Below, one piece after another: positions 1 to 64,000 of a DNA stretch of 64,000 bases. Position numbers and translations under genes: made by a program. The DNA lies in the NCBI GenBank assembly GCA_965240325.2, contig OZ251223.1, positions 3,162,001 to 3,226,000 of the forward strand. Direction: 5' to 3'. Numbering within the stretch: position 1 is the first letter of the stretch; every line of letters starts with the position of its first letter. The stretch comes from Rebecca billardiae RCC1528. Taxonomy: Eukaryota > Protista > Haptophyta. Below the pieces are notes generated by a model. The model was not told the DNA's origin. It was given only the letters and a program-made list of their open reading frames with translations, and ran no database searches.

Positions 1-126
1 GTCGGAGTAAGATCCATGTCAATGACAAAGTGTCACGGTCTAACTCTAGCATGAGTGGGGCGGACGAGCGAGCAACAAGCCGAGTGACCTGAACATCCAT
101 ACACATATGTGTTCCTGGAATAAGCC

Positions 127-2064
127 TCAGGCTGTGCGAACCCCTGCCCCTGGCGGCCGAGCCAGGTGCGCCGCGAGCCGCAGCGCACACGCCCACGGCG
201 CATCGCAGCCAAACCACGCCGCCGTGCACGCGCGCACGCGCGGCGGCGCCCACACAAGCTGCAGCGTGAGCGACGCCGAGGCGAGCGTGCTCGCGACGCG
301 AAACGCCCGGCGGTAATGGCGCTCAGCGGGCAGCCGCTCGACAGCCGCGGCCGCGATCAGCGCCGCGTGGAAGAGCGACCACGCGAGCGCGAGCACGCGC
401 GGCTGCCACGAGTGGCTGAGCAGCAGCCGCCATGTGCTGCTCAGCACGACGCCCGCCATCAGCGCCTGGCCCAGCGACTGCGGGAAGCAGTACGCGGCGC
501 ACGCGCACGCCGCGCCAACGACGAGCGCCGGCAGCAGGCCGCACGTCAACAGCCTCTCCGCATACTCCACCAGCCCGGCGCCGTCGCCCGTCGCAAGCGC
601 CCACGCGAGCGCTGCCGACGACGGCGGCGCCAGGGTGACGCCCTCGCACTGCTCCGGCTGGAAGGCGCGCAGGCCGGGCACGGAGGCCCACACCGCCGCG
701 GGCTCGAGCGCACACGCGCTCCACGCCACGCCGACGAGTGCCAGACCCGCCCTCGCGCACGCCCAGAAGAACGCGCCCTCCTCGAGCGCGGCCTCCGAGC
801 GCTCGCGCTGCGCGCTCGACTCGCGCGCCGCCGTGTCGTGCGCCGCGCGCGCGCTCTCGACGCGCTGCCGGCGCAGCTCGCGCAAGGCGGCGACGAAGGA
901 CACGGCGAGCTGCTGCTGCTCGCGCGCGCGCGCGGCCTCCTGTGTCTTCGCCTCGCGCCGCGTCGCCTCCTGTGCCTCGAGCTTGCGCAGCCGCTGCGCC
1001 CACTGCTCGCGCCGCGCCGCCCAGATGGGCGTGGCCTGCGCGGCCGCGTCCTCTGCTGAGTAGCCGCTCTCGCGCAGCTCATCGCGGATGGCGGCGACCG
1101 CGCCGGTGAGCTGGCTGGCGTCGAGGCGCTCGCTGAGGTGCGCGGCCTCGGCGCGCGTCGCCTCGAGCGCGCGCTCGTGCTGCAGAGCGGCGCGCGCGTG
1201 GCCGTGCGCCTGCCGGTACGCGCCTTGCAGCTGGGTGGCAAGGCGGCGGGCCTCGTCCGCGCCCGCGCCCGCGTCCGCGCCCGCTGCACTGCTGGGGCTG
1301 CTCAGCCAGCTGCGGCCGTCCAGCACCGCGGCAGCGCTGCTGGCTCCGCCGCCGCAGGCACCTTCGGGCATATCTGAGACGCGGAGATCAGCGTGTGGCG
1401 CGTGAAGCCAGTCGCTGCAACCCGCGCTCGTCGACGAGCTGCTGCTGCATCCGCCGCCGGCGCCGCTCGCGACGAGCGCACGCGACGCTCCGGCCGTCGC
1501 CGACTCGGCGGTGCGGTGGCTGATGGCCGCTGCTCGTGGCGCCAGGCACGTGCACACGTCGTGCTCGACCGCGGCTAGCTGCTCATTCTCGAGCCGCTGC
1601 CGCTTCTCCTCAGCGCCGAGCGCCGCGTTCGCGCGGGCGAGGCGGTCTGAATCCCGCGCACCGTGCGCAGCACGAGCAGCGTCGAGCGCTGCGCAGCGCA
1701 CCGGGTCTGCCCGGCCCAGCGCGGCGCCGATCGCGTACAGCCGGTTCGCCTGCTCAGCTTGCAGACCTCTCCGCTGAGCCAGCTTTAGGAGCGCGACAGC
1801 GCGCCGGCGGCGCCACAGGCGCCCGGCGAACCACCAGCACACGATCACCGTGAGCGGCACGAGGGCGGCCGCTGATGGGGCCAGCGTTTGGCCGTCTGCA
1901 CGCGCGGGCTCAGCCGAGTGACGTGCGTCGCTGCCGATCGGCGAGAAGAGTCGTGCAGAGGTGCCACTTGCGAAGCAGCAGGCGGGCAGCGGCTCGCCCG
2001 GAATCCTCCCAGGCCGCGTCGGGTTGCACTTGGCTGAGGCCGTGCAGTCTTGCCCGCCCGCCAT
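127..2064 (-). CDS. Hypothetical membrane protein: N-terminal TM, long coiled coil, C-terminal multi-TM region
   Basis: 645-aa open frame with host-like GC3 bias. Hydrophobic ALVPLTVIVCWWFAG, then E/R/A/Q-rich heptad segments, then about 5 hydrophobic stretches. No family recognised; start uncertain. Confidence 0.55.
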   Translation of the reverse strand: MAGGQDCTASAKCNPTRPGRIPGEPLPACCFASGTSARLFSPIGSDARHSAEPARADGQTLAPSAAALVPLTVIVCWWFAGRLWRRRRAVALLKLAQRRGLQAEQANRLYAIGAALGRADPVRCAALDAARAAHGARDSDRLARANAALGAEEKRQRLENEQLAAVEHDVCTCLAPRAAAISHRTAESATAGASRALVASGAGGGCSSSSSTSAGCSDWLHAPHADLRVSDMPEGACGGGASSAAAVLDGRSWLSSPSSAAGADAGAGADEARRLATQLQGAYRQAHGHARAALQHERALEATRAEAAHLSERLDASQLTGAVAAIRDELRESGYSAEDAAAQATPIWAARREQWAQRLRKLEAQEATRREAKTQEAARAREQQQLAVSFVAALRELRRQRVESARAAHDTAARESSAQRERSEAALEEGAFFWACARAGLALVGVAWSACALEPAAVWASVPGLRAFQPEQCEGVTLAPPSSAALAWALATGDGAGLVEYAERLLTCGLLPALVVGAACACAAYCFPQSLGQALMAGVVLSSTWRLLLSHSWQPRVLALAWSLFHAALIAAAAVERLPAERHYRRAFRVASTLASASLTLQLVWAPPRVRACTAAWFGCDAPWACALRLAAHLARPPGAGVRTA

Positions 2065-2743
2065 GCTTAGCCGTCCAACTTTTCAAAATGACACTTCGTG
2101 GATTGTCCGGCTGGTGTGCCGCCGACCGGCGACCGCCGTGCGTGCGCGACAAGGGCCAAGGCGGATAATCACATGACGATTATGATGCATCACTCATCAG
2201 CTAGGACAGTAGGCTAGGTTGCCTTAATTAAGTCTAAGAACGAAACACTGGCGTCGCTGTCGTCAGACCGCCGGGCCCGGGACCGCGGGACGGCGCTGCC
2301 GGCGCCACACTGGACACAGGGGCCTCGCTCCGTCGTCTGTCGGGCTGGCAGTCTGAGTCTCATTCCGATCATCAAGCCTGTACGGCTACGGCCCGAAGCC
2401 TACTGCTACGGGGTCCGCGTATACGGCTCACGCACCGCGGGTACGGCGAGTGCGGTACGGACACTACGGTAGTCGGTACGAGGCCGAGCCGTGCGCCCCG
2501 GCGGCTCTAACTGGCTCTAAGCGGCTCACTGTCAGACTCTCCGGGTCAGCGTGGACGTGACCCGCCATTCCGCCGGTCATCACCTAGGCCTAGCGGCTAG
2601 CTGCACCTCATGTGTCACGGCTCACTTGACACTTGACACTTGTCAATGTCAATTGTCATCCCGTCGGATCCGCGCTCCAGAGTCCAGACTCGGCTCGGCC
2701 TCGGGACCGCTCGGGCGGCGCCGTGCCCGGGTGGCGTGGCGCG

Positions 2744-4874
2744 TCATGCTGCCAGCGCACCAGGTGCGACCTCGGCGCTGCTGATGGCGTCGGAGTCCAA
2801 GGACTCGTCGGTCGTCAGGCTGCTGACGGCGCTGAGGCCGCTGTCGCTCGTGCGCAGGACGCGCACAGTGACAAAGTCCGCCTGTGCCTCCAGGTCGTCC
2901 ACCTGGACGTCCACCTCGCTGTTTCGCACGGCGCTGTTGCGCTCATCGGGGCGCGCGCCGACTGCAGCCGGCGGCGCAGCGGGCGCCACCTCGATCGCGG
3001 GCATGATCCGGATTGTCGAAGCACTGCTCGCTGTCAGCCAGCTGCCACTCCTGGGGCTCTGGAGCCACTCGCATGCCGCCGCAACGTGCGCGCCCCTGAA
3101 GCTGCCCTCGCCGGACGGCCGTCGGCAGGGAGGCATCACGCCGAACGCGCTGCCTCCTGCGGGCGCGGGGAGGGTGAGGCTGGGTGTCTTGCTCTTCTGC
3201 GAGCTGGAGCGCCGAACCCTCCGACGCCACGACGAGTCGGAGACCAACTCCTGCGGCGCTGCACCGGCGCCCCGCAGGCTCGCTGGGCGCGAGAGGCACT
3301 CGAGCAACGTCTCACGCACCGCCTGATTAAAGCCCGCGATGCCGCCCGCGCCCGCCTCGATCACGGCGAGCAGGCGGTCGGTGTCGGCTTGCATCGTGCA
3401 CGTCGCCCGCTGCACGTCGTACTCCTCGATCCGCGCGCGCATCGCCCTGTACCGCAGCTGCGGCGCGAGCGCAGGCGAGTGCAGCAGCAGCACCTCGACG
3501 CCCGCGCGGTCCGCGCCCATCAGCATGAACATCGAGAGCTCGCTCGCGCACCACATGCGCTCGAGCGTGGTGTCGCCGAGCAGGAAGAGGAGCTTCGACG
3601 CGGTGGCCAGCCAGATGGGCAGGCACGCCAGCGCCTGCGAGATGTCCCGCTGCCCGCCGGCGGTCGTGGGCCCGGGCGCGATGCACGCGCGGTCGAGCCA
3701 GATCATCGGCTCGCGCCCCTCCTGCAGCACAAACAGCGCGCGCCACTCCTGCAGCGCGGCGAACTTGGCCGCGCCGTCGTCGCTCCACTGCGGGGGGGAA
3801 GCGCGCGGGGCGGCGCGTGGGGCGAGGGAGGGGCAACGCGGCCGTCAGCGGTCGAGCGCGCGCGCACGGGCCGGACCACAGCGCGCCGCCCACCAGCTCC
3901 AGCGCGCCGCGCCCGCGCCGCACCGAGTGCGAGACGAAGGCGTCCACATCGCCGTAGTTCCCAGGCTGCGAGCGCTCGTACAGCGTCGCGCTCGGAGTCG
4001 AGCTGCTCAGGTCGTCCACGCGCAGCTCGCTGATGGCGATGCAGCGGAGCGTGGAGCGAGCGAGCCGCTCCGCCTCGCCCGCCGAGAAGCGGCCGAGCAG
4101 GCTGCTGAGGCCGACCGCCGTGCGCTCCTCCCCCGTGCGCCTGCCCAGCCAAGCCTGCACTCGCCACTTGAGCCCCGGCAGGCGCATCATCGCGCCGATG
4201 ATGAGGCACTCGGCGACGAGGACCGCGCGCAGGGCGATCACTACGGCGCCGTTGTGCCCGATCTGCGTCTCGGGGCGGTACCACGCCACGAACGCGTACG
4301 AGCCGAGGTTGGCACCGGTGAACAGCAGGCTGTCGGAGGTGAACGTCCACAGACCGTCGTGCATCGCGCGCAGCGTGCGCCTGAGCGTGAGCGCGTGGCG
4401 CACGCTCTGTGCGACGAAGAAGAGCACCGCTGCAAGCGAGTGCAGGGCGACGAATTGGGAGTACCAGCACGGCACGGGCCTGCGCGACACGGAGACGCAC
4501 GCGAGGTCCGAGTCCGAGAGGAGCGGTGAGAGCACTCTCTCGACCATGGCCACGCGGAGAGCGGCGAGGACGAGGTACACGACGGCGGCACTGACGGCGA
4601 GGACGGGCACGAGGATTCGGTCCCTCGGCAGGGTGCCCAAGATGGCGCACACGGCGCCGGGCAGCACGCACACGTAGCCATACAGCTCGTTGAGGTATGC
4701 GATGCGCAGGCCCACACCGATCGAGACAAAGACTGCAGAGGCCAAAAAGGTGGGCGTGCGCACCCTTGCCTCGAATCGGCGGCCTGCCGCTTGCGCCGAC
4801 TCGAGGTGCTCGCGCACCGCGCGTATGCTCGCCTCCTCGCGCACGAGTTCGAGCGTCTGCGGTGTGCTCGCCAT
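2744..4874 (-). CDS. Multi-pass (about 6 TM) membrane protein with C-terminal TIR-like domain; 2 exons, about 664 aa
   Basis: Removing intron 3788-3923 (GTGCGG...CCGCAG on minus) joins DAFVSHS|WSDDGAAKFAAL...IWLDRACI...LPIWLA...RMWCASEL, the SHSW / WLD-x2-CI / WC-x2-EL signature of TIR-like domains. Six hydrophobic segments in exon 1. Confidence 0.8.
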
Positions 4875-5241
4875 GTGACCCCCCACCAACATGCGAGCGA
4901 GGCGCGTCGAGTGATTGCGCGGCGGGAAAGGCTGCGAGATGGCGAGATCGACGAAGAACTTACAAAAATACCGCCAGGGTATTTTATATTAACGACGTGG
5001 TATGCAACGGGCAGGCGTCAGAGTCAGCAAGCTGTAGCAGCAGATCGAGCAGCAGAGACAAACACCAGGATCAGCGCTCCTCGCCGTCGTCCCCCCCCTC
5101 ATAGTCGCCCATCACTCCTATATAAGCCTTTTCAGCCAATTGGTAATCACTTCTTGAACAGTAGTTTACGTTACGAGGACTGGCGCCGGATGAAATAATT
5201 AGGAGAGCTTCATCATATTCGGCATCGAGCGGCTGCTGACC

Positions 5242-5905
5242 GAGGCCATTCCACCGAAATCAGCCGGCGGGTGGGGACCCCAGAAGCGCCTTCGGGTGGG
5301 GAGGTCCCCACCCGAGCGCGCACTCGGGTGGGGAGGGCGAGCTCCGCAGTGCGCGGCCGCCGGCGACGCGCACCGCGGTCGTCGCTCGAGTCTCCGCGGC
5401 GCGCGCGCGAGTCTGCGCGGCCCGCGCGCGCGTCCTACGGGCGCGCACGGCCAATCTGCCCTCGCGCGCCGCTGGCTGCGCGCCTCTCCGCCGCTCACGC
5501 CGCTCGCCAATGGCCCGCGACTGCGCGTCGGCACGTTTGTCTGCTGCGGCCGACCGCGAACGCGCACAGGCGGGCACAAGGAAGTCGGACGATGATTTGC
5601 TGTCGTGTTGTGCGCGGACCATGTGTATGCGCTCCGCCCAGCCGCGCGCGTCGGTCGCGCACGCCGACCAAGGCGAGCTCGAGCGCGCGCGCAAGCTGGC
5701 GCTCGCGCGTTTTGGACCCATGAAGGTGCCAGCGACTCGAGCGCGCCCAAGCGTCGGTAGAGCGCGCGGCGCGCTCGCGCGAGGAGCTGTGTGGTCGCAG
5801 ATCGCCCGCAGGCTTGCGCCCTGGGCGATCCGCGCCCTCGCATGCGCCAGCCGCGCGAGGCAGCGGCGCGTCGCACATGCCGGCCGCGCGAGCGCAGCGC
5901 GCGCC
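5242..5905 (+). repeat. Left 664-bp inverted repeat arm
   Basis: Near-identical translated ORFs on opposite strands (e.g. 5495..5878- vs 7570..8073+); direct sequence comparison of both ends. Confidence 0.95.
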
Positions 5906-7662
5906 TTGCTACCTGTAGCCTACTCGATGCCATTAGACAACGGTGCTAGTCAATCTGAGTCATAGGCTGAGACAAGGGGACAGCATGCTCGCGGGACCAA
6001 GAGCGTGTCAGACGCGGGCATTGTCACTTGAATATTGGCGCAGGTACGCTAGTTTCGGCAGTACAATGTACGCACGCGTCGCGGCCACACTTCGTTGCAT
6101 CGTGGCCGCCTGCGCTGTGGTCGACAGCGCCGTTCACAGCGAGCACATTGTCACACAGCGCCGCCTCAGACGCACGCCACGCCCGAATTGGCCACGTGCT
6201 GTGCCACTCACTCTGGCTGGTAAGCGCGCAAGAAGGCTGTGCGCGCAGAGTGTGTCCAGCTGCGCCGTGTTCCCGAGCACGGACCGCAGCAGCTGGGGGT
6301 TGGCGCAGGAGTCCGGACTGCGTGGCGCTGGCGCGGTGAATGCGCATCGGCGCGGCGATGGCGGTGCGTCAGGCACCGCCGATGGCTCCGCGGCGGCAAG
6401 TTCGTCCGGCATAGCCATCAGCTCTGTCAGAGACACTTCAGGCGCAACGACCGCACGCGCTCGTCAAGGCAACCGCATTGGCATCCAAGTCGTCCACGGC
6501 GGCAGCCTGGCACTGACTGGGACGACAAAGGCGCGGCGTCAGAGGCACTGAGTCGACACGACCGTGGCCGCCCGTGCCACCTCTTCGCCGCCGACACGCC
6601 GTCAACCGAAGATGAAGGGGCTGCTCGCGGCCGCCGAGGCCGCCGTTAGCCGGTCTGCCATCCTCTGCGTGCAGACTGCCACGAGGATGCGTGGGCTGCG
6701 GCCTGCGAGCACCGGCCGTCAGGCGGCCAGCCACCGCGGCGGCCGCGGGCCGATGCTGCTGATAAAAGCGCGGCGGCGCTGCGCGGCCCAGCGCAGCCCG
6801 TGTGACCTGAGCCTTGCGCGCCACCGCAGGCCGCGGCGGCGACAGGCCAAGTGGGCCGCGCGCGCGCGTCGCCGCGAGCCACCGCGGCCATCGGACTCGG
6901 TCTCATCCAGAGTCTCGCCGCAGTCAGCGGGCGGGCGCCGACGGGCCCGCCGACCGATCCCAGGGCAGGCGGCCGCGCGGCCGAGGCCGGTCCGCTGCGA
7001 CGGCATGCGCCGTGCAGCCCGCACCGAATGCGGTTCAATCACGACCACGACAGAAAGCTGCTCAGAGGCGTCGTACGTCAAGCCCCGTGCTCCATGCTGA
7101 GCCGACGTCACTGCGCCTGCCATACGTCAACGGCTGAGGGCCCTTGCCACTGAGTCCTCATCGCAGCATGAGTCGATCAATCAACACGCAGTCGTTGCCG
7201 CCTGGCGCCCAAGTTGCTCCTTGCCCACGCTCGCGTCTGCATCGATGCTGTGCAGAGCACTCCTTCGGGGCTATCGCTGGCGTTGATTCCGAACTGCGCA
7301 CGCAGCGACTCCATTCGAGATGAGTACGCGTGGCGCTGAACGCCCGAGTCAGTACCGGGCTGTACGCGTCCTCGTCATGACAGCCGGAGACGATGGTGGT
7401 GTCGTGTGGCGACTGGTTGCGCAACCCTCACCTGGCGACAGCAACGCAGCGCGGACTTGGGAGTCTGTCGTGACGATTCTGCAGATGTGCTATCCAAAGA
7501 CGAAGCACGTGCGAGGATCAGAAGAGGCTTAGGTGCGCCATCGCGCTGGTACACAACCTACCCGTTCAAGTGTACGCCCTGCGCGCCGTCCGCATCCTCG
7601 CGCAGGCTAGCACACAGCTGAGGCTCAGAGGCACACCAGCTGCGGCCGCTGCACGCAGGCTT

Positions 7663-8326
7663 GGCGCGCGCCGCGCTCGCGCGGCCGGCATGTGCGACGC
7701 GCCGCTGCCTCGCGCGGCTGGCGCATGCGAGGGCGCGGATCGCCCAGGGCGCAAGCCTGCGGGCGATCTGCGACCACACAGCTCCTCGCGCGAGCGCGCC
7801 GCGCGCTCTACCGACGCTTGGGCGCGCTCGAGTCGCTGGCACCTTCATGGGTCCAAAACGCGCGAGCGCCAGCTTGCGCGCGCGCTCGAGCTCGCCTTGG
7901 TCGGCGTGCGCGACCGACGCGCGCGGCTGGGCGGAGCGCATACACATGGTCCGCGCACAACACGACAGCAAATCATCGTCCGACTTCCTTGTGCCCGCCT
8001 GTGCGCGTTCGCGGTCGGCCGCAGCAGACAAACGTGCCGACGCGCAGTCGCGGGCCATTGGCGAGCGGCGTGAGCGGCGGAGAGGCGCGCAGCCAGCGGC
8101 GCGCGAGGGCAGATTGGCCGTGCGCGCCCGTAGGACGCGCGCGCGGGCCGCGCAGACTCGCGCGCGCGCCGCGGAGACTCGAGCGACGACCGCGGTGCGC
8201 GCCGCCGGCGGCCGCGCATTGCGGAGCTCGCCCTCCCCACCCGAGTGCGCGCTCGGGTGGGGACCTCCCCACCCGAAGGCGCTTCTGGGGTCCCCACCCG
8301 CCGGCTGATTTCGGTGGAATGGCCTC
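7663..8326 (-). repeat. Right 664-bp inverted repeat arm
   Basis: Reverse complement of 5242-5905. Confidence 0.95.
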
Positions 8327-8445
8327 TGACCACCTGCCGCCGGTTGATGGCAATAATGATGATTAGTTGATTATCGAATGTTGTTGATCTCGCGCGGTTT
8401 TCTCGCCATAATCTCGGCGAGCTGCCCATCAAACCAGGTCGGGAA

Positions 8446-8586
8446 TCAACAGCCCGCGCCCGTGCGCTCGGTTGGCAGCAGGGGTGTGTGCACGTGCTCC
8501 GCGGAACACGATACACTCAACAGCCCGCCCGTGCGCTCGGTTGGCAGCAGCCGGCGGGGGGGATGCACGTGCTCCGCGGAACACGA
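8446..8586 (+). repeat. Two-copy tandem repeat, about 70-bp unit
   Basis: TCAACAGCCCGC..CCGTGCGCTCGGTTGGCAGCAG...TGCACGTGCTCCGCGGAACACGA at 8446-8511 and 8517-8586. Confidence 0.9.
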
Positions 8587-8764
8587 CCGCCGTCCGGGCC
8601 GGCTGTACCGTACACGTCGCCCGCGGAACGCTTACGCTCACGGCCCGAAGTTCCACGCGCCCCGCGAATCCCGCTCTCACAGCTGCTCAGTCACGGCCGC
8701 GAGTTTACCTTGCTGTGCCCTCCACCCGCCCCAGGATCCTCCCAAAGCCGTCCTGTCCAGGAGG

Positions 8765-8794
8765 GCTCATGACCTTCCGTGGAAGGTCATGAGC
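8765..8794. repeat. Palindrome, 14-bp perfect stem with 2-nt loop
   Basis: GCTCATGACCTTCC-GT-GGAAGGTCATGAGC. Confidence 0.9.
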
Positions 8795-9482
8795 TCCCGC
8801 GGACTCACAGTGCGCGCAGGCCGCCGCCTCGAGGCGAGATGAGCACCAAGGCCCGTCACAGGGCTCGTACACGCGCGCTTGACTGCGGCGGCTGAGATCG
8901 CTGGAGGGGTGGCGCGTTGTGCTCATCCTCAGTGCACACACGTGAGTGACCTTCGGCGCGGCAGACATGTGCCGCTGCTTGGGCCCTCCTCCGCCTCGGC
9001 TAGCGCGGTCGACGCCTCGACTACAAGTACTGCAACGGTCGCCAAAGCCAAGCGTTGCCTACTGAGTCCGCTTCTGCCCGTGGCACGCGCTTGAATGGCG
9101 CCTTGAGCGCGCGCGCATTGGAAACATATACACTGGCCCTCTCTCCAGATAGCGCGCGCCTCAGGGCTCCTGCAGCACATTCTGTGCGATGACGCAGTGC
9201 AGCGTAGCTAGGCGCCTGCCAGCCTGTTGTCGAAACGCACCAACTTGGCCAGTGAGCATGGGTGCAGACGACGTCGGGAAGCCGAGACATGAGCGCCGGA
9301 AGGGGTTACGAGGTACTACCAGACCAGCCAACCTGGCGCACCGTCGCACAGCCCTCGCCTACGCGCACCGGACGCACGACCCGAGCGAAGCTGCCCGCGC
9401 GGCGGACGGCCATTTCATTTCAAATGTTTTCGCGGAGTCAGTGGGCGGGCCCCCGACGGAGCTTGACGTACTGGGGCTGGGA

Positions 9483-9522
9483 CAGGTGGATGAACATCGG
9501 GCGCCCGATGTTCATCCACCTG
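9483..9522. repeat. Perfect 40-bp palindrome
   Basis: CAGGTGGATGAACATCGGGC|GCCCGATGTTCATCCACCTG, no spacer. Confidence 0.95.
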
Positions 9523-9711
9523 CGAGTGCGGGTGTACGCCAGAGGACTGCCCAGCCGCCGCCATCATTTTCCGGAAGGATACAGTTTACCCCCATACTAA
9601 GAATAAGAGACGCACACACAGTGCAACGAAGGAGTCCGGGCGCCGCCCTGCGCAAGTGAATACCAGTTCGCCGACAGCCGACGACAGCGTGGCTCACGAC
9701 TCAGCGCCGCC

Positions 9712-11328
9712 ATGACTGGGTCGAGGCGCACTTCGTTCGCCCTGAGCCCCGTCAAGAAGGTCGAGGAGACGGAGGTCGACCTGGATGTGCTTCTGCGCAA
9801 GTACGCCACGCAGATCAGCGCTCTGCAGCAGCACGAGACCCTCAAGCCGCTGCTCGACCCGGTCGAGCACGACGACGTCTTCCTCCTGCGGCACATCCTC
9901 TCTACCAAGGGTGTGCTCGAGAGGGCGGCGTCCTCCGCGGAGCAGTGCATCGTGTGGCGTCGTGAGAATGCCGAGCTCCTGCGCCAGGCCGAAGAGCTCC
10001 ACCATCGCGTCAAGGAGGTGCTGCCAGTCGGCATGCTGCCGCATGCTTCGACGCTGGACCAGCCCATCCAGGTGGTGATGCCCTTCCAGGTGCAGCTCGA
10101 GCGCTGGGCGACGAGCCCGCTCGACTGGCACTTTCAGACAGGCATCGCCAACCGCGAGATCGCGTACCGGCTGTGCGACCGCATCACGCGCCAGCGGCGC
10201 AAGCTGATCAAGCTGATCCTGCTGCAGGACCTGAGCGGGCTCACCTTTGGGTTCATCCGCTCGCAGTACAGGCTGGGGAGCGTGCAGGGCAGGCTCAGCA
10301 AGATCTCCTCGTTCGTGTATCCGCAGGTGCGCGCGCGCGCGCACCGCCTTGTGCCGCATGGTCGCTCCCCGCGTCGCCCTCGGCCGACCGACCGAGAGGG
10401 TCCGGCGCGCTGACGCGCGCCGCGCGCGCTGACGCGGCGTGTGCCCGCGCGCACGCGTGCCGCACGGTGTCGCGCGCAGATGCTCGCGACCGTTGTGATT
10501 GTGAACGCGCCGTCGTTCATGTCCACCCTGTTCCGCCTCGGGTCGAACTTCGTCTCGCAGAAGGTGCTGGACAAGATGAAGGTCTGCCGCGATGCGGACG
10601 AGGTGTGCGCAGCGGCAAACCTCGAGTACGAGCGGCTGCCGTCCTTCCTGGGCGGCGGGTACGACTGGGAGGCGAGCTGGATCCCAGAGAAGCTGCGCGT
10701 GCTGGGGCGGGAGGGGGCGGCGGAGAGAGGGCGGACGAAGGCGAAGCACAGCTTCCGCGCCGAGAGCGAGCCTGGCGTGCGCTCGGCCGCAGGCACCGGA
10801 GCGTCCGAGCCCAGCGGGCAGGACCGGCAGCGGGGCGACGCGGCGCCGGCCGCTCAGCCGCAGGGCGGCGCTGCCGTGCCGAGCTTGGTCGCGCCCACTC
10901 CGGCCCCGACAGCTGTCTCCGTGCCCGCCGTGCAGGCCAGTTCCACGAAGCGCCCGCGCGAGCGGCAGAGCTCGCGGTCCGTGCTCGTGATGCTGGTGCG
11001 TCCGCGCCGCGCGCCGTGCCGCTCGCCCGTGCACGCTCCTCCAGCTGCGGCGGCTGCTGAGACCGCTCGCTGCCCTCCCACTCGCTTCGGCGGTCACCCC
11101 CAATGCTCCCCGCAGGCCCTCGGAGTCGCCATGGCGCTCGGCGGGCGCGTGTTCTGCAGCTCCCCCCTGGGTGCTCCCTTGTGCACGCAGCTCGACGCGT
11201 GGCACTCGGCGTGGACAACCCCGCCGTGTGCCGCGCGCAGTGTGTGCACTGCAGCGGCCAGCGCGGGCAAGCAGCTCTCACGAGGTGGAGGCGAGCGAGC
11301 GACCGTGGTGCGGCGACGCGGCACTTAG
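9712..11328 (+). CDS. CRAL-TRIO (Sec14-like) lipid-binding protein with probable C-terminal membrane anchor; 3 exons, about 447 aa
   Basis: DDVFLLRHIL...CIVWRREN (CRAL-TRIO N-terminus), LILLQDLSGL, and YPQ|MLATVVIVNAPSFMSTLFRL...LPSFLGG after removing intron 10327-10479. A second intron 10996-11115 (GTGCGT...CCGCAG) joins VLVML|ALGVAMALGG into a hydrophobic tail. Confidence 0.85.
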
Positions 11329-11763
11329 CCTTAGGCAGATTAGTGTGCCACTGCTCCGGCAATGTCACTTGGCTTGGGGCTGATGCGCAGGATACCAGTC
11401 ATCGACGATACCCCTTGCATGGCCCGCGCTCCGCCCTTGAGTTCAGCTCTACTACTTTAGTTGTAGTGGCACAGCGTGGTGTGAGCCGGTCGGGCGGTCG
11501 GCAGCCGCGCGCATCGTCATGCACAAATTTGAAATTGCGCTGATGAAAACCCAAAATAAAATGTCTGATACTCTGATCAGAGCCAAATATACACGCAACT
11601 GCCTGCCCACCGGCCGCCCGAGGCCGCCGCGTCTTCCGCGGAATCCAGGCGCCGGCCGCGTTGCGCTGCGCGCGAACACGTCGGCCAGCACGCGCGTGCG
11701 GCGGGCCTAGCGGTGACACGTTGGCGCCAACGGCTGGCGGCACGTCGTCCCTCCTGACGCGCT

Positions 11764-14277
11764 ATGCTCCCACGACTCGCGCAACGCCGCCGCGCCGATT
11801 CGGAGGCATCGGCTCCGAACTCCCCCATGGCGCGCGGCAAGCCGGGCGAGCGCATGGTGGCAGCGCGCCCAGCGCTGTACGAGCTGACGCAGATGCAGGG
11901 CATCAAGGGGTTCGCTGTGTTCACGGCGTACTTTGCGCTCTATTTCGCGTTGCAGTCGGTGCGCGTCGACACCGAGTGGTCTCGCTACACGCTGAAGTGG
12001 TACATCGACGCGCAGGAGAGCTCAGCCACTGTGAGCGCGCTGGACGACGCGACGTGCAGCTCACTGGACACAGGCTTCTCCGGGGACGGGCGGAGCTGCT
12101 ACTGGCCGTATCTGGAGCTGCACAATGTGGACGACGTGGTCGAGTTCGTGGAGCACGGGCTCGCAACCGTGGTCTCGAACGTGCAGCGCGTGTGCCCCGG
12201 GTGCGACGTCGGCATCACCTCTTCCTCGCGCGACATGGAGCGGCTCAACCTCACTGACTTTGCGTGTGCTGACTTCGACTCGATCGTCGGGACGAACGAG
12301 TACCCGTCTCGAGACTGCGCGCGCGCGGATGCCGAGTGGGCGGCTCACCCGACGGTGTTCGACGCCCCGTGCTGCGAGAACCCGACGCTGGTGCGAGCGT
12401 CCATCGTGATGATGGCCCGGCACCGGCTGAACGGCACTCGCTCCGCGCAGAGCGTGGGGGAGCTCACCGGGCCGAACCGCTCGCACATCGGCTCGCGGCA
12501 CTTCGTGACGCAGGCGATCGAGGACCACAACTTCGTCGTGCAGGTTGTCATCTCGCGCGCGCAGCGCATGGTGGGCATCGAGCACCACTGCCGCTGGGTC
12601 TCGAAGGAATGGGCGCCGGGCCGTGTCGCGACGCGGACGTCATTCTGGTCCTTCCGCTTTGACAACCGCGCACAGCAGCGGCTGCTGGCCGCCCTCACCG
12701 CCGTCGCCGCGGCCGTCAGCGCGGCGCACGAGGTGGTCAAGCTGTGGACGCACCACCCCACCGTGGCATCGATGGCGCGGCGGCTGTGTGAGCCGTACAT
12801 GCTCATCTTCGTCATCCCCTCGTTTGTGCTGCCCGCGCTGGCCGAGGTGATGGCCGGCACCATGAGCGTCTCCGCGTGGACGCTGTGGGCAGGGTTGAAC
12901 GAGCTCCTCATGTTCGTGCGCTGCTTCCACGAAGGGCACGTGCTGGCGCCCTTCAGGGTGATTGTCCTCACGCTCAGCAACGCGGCGGGGCAGCTCGTCT
13001 CGTTCTCCGCGGTCGTCTTTGGCGCGATCGTCGTGATCGCCGCGGTGAGCAACCAGCTTTTCGGCGTTTGGAGCGACGACTACGGCGACCTGTCCGAGGC
13101 GGTCACGCGCGTCTTCAACCAGTTCACGATCGGCGCCGAGGTGGACGAGCGCGCGCTGCTGTTCAGCCCTCATGCGGCGCTGCTGATGCACTACGTGACG
13201 AACCTCTTCCTCTTCCTCATCGTCAGCCAGTTCTTCATCGCGATTGTCGTCGGCAGCTTTGACGCCACGCGCACCATCGAGCTCGAGCACACGCGGGATC
13301 GGATGGTGCCGCCAGGCTACGTACCCGCCTCGCGCCCCCCGGGCATCGTGCAGCAGTGCGCGCGCGGGCTGCGCTATTTCGTCACGTACCGTGTGCATGG
13401 CACGTGGGCGCCGGTGCTCATCCGCCGCCTCGACGCCGCCATCCGCCGCGTGGACCTCGTGCACGGCGGCGAGGGGGAGCACCCGGTGATGCTCTCGGTC
13501 GATGAGCTGATCGCCGCTGTCGGGGAGCCCGCCGCGCGCATGCTGATCAAGGAGTACGGCGTGGTCCGCGACATGCAGCTCCGGTCCCCCGACGCCGCAC
13601 ATGTCACCAGCATCATCGATGCGGCGTTGCGCGCTCGGAGGCTCTCGTCACCGCGCGCCACCACGGGCGAGTTCCCTCCGTACGGTCTCGAACACAGACG
13701 GGCGCATGCCCGCGCTTTCGGAGCGCGCTGGGGAGCGGGGCCCTCGCCGCCAATGACCGCGCGCTCTCAGCCGCCATGGATGGGGCAGCCGGTGGCGACG
13801 GCGACCACGTCGCACAGGCGATGGAACGCGGACCACGATGCCCATGCCATTGAGCTGCCGAGCGAGGCACGCAGCCCCGCGCGGCAGCAGCCTGGAGCTG
13901 CTGCGATGCCACCTGCGTCCAGTTCCCGCTCTCCATCGCCGGGACGCCCGACGCGCGAAGCCGCCGATGCTCGCCGCTCGCCGCACGCACAGCCTGGTGC
14001 ATCGCAAAGCTTGGCGACCTCGCCCGCTCCGAGCAGCGATGTCTACTTCGATTCTGCCGCAGATGACGACGACAACTTCTATCGGCGTGCAGCACGGCAG
14101 CCGGTCGATGTGTCATCGCCGTCGTCACCGCCATCTATGCCATCCACATCGCTGCCATCGTCGACCGCCACTACCGAATCTCGCAGCACTCCGGCCCGGC
14201 CCCCGGTTGTTATCGTCGTCCGGGAGGAGACCGCCTGCTCTGCTGAGCCAGCGCATCATCGTGACCGCCAGCACTAG
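11764..14277 (+). CDS. Polycystin/PKD2-like (TRPP-type) cation channel
   Basis: 837-aa ORF: TM1 (GFAVFTAYFALYFAL), large Cys-containing extracellular loop, further TMs, and S5-pore-S6 pattern TLSNAAGQLVSF...QLFG...YGDLSEAVTRVF...FLIVSQFFIAIVVGSFD. Disordered S/P-rich tail. Start may be 11828. Confidence 0.75.
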   Translation: MLPRLAQRRRADSEASAPNSPMARGKPGERMVAARPALYELTQMQGIKGFAVFTAYFALYFALQSVRVDTEWSRYTLKWYIDAQESSATVSALDDATCSSLDTGFSGDGRSCYWPYLELHNVDDVVEFVEHGLATVVSNVQRVCPGCDVGITSSSRDMERLNLTDFACADFDSIVGTNEYPSRDCARADAEWAAHPTVFDAPCCENPTLVRASIVMMARHRLNGTRSAQSVGELTGPNRSHIGSRHFVTQAIEDHNFVVQVVISRAQRMVGIEHHCRWVSKEWAPGRVATRTSFWSFRFDNRAQQRLLAALTAVAAAVSAAHEVVKLWTHHPTVASMARRLCEPYMLIFVIPSFVLPALAEVMAGTMSVSAWTLWAGLNELLMFVRCFHEGHVLAPFRVIVLTLSNAAGQLVSFSAVVFGAIVVIAAVSNQLFGVWSDDYGDLSEAVTRVFNQFTIGAEVDERALLFSPHAALLMHYVTNLFLFLIVSQFFIAIVVGSFDATRTIELEHTRDRMVPPGYVPASRPPGIVQQCARGLRYFVTYRVHGTWAPVLIRRLDAAIRRVDLVHGGEGEHPVMLSVDELIAAVGEPAARMLIKEYGVVRDMQLRSPDAAHVTSIIDAALRARRLSSPRATTGEFPPYGLEHRRAHARAFGARWGAGPSPPMTARSQPPWMGQPVATATTSHRRWNADHDAHAIELPSEARSPARQQPGAAAMPPASSSRSPSPGRPTREAADARRSPHAQPGASQSLATSPAPSSDVYFDSAADDDDNFYRRAARQPVDVSSPSSPPSMPSTSLPSSTATTESRSTPARPPVVIVVREETACSAEPAHHRDRQH

Positions 14278-14626
14278 GAGTCAGCGCCAGATTGGTCATC
14301 CCCGCGCCGGGCCGGCCGCCAGGCCCCGTGGGTCTGGGACATCAGCTGTTGCCAGTTGGGTCGGCCTCGTCCTGACAGCCGGGTCCTGGCGAATGGCTCG
14401 TATTCGACAGTCGTTTCATCATCATCCGTTCGCGCGCGCGTTGCTGCTGCTTACACCGTTCATGACGAGTAATCAGAGAATCAGACTCAGAATTACGACT
14501 GTCGCGTCGTATAGCTTGATGCTGATATGAACAGATCGATGATATATGGGCCAATAATCATAATTCGCGTCATGGCGTCTTCGGACGACTCATCTGCGTG
14601 CAGTGAGTCGCGCGAGTCATCAGCGA

Positions 14627-15571
14627 TCACCATTCCCTCCCACGGCGCTCACCACCTGGCTGGGGCGTGTATCCTGCGGTCGCAGCGGCGGCGGCTGCGA
14701 CTTCGCGCGGTAGAGGCACCTCGTCGACCAATGGCTCGGGGGTGCACACGCGATCGAAGGCGGCGACGAACATGTTTCCATTGTTCCGAGTTACCTTCAT
14801 GCCCTCGTCTGTGCGCAGCAGGAGAGGCACAACAGGATCCGCCGCCAGCTGGTCATTGGGGACGCGGCGGAAAAGAGGGAAGCGGGTCAGATGCTCGACC
14901 ATCCAGTCGGTGAGCTCGCTCACGTCCGTGATCGTGTAGAGCCGAGCGCCGAGAGCCATGCAGTACGCATACTCGGCGAGCAACGTGGGCGAGACGGCGC
15001 GCTTCCTCACGTTGCGCTTCTTGAAGTGCGGATCTGGAAAGCAGATGAAGAGCTTCGTCAGCTGCCCTTTCTCGAAGAAGTTGGGCATGAACTTCATCGA
15101 GTTTGTCTCCACGGCCCACGCGTTGTCGCAGTCCGACAAGCGATGCTGTCTCTCCGCAGCGGGCAGGGCGGCTTTGGCCTCTCGGCGCGCCGCAATCACA
15201 CGCTTCTGCACGAACGTGGTCGGCTTCCGTCGGATCTCCATGCCCAGGACCAGCTCGTGTGGGGCGTGGCGGGCCAGCGCAAGGACGAGCGAGCCAAAGC
15301 CGCAGCCCAGATCGACCCAACGGATCGGCGGCGCCTCGCCAGACACCACGCGCGCCGGTCCATAGAAAGCCGGGTAGTAGTCAGCAAGAGGCACCTCGGC
15401 CGGGCGCGCGGGTCGCCACACGTGGTACCGCGCCAGAGGATTCAGGTGCGCACGCTGTCGGTGATCCGCCTTTTTGGGCCTGCTGTATCCTTCCTCGTCC
15501 TCATCGAGCTCCCCCACGTCCTCATCGGCCTCCTCGTCGTCCACGCGCGGCCGCTTCAGATCGACGTCCAT
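14627..15571 (-). CDS. TRM8: tRNA (guanine-N7)-methyltransferase catalytic subunit (Trm8/METTL1)
   Basis: HRQRAHLNPL, VDLGCGFG (SAM motif I), LGMEIR, NSMKFMPNFFEKGQLTKLFICFPDPHFK, LLAEYAY, YTITDVSEL, TDEGMKVTRN. Confidence 0.95.
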   Translation of the reverse strand: MDVDLKRPRVDDEEADEDVGELDEDEEGYSRPKKADHRQRAHLNPLARYHVWRPARPAEVPLADYYPAFYGPARVVSGEAPPIRWVDLGCGFGSLVLALARHAPHELVLGMEIRRKPTTFVQKRVIAARREAKAALPAAERQHRLSDCDNAWAVETNSMKFMPNFFEKGQLTKLFICFPDPHFKKRNVRKRAVSPTLLAEYAYCMALGARLYTITDVSELTDWMVEHLTRFPLFRRVPNDQLAADPVVPLLLRTDEGMKVTRNNGNMFVAAFDRVCTPEPLVDEVPLPREVAAAAAATAGYTPQPGGERRGREW

Positions 15572-16439
15572 CGTGACACGTGGCAGAGGGCTGTGGGAGA
15601 TGGGCCCGCAAAATCCGCGCGAAACTTGCCCGGATTTTTATATCCGCTGTCATTTTCGTCATCGTTTTTGCATCACAATTCGAACATGTCATCGATCTCC
15701 CTTTCTCATGACTCATCTCATCCCTTGCTCATCAGCGGCGCCGCCACTGCCGCTGCCGCGGGCGGCCGGGCCCCTGCGCGCATCACCGTCTGCTTGTCGC
15801 AGGCCGTCCCCGACCAGGAGGCGGCGGGAGGTTTCGTTCAGACTTCTAGTGAAGTGTCAGGCGTGTATGACGAGAGCAGTCGTATCACGTTCCGATGATT
15901 CGTCATCACGCGCACCAATCAGTCAACAAGCGGTCCTCGTCTTGGCACCGCCTCTCTAGCCTGGGCAGATCGTATATTGTATCCCGATGACATGAACATC
16001 AGCTGTTGAGGGGGGCTGCTGCGAGTCCCCTTGTTGCCGAGCTGGTTGCCTCGGGGGCATCGTCAGCTGGCGAGCCCGGCTGTGCCAGTGACCCCCGTTG
16101 ACGTTGTGAGCTCCGCGCGGGCGCCAGGCAAGTGAGGCGACTGAGGCGTGACTCGGCGGGCCGCCAGGCTGACCCACCAATAAATTCATTAAGTGAATAA
16201 AATAATAATAACCAACTGCGCAACATAATACCGTAGCTATACACTAATACAGTACACGGACACCCATGCATGACACTCGCCACCCGGGTCAGTTTGCACT
16301 GGCACTCGCAGTCACAGCCTCAGCAGGCCCAGTCTGATGCGCACGTAGTTCAGCGGCGGCCAGGACACGACTCAGGAGTCACGACCCCGGCCACATACTC
16401 AGCCGTGCGCGAGCTCAGCAGGAGCTCATCCGCTCGCGC

Positions 16440-18448
16440 TCAGAAGTCTGGCGTGTACAGGTACCTCAGCACCCACGGCATAGACACCTGCGTCATGAAG
16501 AGGAAGAAGGGGCCGAGAAGCGGGATGTTCATCATCTTGTCGAAGTCGATGAGCAGGTCGGAGCCGAGCTGCGCCAGGCCCTGGATGATGGCCGTGCGCA
16601 TGACACGGATGCGCGAGTAGCGGGCAAGGGCGGGCTCGACCTCGCGCGTGTGCGTGACCGAGCCGAGCTCCTCGACGAGGCGGAAGCCATCCTCGCACGA
16701 CTGGCAGCCGCCCTGCCCGAGGTTGGGCATCATCGGATGCGCCGCGTCGCCGGCGATGGCCACCGGCCCGTCCGACCACGGGTGCAGCCAGCGCGTCGGG
16801 TCGCGCAGCAGCGGCGCGCCGTCGTACAGGTCCCGACGCTTCACCTCGGACTCCGGCGTGGCGTTGATCAGCTCGAGGGCGAAGCTGTCCCACACGTCGC
16901 CGTTGGCGTCGCCCGGGGCCTGGTCGGTGAACTCCCGCCGCAGCCGGTCGAGCTTGGGCGTCGGGCAATCCGCCGTCGGCTCGCTGTCCTGCCCGCCCGG
17001 CGGCGTGCGGATGAGCGCAAACCACTGCTGCCGCTCGCCGCCCGCGTCGGTGGAGACGAAGTACTTGTCCTTGCCCAGCAGGATCTGGTACGAGACCTCC
17101 TCAATGTTGGACGCGCGGTGCTCGCATAGCGCGGCGTAGCACGTGAAGCCGGAGTACCGCCGCCGCGCCTTCTCCGCGATCGAGATGGTGTCGCGCGCCA
17201 CCTGCCGCTCCTCGGCGTTGTTGATGGCGCCGCCCGCCGCGCCGGACGCCGCAAAGCCCCCCGCCCCCTGCGGCGCGGCGCAGGGCGCGCGGGGCGGTGG
17301 CGCGGGTCGGCAGGCGGAGCGAGCGCGCGGGGCCGCGCGCGCCAGACCCAAGGCGCGCGCGAGGGCCGGGGCGGCGTACCTCGTCCAGCCCGAACATCTG
17401 CTTGCGCACGGACGACCAGATGCCGTCCGCTCCCACCAGCACGTCCGCGTACGCCACCGTGCCGTCCTCGAGCGTCACGCGCACGCCGCGGCCCTGCGCG
17501 ACCGGCGGCAGGGCGGCGAGGTGAGGTGACGGGCGGCACGGAGGGCGGGCGCGGTGGCGCGGTCGCGCACACGCCGTTCGAGTCGCCGGCCGCCCCCGCT
17601 CACGCGCGCACCTCGCCCAGGTTCTCGTACTTCGCGATGCGGCTGCGGATGCGCACGGTGCCCTGCGGGAAGCCGTGCTTGCAAAAGATCTGCTGGATCA
17701 CCGGCCGGTCGACGACGACGGTGGGGGAGAGACCAGCCTCCATGGCGGGGCCGACCGTGTCAAAGCGCACAAGCCAGTCGCCCTTGTCGTACTCCCCCGC
17801 GAGCACGTTCCCCGCGTCGTACCCGATCTTGAGCCCCGAGACGCGGTCGGCCGTGACCGTGCCCTTCTCGCGCAGCTCGTCGTACACCGTCGGGTTGATG
17901 CGCTGCAGGGCGCGCAGCGCGTTGGACTGGATCTGGATCGGCCCGCCATACGGCGCGTACGAGCTCGCCTGCTCGAAGAGCGCCACCTTCATCCCCTTGC
18001 TGTGGCACGCCGCCGCGACGATGAGGCCGGCGAGGCCGCCGCCCGCGACCAGCACGCGCAGAGGCTCGTCGCTCGTGAGCGCGCGCCCGCCCGCCGGGGT
18101 GGGCAGCGGCTCGCGCCACCACGCGTCCGCGTCGTCATCGGCCGTGACCATGCCGCGCGCATCGGCCATTGCGTTACGAGCCGTCTCGCGCACCCTGGCG
18201 ATGCGCTCGGGAGACTCGGGCTCGCGCTTGGGTGCGCGCGGGTCGCTGAGCACGCGCTTGATGTGCTCCGGTGTGTTGAGCTTGCGCGGGCTCACAGCCG
18301 AGGCGGCGGCCGTCTTGGGCCGATCGCCGATCACCATTCGCGCGGCGTGCTGTGTCGGGGCGCGCCTCGTGCGCAGCACGCGGGCCCCATCGCCGAGGGC
18401 CGCGCAGGCGCACAGCAGCAGCGACGTGAGGCGGATCGCAGGCGCCAT
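16440..18448 (-). CDS. ZEP: Zeaxanthin epoxidase family FAD monooxygenase, plastid-targeted; 3 exons, about 592 aa
   Basis: [67 protein letters not shown]. Introns 17494-17611 and 17268-17379 (both phase 0) restore the frame. N-terminal signal peptide plus Arg-rich transit-like segment; no FHA domain. Confidence 0.92.
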
Positions 18449-19385
18449 CCCCAGAAATGCACGCCCGTAATTAATTGTCGCGCCCGTCCTGGCCAATGAG
18501 CTTTGAGATCATGAGATCACCACGTGGTCCCTTGCTGCATCAAGGTCGTCATCAATTAGGTCGTTGGCTACCGAAGGTTCGGCCATGTTCGCGCGACGAC
18601 AGCGATGATGAGCGAAGAGCCGAACACCGACCGGCGAGTGATCGGTTGATCATGAATTCGCGTGCAGCAGAGAGAAAAGAATAGCCGTCGTCAACCGCGG
18701 GCTCGGACATGTCCACGAGCTGCTGGTCCTAGTTCAGTATGCCGCTATGGGTGGTCAGTGGACGAGTCTATCGAGTCTGCATCGGTTCACACAGTATATG
18801 AGCTGGCCCTCGGCCATCGGGCCTCGGCTGAGAGCCACGCCCTGATCGAGCTTCCCGTTGGGACACGAACACACGGGGTCAGGTTCAAACCCAGCCGTCG
18901 GCGAGCTCTTCCAGCTTGTTCGCCGACGGTGATCCGTCGATCAGGTGCACCTCGACACTTCGGCCTTTTGGCGAATCTGACGTTTGCTATTTAACGTCGA
19001 CCTAATCTCAGATGTGACGCCAAGGCATGTAGCTTATAGTATGCCCATCGTCAGACGTCACCCGCGCCATCACATCGGTCCGCCTCGGGGCCTGCCGACT
19101 CCGGAGGGCGTACTAATTCTATGATATTTAAAGACACAGGCACGAGGGCGCAGCTCTCCTGGTTCGTCTGTCGTGGTACTGGTCGAAGCTTGCAGCAGTG
19201 GCAGTGGTGTGAGCACGTTGATGTTGGTCGGCATGGTGCGGATGTTGTTGTCTGTCCGCGGTCGACGGCGTCACCGCGTCACTGTGACTCAGTCAGGCCC
19301 GTGCCAGGATAACTGGAAGTGCATGGGTACCAATAACCAAATCAAAGGCAGGTGAGCATGTTGGCGTCGGCAAGGCCGTCCCCTA

Positions 19386-19981
19386 CAGGTGGATACGGGT
19401 GATCTGGACAATGGCCGACCCACTACTCACGCGGAGGCCTCCCTGGGAGCATTGGGGTCGAAGGGGCGCCAGGGACGGACTTCAGGGGGTCCCTGGAGTT
19501 CCGCCGCAGCGCGCTTTCTGCGCTGCGGGCCCGTCTCCGCGCGTGGCGGCCGCAATGGCACTGTCCAATTAGCCCCTGGCACTGGCTGAGGCATGGGAAT
19601 CGAGCTCAGAGACGCGCGCGCGGAGGAAAAGCGTGTGCAGCGGCTCGGACGGTTGCTCTGGGACCTACCCACGCCAGCGCAACCGCGCCTTGCCTCGGAG
19701 TCCGCCCTTCCTGAGTCCGCGCACGCGCCTTGCGGCTTGAAACGCTGGCGTTCGCCCTCGTGCGCGGGACTCACGAAACAAGGCGAAGGCGGCGAGAAGC
19801 GCGACCTGGCGCGTGCGCAGACGACGTCTCACGACCAGGTGAGTTCAGCGAACATCGTGCGCCGTCGTGGCGACCCGCCAGTGGGCGCTCGTGCTCGTTC
19901 GCCCACGAGCCCTCGCCACGAGGCCCGCCGCCCGCTGAGTGTCCAGATAGCCCCTGTGTCCAGTTAGCCCGTATCCACCTG
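19386..19981. mobile_element. Tc1/mariner-superfamily MITE (596 bp)
   Basis: TA|CAGGTGGATACGGG...CCCGTATCCACCTG|TA: perfect 14-bp TIR extending imperfectly to about 26 bp, TA target duplication. Internal TGTCCA-x-x-TAGCCC repeats near 19562, 19940 and 19957. Confidence 0.85.
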
Positions 19982-20120
19982 TACTTGGTCAGCAGCTGGT
20001 GGTATGTGAGAGCAGTGCCAGATGGCAGACTATCTACTCTACTTAATCGTGTAAAATACGAGTACGGAAGAGGTGTGCCCGGAATACGAAAATGCCCACA
20101 ATTCGGTGTTTTCCCTATGA

Positions 20121-20239
20121 CAAACCACCGGTTCGGCTGTTTTTACTCGTCAAACCAACGGTTCGACGGTGTTTACTCCGAAACATCATCGGTTCGACGG
20201 GATTTACTCGTCAAACCATCGGTTCGGCATTTTTTACCC
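20121..20239 (+). repeat. Four imperfect tandem copies of an about 30-bp unit
   Basis: Unit like CAAACCA-x-CGGTTCG-x5-TTTACTCGT starting at 20121, 20151, 20180 and 20212, in an AT-richer patch. Confidence 0.8.
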
Positions 20240-20814
20240 AAGGTGCTTGCGGTTGGGACAGTCCTCGCACGTATTGGTCTCGACAAACAAGAATCGGAGT
20301 ACGCGTTTGTTGGCTTCGCGATGATTTTAACATGTTGATCGTTCGAGGGAAAAATCTTCTCGACGAAACATAGAGGGCCAATCAGGGTCCGTCGATCGAT
20401 TACAGCCGACGCGACTCAAGATAATAGGCGGCTCACTATTTGAACAGCAACCGCGATGATACTCGCTCGTCAAGAGGGGCCCGCTCCAAAGAAATAGAGG
20501 GGGCGCTCGGGCCAGGCTGACCGCCGTGACGGGAGGTCGAGATGCCACCGCGGGCGCCGCGGGGCTGCGACCGAGGGTGTGGACCGTCGGGGTGATGTGT
20601 GAGCAAGATGTTCACGCCCTGTCACCTGCAACTGTCGACGGCCGTCCTCCACCTGCACCTCGCCTGCACCTCACGACCGGGTGCCCGGATGACCGATCTG
20701 TAACGCTCGACGAGTGATCCCGACGGCTCGACGAGTGATCGAGTGATCCGCACGACGGGCGTCGCTTGCAACTGATCACGGCCGCTCTCCTGCCCGGCGC
20801 TCAGGAGGCGCACG

Positions 20815-21350
20815 CTTGATGCGTGTCCTGCGCGGTTGTCACCTAACGACCTGCCCCGGCGGTTGCAACTCTCTACATCTCTCGACGGAGTGGCGCGCCG
20901 CCGTCCGCGTTGCTCGACTGGATCTGCGCACCGGGCCTCGCCTGCAACTGTTTTGATGCGTGCCATGCCCTGCGCGGTTGGCACCTGGCTGCCTGCCCCT
21001 GCTGCTGCAACTCTCGACGGCGGCGCGCCGATCAGTGTTGCTCGACTGGATGTGCGCACCGGGCCTCGCCTGCAAGTGTTTACGGCCGTCCACCAGCCCT
21101 ACGGTCCGAGGCTCAGTCGGCGCGCGCGCTTGATGCGTGCCGTGCCCTGCGCGGTTGGCACCTGGCTGCCTGGCCCTGCTGCTGCCGAACTCTCGACGGC
21201 GGTGCGCCGAATCAGTGTTGCGCGACTGGATTACTGCGCACCGGGCGTCGCCTGCAAGTGTTCAGTACGGCCGTCCACCAGCCCTACATACACGGTGCGA
21301 GGCTCAGTAGACAGTAGGGGCGCGCGCTTGATGCGTGCCCTGCGCAGTTG
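20815..21350 (+). repeat. Degenerate tandem repeat, about 3 copies of a 140-200-bp unit
   Basis: Recurrent TTGATGCGTGCC..GCCCTGCGCGGTTGGCACCTGGCTGCCTG...CTCTCGACGGCGG...CGACTGGAT..TGCGCACCGGGC.TCGCCTGCAA blocks starting near 20816, 20953, 21130 and 21328. Confidence 0.85.
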
Positions 21351-22042
21351 TCAACGCAGGCTGCACCCGCCACCCGCCCCAGCGTCCGCAGCACTTGGGA
21401 CCGTGGCGGCAGCAGCTACCTTGACGAATGTGACGACCGCCAGCTGTCTTAGTAATAGTATGACACTGCGGCTGCCAGCTAACCATCAATCTGAGCAGTT
21501 CATTTAAGACGTCCTCAGGGCTGGCACGTGCGCACGGCGGCGTCGTCTGCATCAGCGAGTGCCGAGTCTGCAGCGCGCTGTCCGCACCCGGCTATCACCG
21601 TCTGAACGGGTGGTCGTGTGATTCGTGAAGCTGCCGCAGGCGTGCAGCGGCGGCTGCAACGGCACTCTCTAGTTATTTATTGATAATTGAACTTTGACTC
21701 GATGATCGAAATAATCATTCGTCTGAAAAAATATATCGACGATTCTAATATAATATCTCTGTCTGCTGATATGGCGCGGCATATCACCTCATGACCACGG
21801 GCACGCAGTGCGGGCCACACAGGCTCATCAGCCTCGATCAGGAAGCCTGGCAGCGCAAGCAAGCAAGACTGCGCAACGCCGCCTTGCGGCGGACGCCGCG
21901 GCCGCGGACGGGCGCGGACGGTCCTGCCATCAGCGCGCGATCATGCGATGCCCGATTCTGCCATCCGGCATGGTCATTCGGGAGGGGCGGACAAACGAAC
22001 CGTGAGAGCCGATGATGTGCGGGAATCGAGCGTGGGCTTGGT

Positions 22043-23032
22043 CTACTGCTCTGCACCTTCGGCGATGGCGCCGCCGGCGGCACCGACATCCGCGGCCGGC
22101 GGCGGAGCACCATTGGCCTGCTCGATGGGCACCGGTGGCGGGCGGGCCGCAGTGCGTGCCACGCGCTCGATGGACCAGCGGTTGTCCTCGTACTCGGGCT
22201 TGACGCCATAGCCCGTGATGTACCGCTTGCCTCGCTTCTCACCGGTCAGCTGGTGCACCACGCCCTTGGCGAGCACTGTCTGCGCGGTCACCACGTGCTC
22301 GACGCCAAATGCAGTGCGGATGCGCTCGTGCGTGCCCGCAACCCGCTTGCCCGACTGGCAATGGACGAGCACGATGGGTTCGCTGGCGTCCACAGGGTGG
22401 CGGAGAAGTCCGAGGCGCGCGTCCATGCGCGCCGGCAGAAGCGTGAAGACCGACGCGTACGTCGGCACGCCGTCCTCGCACACGCGCAGCGTGACACGCT
22501 GGTCGGACGACTGCGAGCCCTGGCCCGGCATCTGCGACGTGAGGCACGCGAGCACCTCGTCGTCGTGAAGGCCACCGGCGGTGGCCAGGACGATGCGATC
22601 GTCGTAACACACGGGCCCCTGCTTGCCCGTGAAGCTCAGCAGCCGAAAGGCTGTGCGTGCGACCCCACCAGCCTCGGCGGGCGCGCACGAGACAAACGCG
22701 TGATCACCCTCGAGGCCGACGGGCTTCTCAGACATGCTGAAGGCGAGGACGCCGTCGTTGTGCAGCGATCGGATGAGCACGATATCGCCGTAGTGCGGCG
22801 GTCCCTCCGGGTCCGCCGCCACGAGCTCCACTGGCGCCAGCTGGGGCATGAGCCTCGCACTGGTCGCGCTCAGGGCAAGCCTCCCGCGGTCGCGCTTGGC
22901 GACGTAGTCCTTGAGGCGTGTCTCCGTCGCGACGCGGTCCTCGCGCCAGTTGCCGACGAGAGTTTGCTGGGAGAAGCTGAGGTGACCCATCAGCTGCTGC
23001 GGCGTGAAGATGCTCTCCGGCCCGTCTGCCAT
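22043..23032 (-). CDS. CFAP161: Cilia- and flagella-associated protein 161-like (axonemal microtubule inner protein)
   Basis: TLVGNWREDR..LKDYVAKRDRGRL, HYGDIVLI, ARTAFRL, IVLVHCQSGKRV, TAFGVEHVVTAQT, NRWSI match recalled CFAP161/C15orf26 blocks; ATG at 23032. Confidence 0.8.
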   Translation of the reverse strand: MADGPESIFTPQQLMGHLSFSQQTLVGNWREDRVATETRLKDYVAKRDRGRLALSATSARLMPQLAPVELVAADPEGPPHYGDIVLIRSLHNDGVLAFSMSEKPVGLEGDHAFVSCAPAEAGGVARTAFRLLSFTGKQGPVCYDDRIVLATAGGLHDDEVLACLTSQMPGQGSQSSDQRVTLRVCEDGVPTYASVFTLLPARMDARLGLLRHPVDASEPIVLVHCQSGKRVAGTHERIRTAFGVEHVVTAQTVLAKGVVHQLTGEKRGKRYITGYGVKPEYEDNRWSIERVARTAARPPPVPIEQANGAPPPAADVGAAGGAIAEGAEQ

Positions 23033-23282
23033 GGTGCGCGCGAACGTGTGCTGCAACTTCACCCGGTGCGGCCGTGTAACACCCCTCGTCTTGAAACTGG
23101 CGCAGATATTCCGGTGTGCCAGCCGCGCGCCCGTTTCCGGACTGGGTGGCATCTGTTGATCAGGAACCGCTGGGCATGCCGCTTCGTGTTCTCACTCGTC
23201 AGGTGGGCCAAGCACCTTTGGAGATGACTGGTCGCGCCCGCCTCCTCACTCCGCTCTGAGCAGCACCAGGCGGACGGTCCTC

Positions 23283-24931
23283 ATGTCGCAGCCCTTCGAC
23301 GGGTACCGGAGCGCGGATGCCACCGAAGCCGCGGCGCCCCCATTCGGCGGTGCGGGTGGTGCCTATCCTCAGATCGCCGCCACGGCTGCGCCGCACGAGC
23401 CCTCCGCGCAAGAGGAGCTCGAGCAGCCCATGGTTGACAAGGCCGGGGGCAGCAGGTGCGCCCCGCGGCGCAACGCGACTGTGCGCCGGTGGCCGTCGCT
23501 CACCCAACGCCCCCTGCCCCGACCCGCATTGCCGTGCTGTTTCGCAGGACGTCGGACGCGCCGCGCTACCGCGACGTCCCATTCGCCCTGCTCTTTGCCG
23601 CACAGCTGCTCTTCGTGATCGTGACCGCCATCGCCAACGCCAATCGGGTCGCAGCGGGGCGATCCGCGTCAGCGCTCGCCGTCTCAGTTGCGACGCTCCG
23701 TATCTGCGCCACGGCATGCCTCCTCTCGGCGCTGCTCACCGCCGGCTGGCTCGCGCTGCTGCGCACGCACGCGCGCTCGCTCATCTGGGCATCGATCGGC
23801 GCGTCCATCGTGCTGTATGCTGCGACGGCCGCGTGGCTGCTCGGGGGGCAGCACTCGTCGTCGGTCGCGCTGGGCCTCCTCGTCCTGGCGGGCGCGGGTG
23901 CGCAGCTCTTCTACCTCTACTGCGTGCGCCACCGCGTGGCCTTCTCGGCTACGCTGCTGTCCACGGTCGCGTCGCTCATCCAGCAGCACCCGGCGCTGCT
24001 GCTCCTCGCGCTCGGCGCGCTCGTGACCTGCGCGGCGTGGCTGGGGCTGTGGTCGGTCGCCGCGGCGTACACGCTGCACGCGCGCGCGCTGAGCATCGGT
24101 GGCGGCGCGCGCGCGCCCACGGGCGCCCACGGTGCCGAGCCCGCGTACGGCGCGCAGGGCGGCGTGCTGCTGCTGCTGCTGCTCAGCCTATACTGGACGG
24201 TGCACGTCGTCAAGAACGTCGTGCACGTCGCCGTCGCGGGCACGGTGGGCTCGTGGTACTTCCTCGCGCCGCGCTCGAACACGGACCCGACGGTGCGCTC
24301 GCTCAAGCGCGCGCTCACCACGTCGTTCGGCTCCATCTGCCTCGGCTCGCTCGTCGTGAGCATCGTGCGCGCGCTGCGGCTCGGCGCGTCGGCCGCGTCG
24401 CGGCGCGCCGCTCCCGGGCCGCTCCGCTCGTGCCTGCTGTGCGCGCTCGGCTTCCTCGACGTGCTCGTGCGCTTCTTCAACCAGTACGCGTTCACGCACG
24501 TGGCGCTGTACGGCAAGCACTTCACCTCGGCTTCGCGCGATACGTGGGCGCTCCTGGTGCGCTGCGGCATCGACGCGCTCGTGCAGAAGGACATGATTGG
24601 CTCGGTGCTCACGATGGGCTGCTTGGTGGGCGGCCTCTTCAACGTGCTCGTGCTCGGCGCGTGGGCGCGCGTGCGCTTCGACGGCGACGTGCACGAGTGG
24701 CTGCCCGCGGCGTGGCTCGTCTTCTTCATCGGTGCGGGCGCGCAGCTGCTCGTGTCTGCTGTCGTCGAGTCGGCCGTCACCGCGCTCTACGTGTGCTACG
24801 CTGAGGACCCGAACGCGCTCGCCACCGTGCACCCGCAGCTGTACGCGACGTTTGTGAACGCCAACCACAACGTGCCGGTCCCCACGGCGCCCGACGGCGT
24901 GGGCGGCATGGGCGCTGCGGCCGCGTTGTGA
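23283..24931 (+). CDS. Choline transporter-like protein (CTL/SLC44/PNS1 family); 2 exons, about 518 aa
   Basis: YRDVPFALLF, SLYWTVHVVKNVVHVAVAGTVGSWY, RALTTSFGSICLGSLVV, FNQYAFTHVALYGKHF, SAVTALYVCYAEDP. Intron 23456-23547 (phase 2) joins the frames. Confidence 0.92.
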
Positions 24932-25383
24932 TCCCAGCTAGTGCGATCGTGGCGCCGGGACTCTGGACCGATGAGTGCCGCTGATCTGTTCTCGCCAGAG
25001 TCGTGACTACTTCCGTCGGCGGAGCCAGGCTTCGGGCAGTCTCTCTCTCTCCCTGCCGCCCGACTAGCTAGTATTGTAGCAGCTTAGTCTCTGCGGAGTC
25101 AGTGACACGGACTTGTGATGCTGCTACAGCCTCGCCCGAGTCAGGGGTTTATTAGTCGTCGTATATTACAATTATTATTCCGGGCCGCCGGGCCGTGGCC
25201 GTCACCGCCGTGCCTGACGCCGTGCACGCGGCCCGGGCCGTCGGAGGATTCGCCGAATGACGATTCAGACGGGCGGAGCACTCAGTCAGACTGACTCACG
25301 TCTCAGAGTCAGAGCCCGCCACTCGGTCAGTACTCAGTCCGATCGATATATGTATAGCTTCAAAGGACGCCAATAATGTTATT

Positions 25384-25385
<2 letters not shown>

Positions 25386-25472
<87 letters not shown>
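25386..25472. repeat. (TA)n microsatellite, 87 bp
   Basis: Uninterrupted TA run. Confidence 0.99.
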
Positions 25473-25474
<2 letters not shown>

Positions 25475-28172
25475 CCGCGTTCCGCGGTCCTCTTCTGTCA
25501 GAACCAACGTAGTTGGGGGCCCGCGGTGCAGCTGTGCCACCCGCTCCGTCACCGCCACGGCACGGCGTCGCCCGTCGCATATGCCACCTGGCTGCATCAG
25601 TCGCGCGGACTCGGCCACTCCGCACTCGGCGCCGCTGGCCGCGCAGATCTGAGCCTGTGGCTTTCGTGTCAGGCAGTCAGGCATCCGTCGTGCCCATCAG
25701 CGCCCGAGAGCTGGCTCTCAGTCACTGAGTGAGTGAGAGCCGCCGCTCTAACAGCGCGCGGTCCGAGCTGGCGAGCTCGCGCGCCAAACGCCCGCCCATG
25801 CTGATGCGCCAGTCAAGCCGTCGAGACTCTCGATCGAGACAGCTCGGATGCGGCGGACGAGAGCAAAATCCATCACAGCTCGGCCATGGACGGCGCGAGC
25901 GAGGGCTTGGGCGAGCGAGATGGCCGTGGTGGCTGCTCTACATCCCGACAAAACGTCCAAGACTACCCGCTCGCACCACGCCGACTGGATCAGGGCCAGG
26001 CGAAGGCTCCGCACTGCAGATCAGGCTCGGCGCCAGACGGCTGAGCCGGAACGTCACTCGCGAGGCCCCGCGCTTCAACACGCCGAGAATTCAGCTGCGC
26101 GGCGTGCGGCGTGGCGCGCGCGGGCGCGCGCATGGTCAGCTGGAAACACAGCGAGAAACTCGCCTCGCCCCCACGCGCCACGCGCATTCGCACCCATAAA
26201 TAATATCACACGCGAGGAGCATCGTCCGATGAGTGAAGCTACTCGGCAGCTTCATTGGCACCGGTGAGTCAGCTCACGGCTGCGCAGTCAATAAACGATG
26301 AACTCGAGGGACACCCGATGCTGCTGTCGCCTGCGGAGTAGGCCTGGATTCACGCGTTAGGATGCCCCGCGGTCTCCTCCTCGTACCGTCGCCGACCGCT
26401 CTCCGCGCGCGGGCGTTGACATCGATAATCGATTCGTCGGTCCGCGACCGCCGGTCGTGCTCGGTTGGAAACCGCACTGACTGGGCCGAAGAGCCTCAAG
26501 AGGGATCGGCAGGGCGGGGCGCGCGGGGTGAGCGGGGCACGAAAGCGACGCCGATGACCGTCGGGACCCGCCGCAGCCGCGCGCACCTGCGCTGACTGAG
26601 TCCGTCGAATTGAACGCCTCGTGCGCAGCGCCGCCGGCGCGAGGCAGCCCCTCGGCTTCGGCTGAGTGAGCCCTTCTCAGCGGGCTCAAACAAACCTACC
26701 GACCCGGTCGGGATCCGGCACAGGCGACGGGCGGCCAGGGAGATAGATAGTATGAAGATTGCGTTGTGGTGGCGCGATCAACATTTGATCATCAAACGTC
26801 GTCGCGCTCCGCTTGAATCTCATTGGCCGAAAAATTCGCTTGTAACGGTTCGCTACGTTAGGGATCCTAAAGGGCGTGAAGTTTTTTGGACGGGCGTCAC
26901 TCCCGCTTTGCTTATTTATCGGAAGAATCGTGGGCGCGTCCATTCCTAGCTAATCGATGCCTCTTTGCGGTCTCAAAATTCGAAACTCGGTCTCTTCCAG
27001 CCTTGAAAATTGTCCCCCGTCCCTTTTTTCTTGATCAAAGGACAAAGATCTTTTTGAAACGTGGTTAGGGCCCACGGAGCGGGCTCCACGCTGCGCGCTC
27101 CGCCCTGCACCGCGGGCCATTATTAGCTATATATTATTCTTCGGCGGCCGACATAATATAAGTTTTCAACCGCGGCCGGCGGCGGCAATGTCCGACTCCC
27201 GGTCACTGTTCTCAGTGAATAAACTGTTATGCCTAGCTATAGCTAGCTCCGACTTACACACGGTGACACACGGTCTGCTCATCAAATTCAATATCACTCC
27301 ATCAGGCCCGGAACGTCCCAACCCCAGGCTACGTCAAGCCTCATCAAGGCTCGAGTCGGCGAGTCCGTGATGCTGGTATTGGCATCAATAATATACTATT
27401 GTCATATGCAAGAACCCGCAAAGCCGCGACTGCAATACTATTCTTGGCCGGTGACTTTTTTATTATTATAATAACAGTCCGGGGTGGACTTTAGCGCCAT
27501 ATATATGATACTTTAGTCTGAATTAGGTGATGTCACTGATGACAATGCCGTCGCCGCCGCGCTGGCTTAAACGATTATTATTAAGAGTATATTAATAAGT
27601 CGGACTCGGGGCACCCCCGGAGGCCGGAGCGGAAGCGGGCTCAGGAGTCCGAGTCTGACTAGTCTGTCTGTCTGTCTCAGTCTGTCTGAGCCTGACTCGG
27701 ATCTTGGCACGGGTGGTCATCATGCGGTCCGACACGGGCGACACTTCGGCCCGGCCATCCGCATCGGCCTCACGGGCTCGGCGCCGAGGGCCATCGCCAT
27801 CGCCATCGGGTAGCGCCGCTGCGCCGCCGCCGGGGCCCCGGGGCCCGAGTGCCCCGACGCTGCTGAGTGCACGATTGCGGAACGAGTGCGGTGTGCCGGT
27901 GTGGGAGACCCCTCGGGCTCGGATACGCGACAACAGATTGATATATGCTAGCTAAGCCACTCGATGTGCACAATACACTGCCGGCAACTGAACTGCCCGA
28001 GTCACTGCCGGCCGTGTGACCCGGGTTTGCCGCGCAGTTGGTTGGGCGGCGCGGTGTCTGAGCAAGCCACGGCAGATGAAAGGTGAGTAGTCATAGGGCA
28101 CGATGAGCATCACATGTCGTCCTCGTTGACGATGGACCCCGGCGATGCTGCTGGTCACTTGGTGCTGCGGCA

Positions 28173-28763
28173 TCACTCATCATCAGCCGGTGTTGGTGCT
28201 GGAGCAGCAGCTGGAGGTGGCTTCCAGCTGAAGAGCGAGGCGTGCTTAGCAGCACGGTCCTCGGGCAAGGCTGCCACAGGAATCCCTGCGGGCTGCATTC
28301 GCTCGCGCATGGGCTGCAGAGCCTGCTTGCGAACAGCCCTGCGCTCGGCGAGCTCATTGAGCTCCTGCTCCATCTCTTTGTTGCGCGCTGTGTTCTCTGT
28401 CAGCACACGAAGGCTGAGCTGCTCAACCTCTGTGAGTAGAGGGGTCGAGGTTTCCGCAGCAGGCGCCGCAGAAGGTGCTGCGGTCACGTTTGCCTGGTCC
28501 TGCGCCGGCCGGGGCGTCGGCTTTGGCCGGGCGGGCAACTCCTTGGCCAGCATGCGCAGCGCGGAGCCAAGCATGTCGGCAGAGCGATCAGCCTCAGTCC
28601 CGCGCGTCTCCTCGAGCTCCTCGAGAGCCTTCGTGCGCGCTGCGCTCGCTTCAGCGGCCATCTCTCGCTTGACCTTCGCACGAATCGCCGCCTCGCGTTT
28701 CTTCCGGCGCTCGTGGTCCTCACGCGCTCGCAGCCGCGCCGCCTCTCCGCCGGTCGACGACAT
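28173..28763 (-). CDS. Hypothetical small coiled-coil protein (196 aa)
   Basis: MSSTGGEAARLRAREDHERRKKREAAIRAKVKREMAAE... charged helical segments. AT-rich promoter-like DNA upstream. No family recognised. Confidence 0.5.
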   Translation of the reverse strand: MSSTGGEAARLRAREDHERRKKREAAIRAKVKREMAAEASAARTKALEELEETRGTEADRSADMLGSALRMLAKELPARPKPTPRPAQDQANVTAAPSAAPAAETSTPLLTEVEQLSLRVLTENTARNKEMEQELNELAERRAVRKQALQPMRERMQPAGIPVAALPEDRAAKHASLFSWKPPPAAAPAPTPADDE

Positions 28764-28908
28764 CGCTAACGGTCGAAGGTCCGACAATGGACCAACGCAA
28801 GCATTCAGCATTATTCTTCTTTCCTTTAATAAATTGATTCATCAGCATCCGGCAATGGCCGCGAGACTCTCGCGGCGGGCGAGACGAGCGGCTTTTATAC
28901 CACCGCCT

Positions 28909-28985
28909 TCTAATGGCCCTGTAACGGCCGGCGGGTCGCTACCCCTCGCCTAGCGAGGGGTGCTCGACCGTTACGGGAGATTAGA
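28909..28985. other. Imperfect 77-nt hairpin flanked by 10-bp direct repeats
   Basis: TCTAAT/ATTAGA, CCC/GGG, GTAACGG/CCGTTAC and ACCCCTCGC/GCGAGGGGT pairings; GCTTTTATAC at 28891 and 28993. Confidence 0.6.
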
Positions 28986-29608
28986 TGCACCTGCTTTTAT
29001 ACTTTATAGCGGCAAGTCGGACGGACATCAAATCGACAAATGAGCTTACTCAGATCGGCGACGGCTTCATGGGCGGTGACAGTTGGCGGGCGTCGATCTC
29101 GCCTGCCTGAGCTGTGTGCGTCTCTTATTCTTAGTAAGTTACTGTAGGTCTCTCTTCGGAGAGCGTGCGATGAAGGATGGCGCGCGGCAACCTGCCACCG
29201 TGATGAGCCTTACGCACGTTAAAACAAATAAACTGTACTTATACAGTACTTCATTCGGTTACGCGCAGCCTGGCCAACCTTGCGGGCCGCTTGATCGTCA
29301 GACTCAACGACTGTGTGGGGCCAGGCGGACTATCATTGACAGGTCTGCATCGTCGCACGGCATGCCGAGAGGTCAGTCCGTCGGAAGGGTGATTTCCGCC
29401 CCTCACTTCCCATCCAATTCACGAGCAGCCTCACAGGCACAGCGCGCTCCCCGCCTCCCCGCTCGGACCGGTTGCACGAACATATTGGCCTGGAAATGGA
29501 CGTGACAGTGATCGACGAGTGAATCGTCCCCGGACCGTGCAGGCTTGCAGGCCGCCAGAGACTGGTCCTCCGAAGGATGTGTAAGTGGCGCTTCGAGTTG
29601 CAAGCGCC

Positions 29609-30220
29609 TCAGATGAGTCCGATGCTGCCAAAGAGCACGCCGGAGGAGAAGCGCTTGTCGGCAGCATCAACGATGAGTACTTTCACCTCATACACGCCAT
29701 CGTGCAGAGACGCGGGCTGTATCACGACTCGCGCCTTGCCACCGTGAGTCATTGGATCAAGCGTGCCTTTGTATGACGGGGGTGGCACGTACGGGTTGTT
29801 CGTGGCCCACCAGAGCTCCTCGCCCTCCTCGTTCACGAAGGTGCACTTCACGCCAGTCGTGCCGGTCATGTACCCATGTGCATGGACGGAAAAGACGCCG
29901 CCGTCGACGTGGTCGCCCTCGCGAGGCGCGAGCTCGGTTGGTGGTGAGACTGCAAACTTGCCCGTGTCGGCGCTGAACGACTTGAGCTTCCATGTCCAAT
30001 GCGAAGTGTTGATGACGGCAACAAGCGTGCTCCGATCGCCTCGTTCATAGGCGCCATCTGCAAGCTTGCTCGGCACGTGTTCGGCGAGCTGCAAGCCCGC
30101 ATCAGACGCGATTGCACTAAGAGCAACGAGAGCAGCGCTTGGATTCGGCTCCACACCGCTGTCCTCGGGCGAACGCTCGTCGGATTGCGGCAAGGCCAAA
30201 GCGTCGGCGCTAGGCTCCAT
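29609..30220 (-). CDS. Aegerolysin/Cry34/actinoporin-like beta-sandwich protein (203 aa)
   Basis: RSTLVAVINTSHWTWKLKSFSADTGKFAVSPPTELAP...FSVHAHGYMTGTTGVKCTF...LWWATNNPYV follows the recalled RS-x-I-x-N...G-W/F...PP..I.P...TG-T-G...W-x-NPY pattern of this fold. Intronless. Confidence 0.6.
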   Translation of the reverse strand: MEPSADALALPQSDERSPEDSGVEPNPSAALVALSAIASDAGLQLAEHVPSKLADGAYERGDRSTLVAVINTSHWTWKLKSFSADTGKFAVSPPTELAPREGDHVDGGVFSVHAHGYMTGTTGVKCTFVNEEGEELWWATNNPYVPPPSYKGTLDPMTHGGKARVVIQPASLHDGVYEVKVLIVDAADKRFSSGVLFGSIGLI

Positions 30221-31042
30221 CGTGCAGCGGAGGTGAAACAGCCGCCTTGCGCGCCGGACCCCAACAAACAAACTGTTCGTTTGCGCACGCGTCTTTTTGA
30301 GCTTCCGAGCTGATCAAGAGTTGACATCAGTCACATCAGATTCAGAGACAGAGTTGACTGTGAGTCGGACTACTCGGACTGGCCCGCGACCACGGAGCCT
30401 GTCGGAGGCAATCCTGTCGTGAGGCATAACGTCGACAACGGTCGTGACGCGTAAATCATGATGACCATGTACGACTTGAGTCGCGCAGAGGACACAGAAA
30501 GAATTGTGACTGTGTCTGTGAGAGAAAGATCGGATGATAATGACCGCGCAGCCGCGTCGGCAGGCGCCACTCGATGACTGATGTGATTACCGATGGACGA
30601 ACGCGGGCCGGCCGGCCCGCGACACCGTGGCCCACCGGCCCCGGGCGTGGCCTGCCCGACCACGGACCGGCCACCGGGACCACTCCGACCAGCCGGACCG
30701 GGCGAGCGGCCCGCGGGGCAGGCCGCTGGCGCTGGCCAGACGCCGCGCGACGGCAGATTCTGCTAGTTGACACTGTTCGGACCGACCCCGCCGTTAGTCT
30801 GTCGAGCTCCGCGCTTGCGCGGAGCGCTCCGCGGCGTCGCCAGAAAATCGACGTCGCCGAGATGAAACGGCTGGGTCTCAATCAGCCAGCCACCGGCGTG
30901 ACTGATGACTGGATCCGAGTTGACTCGTCAGTGACGTCACTGACGGCGCTGATGAAACCGTCATGCCCGATGGCGGAGATGAACGTCGGGTGATCTCAGA
31001 GAGGTCGCGCCGTGGGCGACCTCATGCCCAGGGGATATCGGG

Positions 31043-31645
31043 TCATGCTCTCTGCAACGCCTCGCGAAGGGCGAGCATACGGTCCATGTTTGCGCCCATG
31101 TCGCCCAGACCGATGCGCAGGCTGGACCTGAACTCGATAGACTTTCGCCGCGCGTCGAAGAGCAGCTCGACGTCATCGACAAATCGGAAGAGCCCAATGC
31201 GGAAAGTGTAGTGCGCGTAGCCATAGCGGTCATCTAGCACGCGCTCCCGTATCAGTGAGGCCGCCCGATGTGGCAATCGCAGCTCACCGCCGAGAATGCG
31301 TCTGCGAGCGCCAGCCATGGCTGCTTCCAGCGTGTGAGCATCCGGTGGGAACGCCAGCGGCGGTCCGTCCCCTCGCGCGCTAGCGGCGCAGCACTGGTGA
31401 CTGTTCACATGTAGCGGCGCGAGTACGCGCTGTGCCAGCTGCTCGTCCGACGTCGGCGAGCCCCAGCGCCCCACATGCGAAGACATGCTGAGCAACGCAA
31501 AGCCGAGGAGTTGCGCCCAGCATATGCGCCGCACTATCCGCAGGCCGCGGGAGCGGGGCTGGAGCCTTTGCGTCAGGGCGAGCGTTGCCGTTGTTGTCAG
31601 TGTCATCGTCGACGTGCCGCCGAGCACGCCATGGAAGCCGACCAT
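31043..31645 (-). CDS. DUF1499 family protein (5' end uncertain, adjacent to LINE insertion)
   Basis: YAHYTFRIGLFRFVDDVELLFD...IEFRSSLRIGLGDMGANMDRM matches the DUF1499 FVDD-x-E / RS-x-x-R-x-G-x-x-D-x-G-x-N-x-x-R signature; upstream hydrophobic segment. Confidence 0.75.
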   Translation of the reverse strand: MVGFHGVLGGTSTMTLTTTATLALTQRLQPRSRGLRIVRRICWAQLLGFALLSMSSHVGRWGSPTSDEQLAQRVLAPLHVNSHQCCAASARGDGPPLAFPPDAHTLEAAMAGARRRILGGELRLPHRAASLIRERVLDDRYGYAHYTFRIGLFRFVDDVELLFDARRKSIEFRSSLRIGLGDMGANMDRMLALREALQRA

Positions 31646-31769
31646 GGAGGCGCGTGCACGCCGCCGCACCAGGCGCGCGTGACCCGCAACAAGGGATGCC
31701 GCCGCGTTGATGAGCAAGCGCGGGCGAGGAAATACGCTCGAAGATAGGACGACGCCGGAAGCAGAGACG

Positions 31770-34700
31770 AATGTCTCGCTGGCAGATGACCCACGTGGGC
31801 TATGTGCGCGCACGTCCATGGCAGCCATGGGTGCCCTGCAATCAGTAGAGCACCCAGCACGGGCGCGCGTACGCGGCGCCTCTACATTTGCCTCCACCAT
31901 CGTCACCGGGAGAAATTCTGTACGACGCATGGGGTGGGCACTGCTCCCATCCGAAGTGAATCTCGGCAGCAAGCTGATGCAGCAGCTGGCCCCCGGGCTC
32001 GGGATGCTGGCCACAAACCGGACCCACAGGGCATATACAAGACTCGCCGCAATGCCAGGGGCAGCTGCCCTCCCCTGCTTGGCACCACACGGCCTTCCTG
32101 ACGCGAACGGAGAGATGCTCAGCCGGATCGAGCACTCACTGGTGGACGGTACCCAGCACGTGTTGCTAGGTGTGCTCATGCAACAGCCACCAAGACAGAT
32201 GGTCTCCACTGCGTTCTATGCGGAGCTGTCCTCACTGCCACATAGGTCCCGCCCGGCGGTGATACTGGCAGTGAGGGATATGCTGAGGGCAGTCCTGACC
32301 GACCAGAGCTACTACAGGTACCTGGGGCACGTGCCTGCCGCCAAGCGTACTGTCTGTGATCCACCCAATCCCCGCCATCTGCCTGCACTTCCTGTGCCTG
32401 GCATGCTAATGGTGGCCACGGACGGCTCATTCGATGCAGAGAACGGGCAGGCCGCGTGTGCCTTTTCCTTCTTCAACGGCAACAATTACACTGCCCCTGT
32501 GCATGTGTATTGCTCCAAGTTCGCGGGGCACCAGGCACCAGGCCCAGCCGAATTCATGGCCATCACAGATGCATTGGTGCAGATAGACCCCACCGCCAAC
32601 CTGCTGGTGTGCACTGACCTGCAGGAAATGGTAAAGGCCGCCGAAATGTGGCAAAACGACCCCTGGGACCGACGGCTTCGGCAGGGGCACCACGCGTACG
32701 CCCCATACATCGCCAGGGTCATGAGCCTGGTGGGCTGGCGCCGCTTGCGGCATGGCAGCACCACTTCATTCGAGCATGTCAAGGCGCACTCTGCTGACGA
32801 TGCTGCTGCGCGACACCTCAGCCTCACACACAACCCGGGGGACCAGCACTGCACTGTCAGCCAACACAGTGTGGCGGCTTTGCGCCAAGCAGGGATGAAC
32901 CCCAAAACCCTGCTCAACGCATGCAGCGATGCGGGGGCCAAGCTCTGCTGCTCTGACCCCGCAACCCCCTGTGTGACTCACAAGAGAGGTGGCCACCCAA
33001 ATGCGGGTTCCCATGCAATGGTACAGCTGGCCGATGGAGAGCCAGTGGCAGGCCGAATCAAGCCCCTTGTGTATGACAGTGTGCTATCACAAAGGGCAAC
33101 CCACCTGCAAGTCACCAAGTCCAGCTGTGACTTGGTGGGTGAATGGACCGGCGTGTGGCCAGAGGCCTCCACTGGCGTACTACGGACCTGGCAGGCCAAC
33201 ACTGTGCCTGCCTACTACATACTCCACCACGGATATGAGTTCCTGCAGCCTGCTGCCTTGCGAGACCCGACGTTGCTCTCTGTGCGATTCCAGTCGGGGG
33301 CGGCATTTAGCGATGCCTGCCCCCTCTGCGATCATGCTCCACTGCTACATCCAGCGCCAGATACTGAGCACCACCTCTTCTCTGAGTGCCCTGAGGTCGA
33401 TGCCTACCGAATGGCTGCTGCCAGAAGCGTATCGCATGTAATTGAGCCATTCATGCAGGGACAGGCTGCAGCATGGAACTTGGCACGTCACGTGTGCTCT
33501 GGGGCTGCTCTCATGGGCAGGGTGCCCAGCACACTGAAGACCACTGTGGGGGGCAACGTGCATCTCGGCAGGACCATGCACGTGGCCTTACTGAAGGCAG
33601 GGCTAGGCATCATGCAGGCCCGCAAGGACGTGGACTCCCAGCTGTCGAAGGCAGGACGTCTCCTTCGACATGCCAGGGAGCTTCGGCCGCCGCCTGGGCA
33701 CGGCCCAGGGGGGCAGCCCCCACCCCCACAGGCACAGGCAGGCCCAGGAGGGGCGATTGCCATGAATAATCAGTTGCAAGGACCACCTGTCATCCAGCAG
33801 CAACCCCCTGCCCAGGCTGGCCAGGGCTGGCAGGCAGGCGCGGGGCAGGCCAACCTGCACCAGCCCATAGCGCGCGGTCACCACGTGCGCCCCCAGTCAC
33901 TCTCGCAGGCGTGGCCCCTTCAGCGTGCTCGCCCCCTCCCTATGGTGATTGCGTGGCCTCTGCAGCCTGCCACACCTCTTGTGGCATGGCCGCTCCAATA
34001 TGCCACCCCGCTGGCTCGCAGCAATGTGGGTCCGCCGGACAATATGTTGACACATGGGGGCCCTGAGATGGAGGCAGACCCGGCTGCTGGCAGTCACACT
34101 GGTAACGGAGCTCACAGCGACCTTACACAGTCAGACACTGGACAGCAGGCCGCACAGCCGCCTGCTGGCTCTGCCAGGCCACCGGCAGCCCCCAGGCGTG
34201 GGCTGCCTCCTCCTAGTCAAGCGCAGCAGGACAGCCCCCCGCCCAAACGACACTGCCCACCCCGCCAGGCAAATGTGCCGCAGCGGAGCACGCTACCCCC
34301 TGCACAGCGCAGCAGGAAGAGGCGAGCGAACGACACCTCCCCAGGCGTATTAGCCATCGCCACCACTTTGCTTGCTTCCTACAGCGGCCCACGCCCGGAC
34401 TTGATGCCCGATGTAGCACACATGTCTGACATGACCCCCTCTGCCTCCATAGCTGCACGAGTGAAATACAGGCGCCTCGCTGCCAGGGCCAGTGGCCCAG
34501 ACCCCTGCCCAGCTACTGGGCTCGATGACAGTCCCCTCAGCTCCCTTCACCGCGCAGGGATCGGCTAGTGGCTGGCCCTCTGCCCACACTGGGGCACCCT
34601 AGGGGGTGCCCCTGCTGCCGACTCGGCTCAAACTCGATGATCTTGAATTGCAAGGCCGTACACTGCTTGTACCTGGGACCACCCCACAGTGTTGGGCTCG

Positions 34701-34905
34701 TATGCTGTTGGCAATGGCATACCCCCGCCCCCTCTGGAGGCGGGCTGTCCACAGTGGAGTGGTGTCAAGACACTAGGTGTCTCGGTCAGTGGTTTGAGGT
34801 TGGGTGAGGGTGGTGGTTGGTTGGGGGCTGGCCAGGGTAGGGCTGGAGGCTTCGGCCGCCAGCCTGATCACCCGGAGCCCGTTATAAAGGGGAATTTAAA
34901 AAAAA
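31770..34905 (+). mobile_element. 5'-truncated non-LTR retrotransposon (LINE) retaining RNase H and CCHC zinc finger; ORF open to 34568
   Basis: RNase H motifs VATDGS / AEFMAITDAL / LVCTD / FEHVKAHS / NACSDAGAK, then CPLC...HHLFSEC. Abrupt drop in GC and CpG relative to host genes. 3' UTR ends AAAGGGGAATTT-A8. RT core absent; 5' boundary approximate; no TSD found. Confidence 0.85.
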
Positions 34906-34949
34906 GCATCTCAGAAATGTTGCGCAGATGTAATCTCGCCGTACCCCCA

Positions 34950-35799
34950 TAAACTGGAAGAGAATCCCTTCATGAATCCCGCGTCGTCCTCTGTGATGCA
35001 TGACTGCTGGCAGTCTGGCTGGGCGGACCGATGACCTGTCTGCTGTGATGCCGGTCATCCTGTAGTCAATTGGCTGCGTCATCGTAGTTTTATCGTAGTT
35101 AGTGAAAACTACACTGCTACAGTAATGATGTGCTGGTCGCGTCCGCTGATCCGCCCAGCTTCCGATACGATGACGACGCGGTCACCTACCGCCAGTCGGA
35201 CTAAATTGTATACGCGTACTCCAAGCCTACTCGGTGACGGCCCGACAGTGGGGCGAGCCTCGGCCTCACTCGCCCACGACCGGATTAGGACCCGCTTGCT
35301 GCGCATGCAGCAATGCGTTCGAGGGGCGAAATGTAACACCCAGGTCAGTTTCCCGTGCAACCTGTCCCTACGGCTCGCTTGAACACGCCGCCGCCGGCCA
35401 GGCAGCCATGCTGGCCGGAGCGGGTGGGGCTTAGCGAGCGACCCCCTTTCGCGCCCTTGGTCAATTCGTCGGAATACGGCCGTTGTCCAGTAGGCACGGT
35501 ATCATATTGAAGTACTCGACACACCCGATTATGTTAGATAGATCGACACAGATATTGGACGGGGGAAAAGTACTGTCGTGTGGGTATACAGTATGGGTCG
35601 CAACAGCGTGTGCACTATGTGCTCACCGGTCGTCCATCGGTCGTAAGAAATATCTCGAATTGTTCGTATTATCTGATCCTATCACAGCCAATCTTGAACG
35701 AAATGAGAATTTCTCAAATTCTCAAAAGTTCGTAGCCTAAAGAGGGGTAAACTGGAAGAGAATCCCTTCATGAATCCCGCGTCGTCCTCTGTGATGCAT
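34950..35799 (+). repeat. 52-bp exact direct repeat (34950-35001 and 35748-35799)
   Basis: TAAACTGGAAGAGAATCCCTTCATGAATCCCGCGTCGTCCTCTGTGATGCAT present twice. Confidence 0.9.
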
Positions 35800-35849
35800 C
35801 GGGTATTGATGATTACCAAAGCGCAGATACTGACCATGTCATCGGGACA

Positions 35850-36192
35850 GCCCACACTGGGGCACCCTTTCGGTGGGGGGTGCCCCTTCTGCCGACTCGG
35901 CTCACACTCGATGCTCTCGAATTGCAAGGCAGTGCACTGCTTGTACCTGGGACCACCCCACAGTGTTGGGCTTGTATGCTGTTGGCAATGCCAATGGCAT
36001 ACCCCCGCCCCCTCTGGAGGCGGGCTGTCCACAGTGGAGTGGTGTCAAGGCGCTAGGTGTCTCGGTCAGTGGTTTGAGGTTGGGTGAGGGTGGTGGTTGG
36101 TTGAGGGCTGGCCAGGGAGTAGGGCTGGAGGCTTCGGCCGCCAGTCTGATCACCCGGAGCCCGTTATTAATATTATTATAAAGGGGAATTTA
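35850..36192 (+). mobile_element. Second, diverged copy of the LINE 3' UTR
   Basis: Aligns to 34582-34898 (GCCCACACTGGGGCACCCT...GGAGCCCGTTAT...AAAGGGGAATTTA) with scattered substitutions and small indels. Confidence 0.88.
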
Positions 36193-37279
36193 TAGTCCTG
36201 AGCGCCTGGGCGGGGCGGGGGGATGTGATGAAGCGGCACCCGTCCCCCGTTTACTTCTTTGGCGGCACCACGGTCTGGCTAGTTCAGACCCGCCGCTCCT
36301 ACTTTTGTGAGTTTTGGGCCAGGCCGATCCGTGGCCCGCTCCGCACGGAGCAATTTATTGTTCGTGGGTACCACGAAACGGCTGGGTCTGAACCAGCCAG
36401 CACCACGGTCCCCGGCCGGCAATCCCGGGGAAGGGTCCAAACAACCCGGCCAGTACGCTGGCACTGCGACCGTCTGCACCACCGTACCCAGCGGCTGCAG
36501 CCAAGCCGTTTCTCGGCCATTCGATCGGCTTCCTGTCACACCTGTGCCTGTGGAGGGGCGCTATTCAGTGCCTTGCCGGCCACCCCGGCCAGCGCAGGGT
36601 CCACCGGATCCGTGAAACGGGTCACACTGACTGCTGACTGCCCTGATGGCCACTACCCGACTCGGAGCGAGTCCGTCAATGTCAATGACCCGGCGGATCA
36701 CATGGCTTGAGGTTTGCACGGAGCGCAAAATCAAATTCCACTGCATGGGCCCGTGGGCGTGGTCTTGAGTAGGCTGTAGGGATGCGAGGTTGCAGACGCA
36801 GTCCACCACTGGTACTGTAACCAGCCTAAGTTATTACTATTACTAGTATTAGTCACATAGCTACAGTTCGGAAGAAGTCCTACACTCTACAGTTTACTAT
36901 TTTTACTAAGACTAAGTCTAAGAGACGCACACAGCTCACTCAGGCAGGCGAGATCGACGCCCGCCAACCGTATCACCGCCCATGAAGCCGTCGCCGGTGG
37001 TAGCGCCGTCGGAAGATTCGTTCAGCCGTCCGCCTGCGAGGCCTGGATGAGGGCTGCGGCCGCCTCGCGGCGCGCCACGGGCGCCGGTCGCTGCTGGCGA
37101 ACGGATGCATCGCGCGCCGAGAATAAAAAGCATGCAGCAGAAAAATCCGCGAACACATTTGATGATGCGCGGCGCAAGCATTTTTGATTTTTTACGCCCG
37201 CGCCGCTGCGCGACAAGTCCCATCACGTTGGTCCCGGCGGACGACGGCAGGTCGGTCGACCGCGGCGCATCGGCGCAGC

Positions 37280-40200
37280 ATGCGAACGGCGCCGCCCCGC
37301 CCACCGCGCGGCGGCTTCGACGATGACGACGACGATGGTGACGACCGGCAAGAGGCCGCTTTCTCAGCAAACAATCGCCATGACGAAGACGAGTACGACG
37401 CCGCGCAGGACACGAAGCTCGCGCGCCAGACGGGCCGGCTCGGCATGGGGCACACCGGCATGTTCGCGTTCGCCGGCCTCTTCGCCGACGACACGTGGGG
37501 GCTGATGGGCGACTCAAGCGACGACGAGGAGCGTCGGCTCGACAACGATCTTCCCGTCTGGGGTGGCACGGCCGGCGCCACCGAGCGCGACGACGAGGCC
37601 GGCGCCGGCGCGCGCGCGTCCGACGGCGGCAGCGATGCCGGCGGCGAGGACGACGGTGCGGGCCGCGGCGGGGACAGCGAGGACGGGCTAGGGACGGGGC
37701 GTTCCTCGCGCTGGGCTGACGACGCGGAGCGCGAGGACGCGGCCGGCGAGCGCGGCTGGACGACCCTCGGCGAGCATCGCGGCGCGGCGCTCGGCTCGCC
37801 GAGGGGCGGCCGGCGCCGCGGCATCCTTGGCGGGCTCGGCGGGGAAGGCGTGGGCGGGGGCGCGGCGTGGTCGTGGGACTCGGCCGGGCTGACCGCAGAC
37901 TTCCGAGACGGGGCCGGCCTGCCGGACGGCCTGCAGCTCGCCGGCGCCGAGCCCGAGCTGGGCGAGGACGAGGACGGCACGCACAGCCTGCTGCTGCCCG
38001 CGGACGAGACGGTGTCGCTCACGATGTGCCTCGGGTACGAGCACGGCATCTCGCCGTGGACGCTGGAGGAGGACGGCAAGCTGCACGCGTACACGCTCGT
38101 GATCGCGCTGCGCCTCGACAACCTGCCGAGCACCTCGCTCCCGCTCTTCAACGGCGGGCCGGCCGCGCTCGCGAGCGGCGGCTCGAACAAGCCGGTCGAG
38201 TCGGTGCAGATCTTCAAGAACGGCGGCGTCGGCGCGCTCGGGCAGTGCGGCACGGCGGCGACGGCGCTCCGGCCGGGGCGCTTCACCTGGGTGGTGGTGA
38301 CGCGCAAGCCCGGCGAGCTCATCACCTACGTCAACGGCCAGCGCTGCGCCGAGGTCAAGCTCGAGTCGAAGGCGAAGGGCGACGGCAAGAAGGCGGAGCC
38401 GAACACGTCGTTTGCGATCGACCCGAAGCAGTGCGCGCTGCTGCCGTCGGCGGGCGGCGAGCTGTGCGAGCGCGAGGCGTGCGGCGTGGCGGTGAAGTAC
38501 GTCGCGCTGCGCACGCAGCACTGGAACGACGACAAGGTGCGCGAGGAGCTGCTCAAGGTGCGCAACACCGACGAGTTCGCCGAGGAGCGCGAGGAGTTCC
38601 GCGCCGCGCTCGCCGACCACCTCTCGCTCCAGCCGCTGTACGGCAAGCCGCCGCCCGTGTGGCTGCACCCGACGTTCTGCGCGGCGTTCGGCGACCACTG
38701 CATCGAGGGCACCGGCCTCGACGGCGCGGGCTCGGCGCACACCAGCCTCGAGTTCTTCGCGCTCGTGCTCAAGCGGATGCTCGCGAACCGCGCGCTCACC
38801 GCGCTGTTTGGCGCGTCGCTCTCGCACGCGGACTGGCAGACGTGCAACGCGCTGCTGCTCGCGCTGGACGACGCGAAGAAGCTGGCGCACCGCTTCGTGC
38901 AGTCGCTGTCGAACGGGCACGGCCGCATGTTCCTCTCGCAGCTCGTCACCTCCCTCAACAAGCTCAAGGTGGGCGAGGTGAAGATCGTGCCGTCCGCGCT
39001 GATGGGCGCGCCCATCTTGCTGCTCGTCGAGCGGCGCGAGCGCGCGCGCTGCACGGTCGTCGTGGTGTGCACCGCGCCCGAGCTGCTGGCGTACCACTCG
39101 GCCGACGCGACGGCGCTGCCGAAGCTCAAGTACCGCACGTGCCTCGTGCTCGACGACGTCGCCTGGGCCCGCGCCACCGACGAGGCGTTCTGGGGCCTCG
39201 TGTGGTACTGCGCGACAATCTCAAACGGCAAGGTGCGGCCCGAGCAGCTGCTGTACGAGGTGCTGCTCTCCTTCCTGGCGGGGCGGCCGCTGGACGACGC
39301 GCTGGGCGAGGAGGAGCGCGCGGGCGGCTCGGCCGCGGGCGCGGCGGGCGCGCCGTCCATGTCCGTGCAGAAGTCGAACACGGCGCACTACCGCACGATC
39401 TCGCACGCGGTGCGCCACCTGATGCGCGCGCGCGGCGTGCTGCCGCGCGCGCGCAAGCGGCTCATGCTGATGCTGCGCCTCGAGATGCTCTCGATGGCGT
39501 CGCACGACCTCGCGTTCGTGCGCACCGCCTCGCGCGCGGAGCGGCGCATCGTCGGCCTCGCCTGCCGCCAGGTCGCGCACCACACCTCCAAGCTCGCGCC
39601 CGACGGCGCGCGCGGCGCGGTCGACGCGCCGCTCAGCCTGCAGCAGATGGCCGAGATCAGCGGCCAGATCCGACGGATCGGCGAGCGGCTGGAGAGCGTG
39701 CCGAGCGGCGAGGGCGAGGCGCACGTCGCGCCGCCGCCGCTGATCCTGAACGAGTCGGAGCGCCACCTCGGCGCGCGCACCTGGACGCAGCTCGTCGGCG
39801 AGCGGCTGCTCGCCGGGAGCGTGCCCGCCGCGGTCGCGGCCGAGGCGGCGCGCGCGGGCGCGGACGCGGGCGCGGACGCGGACGCGCGCGCCGAGCTGCT
39901 CGGCCTCGAGCAGCGCACGGGGCTGCTCGAGGAGGACGCCGCCCCCGCGCTCGGCGCGCGGCGCGCGCGCGCCGAGCGCAGCGGCGGCGGCGGCGGCGGC
40001 GCGTCCGAGGAGGACCTGTACGCCTCGGGCGCGCCCTCGTCCGAGCTCGTGGGCGCGGAGGCCGCGCTCGGCGCCCAGCAGGTGGTCGCGCTCTACTTTG
40101 GCGCGAGCTGGTGCCCGCCGTGCCGCCGCGCGACGGCGATGCTGCAGAAGCTGTACGGCCGGCTGCGCGGCGCGGGCCACCGCTTCGAGGTCGTCCTCGT

Positions 40201-42842
40201 CTCGCTCGACTCGGAGGAGCGCGACTTCAAGGCGCACTTTGGGCCGATGCCGTGGCTGGCCGTCCCGTTCGAGGCGGCGCGCGTCAAGGCCGAGCTCGCC
40301 GAGACGTTCGGCGTGGACGGGCTGCCGTCGATCGTGCTGATCGACGGCGAGACGCACGCGACGATCTCGACGGACGGCGTGCGCGTGCTCACCAAGCACC
40401 CGATGCGCTTCCCCTGGACCTCGCGCCCGCCGCCGGCGACGCCGTCGCTGCACCCGCTCGCCGAGCGGCTGCTGCGCCGCTCGCCGGTCGACGCGGGCGC
40501 GCAGACGCTGCTGCCGATGTACGTGCCGATCGACATGCTGCAGCTGCCGACGCGGATCGGCTCGCTCGAGGACGCGGTCGCGGCGATGCGCCACTGCGAC
40601 CGGCTGTGCACCCTCGTCGCCGTGCAGGAGCACTGCGTCAAGAACACGCCGTACCTCGTGATCGCGCTGATCGCGCACACGTACACCGCGCTGCTGCCGA
40701 TGCCCGAGCCGCCCGGCAGCGCGGCGGCCGAGCGGTGCGTGTGGCACACGACGGGCGTGCGGTACGAGACGCAGCTGGACGTGCTGATCCTGCTGCAGCG
40801 CACGATCGAGCACTTCGCCGCCGCCGCCTTCTCCGTCGACCACACGCGGCCGATCGACGCGGTGCGGATGGTGGTGCCGCTCTGCATCGCCGCGGTCGCA
40901 GACGTGGTGCTGCGCAAGGCGGCGGTCGACATCGCCTCGCCCGTCTCGCTGCACCTCGCGGGCGGCGGCGTGGGCGGCGAGCTGGGGCACGCGGGCAAGG
41001 GGTACTGCTTCTCCTCCGGCGCGCTCGCGCGGCAGGCCGCGACCATCGTCGTCTTTTCACCCGAGCTCAACATTGCGCGCGCGCGCGCCCTCGACTACTT
41101 TGAGGCGTGCTGCGGCGCGTGCCACACCGTCTTCAACTGGGACCGCACCGACAAGCTCGAGCCCGCGGTCGAGCGGCTGGTGGCGGGGCTGTGCCGCAGG
41201 CTGGCGTTCCCGCTGGGCGAGAGCGTCACGCCGTCGTACATCGCCGACGTGCGCGGCCTCGTGCACAAGAACCACCCCGAGTTCATCGCGTTCCGAGACA
41301 TTGGCTTCTACCTCAAGCTCTTCCTCAACCCGCAGATGGACCGGTTCCCGTCGGGCGGCGCGCAGTGGACGCAGCGCGACGCCGAGCTGCAGTGGCAGTG
41401 GGACGCGGACTACAAGCGGTTCCGCGTGCAGGCGTTCGAGGGCACGCCGCTCTCGTGCCGCCCGCGCCTGCGCCGCGGCGAGATGCCGCCGTCGCACCGC
41501 TTCATGTCGCTGGCGGCCCCGTCCGAGTACGTGCGCCCCTACTTTGTGGAGAGCGAGGACGACGTGCTGCACATGTGGGACCTGCCCGACTTTGGCAGCC
41601 TCGACGTGGGCAACGCGAAGGCGCTGGGGCAGCACGACTCGGAGCTGCTGCTCTCCTTCCTCACCGCGCCGTACATGCGCGTGCCGCTCGTCCTCTCCTT
41701 CTTCTCGCAGAACGACCGCATCCACGCGCTGCAGTCGCGGCCGCTGCAGGCCGTACTCGACGGCTGCCTCTTCGAGCCCGCCAACCACCTGGCCGCCGCG
41801 CACGACGCGGCGGACATCGCCGACGTGCCGACCTCGGAGCCGCACCTGCTCGCCACGGCGCACGGGCTGCTGCTCAACGAGCTCGTCCACTCGCCCGCCG
41901 TCGTGCGCGAGGGCGCCCTGCGCCTCGCGCGCCAGGCGGTCGACCTGGACACTGGCCACGTCAAGTCGTCCACCTCGTCCATCATCCTGTACGTGCTGCG
42001 GCTGGGCGCGCGGCTCGACGGGTACCTCTCGCTGCTGTGCGAGCTCGGCGAGGGGACGCACGACTCGATCGCGCTGGAGCAGTGCCGCGGGCTGCGCGCC
42101 GCGCTGCCGCGCGCGCTCCCCGAGCTGCGCGCGTTCCGCGACGAGCTGCGCGCCGTGACGCTTGGCCCTCTGCACTCGATCGTGGCGGCGTGGTACTCCA
42201 AGCTGGTCGCCGAGTGCGAGGGGCGAGCGGACGACTCGGTGCTCGACGAGAACACCAAGCTGATGTGCGACCTGCAGGCGCACGTGCTGCTCGCGCACCG
42301 CTCCGTCGCCGCCACCGAGATGAGCGAGCCCATCGCGCACGCCTTTGTCACCGCCTTTGCCTTCCTCTCCACGCGGCACGAGTGGAACATGGACCTGTAC
42401 GGCACCCACTTTGCGGTGCCCGAGCACGAGCTGTTCGAGCTGCTGCAGCACGCGCGGCGCAAGCTGGTGACGTGGCTGCGGCAGCGCGCGAGCCAGGCGC
42501 AGCTCGACGCGATCATGGAGGCCGCCGTGCGCGTCGCCGCCACCACGGGCGCCGCGACCGTCGACGACGGCGCCTCCGCCGTCAACCGGTGGGCGTACGT
42601 GGCGGGCGCGCGCTCGCTCGGCCGCTTTGCGATGCACTCCGCGTACACGAGCGCGAGCGCGGGCGTGGGCGCGAGCGGCGGTGCGGGCGAGGACGCGGGC
42701 GGCGGCGCGGCCGAGGGCGCGCCCGCGGTGCGTGCCGGGCCGTTGCGCTTTGCGGACGCGCCAGAGCGCGCCGAGCGTGCGCCGGCGACCGACGGCGGCG
42801 CGGCCGCCGCTCCGGCGGCGGCGGCGGCCGGCGGCGGCGGCG

Positions 42843-42880
<38 letters not shown>

Positions 42881-45800
42881 ATCGCGACGGTGGGCGACGA
42901 CGACCTCGCGGTCGAGCTGGACGCGCAGGTGATGCAGCTCACGCTCAAGGCGTCGCACCCGCAGGCGCTGCCCAACGACGTGGCGAAGAACGCCGACATC
43001 CAGGCGATCTTTGGCAACGTGGCGATGCAGGCGTGCGTGCTCGCGCAGACGCAGCACTGCCGCGTGTACCGGCTGGTCGGCCGCTCGCACGACGTGGCGT
43101 GCTGGGCGGAGGACAAGAAGCTGCCCGAGACGGACATGTGGCGGCCGTACTACCCGAACGAGCTGTTCCCATCGGAGAAGGTGTGGCTCCCGGCGGTGCT
43201 CGAGCCGGTGCGCCGCGCGTACCTCACCTTCCCCAAGCCGCTCGAGCTGTTCCTGCCCGACGCGCCGCTGCCCGAGGACGCGACGGTCGCCTACCTGATC
43301 GGCAAGCAGCCGGGGCAGAGCGGCGTGTGGAAGGAGCTGTACGTGTACCGCTCGAGGCGGATGGTGCACGTGTACCGGATCGAGTCGCACGGCCGGCGGT
43401 ACTACCGCTCGCTCGAGTACTGCACGGACGCGCGCTTCTGCCTCGCCGCGCTGCAGCCCTCGACCGACCACCGCGTCTTCAAGTGGCCCGCGTGGGAGCG
43501 GCACGGCGGCGGCCACCCGTACGCGACCTCGCACGCCGAGGGGCGCTCGTGCGTCGTCACGCGCGAGTGGACGTGCGCGGACAACCTCTCGCTCGGCGTC
43601 GAGACGTTCATCCCGGCGCGGCTGCTGCGCGGCGTGCTGCCCGACGCGCTGCTCGCCTCGCACCGCTTCTGGCAGGACGAGGCCGACCTGCTGCGCGGCT
43701 ACCCCCTGGACGAGAACCGCTCGGACATGCTCACCGTCTCGCTCGCGCTCGGCGCACACGTCGTGCACGCGGGCGCGCGCGGCGCGACGCCGTCGGCGGC
43801 CGCGCCGCCCAAGGCGGCGGTGGACGCGGCGACCGACGCGTTCGCGCTCGCGCCGTGCGTCGCCACCGTCCGCCGCCGGCCCAAGCCCGCGCTCGTCGCG
43901 CGCCGCGACGCGATCGGCTCGATCGTCGCGCGGCTCGAGGCGTACGTGAGTCGGGAGCGGCTGCTCAAGGGGCCGTTCGAGTCCTCGTTCGACGTCGCGC
44001 GGCGCGCGGGCGAGCTGATGCGCCGCGCGCGCGGCTCGGCAAAGCTCGCCGCGCAGGCGATCGACGCGATCGACCCGGCGACGCTCGCCGGCCGGCGGCG
44101 CAAGCGCCACCGCTCGTGCGCCGTGCTGCTGCCGCTGCTCCTCGACCGCGCGTTCGACGCGCTCCAGCTGCTCTACGAGCTCGAGGCGGCGAGCGGCGTG
44201 CCGCTGCTCGACGCGGCAGAGGGCGGGCAGGAGGAGTGGGGGCACGCGCGGCGCGCGGCGGAGGCGCAGGCGGCCGCCGCCGCTGACGCCGCTGCCGCCG
44301 CCGCCGCGCCTGCCGGGGAGGCGCGGGCGGCCGGCGCCGCTGGCGACGCCATCGCCGCCGCCGCGCCCGCCGCTCCGCCCGCCGCCGCCGCCCCGCCGCC
44401 GCCCTCGCCCTCGCCGCCGGCGGACGGCGCGGCGCCGGCGCGCCCGGCGCCGAGCGGCGCCGGCGACGCGGCGCCCGCTGCCGATCGCGCGGCCGCGCCG
44501 GCGGCGGCGGAGGCCGGCGGCGCGCGCAGCAAGGCGTCCGGCGTGGCCGACTACGCGGACGCCGAGCTCATCCTGCTCGACCTGCTGCACGCGCCGCCCG
44601 CCTCCCACCTCGCCTCGCTCGCCACCGTGATGGCTCGGATCGAGCAGCTCGCGCACGTGCTCGCGTGGGCGCGCGCGCCCGAGTCGGACGACGACGCGGC
44701 CGCGGCCGCGGCGTGCGCGGCGGACGGCTCGTCGCTCGTGCTCGTGCAGTGCCCGCGGCTCAAGCTCTCGTTCGAGGCGCGGCGCGGGCCGGACGGGCAG
44801 GTGCGCCTCTTCTCCCTCGACCACGCCGACCTCTTCATCACGAACGGCGGGCGGTTTGCGTCGACGGTGTCGCTGCTCGAGGGCATCCCGCACTCGCTGC
44901 TGCTCGAGCACGCGTACAACGGCGAGCTGCAGGTGCTCGTGCCCGCGTACCTGCCCGTGCGCCCGTCGATCGACACGGCGCCCTTCTCGACCGAGCTCGT
45001 CCTCGACCGCGCGGACGGCTGGCTCAACGAGCTCGAGAACGCGTACTACATGTACCGCATCCACGTGTCGCTGTCCTTCTTGTCGAGCACGACGCTCGCG
45101 TCCGCGCTCTACCTGCTGCTGCTGCGCTACCTGCACCGCGACTACGGCGCGGTGGTGCAGCTCGTGGACACGGTGTCGTCGGACACGGCGCTCTCGCACG
45201 AGGAGAACATGCTGCTGCAGTTCCTGCACTCCAGCCGGCACGACATCGACCACCACCCCGACGCGCACGCGTGCAGGCTCAAGGTGTCGTTTGTGATGCT
45301 GGACGCGCCCGTGGTGCTGCCGTGGCAGCTCACGGCCGAGATGGCGCACTACGTGGCGAAGCTGTCGCAGGTGAGCGCCAACTGCCGGCTCTCGGCGGAG
45401 GAGGAGCTCGCGCTGCTCAACGGCTGCATCGTCGACGTCGCCGACCCGCGCTACCGCAAGTCCGGGCTGCAGATCCACCAGGTGCTGCTGTGCAAGAACA
45501 GGCGCGCGCAGCTGCGCGCGCACGCGGCGGGCGCGCGCAGCTGCGCGGTCGAGACGCCCGTGCGCCGCGTGGGCAGCCGGTGGATCACGCAGTGGGACTC
45601 GACGCTGCAGACGTACGACCGCGCCGCGCTGCACAAGTTCCTCGGCGAGCTGCAGATGAAGTTCGTGCACACGCGCATGCTCGCGCTCGACGGCGTGGTC
45701 GGGCTCGTGCAGTCGCTCAACGCGCCCAAGAGCGCCACGCCGCCCACGATCGCGGGCGGCGGCTTCCTCACGCTCTACTGCCTGCTGCAGGGCTCGACCG

Positions 45801-46216
45801 AGGTGAAGATCGTCTCGCAGAACTCGGGCATCTCGCTCGCGACGATGCTGCTCCCCCTGTACGCCGACGCGGCCGAGCGCTCCCTGCTGCACTCGATCCT
45901 GCTCACGCTCGCGCGCAAGCCTCTGCTCGGGCCGTTCCTGCCCGAGTTTGTTGACACGCGCAAGCACAACCGGCGCGAGGTGTTCGTCGGGATCGCGCCG
46001 GGGGACGACGCGGGCGAGGCGCCGCTCGGCGTGCTCGTGCGCGGCGTGCTGCACGAGCTGCTCGCGCTCAGCGCGCCGCCCTCCGACGGCGTGCGCCAGG
46101 CGGTGCAGCGCAAGATGCTGCAGCGGCGCGTGGACGCGCTCACCAAGGAGCGCATGTTTGGGCTCGGCGGCGGCGGCTGGGGCGGCTGGGGCGGCGGCTG
46201 GGGCGGCGGGCTGTGG

Positions 46217-46247
<31 letters not shown>

Positions 46248-49200
46248 TGCTCGCCGACGCGGCCGGCGGCGGCGCGGGCGGCGTCGAGGAGCTCACCGTC
46301 GAGACGGAGAAGCAGTGCGCCGCCGAGCTCGACAAGGCCGCGTCGTGGGCGGCGACGCTGCGCGAGCCGCCGATGCCGCTCGGCGGCGAGGAGCACGAGC
46401 TGGGCGCGCACGGCGGCGCGGACGGCATCATCCGGCTGGTGATGGCGAGCTCGGTCGTCGAGGTGGCGCCCGACGGCGGCGTGCCCGCCGGCGCCGGCCG
46501 CTCGGCGTCCGACGCAGCCGCGGCCGACGGCGCGGCCGCGAGCGCGGGCTCGATCCGCGCGCGCCGCTGGGTGCTGCCGCGCGTGAGCGACTACTCGTGC
46601 GACGCGCGCGTGCTGCGCCCGGTCGACGGCGCGGCGCTGGGCGACGAGCGGCTGTGCACGTCCGAGGCGGACTGCGACGCCTTCGGCTCGCAGCCGCTCT
46701 CCGTCCTCGGCCTCGAGCGCCACGTGCGCCGCGTCTCGCGCGCGGCGCTTGGGCTGCAGCCCGTCTCGGCCGCGCTCGAGTTTGACGTGCTGGCGCACCC
46801 GCACGCGCGCTCCAAGGTGGCGCAGGAGATGCACGCGCGGATGCAGGCGGACACGGCGGTGTACGCCGGCAGGCAGAACGGCTCGCTCGCGAGCCACCTC
46901 ACCGTCGTGCCGCCCAACGCGCGCACGGGCTGGCCCGCCGAGCCGGGCGCGGCGGCGCGCGCGTTCGACGGCGCGGCCGCGCGGCTGCAGCCGCTGCTGG
47001 ACGAGCTGCGCGCGCGCCGCACCGCCGACGCGGAGTACGTGGCGCGCGCGCTGCCGTGCATCGAGGCGACGGCGAACACGGTGCAGCTCGGCACCGAGGG
47101 CGCGCTCGACGGCGGCGACGGCGCCGCCGCGTCCGCCGGCGGCGGCAGCACGCCGCCGAGCGCGAGCAAGCGGCCGCTCGGCGCGGCCGGCTCGCTGCCT
47201 GAGCTCGAGGCGCGCACGGCGTTCGTGCTGCGGCAGGCGGCGGGCGCGGAGGCGCGGATCTCGCTCGACTTCATCTTCTGCCTGCTGATCAGCTCGCGCG
47301 CCAGCGCCGACCTGCGCGCGCTCAACCCCTTCGTGAGCGAGGCGCAGGCGCAGGCGCTCTTCGATCTGGTGGTCGCGACGATCTGCCACGCGACGCGCAT
47401 CGGCATCGCCAACCGGTGCATCACCGAGGTGGGCGAGCTGATCCGGCTGCTGCAGCGGGCGGCGGCGGACAGCCGCGGGCCGGCGCGGTGCGCGCGCTCG
47501 GACACGCTCGCCAACGTCTCGCTGCACGCCGAGTCGCTCGCCGAGCTGCTGTGCACCGGCCGCCACTTTGTGGCCGGGTGCGACGGCGCGGGCGGCGAGC
47601 GCGTCTTCGACCCGCGGCTGCTGCTCTTCGAGTTCATCCACAACATCCTGCTGCGCAAGGCGCAGGTCGAGCTGGTGCACGAGTTCGTGCACGCGGTGCG
47701 CGCAGGCACGCCGCTGGTCAAGCAGATGCTGATGGGCGGCGGCAAGACCACCGTGATCTCGCCGATCCTCTCGCTGATGCTCGGCGACGGGCACTCGCTC
47801 GTCGTGCAGATGATGCCGCCCGCGCTGCTCGAGCAGACCAAGGGCACGCTGCGCTCCGCCTTCTCCTCGATCATCCGCAAGCGCGTGTTCACGCTCTCGT
47901 TCGACCGCTCGGCGCCGGTCACGTGGCGCATCGTCGACAAGCTGCGCTCGGCGGTCGTGCACCGCGGCGTCGTGCTGTGCACCGCCACCTCGGTCAAGTC
48001 GCTGCAGCTGCGGCTGCTCGAGAAGCTTGACGTGCTGCGCGACGGCCGGCGCAAGCACCACCCGTCGATGGAGCGCGACGTGCGCGCGCTCGCGGGCGCG
48101 CTCCGGATGTTCTCCGACGTGGGGATCCTCGTGATGGACGAGGTCGACCTGCTGCTCCACCCGCTGCGCTCCGAGCTCAACTTCCCGATCGGCGACAAGC
48201 TGCCGCTCGACTTCTCGCCCGAGCGGTGGACGCTCGCCATCCACCTCCTCGACGCGGTCTTCTCGGTCGAGGCGGGCGGGCGGATGAGCGTGCCGTTCCA
48301 GCAGTCGAGCCGCGCGCGCGCGATCCTCGAGGAGATGCGCGCGGAGGTCGAGGCGGGGTACGCGGCGCACTGCCTGCAGTCCTCGCCGCACCTCGTGCTG
48401 CTCAACGAGGAGTGGTACGGCGCGCGCATGAAGCCTGTGATGGCGCGCTGGGCGCTGCTCTGGCTGGAGGCGCAGCACGTGTCCGGGCTGCCGCCGCAGC
48501 TCGTGCTCGCGTACGTGCTCAAGGACGGCGAGCGCGCGGCGCGCGAGGGCGGGTGGGAGGCGTGGGTGCTGCGCGACGTGCCCGACCGGCCGGAGGAGGA
48601 CGCGCGCGACGGCGGCGCGGGCACGGCGCTGCGCCGGCTGCACGCACTCGCCGAGGCGCGGCTCTCGCCCAAGGCGTTCAAGATGCTCAACCTCACGGCC
48701 GACTGGCTCGACACGCTGCTGCCGCACTGCCTGCAGAAGATCTCGCGCGTCACGTTCGGGCTGCTCTCGGCGGAGGAGTACGCGCGGCTGCAGCGGACGG
48801 AGCCGCTGATGCCGCGCTCGCGCTTCAAGCTCGCCATCCCGTTTGTGGGCAAGGACGTGCCCGCGCGCGCGTCCGAGTTTGCGCACCCCGACGTGATCAT
48901 CGGGCTGACCGTGCTCGCGTACCGGTACGAGGGGCTGCGGCGCGTCGACTTCGAGGACGACGTGATCCAGCTGGTGCGCACCAACTTCGAGAAGGAGGTG
49001 GGCCCGTTCCCCGCGCGCAAGTCGGCGCAGATGTACGAGGACTGGGTGGAGCAGGCGGGCGGCGTGGTCAAGGGCTCGCAGCGCCCCGCCGCGCTCGCGG
49101 CGGCCGCGGGCGAGGGCTGCGTGGCCGAGGACGCGCGCGTGGTCGTGCCGCTCTGGCTGCTCAAGCAGTCGAACGACGAGCAGATGTCGAAGCTGTACGC

Positions 49201-52200
49201 GCTGCTGCGCAAGCAGCCGCTCACGATCCACTGGTTCCTCGAGCAGATGATCTTCCCCGCGTTCATGCAGCACCAGGTGACCAAGCTCTCCGCGTCGGGG
49301 CAGGAGGTGGGCGGGGAGATGCTCTTCTCGACGAGGCTTGGCTTCTCGGGCACGCCCTCGGACCTGCTGCCGCGCGCGCTCGGCCGGTGCGGGTACGAGA
49401 AGGGCTCGGACGGCAAGATGCTCTCGGTGCTCACCGACGCGGAGGTGGTCTCCTGGACCGTGATGGAGCACGGCTGGACCGTCGAGACGCTGCTCACGAC
49501 CGTCGCCACCCTCGAGCCGCGCGTGCACGCGCTCATCGACACGGGCGCGCTCATCACCGGCCTCAACAACCTGCAGGTCGCGCAGTTCCTGCTGCGCGTG
49601 CCCGCGTTCGCCGCGTGGTGCGAGGGCGTGGTCTTCCTCGACGAGGCCGACCAGAAGATGATCTACGTCCGCTCCACGCGCCGCGTGCTCAAGCTCTCGC
49701 AGTCGGGCATCTCGCCGCACGCGCGCTTCACCTTCTTTGACCAGGTGCACACGACGGGCATGGACATCGCGCAGCACTCGGACGCGCGCGCCGTGCTCAC
49801 GCTGGGCAAGGACATGAACTTCCGCGACTACGCGCAGGGCGCGTTCCGCATGCGCGGGATCGGCGCGGGGCAGAAGATCTCGCTGCTCCTCATCCCGGAG
49901 GTGCAGGGCCTCATGTGCAGGCAGCTCGCCAAGGCGGGGTACGCGCGGCGCGCGCTCGCGCTCGCGCACGCCGACGAGCCGACGGCCGTCATCGCCGCCG
50001 CCGCCGCCGACGCCGACGCCGACGCCTCGGCGCCGCTGGTGCTGCAGCTGGAGGACGTGGCCGCGTGGCTGGTGATCAACTCGATGAAGGCGGAGACGAC
50101 GCAGTACGACCAGCTCTGCTCGCAGAACCTCGCCAACGTCTGGCGGCTGAGCGCGTTCAGCGAGCTGATGCGCGGGTACACGCACTTCAAGGTGCGGCCC
50201 GAGGACGCGCACCAGTTCGTGCTCGACTCGCTGGGCCACGCGTTCCTCTCGGCGAAGCTGGGCACGACGGGGCGCGGCGCGATCGAGGGGAAGGCGGTCG
50301 CGCTCTTCTTCGGCGCGGTCGGCGACGACTCGGACGCGGGCGACCTCGAGATCGACGCGGACCTGGTGAACGCGGTGCGCACGGCGCACGGCCAGTTTGG
50401 GCAGAGCTTCGAGGTGGTGTACGTCTCCTCCTCCGCCTCGCTCGAGTGGTTCAACGACGCGTTCGGCGAGATGCCGTGGCTCGCCGTGCCGTTCACGCAC
50501 TCCGCGCGGCGCAAGCTGCTGCGCGAGACCTTCGGCGTGGGCGAGCGCGCGCAGGTCGTGCTCATCGACAGCGACGGGCACACGATCACGCGCGAGGGCG
50601 CGCGCCTCTTCCAGCTCGCGGCCGCGTGGGAGGCGGCGGAGAAGGCGCACGCGGACAAGCTCAAGGGGATGGAGTACGAGTCGGAGGCGAAGGGGAAGGA
50701 GGCGGCGCTGCTCGCGAAGGAGGAGGCGCGCATCGAGCCACTCCGCGCCGCGCACAAGCGCGCCCTCCGCTGGCTAAGCGCGCTCGGCCCAGACGAGCTG
50801 GGCGAGGTGCGCGCGTTTGCGAGTGCGCCTGAGGTGCCCGAGGCCGTGCAGGCGACGCTCGACGAGGCGACGGCGGCGCACGGCCGCGCGATCGAGGGCG
50901 TGCGCGCGCTGACGCAGTCGCAGGTGGAGCAGCTCGCCGCGCCGCCCACCGCCAGCGGCCCGCTGCTCAGCCTCGCCGCCGTGCTCTGCAGCTTCTTCGG
51001 CGTGCGCCCCGACTGGACGTCCTTCCGCGCCAAGCTGGCGGTGTTCCCCGGGCTGGTCAGTCGCGTGGCCAAGTTCGAGCCGAGCCTCGTGCAGGGCGCG
51101 GCGAGCCGCGCGCTGCAGCGGTACGTGGGCGGCGTGAGCGAGGCTGACGCGCCCGCGCTGGGCATGGCGGGCGGCGTCGCCGCGCTCGCGCTGCACCGCT
51201 GGGTGCTCGCGCTCGGCGCGCTGCTCGAGGCGAGCGACGAGGCGCGGCGCGCGACCGAGGTGTCAGGCGCGAGCGCGCTCATGCGCGGCGCGTGCGCGTG
51301 CGCGTGCGACCTGCTCGGCCTCGAGGACGTGCACGACCTGCCCGGCCTGCTCGCCGTCGCGATGGCGGCGGGCGGCCCGCTGCCCGCCGCGGCGCTCACC
51401 GCCGCGCACGCCGCGGACGCGCCGCTCGCGCCCGGCCCGGCGGCCGGGCTCGTCGCGGGCGCGGACGCGGGCGCGTGCGCGGACGAGGAGGAGGAGGAGG
51501 AGGGAGGCGACGCCGCGTCGATCGAGGCGGCGCAGTCGCGGCTGATGCGGATGCGCCAGTTCGCCGCGATGCTGGACAAGGACATCAAGACGGCCAAGCT
51601 CGCGGGCGCGCCGCTCCTCGAGCGCGCCGCGACGCAGGCCGGCCGGCTGAGCAACAAGGCGGCCGCGTTCGAGCGACTGCTCAAGGAGCCGGCTGCGCTC
51701 GAGTCGGACGAGGCGACGCGCGACGCGCTGCTCTTCACGTGCAAGGTGCTCGAGCCGGAGCCGCCGCGGGAGAAGGGGGAGAAGAAGGGCGCGCCGGCCG
51801 AGCCGCTGCTCGTGCAGGCGAAGCGGCTCCTCGGCTGGGCCGCGGGCGCGCCGGGCCTCTCGTACGCCGCCTTCTCCGCGTTCTGCGGCCGTCTGCGCGA
51901 GGTGCCCAACGAGATCGAGAACGGCCGGCTGCGCGTCGAGGAGTGGTCGCGCCTCGCCGCGCTCGCCTCGCGGCTCAAGATGGGGATGAAGGACAAGCAC
52001 GAGTACGACGGGAAGGCGGCGCACCCGTGCGTGCTCGAGCTCGCCAACTGGGTGACCGCGATCGGCGAGTACCTCGAGTCTTACTCCGAGCTGATGCGCA
52101 AGCAGAAGCAGCTCGAGGCGGTGCGCGCCGAGGCGGCCGCTGCGCAGCGCGAGCTCGACGAGAACCTGCAGAGCGCCATCGCCGCCGAGTCGTCGGCGCT

Positions 52201-55200
52201 GCCCGCCGACATCGACCCGCTCACGCTGCGCGCGGTGCGCAAGCGCGTGCGCCGCGCGGGCTTCAACGCGCCCACCGCCGCCGCCATCGCCGCGCTGCAG
52301 CACGCCGCCAACCGCGAGGACGACGCGGTGGCGCTGCTCGAGCAGGTGCCGACCGCGCGGCACGCGCTGCGCGCGCTCACGCAGCCCGAGCTGCTCGCGT
52401 GCGTCTCGCCCGGCGCGGTGTCGGCGAAGCAGCTGCGCAAGGTGGGCCGCGCGCTGCGCGAGGCCGAGCTGCGCGCGCACTCCGACGCGGTCGGCGAGCA
52501 CCTCGCCGCCGTGCAGGCGCAGGCCGACGCGTGGGCCGAGGCGCGCAAGAAGGCGGCCGCGCGCCGCAGGCGGCACGCGGCCGCGGCCGCGCGCGCGCGC
52601 GCCGCCGCCGCGCCAGCCGCGGACGGCGGCGCGGACGGCGGCGCGGACGGCGGCGCGGACGGCGGCGCGGACGGCGGCGCGGACGGCGGTGCGGACGGCG
52701 GCGCGGACGGCGGCGCGGACGGCGGCGCGGACGGCGGCGCGCCCGCGGCCGCCTCTGCCGTGGCGGCGGCCGCAGCCACCAAGCTGCGCGCGGCCGCCAA
52801 GCGGCGCAAGGCCGTGGCGCCCAAGCGCGCGCGCGCCCGCCGCGCGTACTGCGCGCAGCGTGCCGAGTGCGAAGGCAGCGGCAGCTCGGCCATCGCGGAC
52901 GAGGAGAGCGACGAGGACTTCTCGCCCTCCGAGTCGGAGGAGGACGGGCTTGAGCGCGAGGAGGAGTGGACGGAGGACGAGGTGGAAAGCGACAGCGACG
53001 AGGAGGACGAGGAGGAGGAGGAGGAGGACGACGACGACGACGACGAGGACGAGGACGAGCAGACGGCGGAGGAGGCGGGCTCGGAGGCGGCGAGCGCGCG
53101 CGGCAGCGCGCCCGCGGCCGCAGATGCAGAGGGCGGCGCGCCCGCCGCCGCGGACGGCGAGGCGGACGTGCCGGACGACGCGTCGGACGCGACGTACGTC
53201 GGCGCGGACGACACGCTCGTCGAGGTCGACGGCATCCGGCTCACGCGCGCCGAGCAGGCGCTGCTGTGCTGGGTGGTCGCCACCGCCTCGCTCGCGACCG
53301 CGCTGCAGGCGTCCGAGCCTCAGCGGCACAAGGTGTCCGCGCTCGAGAAGCGGATGGCGGCGCGCACGCGCGAGCTCGACCGCGCGCTCGCGCACAAGCA
53401 GAGCCGGCTGCGCGCCAAGGCGGAGCTCCTAGGCGTCCGCCCCTTCCCCCGCTGGGCTGACTTCCCCTGGGTGTGCCACAAGGCGCACTCGGCGGTCGAG
53501 GACGAGCTGAGACTGGCGATCGGGCTGCGCGACCTGCGCCGCCTGGACGAGCTCGTGCCGGGCGCGGAGGCGAAGGGGCTGCTCAAGGGGACGAGCGCGG
53601 TGCTGTTCGAGGCGCAGGAGCTGCGCGCGCTGCTGCGCGCCGAGGGCGCGGCGATGCGGCGCACCACCGAGCCCTCCCTGCACGAGCTCGACTGCGCGGA
53701 GGGCGGAGCCCCCTTCGGCGGCGACGCGGGCGCGCGCGCGGTGCGGGCGTCGAGCGCGCCCGCGCCCGCCGCGCGCCAGCCGACCTCGGAGCGCAGCGCG
53801 CAGCTCAACCGCGCGCTGGACGTGTTCCTCGAGCCCGTGCAGACCGAGGTGCTCGACGGCGTGCCCCGGCCGCGCCGCTTCGTCGACGTCCTCTCCGAGC
53901 GCGCGGACGAGTTCCTCGACTTTGTGCGCACGGCCGAGGAGATGGGCGTGGTGGCGGCCATCCTGCAGAGCGTCGCCGCCTCGGAGGGCGTGGGCGACAT
54001 CGAGACGGAGCAGTGCCGCGAGCAGGAGGCGGAGAAGGAGAAGGACCAGGAGCAGGAGCAGGAGATCGAGATGGAGCGGTACGCCGACCTCGCCTACCAG
54101 CGCGACGGCGAGGAGGTGCGCCGCTGGCCGCTCGCCGCGCTGGGCGACGAGGGCGCGCTGCTGGGCGCGGGCACGGTCTACCCGGCGTCCGGGCTGCGGC
54201 TCTACTCGCGCTCGCCGCTGCCCTTCCCGCCCGCGCTGCACGTCTCGCGCAACTACTTCGACCTGCACTGGGTGGGCGAGCGCCGGCTCAAGAACGTCAT
54301 CTGCGCGCTCGACTGGGCGCCCTCGGTGGCCGCGCTCGCGCCCGCGCCGCCGCGCCGCGCCGAGCTCTCGGCCGCGCAGCGCGACCGGCTGCGCAAGGCG
54401 GTGCGGCTGCTCGACGTGGACGACGCGGGGCACTTCGCGCCGGACAAGCTGGTCGAGGCGCTGCGCTCGGCCGAGGACATCTCGCTCACCGAGCCCGAGC
54501 TGCACGAGCTGCTCGCGCACGCGCACGCCTCTGCGCCCGCGGCGGACGGCGGCGCCGACGGCGGCGCCGACGGCGGCCGCGCGGCCGCGCCCGTGCACGC
54601 GCGGCCGCTCACGTTTGAGCAGCTGATGGGCGTGCTCACGTCGGGCGTGTACAGGCGCGAGCAGCTGGGCCGGCGGCGCGTGGTCGTGTCGCTCGCCGAG
54701 GCCGAGACGCTGCGCTGCGTGCTGCACCTGCGCCACGCCAGCGGCGCGCCGCTCGTGCCGGGCGCGGACGTCGGTCTCGCGATCCGGTGCGTGAGTGCGA
54801 ACGACGCGCTGCTCGACAGCTCGGCGGCGTGGACGCCGCCGCTGGAGTACGAGGGCGCGGCGATGCACAACTGCTGCCGCTTCATCGACTGCGCGATGCA
54901 CTTCACCCCCGCCGAGCTCAACGTGCTCCTCCGCTCGATCCCCGCCGAGCCCGCCCGGCGGCGCATCTGGTTCTCGCAGACGCTCGCGTGCCGCCGCCGG
55001 CTGTCCAAGCGTTGGGAGCAGACGCCGCTCGCCAAGCTCTTCACGCTCGAGGACGAGTGGGCGATGCTCAAGCAGCGCGCGCAGGCGGTGCGCGTGCGCG
55101 CGGCGATCCGCGCGCGCGGTCTCCTGCTGCACGACGCCTTCACCAAGTTCGACGCCGACCAGAACGGCCTCCTCTCGCTGGGCGAGGTGTACGGCGCGCT

Positions 55201-58200
55201 CGAGTGGCTCCGGCTGCCCGAGCTCACGGCCGCTGACATCCTCTTCTTTGTGCGCTCCATCTCCAAGGAGGCGCACGTCACGTACGCCGAGTTCATCGAG
55301 GCGCTGTGCTCGCCCGAGGAGGCCGAGGCGATCCACCTCGGCGTCGGCGCGGGCGGCGACGCCGAGCGCGCGCCCGCCGCCGCCGCCGCGGTGGCGGCGG
55401 GCGCGCACGGCGGCGCGCCCGGCGGCGCGCCCGGCGGCGCGAGCGGCGCGGCGCGGCAGCGCTCCGAGGTGGTGCCGCGCGACGAGGCGGCGCTGCACGA
55501 CCTGCTGCACGAGACGCTCTCGTCCGAGCGGCGCGCGGAGGAGGCGCTCGAGCAGGCAGAGGCGCGGCTCGTGCAGCACGCCGCGAGCGCGCTCGAGGCG
55601 CAGTTCGTCGAGTCGGACTTCTCGTGGATGCGGCAGACGCGCCGCTCGAGCGCGCTCAACCCGCGCACGACGCGCACCTCGAGCTTCTACGACCTCTCGC
55701 GCGGCGTGGTGGGCTCGCAGGAGGGGAAGCCGCTGTGGATGGACGGGCGGGGGAAGTGGCTCTTCGTGCGGCACGGCGGGCTGCGCTGCCTCAAGGGCTG
55801 GCCCTCCACCTTCCTCGTCCTCCGCGTCCCCTTCCGCAAGAACGGCGGCGGCGTGCACCTCAACCAGTTCTCCGTCTCGCTCACGCTCAAGCTGGTGGAC
55901 GACGGGCCGCGCAACCTGCTCTCGACCGCGGGGTGGGACCAGTGGAGCACGGCGAAGGAGCACGACGAGGAGGCGCAGGTGCGCCGCGTCGAGACCGGCC
56001 ACGTCGGCTCGCTCGACGCGTACGGCGACGCCGACGCGCCCACGCTCGAGCCGGGCGAGTGGGTGACCGTCACAATCACCGTCGACACGGTCGTGGGCGC
56101 GCTCCGCACGTACATCAACGGCGAGCCCGCCGCGTCGCTCAACTCGGCCAAGGTGGGGAAGGACTCGCAGTTCGCGCTGAAGGGGCGGCTCGCGCTCTTC
56201 TTCTCCAAGCACAAGCCGTCCGACGACGACGACGACATGGACATGGCGTACTACGTGCGCGCCGCCGCGATCCACAACCGCGTGCTGAGCGCTGACGGCA
56301 TCCGCAAGGAGGCGGAGGTGCACCGCAAGATGCTCATCGAGGACGCGATCGGCGCGGCGCCGCGGCACTTTGGGCTGGCGCTGGAGGAGGCGCACGCGGA
56401 GGCGCCGTTCACGCACCTCGACGAGCTGCGCGCCAAGCTCAACGAGATGCGCGCCGCCGCCGACCGCGCGGCCAACGAGCTCTGGTCCGCGCTCGCGTGC
56501 AGAGACGAGCGCGCGGCCGCGGACGTGCTCGACGGCGCGTCCGCGCACCACCTGGCGCACCTGCTGCACTGGCGGCGGCGCGGCGTGCCGCCGGTCGCGG
56601 ACGAGCAGACCGCGCCGCTGGGCGAGACGCTGCTGCACCAGGCCGCATTCGCCGGCTCGATCCCGACCATCGAGGCGCTGCTCACCGAGGAGGCGTCGGA
56701 GGAGGCGCAGCGCGAGAGGGCGGGGCGGCCGCTCTCGCCCGTGCTCGAGCACGCGCACGCGCACGGCCAGCCGCACGGCCAGCCGCATGGGCAGCAGCAC
56801 GGCGGCGCGGCGGAGCCCGGCGCGGCGGAGCCCGGCGCGGCTGCGGCTGGCGCAGCGGCCGCAGCGCAGCCGGCGGCCGGTGCGGGCGGCGGCGGCGCCG
56901 CCGCCGCCTCGCCGCCTGTGCGCGTGCGCGTGCGGCTCGCCGAGCTCGCGCCCGACGTGGAGACGGCCGACCTCGTCGCGCTGCTCGAGCGGCACGGGGC
57001 GCGCGTGCTGGCCGGCAGCGCGGCCGTGGACACGGACGCTGCGACGCTCGAGTGCGCGGGCACCGGCGTGGCCGAGGTGGAGATGGCGCACCTGCCGGCG
57101 GCGCGCGCGCTGCTCGCGGTACGCGCGCCGCGCCCCGATCCGCGCGCGCCCACGCCACGCGCGCACGTGGCCTCACCGCCGCGCGCGCACGTCTGCACCG
57201 GCTGCGCTCGACCGCGGCGCCGCGCGCGTGCGCGCAGGCACTCAACGGCGCGACGCTGTGCGGCGCGGCGCTGCGCGCGACCGCGGAGCCCGAGCTGCCG
57301 CCAGACGCAGTGGAGGTGCCGCCCACGGCGCCCGCGAGCCCCAGGCATCGCGCGCGGGCGCACAGCCAGCCCAGGTCGCCCGCCGCGCGCGTCGCCTCGC
57401 AAGACGAGGGTGGCTGGGCGGCGGACGCGCGCCCGCGCACGCTCCCTCTGAACAGGCGCGGCCGACGCACCAAGTGCACGCCGCTGCACGCGGCCGCGGC
57501 CGCGGGCCACGCGGACGTGATTCGCATACTCCTGGATGCGGGTGTGCGCACGCGCCGGCGGCCGCGCGCGCCCGGCGCGGCCGTGCGCGAGAGGGGGGGA
57601 TGGGCTGGTCGCGGCGTCGCCTGCGCGGCCGACTGCATGCCACGGACTCACGGCTGCTGGGCGCCGCGCACGCGCTGCGCTGCCTGGTCCGCCGCGCGCA
57701 GGCGCTGCGGTCGAGCCGCTGTCCGCGGCCGGCCGCACGCCGCTGTACATGGCATGCAGCCGCGGCTGGGGCGACGCCGCGCTCGTGCTCGTCTCTGCAG
57801 GTGCGCCGCCGCCTCCGCCTGCCTGCCTGCCGCCGCGCGCGCCCGACCCCGCATCCGCGACTCTGCCGCCGTGGCCCGCGCCGCCAGCCCTGGGGCATGC
57901 TCCCGGGCAGGCTCTGCCGACGCTCACGCGACCCGCGCGCCCGTGCCCGCGCGCTGGCTCGGCCGCAGGCGCGGATCCGTACACCTCGTCGGCGGGCGAG
58001 GCGCCGCTCTCCCTGCTGCGCAAGTGGGGCGGCACCGAGGCGTCGACCGAGGTGTGCCGCAAGCTCGCCGCCGCGTGGGAGGAGGTGAGCGGCAAGGGCG
58101 CCGCCGAGGCCGCGGCGGTGCGCGCGGGCGTGGACGGCCAGAGCTCACGGGCAGACGACAGCGATAGCAGCAGCGACGACGAGGCAGCCCAGCGCGCGTC

Positions 58201-58369
58201 GGCGGCGGATGCACCGGCCAAGGAAGCCGAGGACACGGAGGACGACGACGACCTCAGCGACCTCTATGGCTCCGAGGACGACGAGTTTGGAGAGCGCGGC
58301 GATGCGGACGAGGAGGACTCGGACTTCTGGGACGAGGACGCGTCCTCGTACGACGAGGAGGAGTACTGA
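37280..58369 (+). CDS. Giant (about 6880 aa) DUF3638/DUF3645 SF2-like P-loop ATPase with LamG-like, thioredoxin, dynein-stalk-like, EF-hand, RRM and ankyrin domains; 4 exons
   Basis: Exons 37280-57118, 57238-57541, 57702-57800, 57969-58369 (GT-AG introns; 20643 nt, in frame). Motifs: MGGGKTT (47732), DEVD (48137), AIPFVGKDVP..SEFAHPD (about 48830), GFSGT (49340), DQVHTTGMDI (49739), QGAFRMR (49835), WCPPC (40109), DADQNGLLSLGE (55151), TPLHAAA/TPLYMAC ankyrins. Strong GC3 bias throughout. Confidence 0.9.
52619..52738 (+). repeat. Coding 12-bp minisatellite x10 (ADGG repeats)
   Basis: GCGGACGGCGGC x10 with one synonymous variant, inside the giant ORF. Confidence 0.95.
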
Positions 58370-58795
58370 GATGACTGCGGAGGGCCGTGGCGCGGCGCTC
58401 GCCGCACCCGATGGCGACACCCCACATCACTGACTGTGACAAATACGGGATCAAGGCGGGTCTGCGCCATCGATGATCGAGCGCATGACCAGATGAACTA
58501 CGAGCGCGAATGCGACGACTAGAAAAACAAGCTCTACTGACAGCGACGATGACCGGACGACAGTCCGAGCCGGAGGCGCTGAGACTTCGACAGCGCCGAC
58601 GCGCATGCGCTGCGCGGTCTGTCACGGCTGCGCCGTTAGCACAGGGGCTTTAGCAGATACGGGCAGCAGATAATAACCGTTATTAACGGTTATTTTCCGT
58701 TTAGTTAGCCTATAGCATCAGATAACTTTATTCAGATAGTGAATATAGTGACCGATACTGATTCGGCAGCAGGCGAAACTCTGCTGGCGCACCAA

Positions 58796-59311
58796 TCACG
58801 AGTCAGAACGCATCAGGCTGTTTATCTGTGTCAGAAGTAGGTCTGGTGATGATAACACGGCGCGCATTCGACGAGGACGACGGCTCGGCACTGGGCTGCG
58901 AGCGGGCGTCGTGCGTGAGCTGCATGGCGCATCAGCCTCGTCACCTGAAGATCCAAGAGCATTGGAGTCCTCGCTGGTGGCATCACTCGAATCATCGGCG
59001 TCGCGCGAGGTATCGTCGCGGTCTGAGCTGACGCTGCTAGCGCCTGAAGCTTCTGCGCTTTGGCCCCAGGGCAACGAGCTTGCACTCGAGGCGTCGCCAA
59101 CGAGAAGCACGGCGGAAAGGGTGGCAGCCCGAAGGAGAGCACGGCGATCGATCAAATGTTCTGGTCCGACGCCAAACGGGGAGCCCGCTTGGGGCAAAGG
59201 GGCCTCGAGATGTCGCGCCCCCCAGCTAGCGCGCAGCGACTGATGGCGCAGGCCTGCCCCACCAAGCAGGGGCCAATGTGCCCCCGCCGGGACGGCCGGC
59301 GGCGGCGCCAT
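58796..59311 (-). CDS. Possible small acidic protein with twin-arginine-like signal
   Basis: 171-aa frame from ATG 59311: DRRALLRAATLSAVLLVGDASSA followed by a D/S/E-rich tail. Overlaps one candidate AKR start, so weak. Confidence 0.25.
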   Translation of the reverse strand: MAPPPAVPAGAHWPLLGGAGLRHQSLRASWGARHLEAPLPQAGSPFGVGPEHLIDRRALLRAATLSAVLLVGDASSASSLPWGQSAEASGASSVSSDRDDTSRDADDSSDATSEDSNALGSSGDEADAPCSSRTTPARSPVPSRRPRRMRAVLSSPDLLLTQINSLMRSDS

Positions 59312-60523
59312 GCTGATTTCCCTGAATTGATGCGGCTCGCGCCCAGCGACAAGCCGACAGCCCTCACAGCCGCCGGCCGACACGCCACATCCGCCGTCGA
59401 ACGCAGGCGCCCTCACGCGACGATGCTGTGTCCTCAGGTGCCGCGGATGCCGATGGTCGGCCTGGGGGTCTGGAAGGCGCCGGCTGAGGTGACTGCGCAG
59501 GTCGTCTACGACGCCGTCAAGATTGGGTACCGCCACCTCGACTGCGCGTGCGATTATGGCAACGAGAAGGCTGTCGGCCAGGCGCTCAAGCGAGTCTTTG
59601 ACGAGGGGATCTGCTCGCGCGAGGACATGTGGATCACGTCCAAGCTGTGGAACACCTACCACAAGCGCGAGCACGTGCTGCCCGCGTGCCAGCGCACGCT
59701 CGACGACCTCGGCCTCGAGTACGTCGACCTGTACCTGATCCACTTCCCGATCAGCCTCGAGTTTGTGCCATTCGAGCAGCGCTACCCGCCCGAATGGTAC
59801 GCACGCCGCCGCTCTGCCGCTCTGCAGCAGCCTCGGTGGTGCGCGTGCGCGCCCGTCGTCACCGCCATTCCGCTCCCCCCCCCCCCTCCCGCGCACCGCG
59901 CGCCCGGCAGGACGGACGAGCCAAACAATGCGGGCGTGATGCAGCTCGCCAACGTGCCCTACCGCGAGACTTGGGAGGCGATGGAGGCGCTCAAGGAGGC
60001 GGGCAAGGCGAAGGCGATCGGCGTGAGCAACCTGAACGTGCAGTCCCTGATCGACCTGCTCCGCTACTGCAAGGTGCGCCCCGCGTGCAACCAGATCGAG
60101 AACCACGTGTACCTGACGCAGCCCAAGCTGGTCGACTTCTGCCACGATCAGGACATCGGCGTCGTCGCCTTCTCGCCGCTGGGCGCGGTGTCGTACATCG
60201 GCATGGGGATGGCCGAGGCGTCGGAGAACGCGCTCAACGACCCCGTCGTCGTCAAGATCGCGCAGGCGAAGAAGCGCACCCCGGCGCAGGTGCTGCTGCG
60301 CTTCCAGATCGAGCGCGGCGTCGCTGTGATCCCAAAGTCGGAGAAGGTGGAGCGGCTCAAGGAGAACTTGGCGCTCTTCGACTTCTCGCTCACGCCGGAG
60401 GAGGTGAAGGAGCTGCTGGCGCTCGATCGCCGCCGCAGGTTCAACGACCCGGCGGTGTACGCGAAGGGCTGGGGCCCGTCAGGCTCCTGGCTCGCCAAGC
60501 ACGGCTACCCCATCTACGAGTGA
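59243..60523 (+). CDS. Aldo-keto reductase (xylose reductase / sugar-phosphate reductase-like); start uncertain (59243, 59330 or 59423)
   Basis: MPMVGLGVWK, GYRHLDCACDYGNE, ITSKLWN, YVDLYLIHFP, AIGVSN, NQIENHVYL, AFSPLG, VIPKS, LKENL; catalytic D/Y/K/H present. In-frame intron 59797-59910 gives YPPEW-TDEP. Confidence 0.92.
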   Translation: MAQACPTKQGPMCPRRDGRRRRHADFPELMRLAPSDKPTALTAAGRHATSAVERRRPHATMLCPQVPRMPMVGLGVWKAPAEVTAQVVYDAVKIGYRHLDCACDYGNEKAVGQALKRVFDEGICSREDMWITSKLWNTYHKREHVLPACQRTLDDLGLEYVDLYLIHFPISLEFVPFEQRYPPEWYARRRSAALQQPRWCACAPVVTAIPLPPPPPAHRAPGRTDEPNNAGVMQLANVPYRETWEAMEALKEAGKAKAIGVSNLNVQSLIDLLRYCKVRPACNQIENHVYLTQPKLVDFCHDQDIGVVAFSPLGAVSYIGMGMAEASENALNDPVVVKIAQAKKRTPAQVLLRFQIERGVAVIPKSEKVERLKENLALFDFSLTPEEVKELLALDRRRRFNDPAVYAKGWGPSGSWLAKHGYPIYE

Positions 60524-60729
60524 GTGAGGGCGGGCCCACACGGAAGCACAGCGGCGGCAAGCGGCAGGCCAGAGCCGCAGGGCCGAGCTCAGAGACAGGG
60601 CCTGGCAGACGGCCCGCCAGCCTCCTGAGTCCTGTGCCTGGCACCCGCCGCCGCGAGATGCCAGCGACATGCATGAGGACCCCACCGTGAGATAGTACTC
60701 GATACGGACGTCAACGTTATGGTGGCCCG

Positions 60730-61499
60730 CGCGCCGCAGCTCGCTGCTCGGTCGGACTATATGTGGGATTATTGGTAGCAGTACAATAACTGATGATTGT
60801 CTAAGAGGACGACGACAAGAACGCCGGTTGCCAGCGCCGCTCATCAGCCACATCGCCCTCTACCAGACCATCGCCTCAAAGGGCTGCTCCCGGACAAACA
60901 GTCTGTCCGGGTTTGTCCGGCCCGTAAATCCCACGACGACTGAACGTAGGAACACACGCAGCCGCCTCGGCATCGACATGCCAGGCGGCGTGCCCACCTT
61001 CGGCCAGCAGTTGGCGTCGGCGTTCACGAGGACGGCTAGACATATATATATATCTAGAGAGATAATGTCAGCTGTATTGCCGTTTGGGAAAGTGTGGTCA
61101 GGTGTATTGCCAAACGCGCCGCAGCTCGCTGCTCGGTCGGACTATATGTGGGATTATTGGTAGCAGTACAATAACTGATGATTGTCTAAGAGGACGACGA
61201 CAAGAACGCCGGTTGCCAGCGCCGCTCATCAGCCACATCGCCCTCTACCAGACCATCGCCTCAAAGGGCTGCTCCCGGACAAACAGTCTGTCCGGGTTTG
61301 TCCGGCCCGTAAATCCCACGACGACTGAACGTAGGAACACACGCAGCCGCCTCGGCATCGACATGCCAGGCGGCGTGCCCACCTTCGGCCAGCAGTTGGC
61401 GTCGGCGTTCACGAGGACGGCTAGACATATATATATATCTAGAGAGATAATGTCAGCTGTATTGCCGTTTTGGAAAGTGTGGTCAGGTGTATTGCCAAA
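60730..61499 (+). repeat. Near-perfect 385-bp tandem duplication
   Basis: 60730-61114 and 61115-61499; one substitution seen (CGTTTGGGA vs CGTTTTGGA); CGC microhomology at the junction. Confidence 0.95.
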
Positions 61500-62780
61500 C
61501 GCACGTTTTGACTACCGTGGTCAGGTGTATTGCCGTTTCCCTTGTTTGGGAATCACGTGTCAATCTTGTTGCCAACGTCGAATACTTGTGTCAGGTGTAT
61601 TGCCGTGGATGATGGCCCAATACTTTTTCAGCTGTATTGCCGTCGCGTAGTGTGGGTCAGTTGTATTGCCGTTTGCGCATCTTTGATTCAGGTTTGTTGC
61701 CGCGATCGGCCACGCGCTGATGATGGCGCTTGCGCCCACGCGCCGCCGGCGTGCGCGGCGTGCCCTTGAGCAGGCTTAGCTGATCCCAGGCCAGAAGAGT
61801 GACGTTCAACGACGACGATCTCTGCCGGGGTAGCGCCATGTTCCTCGACATCATCAAGTCGAACGACGAGCTGAACCGTGGACCGGAATCTGCACAAACG
61901 CTGCCGCATGCGCGCGCAGTGCAGCACGCGCGTGCACCTCGGGCTACTCGCTGTCTACGCGGAGACGGGCGAGAATCCGTCACGACTTCTATCGAATCGG
62001 CGTTGCTCCGTGCTCACTTCGACTCCGGGACCATCAAGCGCGCAGTCGATGACATTGCGACGGCAGCGCATGCAGGTGCATGCGTGGAGCAGGGTGAGCG
62101 TGAGTTGCCGCGCCCCGATTCGCTGGAGTCGAACGTGCACGATAGGCGTGTGCTCTTCAACGGTCTCGCGGAGCTTGGTCAACGCGACGCGCGTCCCCCT
62201 CACTGCCTGCCATCAACTGTCATTCGCACCGTGGCGATCAACCAACGCGCGTCGCGCTCTCTCGCTCGTGCAAATCTTGCGTCGCGTGCGATGGCGCTTC
62301 CCGCCCGCGAGACACCTCGTGATGAGGGCCTTTCCGCACCGAGTTCGATGCGCGGCGGTGGATCGCGCGAGGTGGTTGTCGTGCGCAGCGCTTGATGTTA
62401 TGGCCCATGCGAGCGCTCGACGTGCAAGTCGGGCGAGGACCGCCCTAGGTCGCACGATCGTGTCGACGCGCCGAGCGTACCTCCCGAAACGCGTCGACTT
62501 TGGCCCTCGTTCGACCTGCACGCGAGACGACGAGGGTAGCAATCGTGAATCAGGCGAAAACATGTCTCGGGAATCCTCGCGCGATGTCCGCGCCGGCGTT
62601 GGATTTGGCGCGCGCGGCCCACGCGCTCCGCGCCATCGGGCATATCTTTTTCGGCCGAGCGTCCCCAGTGGGAGCTGCGAGGGCGCCCGGTAGACGGTAG
62701 TGAGCGAAGCGATTTTCTTTTCTTTGCGAGGCGATTTTCTTTATTTCTTTGTGAGGCGATTTTCTTTTTTCCGGGAGCTC
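61440..62780. mobile_element. Putative degenerate DNA transposon relic with subterminal repeat array
   Basis: Starts right after a (TA)n run. Eight TCAG-x-TGTATTGCC-like motifs at 61453-61701. Decayed CX2CX4HX4C knuckle on minus (62385-62426). GCGATTTTCTTT x3 at 62709-62767. Right end not identified. Confidence 0.4.
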
Positions 62781-63469
62781 TTGCCGGTACGCGTTGCGCG
62801 TGCGCGGGCACTCCCGGACTGGCTGGTACGCACGCAGCCGCCTTGGCGTCCGGACTCCTGGCCTCCTCCGCCGCCAAGGCGGTCGGCGAATTTGATGCAA
62901 AAATATAGGGTTCGCCGGGTCGGCGATTCGCGGCGAATCCATACAAGAAATGCACTCGCCGAATTTCGCCGAATCGCTCGCGGCGGGGTGAAGAACGGCC
63001 CTAATCAATATTCAACGTACCGTGTGTACGGGGTAGACTTCGTGTCGACGATCGGGCACTGCCGACGACGAATCAGGAGACCTGCGCCGTCCTACCTGTG
63101 TCGTTAAATCATAGAATGAGTGAATACAAATACAGATCAAAATCTGGTTGTCTGGACCTTCCCAATTTTTTGTGGTGGTCAGGCTTTGCCGACGAATCAG
63201 GGAGAGCTACCCGCGGGCGTCGTCCTCCAGCCGCTGTGTGTCGTAGGACCATCGGTAATTGATGAATGGGTACAGAGAAACGGAAGGTTCGGTGGGTCGG
63301 TTGAAAGTATACTACTATTTAATTAGTGGACCCAAAGGAATGTGGACCAAGGGTTTGACTGTTGCTCATTGAGCGACCCTGGTCCGTCGACGGATCAGCC
63401 TGATCTCAGATCCAGGAGATCTAAAAGACCCCTGCGCCCCGTCGTCACTCCCCGCCCAACTTCATCACC

Positions 63470-64000
63470 ATGCCCGTCGGGGACGACGACGCAGAAACGG
63501 CCTCGACGGCGGTCAACCCCTCTCGCTCTCTTGTGCCGCGGACGGTGCACGGCGTGCTGCGCTCAATCGGACGCTCGTCACCACCCGCTAGTGCGTCGGA
63601 GCCACCGCAGACACGCGGCATTCTGCGCAGGCCCGATGCCAGCTCGCAAAGGCCTCGCGGCCAGCGGGCGAGGGTGCGCTGGCGCACCGTGCTGATCGGC
63701 ACGAGCGCATCTAGCGAGCTCGAGCGGCGCGAGCTGGTCGTGCGAGAGCTCGAGCGCCGTGAGCGCGCCGAGCGCTTCGCAAAATACTCCACGATCGCGC
63801 GGCTTCCGGCGCTCACGTTCGAGGAGCTGCTGATCCCCCTGCGCGTCGCGCTGCCCGAACTGGTGATCGGCAGCCCGACGGCGATCGCGCTGGACGTGGC
63901 CATCGACGCGTTTGAGCTCGCATGGCTCGCGCAGACCGTGCTGCGCCAGCGGCGCGCGGCGCGGGAGGCCGCCGCCGCGACGGTGGCTGCGCCGTTCTCG
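63470..64000 (+). CDS. 5' part of a hypothetical protein running off the window
   Basis: ATG 63470 opens MPVGDDDAETAS...ELERRELVVRELERRERAERFAKYSTIARLPALTFEELLIPL... with no stop to 64000; host-like codon bias. Confidence 0.7.
   Translation, partial: MPVGDDDAETASTAVNPSRSLVPRTVHGVLRSIGRSSPPASASEPPQTRGILRRPDASSQRPRGQRARVRWRTVLIGTSASSELERRELVVRELERRERAERFAKYSTIARLPALTFEELLIPLRVALPELVIGSPTAIALDVAIDAFELAWLAQTVLRQRRAAREAAAATVAAPFS

What the first reader, a model, noticed from the sequence alone, without database searches (positions are those of the whole stretch)
37280..58369. About 6900-aa multi-sensor DUF3638/DUF3645 ATPase: candidate undescribed redox/Ca2+/microtubule-coupled machine
Seen: one gene with a 19.8-kb first exon. 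Domain order by motif: acidic N-terminus, LamG-like (37900-38540), helical core, WCPPC thioredoxin (40070-40417), long core, helicase-type motifs I, II, III, V and VI (47732-49855), second thioredoxin fold, dynein-stalk-like repeats, acidic tract, EQEQE motif, two EF-hand regions, second LamG-like (55680-56300), ankyrin, RRM, two ankyrins. Established: DUF3638 and DUF3645 co-occur in very large, functionally uncharacterised eukaryotic proteins. Inference: so many input modules (thiol redox, Ca2+, microtubule, RNA, glycan or protein binding) on one intact ATPase suggest a giant signal-integrating remodeller, conceptually like sacsin or RNF213. I know of no described protein with this architecture but could not search.
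Basis: partly seen in the sequence, partly recalled or inferred. Interest (0 to 1): 0.9.

Follow-up and report, generated by a model that had tools for sequence, protein, structure and literature searches.

The report
Giant SecA-like ATPase with dynein microtubule-binding module
This is one real gene for a protein of about 6,850 residues from a widespread but unstudied protist family. A SecA-like ATP motor is joined to thioredoxin, calcium-binding and true dynein-type microtubule-binding modules, a combination found in no paper searched here.

Summary
A single 19.8-kb exon (37280-57118) has third-codon-position GC of 95-100% in one frame. It is colinear with single giant proteins and transcripts from other protists. 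Four short 3' introns are predicted; no RNA runs were listed to test them.

HMM support exists for:
- DUF3638 and DUF3645
- an active WCPPC thioredoxin and a cysteine-less second one
- an EF-hand pair
- one ankyrin repeat

The "dynein-stalk-like" claim is confirmed. A profile of unit 1 matches dynein microtubule-binding domains in the PDB at E 2.6e-19. The LamG-like domains stay below threshold and the RRM has no support.

New here:
- The ATPase folds closest to SecA, by a small margin over nucleic-acid SF2 motors.
- About 2,000 residues of conserved N-terminal core have no known fold relative.
- The database name "ubiquitinyl hydrolase 1" has no domain support.

The architecture is not unique. 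At least 67 related clusters exist, including kinetoplastids, piroplasms, a chromerid, haptophytes and pelagophytes. The microtubule-binding subfamily includes a Chrysochromulina-type protein. Unchecked scan notes report paralogues elsewhere in this genome.

Function is inferred, not shown: a microtubule-docked, calcium- and redox-responsive ATP-driven remodeller.

The parts
37280..58369 (+). Whole gene, first ATG to stop; predicted protein about 6,814-6,853 aa
37280..57118 (+). Exon 1: 19,839 nt, 6,613 codons, no intron
   Evidence: GC3 is 0.95-1.00 in one frame throughout. Colinear BLAST blocks to single proteins of other taxa.
37280..38086 (+). Acidic, Gly-rich low-complexity N-terminus; start codon uncertain (ATGs at 37280, 37445, 37460, 37505)
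   Evidence: No homologue coverage over aa 1-200.
38087..39679 (+). Conserved block A (aa 270-800). It begins with a ConA/LamG-like beta-sandwich (core 38201-38371), followed by a family-specific region.
   Evidence: Laminin_G_3 E 0.005, below cutoff; 5 of 19 relatives hit it. Profile versus PDB gives a sialidase lectin domain at E 0.015.
40079..40348 (+). Thioredoxin domain 1, tryparedoxin/nucleoredoxin type, WCPPC active site at 40109
   Evidence: PF13905 E 2.2e-20, 73 bits; motif position
40457..43729 (+). Conserved blocks B and C (aa 1060-2150): helical scaffold plus beta-rich domain, family-specific
   Evidence: AF2 model pLDDT 84.7, pTM 0.83. No PDB relative. Shared with fungal DUF6606 / 'ubiquitinyl hydrolase 1' entries in AFDB.
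44537..46159 (+). Conserved block D (aa 2420-2960), family-specific, not folded here
47177..50269 (+). SF2 ATPase module (aa 3300-4330). DUF3638 lies at 47609-48262 and DUF3645 at 48812-48910. Motifs: I at 47732, II at 48131, III at 49343, V at 49748, VI at 49835. An insert of about 370 aa sits between motifs II and III.
50288..50581 (+). Thioredoxin domain 2; the CxxC position is occupied by non-cysteine residues, so it is predicted redox-inactive
   Evidence: PF13905 E 2e-7; tryparedoxin PDB E 2e-8, with the alignment showing the loss
50696..51367 (+). Dynein-type microtubule-binding unit 1: CC1-like helix plus globular MTBD helices H1-H6
   Evidence: Profile A5 versus PDB: all 60 listed hits are dynein stalk/MTBD regions (a few with generic or odd depositor names), best E 2.6e-19, including isolated MTBD structures 2rr7, 3j1t, 6rzb and 3err. 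Atlas features also point to PF12777.
51464..52273 (+). Divergent unit 2. Only the H6-plus-CC2 part is recognisably dynein-like.
   Evidence: Profile A6 versus PDB: DNAH1 stalk 8i3j at E 3.6e-5. hhalign to unit 1 is not significant.
52618..53075 (+). In-frame simple repeats: a 12-nt unit x10.3 (DGGA, 98% identical) and the acidic D/E tract
53777..55339 (+). Conserved block F (aa 5500-6020): acidic EQEQE motif, family-specific region and an EF-hand pair at 55127-55306. The canonical loop DADQNGLLSLGE is at 55151.
   Evidence: EF-hand found in 27 of 29 relatives at this position.
56003..56686 (+). Second ConA/LamG-like region (core 56033-56155) followed by a weak ankyrin repeat
   Evidence: Laminin_G_3 E 9.5e-5, 23 bits, below cutoff; Ank E 0.12-0.18. 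tblastn to relatives P0002, P0005 and P0006.
56918..57374 (+). RRM-like beta-alpha-beta-beta-alpha-beta pattern seen by eye, split by predicted intron 57119-57237. It lacks aromatic RNP1/RNP2 residues.
   Evidence: No Pfam hit at E<=10 on either piece. Spliced reading.
57456..58369 (+). Three short 3' exons (57456-57541, 57702-57800, 57969-58369) encoding about 2.5 ankyrin repeats and an acidic tail
   Evidence: PF00023 25.8 bits. Splice phases and GC3 pattern.

Best explanation
The locus is one gene for a soluble giant protein of about 6,850 aa. It has no hydrophobic stretch of transmembrane type. It belongs to the DUF3638/DUF3645 family.

Shown:
- The catalytic core is an SF2 two-RecA ATPase. 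Every family-invariant NTPase motif is intact.
- Its closest solved fold is the SecA DEAD motor. An insert of about 370 aa lies between motifs II and III, which is where SecA (from my own knowledge of SecA) carries its preprotein cross-linking domain. A long scaffold-like helix follows RecA2.
- About 2,000 residues of conserved, family-specific scaffold (blocks A to D) precede the motor.
- A conserved C-terminal block with an EF-hand pair follows it.
- This subfamily adds a redox-competent WCPPC thioredoxin, a cysteine-less thioredoxin, a module homologous to the dynein microtubule-binding domain, ConA/LamG-like sandwiches and ankyrin repeats.

Inferred:
- ATP hydrolysis drives mechanical remodelling or threading of a protein substrate rather than nucleic acid.
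- The dynein-type module docks the machine on microtubules.
- Ca2+ (through the EF-hand) and thiol redox state (through the thioredoxin) modulate it or take part in substrate handling.

The anatomy is near certain. The mechanism is a hypothesis.
For: Single gene:
- GC3 is 0.95-1.00 in one frame over 19.8 kb.
- Blocks A to F match single proteins colinearly. These include assembled transcripts of 5,000-6,800 aa marked complete.

Family:
- PF12340 scores 114 bits and PF12359 scores 51 bits.
- 67 relatives at E down to 0.

Intact motor:
- G187, G189, K190, D321, E322, D324, S724, G725, T726, H858, G861, D863, Q887, R891 and R893 are invariant in 35 sequences and present in the window.

SecA-like fold:
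- All 30 best Swiss-Prot AlphaFold models are SecA (E 4e-7).

Microtubule-binding homology:
- (E 2.6e-19, dynein only).
- Sub-threshold PF12777 hits in two relatives.

Other modules:
- Thioredoxins.
- The EF-hand is conserved in 27 of 29 relatives, with a canonical loop in the window.
- No transmembrane-like segment.
Against: - No experiment and no transcript data; no sequencing run was listed.
- SecA leads nucleic-acid SF2 motors (FANCM, INO80, RIG-I) by only 1-2 Z units.
- No SecA Pfam model hits the protein.
- The insert is all-helical in the model, which by my recollection is unlike the SecA domain at that position.
- Homology to the dynein module does not prove microtubule binding. Tubulin-contact residues were not mapped.
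- Pfam's own dynein stalk model does not hit the window sequence.
- Blocks A, D and F were not folded, so a catalytic domain could hide there.
- Relatives often carry ubiquitin-related modules (UBA, NZF, WWE, ubiquitin, Mib-Herc2). These point to a ubiquitin-linked role that this model does not explain.
Confidence: 0.5

Rival explanations
1. The motor is a nucleic-acid helicase or translocase, or an RNA/DNA sensor of the RIG-I, FANCM or Snf2 kind. The accessory modules would then localise or regulate a nucleic-acid transaction.
For: - A profile search touches the PriA motif I region, though at E about 1.
Against: - No nucleic-acid-binding domain is recognised by Pfam anywhere in the protein.
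- The RRM-like stretch lacks the aromatic RNP residues.
- SecA aligns over more residues and across the flanking helices.
- The insert lies between motifs II and III, as in SecA and, from my own knowledge, unlike RIG-I or Snf2.
Confidence: 0.2
2. The protein is a ubiquitin-system enzyme. It could be a deubiquitinase, as UniRef's automatic name 'ubiquitinyl hydrolase 1' says, or an unconventional ligase, with a catalytic centre hidden in the orphan blocks.
For: - UniRef names many relatives 'ubiquitinyl hydrolase 1'.
- Relatives carry UBA, zf-RanBP/NZF, WWE, ubiquitin and Mib-Herc2 domains.
- Blocks B and C share a fold with fungal entries that carry the same name.
Against: - No OTU, USP, UCH, Josephin, MINDY or other peptidase family hits the window protein, or the aligned blocks A to D and F of 19-35 relatives each.
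- The confident model of blocks B and C has no protease-like or E2/E3-like match in the PDB.
- No invariant cysteine occurs in blocks A, B, C or D.
- This protein itself carries none of the ubiquitin-binding modules.
- The name appears to be an automatic annotation.
Confidence: 0.12
3. The giant ORF is an artefact: either a chance open frame in GC-rich DNA or several adjacent genes read as one.
For: In this DNA (about 74% GC) long ORFs arise by chance. The antisense strand carries a 3,232-aa ORF. No transcript data could be obtained.
Against: - The GC3 signal of 0.95-1.00 is confined to one frame over the whole exon.
- Six colinear conserved blocks match single proteins and single assembled transcripts of distant taxa.
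- Pfam domains all lie in the same frame.
Confidence: 0.03

Closest known systems
DUF3638/DUF3645 giant proteins (Pfam PF12340 + PF12359). Examples: Leishmania infantum XP_001467416.1, Babesia bovis BBOV_IV000220, Aureococcus KAK7249807.1, Prymnesium KAL1524752.1, and a 6,981-aa protein whose cluster includes Chrysochromulina tobinii KOO52982.1.
   Same: Same two Pfam domains. Colinear conserved blocks A to F. 34-54% identity in the ATPase. The EF-hand pair sits at the same place in 27 of 29 relatives. Thioredoxin, LamG and ankyrin accessories recur.
   Different: The dynein-type module is confined to a subfamily: the window, P0002, P0005, P0006, P0007 and fragments. This protein lacks the UBA, NZF, WWE and ubiquitin modules that many relatives have. 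No member has a described function.
SecA, the bacterial preprotein translocase ATPase (for example PDB 3jv2, 2fsf, 5eul)
   Different: No sequence-level membership; no SecA Pfam or NCBIfam hit. The insert is about 370 aa and all-helical. The protein is a eukaryotic cytosolic giant with no link to a SecY channel. The margin over other SF2 motors is small.
Dynein heavy chain stalk and microtubule-binding domain (PF12777; PDB 2rr7, 3err, 3j1t, 6rzb)
   Same: A profile of unit 1 matches the globular MTBD and adjoining coiled coil of axonemal and cytoplasmic dyneins at E 2.6e-19 to 1e-7. Unit 2 matches H6 plus CC2.
   Different: There is no AAA+ ring; the motor is SF2. The sequence after H6 of unit 1 diverges into a Cys-rich family motif instead of CC2. 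Pfam's model does not reach the window sequence itself. Microtubule binding is untested.
Tryparedoxin / nucleoredoxin (Thioredoxin_8)
   Same: Domain 1 has the WCPPC motif and scores 73 bits. Domain 2 aligns to tryparedoxin structures at E 2e-8.
   Different: Here the domains are embedded in a giant ATPase. The second copy has lost both cysteines.
RNF213 and sacsin
   Same: They are also very large, multi-domain, ATPase-containing cytosolic proteins.
   Different: From my own knowledge: RNF213 has a dynein-like AAA+ core and E3 modules, and sacsin has Hsp90-like, DnaJ and HEPN domains. Neither appeared in any sequence or fold search here.

Membership tests
DUF3638/DUF3645 giant ATPase family | PF12340 (DUF3638) above the gathering score | tested here: met
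   114.1 bits against a cutoff of 31, E 8e-33
DUF3638/DUF3645 giant ATPase family | PF12359 (DUF3645) above the gathering score, downstream of DUF3638 | tested here: met
   51.2 bits against a cutoff of 25
DUF3638/DUF3645 giant ATPase family | Colinear conserved flanking blocks shared with other members | tested here: met
   Blocks A to F are colinear with P0006, P0007, P0017, P0020, P0043, P0048 and P0063
SF2 ATPase/helicase superfamily | Two RecA lobes with motifs I, II, III, V and VI | tested here: met
SecA | Sequence membership (SecA_DEAD and other SecA models) | tested here: not met
   No SecA family in Pfam at E<=0.01 or in NCBIfam at E<=1. No SecA among PDB sequence or profile hits.
SecA | DEAD-motor fold with a domain inserted between motifs II and III and a helical scaffold after lobe 2 | tested here: inconclusive
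   SecA is the top fold match and the insert position agrees. The insert is helical and much larger, and the margin over other SF2 motors is 1-2 Z.
SecA | Works with a SecY-type channel to move polypeptides | not testable with these tools
   No membrane segment in the protein. Needs biochemistry.
Dynein heavy chain | Stalk microtubule-binding domain | tested here: met
   Profile A5 versus PDB E 2.6e-19, including isolated MTBD structures. Pfam PF12777 itself does not hit the window at E<=1.
Dynein heavy chain | Ring of six AAA+ modules | tested here: not met
   No AAA or dynein motor Pfam family anywhere in the protein. The only ATPase is SF2.
Thioredoxin_8 (tryparedoxin/nucleoredoxin type) | Domain model above cutoff and a CxxC active site | tested here: met
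   Domain 1: 73.2 bits, WCPPC. Domain 2: 32 bits but no CxxC, so it has the fold without the redox site.
EF-hand | EF-hand pair model above cutoff with a canonical 12-residue loop | tested here: met
   PF13499 scores 32.3 bits against 30. Loop DADQNGLLSLGE. The partner loop is degenerate by eye.
Deubiquitinase ('ubiquitinyl hydrolase 1', the UniRef automatic name) | A recognisable cysteine- or metallo-peptidase catalytic domain | tested here: not met
   No peptidase family in Pfam for the window or for 19-35 relatives per block. No protease-like fold match for blocks B and C. Blocks A, D and F were not folded.
RRM | RRM model hit; aromatic RNP1/RNP2 residues | tested here: not met
   No hit at E<=10 on the exon pieces. 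The spliced reading lacks the aromatic residues. The spliced sequence could not be submitted to a tool.
LamG / ConA-like lectin | Laminin_G_3 above the gathering score | tested here: inconclusive
   17.4 and 23.0 bits against a cutoff of 27.6. Relatives hit the same model at the same places. PDB lectin domain at E 0.015.
Ankyrin repeat | Ank model above cutoff | tested here: met
   One repeat at 25.8 bits against 21.1, in exon 57456-57541. The neighbouring repeats are weak but fit the consensus after splicing.

The most novel reading that the evidence does not exclude
This haptophyte-type subfamily may be a new class of cytoskeletal mechanoenzyme. In this reading, a SecA-type polypeptide-threading motor is docked on microtubules through a borrowed dynein microtubule-binding domain. 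It is gated by Ca2+ through its conserved EF-hand and carries its own disulfide reductase. It would therefore unfold or extract disulfide-containing or tubulin-associated proteins at microtubule arrays such as the flagellar or haptonemal apparatus.
Probability: 0.15. Interest if true: 0.85.

Novelty: new variant of a known kind. Interest (0 to 1): 0.62.

Why it matters
DUF3638/DUF3645 giants occur across eukaryotic supergroups, including Leishmania, Trypanosoma, Babesia and Theileria. Every named relative retrieved here is annotated as hypothetical or carries an unsupported automatic name. No paper in the searched library assigns the family a function.

This work gives the family three concrete, testable handles:
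- The motor is SecA-like, which suggests a protein substrate rather than a nucleic-acid one.
- One subfamily carries a true homologue of the dynein microtubule-binding domain, which predicts where the protein sits in the cell.
- An EF-hand pair is a conserved part of the family's C-terminal block, which predicts Ca2+ control.

A dynein microtubule-binding domain outside dynein would also interest people who study motor evolution and domain shuffling.

Tried and rejected
- I recalled that the family might carry a viral-tegument-like deubiquitinase domain. The paper (PMC9741609) mentions no ATPase, P-loop or DUF, so I dropped this.
- Single-sequence phmmer of both microtubule-binding units against the PDB found no dynein. 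Only the family profile did.
- hhalign of units 2 and 3 against the unit 1 profile was not significant.
- A third repeat near 53261 is therefore not supported.
- Atlas feature search of block D gave only low-recognition Mediator hits, which I treated as noise.
- Atlas shape search of blocks B and C gave TM below 0.3.
- Profiles of blocks A, B+C and D against the PDB gave nothing, or only the lectin-like N-terminus.
- For block F only the 60 best of 643 matches were shown, all EF-hand. Weaker non-EF matches could not be seen.
- NCBIfam and PADLOC found nothing.
- A UBA-like stretch seen by eye near 52337-52504 has no Pfam hit at E<=10.
- Both searches for sequencing runs listed none. Read laying was therefore not used, and the splice model rests on sequence alone.
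- Literature searches by Pfam and InterPro accession, DUF6606 and 'MTBD-like' returned nothing relevant.
- The 2024 survey of huge proteins does not mention the family.

Full report
**Observation**

The window has about 74% GC across this locus. An ORF runs from 37184 to 57451, with the first ATG at 37280. Long ORFs are cheap in such DNA; the antisense strand has one of 3,232 aa. I therefore tested coding by codon-position composition. GC3 is 0.95-1.00 in every 600-nt window from 37880 to 57080, in this frame only, and the signal collapses after 57118.

At the 3' end, four GT..AG introns with matching phases join the main exon to short exons. The introns are 57119-57237; 57375 or 57258 to 57455; 57542-57701; and 57801-57968. 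These short exons again show high GC3, while the introns are flat. The spliced model has no internal stop, ends at 58369, and gives 6,853 or 6,814 aa. No public sequencing run was listed for the locus. Read laying was therefore not used, and the splice model is sequence-based only.

**Single gene by homology**

A search with the ATPase region found 67 giant proteins of 3,700-8,000 aa. They come from pelagophytes, haptophytes, a chromerid, kinetoplastids, piroplasms, a euglenid and many transcriptome or metagenome sources, at up to 54% identity.

BLAST of the whole exon 1 product against them shows six colinear conserved blocks:
- A: aa 270-800
- B: aa 1060-1790
- C: aa 1875-2150
- D: aa 2420-2960
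- ATPase: aa 3100-4300
- F: aa 5500-6020

These blocks lie within single proteins, including assembled transcripts marked complete. Several genes read as one is therefore very unlikely.

**Domain calls**

| Feature | Position | Evidence |
|---|---|---|
| Thioredoxin_8 no. 1, WCPPC | aa 934-1023 | E 2e-20 |
| DUF3638 | aa 3444-3661 | E 8e-33 |
| DUF3645 | aa 3845-3877 | E 8e-14 |
| Thioredoxin_8 no. 2 | aa 4337-4434 | E 2e-7 |
| EF-hand pair | aa 5950-6009 | 32.3 bits, cutoff 30 |
| Ankyrin repeat | exon 57456-57541 | 25.8 bits, cutoff 21.1 |

- Thioredoxin domain 2 aligns to tryparedoxin structures (E 2e-8), but non-cysteine residues stand where WCPPC should be.
- The EF-hand pair has one canonical loop, DADQNGLLSLGE. 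EF-hands occupy the same position in 27 of 29 relatives, so Ca2+ binding looks like a family feature rather than an add-on.
- After splicing, the C-terminus reads as about 2.5 ankyrin repeats.
- The two LamG-like regions remain below Pfam's cutoff, although relatives hit the same model at the same places.
- No RRM is detected, and the candidate lacks the aromatic RNP residues.
- No transmembrane-like segment exists.

**The ATPase**

All NTPase motif residues are invariant across 35 family members and are present in the window: Walker A GxGK, DExD, SGT, HxxGxD and QxxxRxR. An AlphaFold2 model of aa 3300-4330 was confident (pLDDT 82, pTM 0.77).

Its matches were as follows:
- Foldseek found SF2 motors only.
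- The 30 best Swiss-Prot AlphaFold models are all SecA.

Motif II (DEVD) and motif III (SGT) are separated by a helical insert of about 370 aa that contains DUF3645. From my own knowledge of SecA, this is where it carries its preprotein cross-linking domain. A 53-residue helix follows lobe 2. I therefore call the motor SecA-like. The margin over nucleic-acid SF2 motors is small, and no SecA sequence model hits it.

**The orphan core**

In AlphaFold DB it matches family fragments, apparently dinoflagellate by their accession series. It also matches fungal entries named 'DUF6606 domain-containing', 'P-loop NTPase' or 'ubiquitinyl hydrolase 1'. The scaffold is therefore shared with the fungal branch. 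No Pfam family covers blocks A to D in the window or in 19-35 relatives per block. No peptidase domain is found, and no cysteine is invariant. The UniRef name 'ubiquitinyl hydrolase 1' has no support here.

**The dynein-type module**

- Pfam's dynein stalk model did not hit the window.
- Single-sequence PDB searches found nothing.
- The Atlas feature search pointed to PF12777 clusters.
- An exhaustive phmmer search of 1.84 billion representatives returned 24 relatives. Those scanned look like fragments of the same family, several with a thioredoxin upstream and EF-hand, LamG or ankyrin downstream. Two gave sub-threshold PF12777 hits.
- A profile of unit 1 with 16 of these relatives then matched the stalk or microtubule-binding region of axonemal and cytoplasmic dynein heavy chains. 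The best E was 2.6e-19. The hits include isolated MTBD structures 2rr7, 3j1t, 6rzb, 3err and 6kjn, and no non-dynein protein appears among the 60 listed.
- Unit 2 keeps only the H6-CC2 part (E 3.6e-5).
- A third repeat is not supported.

That subfamily includes the 6,981-aa protein whose 90% cluster contains a Chrysochromulina tobinii fragment. This also suggests, as an inference, that the window comes from a haptophyte-type alga.

**What is known**

Full-text searches for the Pfam names and accessions, DUF6606 and MTBD-like terms found no functional study. A 2025 paper states that the mechanism of DUF3638 is undefined (PMC12615304). All named relatives are 'hypothetical' or 'conserved hypothetical'. 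Unchecked notes from this scan report at least three other DUF3638 giants in the same genome, one with the same domain order. They also report dynein-type stalk modules in other non-dynein proteins of this genome. I did not test these notes.

**Verdict**

The RNA and glycan inputs are unsupported, and the architecture is not unique. Its closest relatives share the domain order, and unchecked scan notes report paralogues in the same genome.

The best-supported working model is a cytosolic, SecA-like, ATP-driven remodeller. It would be docked on microtubules by a borrowed dynein module, with conserved Ca2+ sensing and a built-in thiol reductase. Only the parts list is shown; the mechanism is inference. 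The gene is a new architectural variant of a catalogued but uncharacterised family.

Noticed in passing
window 41057-50755, minus strand: A 3,232-aa antisense ORF, plus several others of 500-1,200 aa, overlaps the gene. With sense-strand GC3 near 1.0, the opposite strand rarely forms stop codons. These look like by-products of codon bias, not genes.
   Followed up: partly
window 52618-52741: A 12-nt unit is repeated 10.3 times at 98% identity, in frame, encoding (DGGA)n. A shorter copy of the same peptide repeat lies at 54545-54577. This looks like recent microsatellite-type expansion inside the coding region.
   Followed up: no
window 51290-51367 and relatives in alignment A5: Directly after helix H6 of microtubule-binding unit 1, the relatives share a Cys-rich motif (consensus CTxAMxAACECVCDLxGL). 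The window keeps it as ACACACDLLGL. It replaces dynein's CC2 and has no known counterpart.
   Followed up: no
window 48812-48910 (DUF3645): The 33-aa DUF3645 lies inside the helical insert between ATPase motifs II and III. It is one of the most conserved stretches of the family (consensus AIPFVGKDVPSxxSEFAHPDV). Its role is unknown. It is a candidate substrate or partner contact.
   Followed up: partly
window 52337-52504: A UBA-like pattern by eye (GF...AAIAALQHAANREDDAVALLE). Pfam finds nothing at E<=10.
   Followed up: yes
window 59060-60523, plus strand: The next ORF downstream reads like an aldo-keto reductase by eye, apparently with an intron read through. It was not tested.
   Followed up: no
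window 46165-46283: A Gly/Trp-rich low-complexity linker (GGGWGGWGGGWGGG...) between block D and the ATPase is encoded by a (CGG)n-like array. Relatives do not cover it.
   Followed up: no
relatives P0017, P0052, P0004 and P0001: Family members in other algae carry unexpected extra Pfam domains: MBOAT, ADP-ribosyltransferase (PF01129), DnaJ and PDZ. The scaffold seems to be a frequent acceptor of shuffled modules.
   Followed up: no

Follow-up and report, generated by a model that had tools for sequence, protein, structure and literature searches.

The closest described counterpart of the locus analysed here is the stalk of the dynein heavy chain, an antiparallel helical hairpin that emerges between AAA4 and AAA5 of a ring of six AAA domains and is tipped by a six-helix microtubule-binding domain (MTBD). 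The dynein structures 6RZB, 6RZA, 6KJO, 2RR7 and 3ERR and the Pfam model MT (PF12777) served for comparison. No dynein MTBD outside dynein heavy chains was found in solved structures or in the literature searched, and a 2026 review of microtubule-associated proteins mentions neither the MTBD, nor the stalk, nor dynein microtubule-binding.

The second point of reference is the giant eukaryotic P-loop proteins with DUF3638 and DUF3645, Pfam domains that the carrier analysed here shares; in the literature searched, DUF3638 appears only within lists of annotated domains, and no paper linking it to a dynein-type module was found. In the branch described here, these domains are joined by thioredoxin-like, MTBD, EF-hand and LamG-like parts. 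This branch was encountered in a stretch of 64,000 nucleotides from the haptophyte Rebecca billardiae RCC1528 (contig OZ251223.1, positions 3,162,001 to 3,226,000), called the window below.

A giant ATPase as carrier

The carrier and its domains outside the MTBD region are as follows (nucleotide positions are those of the window).

37184 to 57451, + strand: carrier gene, one continuous reading frame (6,755 codons; the first ATG is at 37280)
amino acids 966-1055 of the carrier, + strand: Thioredoxin_8 domain with WCPPC (Pfam)
amino acids about 3476-3693, + strand: DUF3638, with Walker A at amino acids 3515-3522 and DEVD at 3650-3655
50288 to 50581, + strand: second thioredoxin-like domain (Thioredoxin_8, 31.4 bits), immediately upstream of the MTBD region

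A Pfam search of the 6,755-residue frame placed both DUF3638 (PF12340; 113.5 bits, cut-off 31) and DUF3645 (PF12359; 50.7 bits, cut-off 25) above their gathering scores, a result that was repeated, and found no dynein AAA domain. The ATPase region has a Walker A motif (GGGKT) and a DEVD box, and its DEAD-box match is weak (E 0.07). By this domain content the carrier is a giant P-loop (SF2/DEAD-like) ATPase of the DUF3638/DUF3645 type; that it is an ATPase and no dynein had been proposed when the region was read from its sequence alone. Two LamG-like matches are weak, and so is an EF-hand pair (EF-hand_7, 26.4 bits, cut-off 30; EF-hand_6, 18.9 bits, cut-off 25). A single EF-hand-type loop of the form D-x-D-x-N-G lies at amino acids 5990-5997, about 1,000 residues downstream of the MTBD region.

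Dynein-type modules in tandem

The MTBD region directly follows the second thioredoxin-like domain and contains these features, including the strings that the sequence-only reading had quoted as resembling dynein stalks.

50618 to 50782, + strand: long helix entering unit 1 (model residues 2-56, pLDDT about 95)
50762 to 50848, + strand: ALRWLSAL..VPEAV (amino acids 4527-4555), a weak, partial CC1-end/H1/'PP'-like stub of 29 residues
50840 to 51265, + strand: unit 1, predicted short antiparallel stalk stub and six-helix dynein-type MTBD (amino acids about 4553-4694)
50888 to 51220, + strand: AIEGVRAL..WVLALGA (amino acids 4569-4679)
about 50906 to 51214, + strand: head of unit 1, helices H1-H6
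51290 to 51310, + strand: CxCxC motif (ACACACD), within the helix that follows unit 1
51506 to 52219, + strand: unit 2, a predicted half-length, degenerate stalk-MTBD (amino acids about 4775-5012)
51728 to 52072, + strand: LLFTCKVL..WVTAIGEY (amino acids 4849-4963)
52286 to 52351, + strand: UBA-like helix pair
52619 to 52747, + strand: (ADGG)n low-complexity spacer, then an acidic tract; the frame remains open
53234 to 53392, + strand: unit 3 remnant, an H6-like helix and the start of CC2 (hhalign)
53261 to 53281, + strand: LLCWVVA (amino acids 5360-5366)

All of the quoted strings lie in frame within the carrier's open reading frame on the + strand. The dynein consensus with which they had been compared agrees with that of 13 dynein stalks encoded in the same genome.

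Direct single-sequence searches of Pfam and the PDB were blank, and the module is unannotated because the Pfam MT model (gathering score 24 bits) misses unit 1. With amino acids 4510-4720 as query against the genome, phmmer recovered two paralogues (at 45% and 38% identity) and also a genuine dynein, which it matched within the part recognised by Pfam MT (E 3.7e-6). When a profile of 24 family members and zero dyneins was compared with the PDB, dynein heavy chains alone appeared among the 60 matches listed (E 6.5e-20 to 1.7e-7), each of them matched at its MTBD. Alignment to the 13 dynein stalks of the same genome by hhalign gave a probability of 98.5% (E 3e-15). Searching 1.84 billion proteins with a profile built from the three paralogues yielded 93 matches at E<=1e-3; among the 91 of these that were scanned for domains, Pfam MT occurs in 45 and dynein motor domains in at least 11. 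Unit 1 retains the dynein core signature, namely the P-x loop, a VEAVC-type H3, (P)DW/F, FD/FE and the L..WV of H6.

Structure prediction led to the same group of proteins. The AlphaFold models of units 1 and 2, which are predicted and not solved, were made from input alignments free of dyneins. The AlphaFold2 model of unit 1 (pLDDT 90.2, pTM 0.76) shows a helical head borne by a hairpin, and not the plain coiled coil lacking an MTBD-like bundle that had been named beforehand as the adverse outcome. All 50 of the Foldseek matches listed were dynein stalk/MTBD entries or very long chains of dynein-containing assemblies (TM 0.70 at 3.2 Å for 6rzb_C). The best 11 VIA-align matches were all dynein (Z 14.9-11.4), with isolated MTBDs at Z 13.3-14.5 and the first clearly unrelated folds at Z 7.5; 138 of 141 residues superposed on 6kjo at 2.9 Å and 148 of 149 on 6rzb_C at 3.5 Å. 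The four best ESM Atlas clusters were Pfam MT clusters. Sequence profiles and predicted fold together show unit 1 to be genuinely homologous to the stalk tip and MTBD of dynein.

Unit 2 is more diverged. Its model (pLDDT 88.8) has a 47-residue helix leading to an MTBD-like head at model residues 52-163, from which a helix of 58 residues returns. Against dynein stalks, an orthologue profile of this unit reached 92.7% in hhalign (E 4.2e-7, 175 columns), and the best three PDB matches of the profile were dyneins (E 7.5e-4 to 4.5e-3). Pfam MT scored 8.8 bits (E 1) on H6 only, below its gathering score. By VIA-align, unit 2 matched dynein stalk/MTBD entries at Z 13.1, 12.1, 11.8, 11.6 and 10.6 (range 13.1-9.7), and 148 of 149 residues superposed on 6rzb_C at 3.0 Å; other helical hairpins scored up to Z 9.9, nearly equal to some of the dynein entries. 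Profiles and model together mark unit 2 as a degenerate second stalk-MTBD, so that the earlier assignment of these stretches to the dynein stalk/MTBD type holds for both units. The long helices that precede and follow each head in the predicted models agree with the description of the heads as lying between coiled coils.

Unit 3 aligned in register with dynein H6 and CC2 (82%, P 1e-5, 56 columns) and has a dynein-type Pro-basic motif, EPQRHKV, which in orthologues reads QPQQQKV. From this alignment it is a truncated H6+CC2 remnant of a third module.

The arrangement is like that of dynein in having a six-helix head carried on an antiparallel helical hairpin and, in unit 3, the Pro-basic start of CC2. 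It is unlike dynein in several respects. The modules are not part of a six-AAA ring, in which the dynein stalk occupies the site between AAA4 and AAA5, and two and a half units stand in tandem in a single chain. The flanking helices span 22-58 residues, whereas CC1 and CC2 of dynein have about 100 each, so the stalks are a quarter to half of the dynein length. Unit 1 of the window lacks the H1 lysines and falls below the Pfam MT threshold, and a Cys-rich helix is inserted after it; its CxCxC motif reads CECVCDLxGL in most orthologues and is absent from dyneins.

Distribution among paralogues and other carriers

The MTBD module is present in three paralogues of the R. billardiae genome and in orthologues, always directly after a thioredoxin-like domain. 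Orthologues have the order Thioredoxin_8, MTBD region and, further on, EF-hand, LamG and Ank; one comes from Chrysochromulina tobinii, the others from environmental data. The family MTBDs fall into a single group of the MTBD tree (SH-aLRT 90), within which the three paralogues are together (97). The common ancestor of the carrier family already had the module. Only one of the orthologues scanned (P0001) registered with Pfam MT, at 16.7 bits. The Pfam model is insufficiently sensitive for this family, and a missed score is not evidence against homology; since Pfam overlooks the family version, the only annotation these proteins receive is 'pdi-like' or hypothetical.

Other proteins carry a dynein-type MTBD and likewise have no dynein motor. 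In the same genome these are a STAND NTPase with YEATS (L027), an EF-hand protein (L029) and a stand-alone protein of 245 residues (L017); from Picozoa there are tandem MTBD-only proteins (P0016, P0021, P0024). Most of them, unlike the DUF3638 giant, are detected by Pfam MT. They differ from it in carrier architecture, and the Picozoa tandems consist of heads without stalks. Most of the other carriers fall among dyneins in the MTBD tree, whereas the DUF3638-family MTBDs are separate, adjoined by the long-branched STAND protein. The stalk-bearing dynein MTBD is thus a transferable unit, here in tandem within an unrelated giant ATPase family.

What the heads may do

The reading that we prefer, at a probability of roughly 60%, is that two tandem modules derived from the dynein stalk-MTBD, with a truncated third, sit in a DUF3638/DUF3645 ATPase that has no dynein motor, and that the heads tether this ATPase to microtubules. 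Docking of the carrier on microtubules is plausible. By analogy with dynein MTBDs, the heads would hold the ATPase on the microtubule lattice, and two heads per chain could make binding avid or cross-linking. Binding might be constitutive, or tuned by neighbours such as the Cys-rich helix with the thioredoxin-like domain, or the downstream EF-hand. Because the stalks are short and have no wiring to an AAA ring, either would be likelier than switching by a dynein-style shift of stalk registry. If the heads do bind microtubules, they would offer a first way into the function of the DUF3638/DUF3645 giants, which are unstudied, as well as natural short-stalked, motor-free MTBDs for gauging what share of dynein affinity is intrinsic to the head.

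It is possible, if less probable, that the dynein-derived fold was repurposed as a scaffold for another partner (its own giant chain, free tubulin or a different filament), and in that case the similarity reflects ancestry and not function. Several observations are consistent with repurposing. A joint profile alignment shows two H1 positions at which 60% or more of the 13 dyneins have K; unit 1 of the window reads Q and A there. The family consensus keeps an Arg at the end of H1 and only part of the basic positions that dyneins conserve. Across the family, conservation is highest in columns for core or fold-determining residues (L, P, E, L, W and A). Unit 2 has degenerated strongly, only a remnant is left of unit 3, and the Cys-rich helix after unit 1 is specific to the family. 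Net charges of family heads fall as low as -6, although charge is non-discriminating (window +3; dyneins 0 to +6; family -6 to +7). Against repurposing, the module and its hairpin stalk have been maintained in three paralogues and many orthologues; H3, the (P)DW/F loop and the L..WV of H6 persist, as do several basic positions, which in the window are the residue before PDW, one of two in H4 and an Arg before the H5 aromatic. The presence of the module in other non-dynein proteins of this genome also suggests a reusable functional unit. A complex prediction with the organism's own alpha- and beta-tubulin scored 0.00, which is no answer and speaks neither for nor against binding.

The proposal that the protein is a Ca2+-responsive flagellar or haptonemal component, docked through its modules on axonemal or haptonemal microtubules, is a narrower claim and an unlikely one. 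The organism is flagellated, as judged from at least 20 dynein heavy chains encoded in its genome; C. tobinii, the source of one orthologue, is a haptonema-bearing haptophyte. In the PDB, unit 1 scores best against inner-arm axonemal dyneins, and the EF-hand-type loop lies downstream of the MTBD region. A search of the literature for a haptonema proteome and a search for RNA runs each came back empty. The EF-hand match, however, is under its Pfam cut-off, cytoplasmic microtubules are an equally possible target, and we know of no axonemal association for an architecture of thioredoxin, SF2-like ATPase and LamG domains.

We give very little weight to a bolder speculation, in which the stalk-MTBD would be a mobile cassette captured repeatedly by protists, and two MTBD 'feet' with an SF2-type ATPase would form a microtubule mechanoenzyme independent of dynein and kinesin (a walker, lattice remodeller or cross-linker), redox-gated through the thioredoxin domain and the CxCxC helix and Ca2+-gated through the EF-hand.

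That unit 1 is a plain coiled coil or an Ala-rich, low-complexity echo of the dynein pattern is hardly credible: the local DNA is about 75% G+C, the protein is Ala-rich and the single-sequence searches were blank, but the phmmer match to a dynein of the same genome, the hhalign result, the dynein-only PDB matches listed for the profile and the superposition of 138-148 residues on isolated MTBDs at about 3 Å rule it out.

For the 29-residue string ALRWLSAL..VPEAV alone, chance resemblance is conceivable. It aligned with dynein stalks at P 0.0016, in the expected template columns 109-145, and with unit 1 at P 0.003 (hhalign probability 10-16%), and could have arisen as an internal copy of the beginning of unit 1. 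The UBA-like helix pair downstream of unit 2 is conserved in orthologues; its best PDB match, which is not significant, is the UBA domain of Ddi1 (E 0.08).

The carrier protein and its domains

The window has a G+C content of ~60-78%, and a single open frame within it encodes the carrier, a P-loop giant of the DUF3638/DUF3645 type. Amino acid (aa) positions below are residues of this protein, and units 1, 2 and 3 are its modules of the dynein stalk/microtubule-binding domain (MTBD; Pfam MT, PF12777) type. The main features are as follows.

37184-57451 (+), carrier frame, 6,755 codons, first ATG at 37280, enclosing all modules
aa 966-1055, thioredoxin-like domain with WCPPC (Pfam)
within the carrier, DUF3638 (Pfam, 113.5 bits)
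within the carrier, DUF3645 (Pfam, 50.7 bits)
aa ~4369-4466, second thioredoxin-like domain (Pfam)
nt ~50840-51265 (+), aa ~4553-4694, unit 1 (profile, hhalign, predicted structure)
nt 51506-52219 (+), unit 2 (hhalign, PDB profile search, predicted structure)
aa ~5982-6041, EF-hand pair (Pfam, sub-threshold)
within the carrier, two weak LamG-like matches (Pfam)

The sequence-only reading had called the carrier a non-dynein ATPase, and Pfam agrees: both DUF domains were matched, and the scan of the carrier frame found no dynein AAA domain. The strings quoted in that reading are each in frame at the positions it gave, and the dynein pattern that it cited agrees with the consensus of 13 dynein stalks from the same genome. 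The ATPase core contains the boxes GGGKT and DEVD, and Pfam gives it a weak DEAD-box match (E 0.07); searches of the core against PDB and NCBIfam returned no matches except thiol-disulfide models on the first thioredoxin-like domain. The final ~130 codons of the frame (window ~57050-57451, aa ~6620-6755) are Arg/Pro-rich and have a non-coding look, and the coding sequence may actually stop, or be interrupted by an intron, before 57451. In-frame (ADGG)n repeats were seen as ~ten units at window 52619-52747 and as three near aa 5786-5797, and a long acidic tract (aa ~5240-5300) comes after the (ADGG)n repeats. The genome spans 72 Mb in 41 contigs. It has genes for at least 20 ordinary dynein heavy chains, as intron-free frames of 4-5 kaa, from which it follows that the organism is flagellated.

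Dynein likeness of the stalk modules

A single-sequence Pfam scan of unit 1 gave no match, and phmmer searches of PDB with pieces of units 1 and 2 gave noise only. Within the organism's own genome, phmmer matched aa 4510-4720 to a true dynein heavy chain, inside its Pfam MT region, with an E-value of 3.7e-6. It also matched two paralogues, which are 45% and 38% identical to the query and lie in frames of 2,264 and 5,391 aa. A profile was built from 24 family members, none of them a dynein, and its best 60 matches in PDB were all dynein heavy chains, at the MTBD, with E-values from 6.5e-20 to 1.7e-7; the top scorers were single-headed inner-arm dyneins. Comparison by hhalign with dynein stalks from the same genome gave 98.5% (E 3e-15), and Pfam MT clusters ranked first in the ESM Atlas. 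The AlphaFold2 model made from the dynein-free alignment has a pLDDT of 90.2. The stalk/MTBD likeness claimed from sequence held in the Foldseek check of this model, where each of the 50 matches listed was either a stalk/MTBD structure of dynein or a very long chain in a dynein-containing assembly. With VIA-align, eleven dynein entries scored Z 14.9-11.4, plainly unrelated helical proteins appeared from Z 7.5 down, and the model superposed on the isolated MTBDs 6kjo (138 of 141 residues, 2.9 Å) and 6rzb_C (148 of 149 residues, 3.5 Å). Taken together, the profile, hhalign and predicted-fold matches indicate that unit 1 is a genuine dynein-type MTBD on a short hairpin. Chance coiled-coil similarity was rejected for this unit on the same grounds, namely the match to the genome's own dynein, the hhalign score, the best PDB profile E-value and VIA-align Z scores of up to 14.9.

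In the helix after unit 1 lies a CxCxC motif (window 51290-51310, aa 4703-4709), which reads CECVCDLxGL in most orthologues. A thioredoxin-like domain with no CxxC lies ~240 residues upstream of it. The motif may serve in redox chemistry or metal binding.

Unit 2 reached only E 1 for MT in a single-sequence Pfam scan, and a three-sequence profile was weak (hhalign, 43%, P 2.5e-4). With 16 family rows the match to the dynein stalk was 92.7% (E 4.2e-7) over 175 columns, running from the end of the first coiled-coil strand (CC1) through the head and into the second (CC2). The top three PDB matches of the unit 2 profile are dyneins. In the predicted structure (pLDDT 88.8) a helix of 47 residues leads into a small head, from which a helix of 58 residues returns; Foldseek E-values were weak, and in VIA-align five dynein stalk/MTBD entries led with Z 13.1-10.6, other hairpins scoring 9.9 or less, with 148 of 149 residues of 6rzb_C superposed at 3.0 Å. 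From the profile and the model we take unit 2 to be a second stalk/MTBD copy that has degenerated. The LLCWVVA stretch, together with the orthologous motif, aligned with dynein head helix H6 and the Pro-basic start of CC2 (hhalign, 82%, P 1e-5, 56 columns). Nothing head-like precedes it, and unit 3 is therefore a remnant. The "degenerate echoes" pointed out in the sequence-only reading lie in these two units, LFTCKVL in unit 2 and LLCWVVA in unit 3.

The string ALRWLSAL...VPEAV (aa 4527-4555) aligns to dynein at the expected site, which is the end of CC1, helix H1 and the "PP" loop, and a second alignment pairs it with the beginning of unit 1. At P 0.0016-0.003 these alignments suggest at most a partial duplication. 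A UBA-like helix pair (window 52286-52351, aa 5035-5056) is conserved in orthologues, and its top PDB match, the Ddi1 UBA domain, was not significant (E 0.08).

Inheritance of the module and proposed microtubule docking

The two paralogues have the carrier's neighbourhood entire, with ATPase core, thioredoxin-like domain and MTBD region. A profile of the three paralogues was searched against 1.84 billion proteins and gave 93 matches at E<=1e-3. Scans of 91 of these found Pfam MT in 45 and dynein motor domains in at least 11. The top matches are orthologues with Thioredoxin_8 first and EF-hand, LamG and ankyrin parts later; one, from the haptophyte Chrysochromulina tobinii, is annotated "pdi-like protein, partial", and the rest are environmental sequences, most of them fragments. 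A homologue search by word index, run with the whole protein for region 4500-5480, returned nothing, a weak test given the length window and fragmentary gene calls. In the MTBD tree the family forms one group (SH-aLRT 90), within which the genome's three copies fall together (97). Comparison of these sequences indicates that the module dates back to the family's common ancestor and has been retained. Fusion of a dynein fragment through misassembly was rejected, because both paralogues, and independent orthologues too, show the thioredoxin-like domain followed by the MTBD.

The Pfam MT model does not recognise unit 1 of the family. Our literature searches found DUF3638 mentioned solely in lists of annotated domains, and found no description of a dynein MTBD outside dyneins. 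The module is a known domain in a new setting: conserved, tandem and non-motor.

We put the probability that the heads dock on microtubules, as judged from conservation and the predicted fold, at roughly 60%. A less probable reading is that the MTBD fold has been repurposed for something other than microtubule docking. It gains from helix H1 of the window's unit 1, where Q and A occupy positions of conserved Lys in dyneins, but across the family the hairpin and the fold persist, as do H3, H6, the (P)DW/F loop and some of the basic positions. Net charge of the heads does not discriminate the family from dyneins, and a complex prediction of unit 1 with the organism's own alpha- and beta-tubulin, run without controls, gave "no answer" (score 0.00) and is neutral. 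A flagellar or haptonemal special case, as the sequence-only reading had proposed, we consider improbable. If the heads do dock on microtubules, binding is probably either constitutive or adjusted by adjacent parts, for example the conserved CxCxC helix or the EF-hand. Dynein registry-shift control is not expected, because the stalks are too short for it and have no connection to an AAA ring.

Further carriers of the module

MTBD-like regions were also seen in other frames of this genome. A 2,139-aa STAND NTPase (L027, G000:C32:40000-49900, frame 2497-8913, minus strand) has the order DUF4062, AAA_16, MT and a YEATS-like end; its Pfam MT match (29.6 bits) places an MTBD in a non-dynein carrier. 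A 1,560-aa protein (L029, G000:C7:104000-113900, frame 418-5097, plus strand) has an EF-hand pair near its N-terminus. Its MTBD-like region (aa ~1364-1529) scored below the cut-off with Pfam MT (E 6e-4) and E 2e-15 with the own-genome dynein HMM. A third, of 245 aa (L017, G000:C12:1355858-1359340, frame 1363-2097, plus strand), is nearly all MTBD and short stalk, with 40.3 bits for Pfam MT, E 1.6e-16 for the DUF3638-family profile, and PDB matches that are all dyneins. Two longer frames, of 8,149 aa (L026, G000:C32:89000-98900) and 2,203 aa (L030, G000:C21:108000-117900), have stalk/MT and weak AAA_9 matches only and by these matches are probably highly diverged dynein-like proteins.

Three public proteins (P0016, P0021 and P0024, the last from a Picozoa single-cell assembly) are built of MTBD heads in tandem, two or three per protein, have neither stalk nor motor, and cover Pfam MT at model positions ~87-217 only. 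In the VIA-align comparison of the unit 1 model, two apparently non-dynein chains from solved microtubule assemblies showed an MTBD-like fold: 9e5c_2e, from the 96-nm repeat of the T. brucei doublet (Z 9.9, 145 residues, 2.5 Å, 16% identity), and 9ya2_L, from the intraconoidal microtubule of Toxoplasma (Z 8.5). Should these chains prove homologous, non-dynein MTBDs on microtubules would have a precedent among solved structures.
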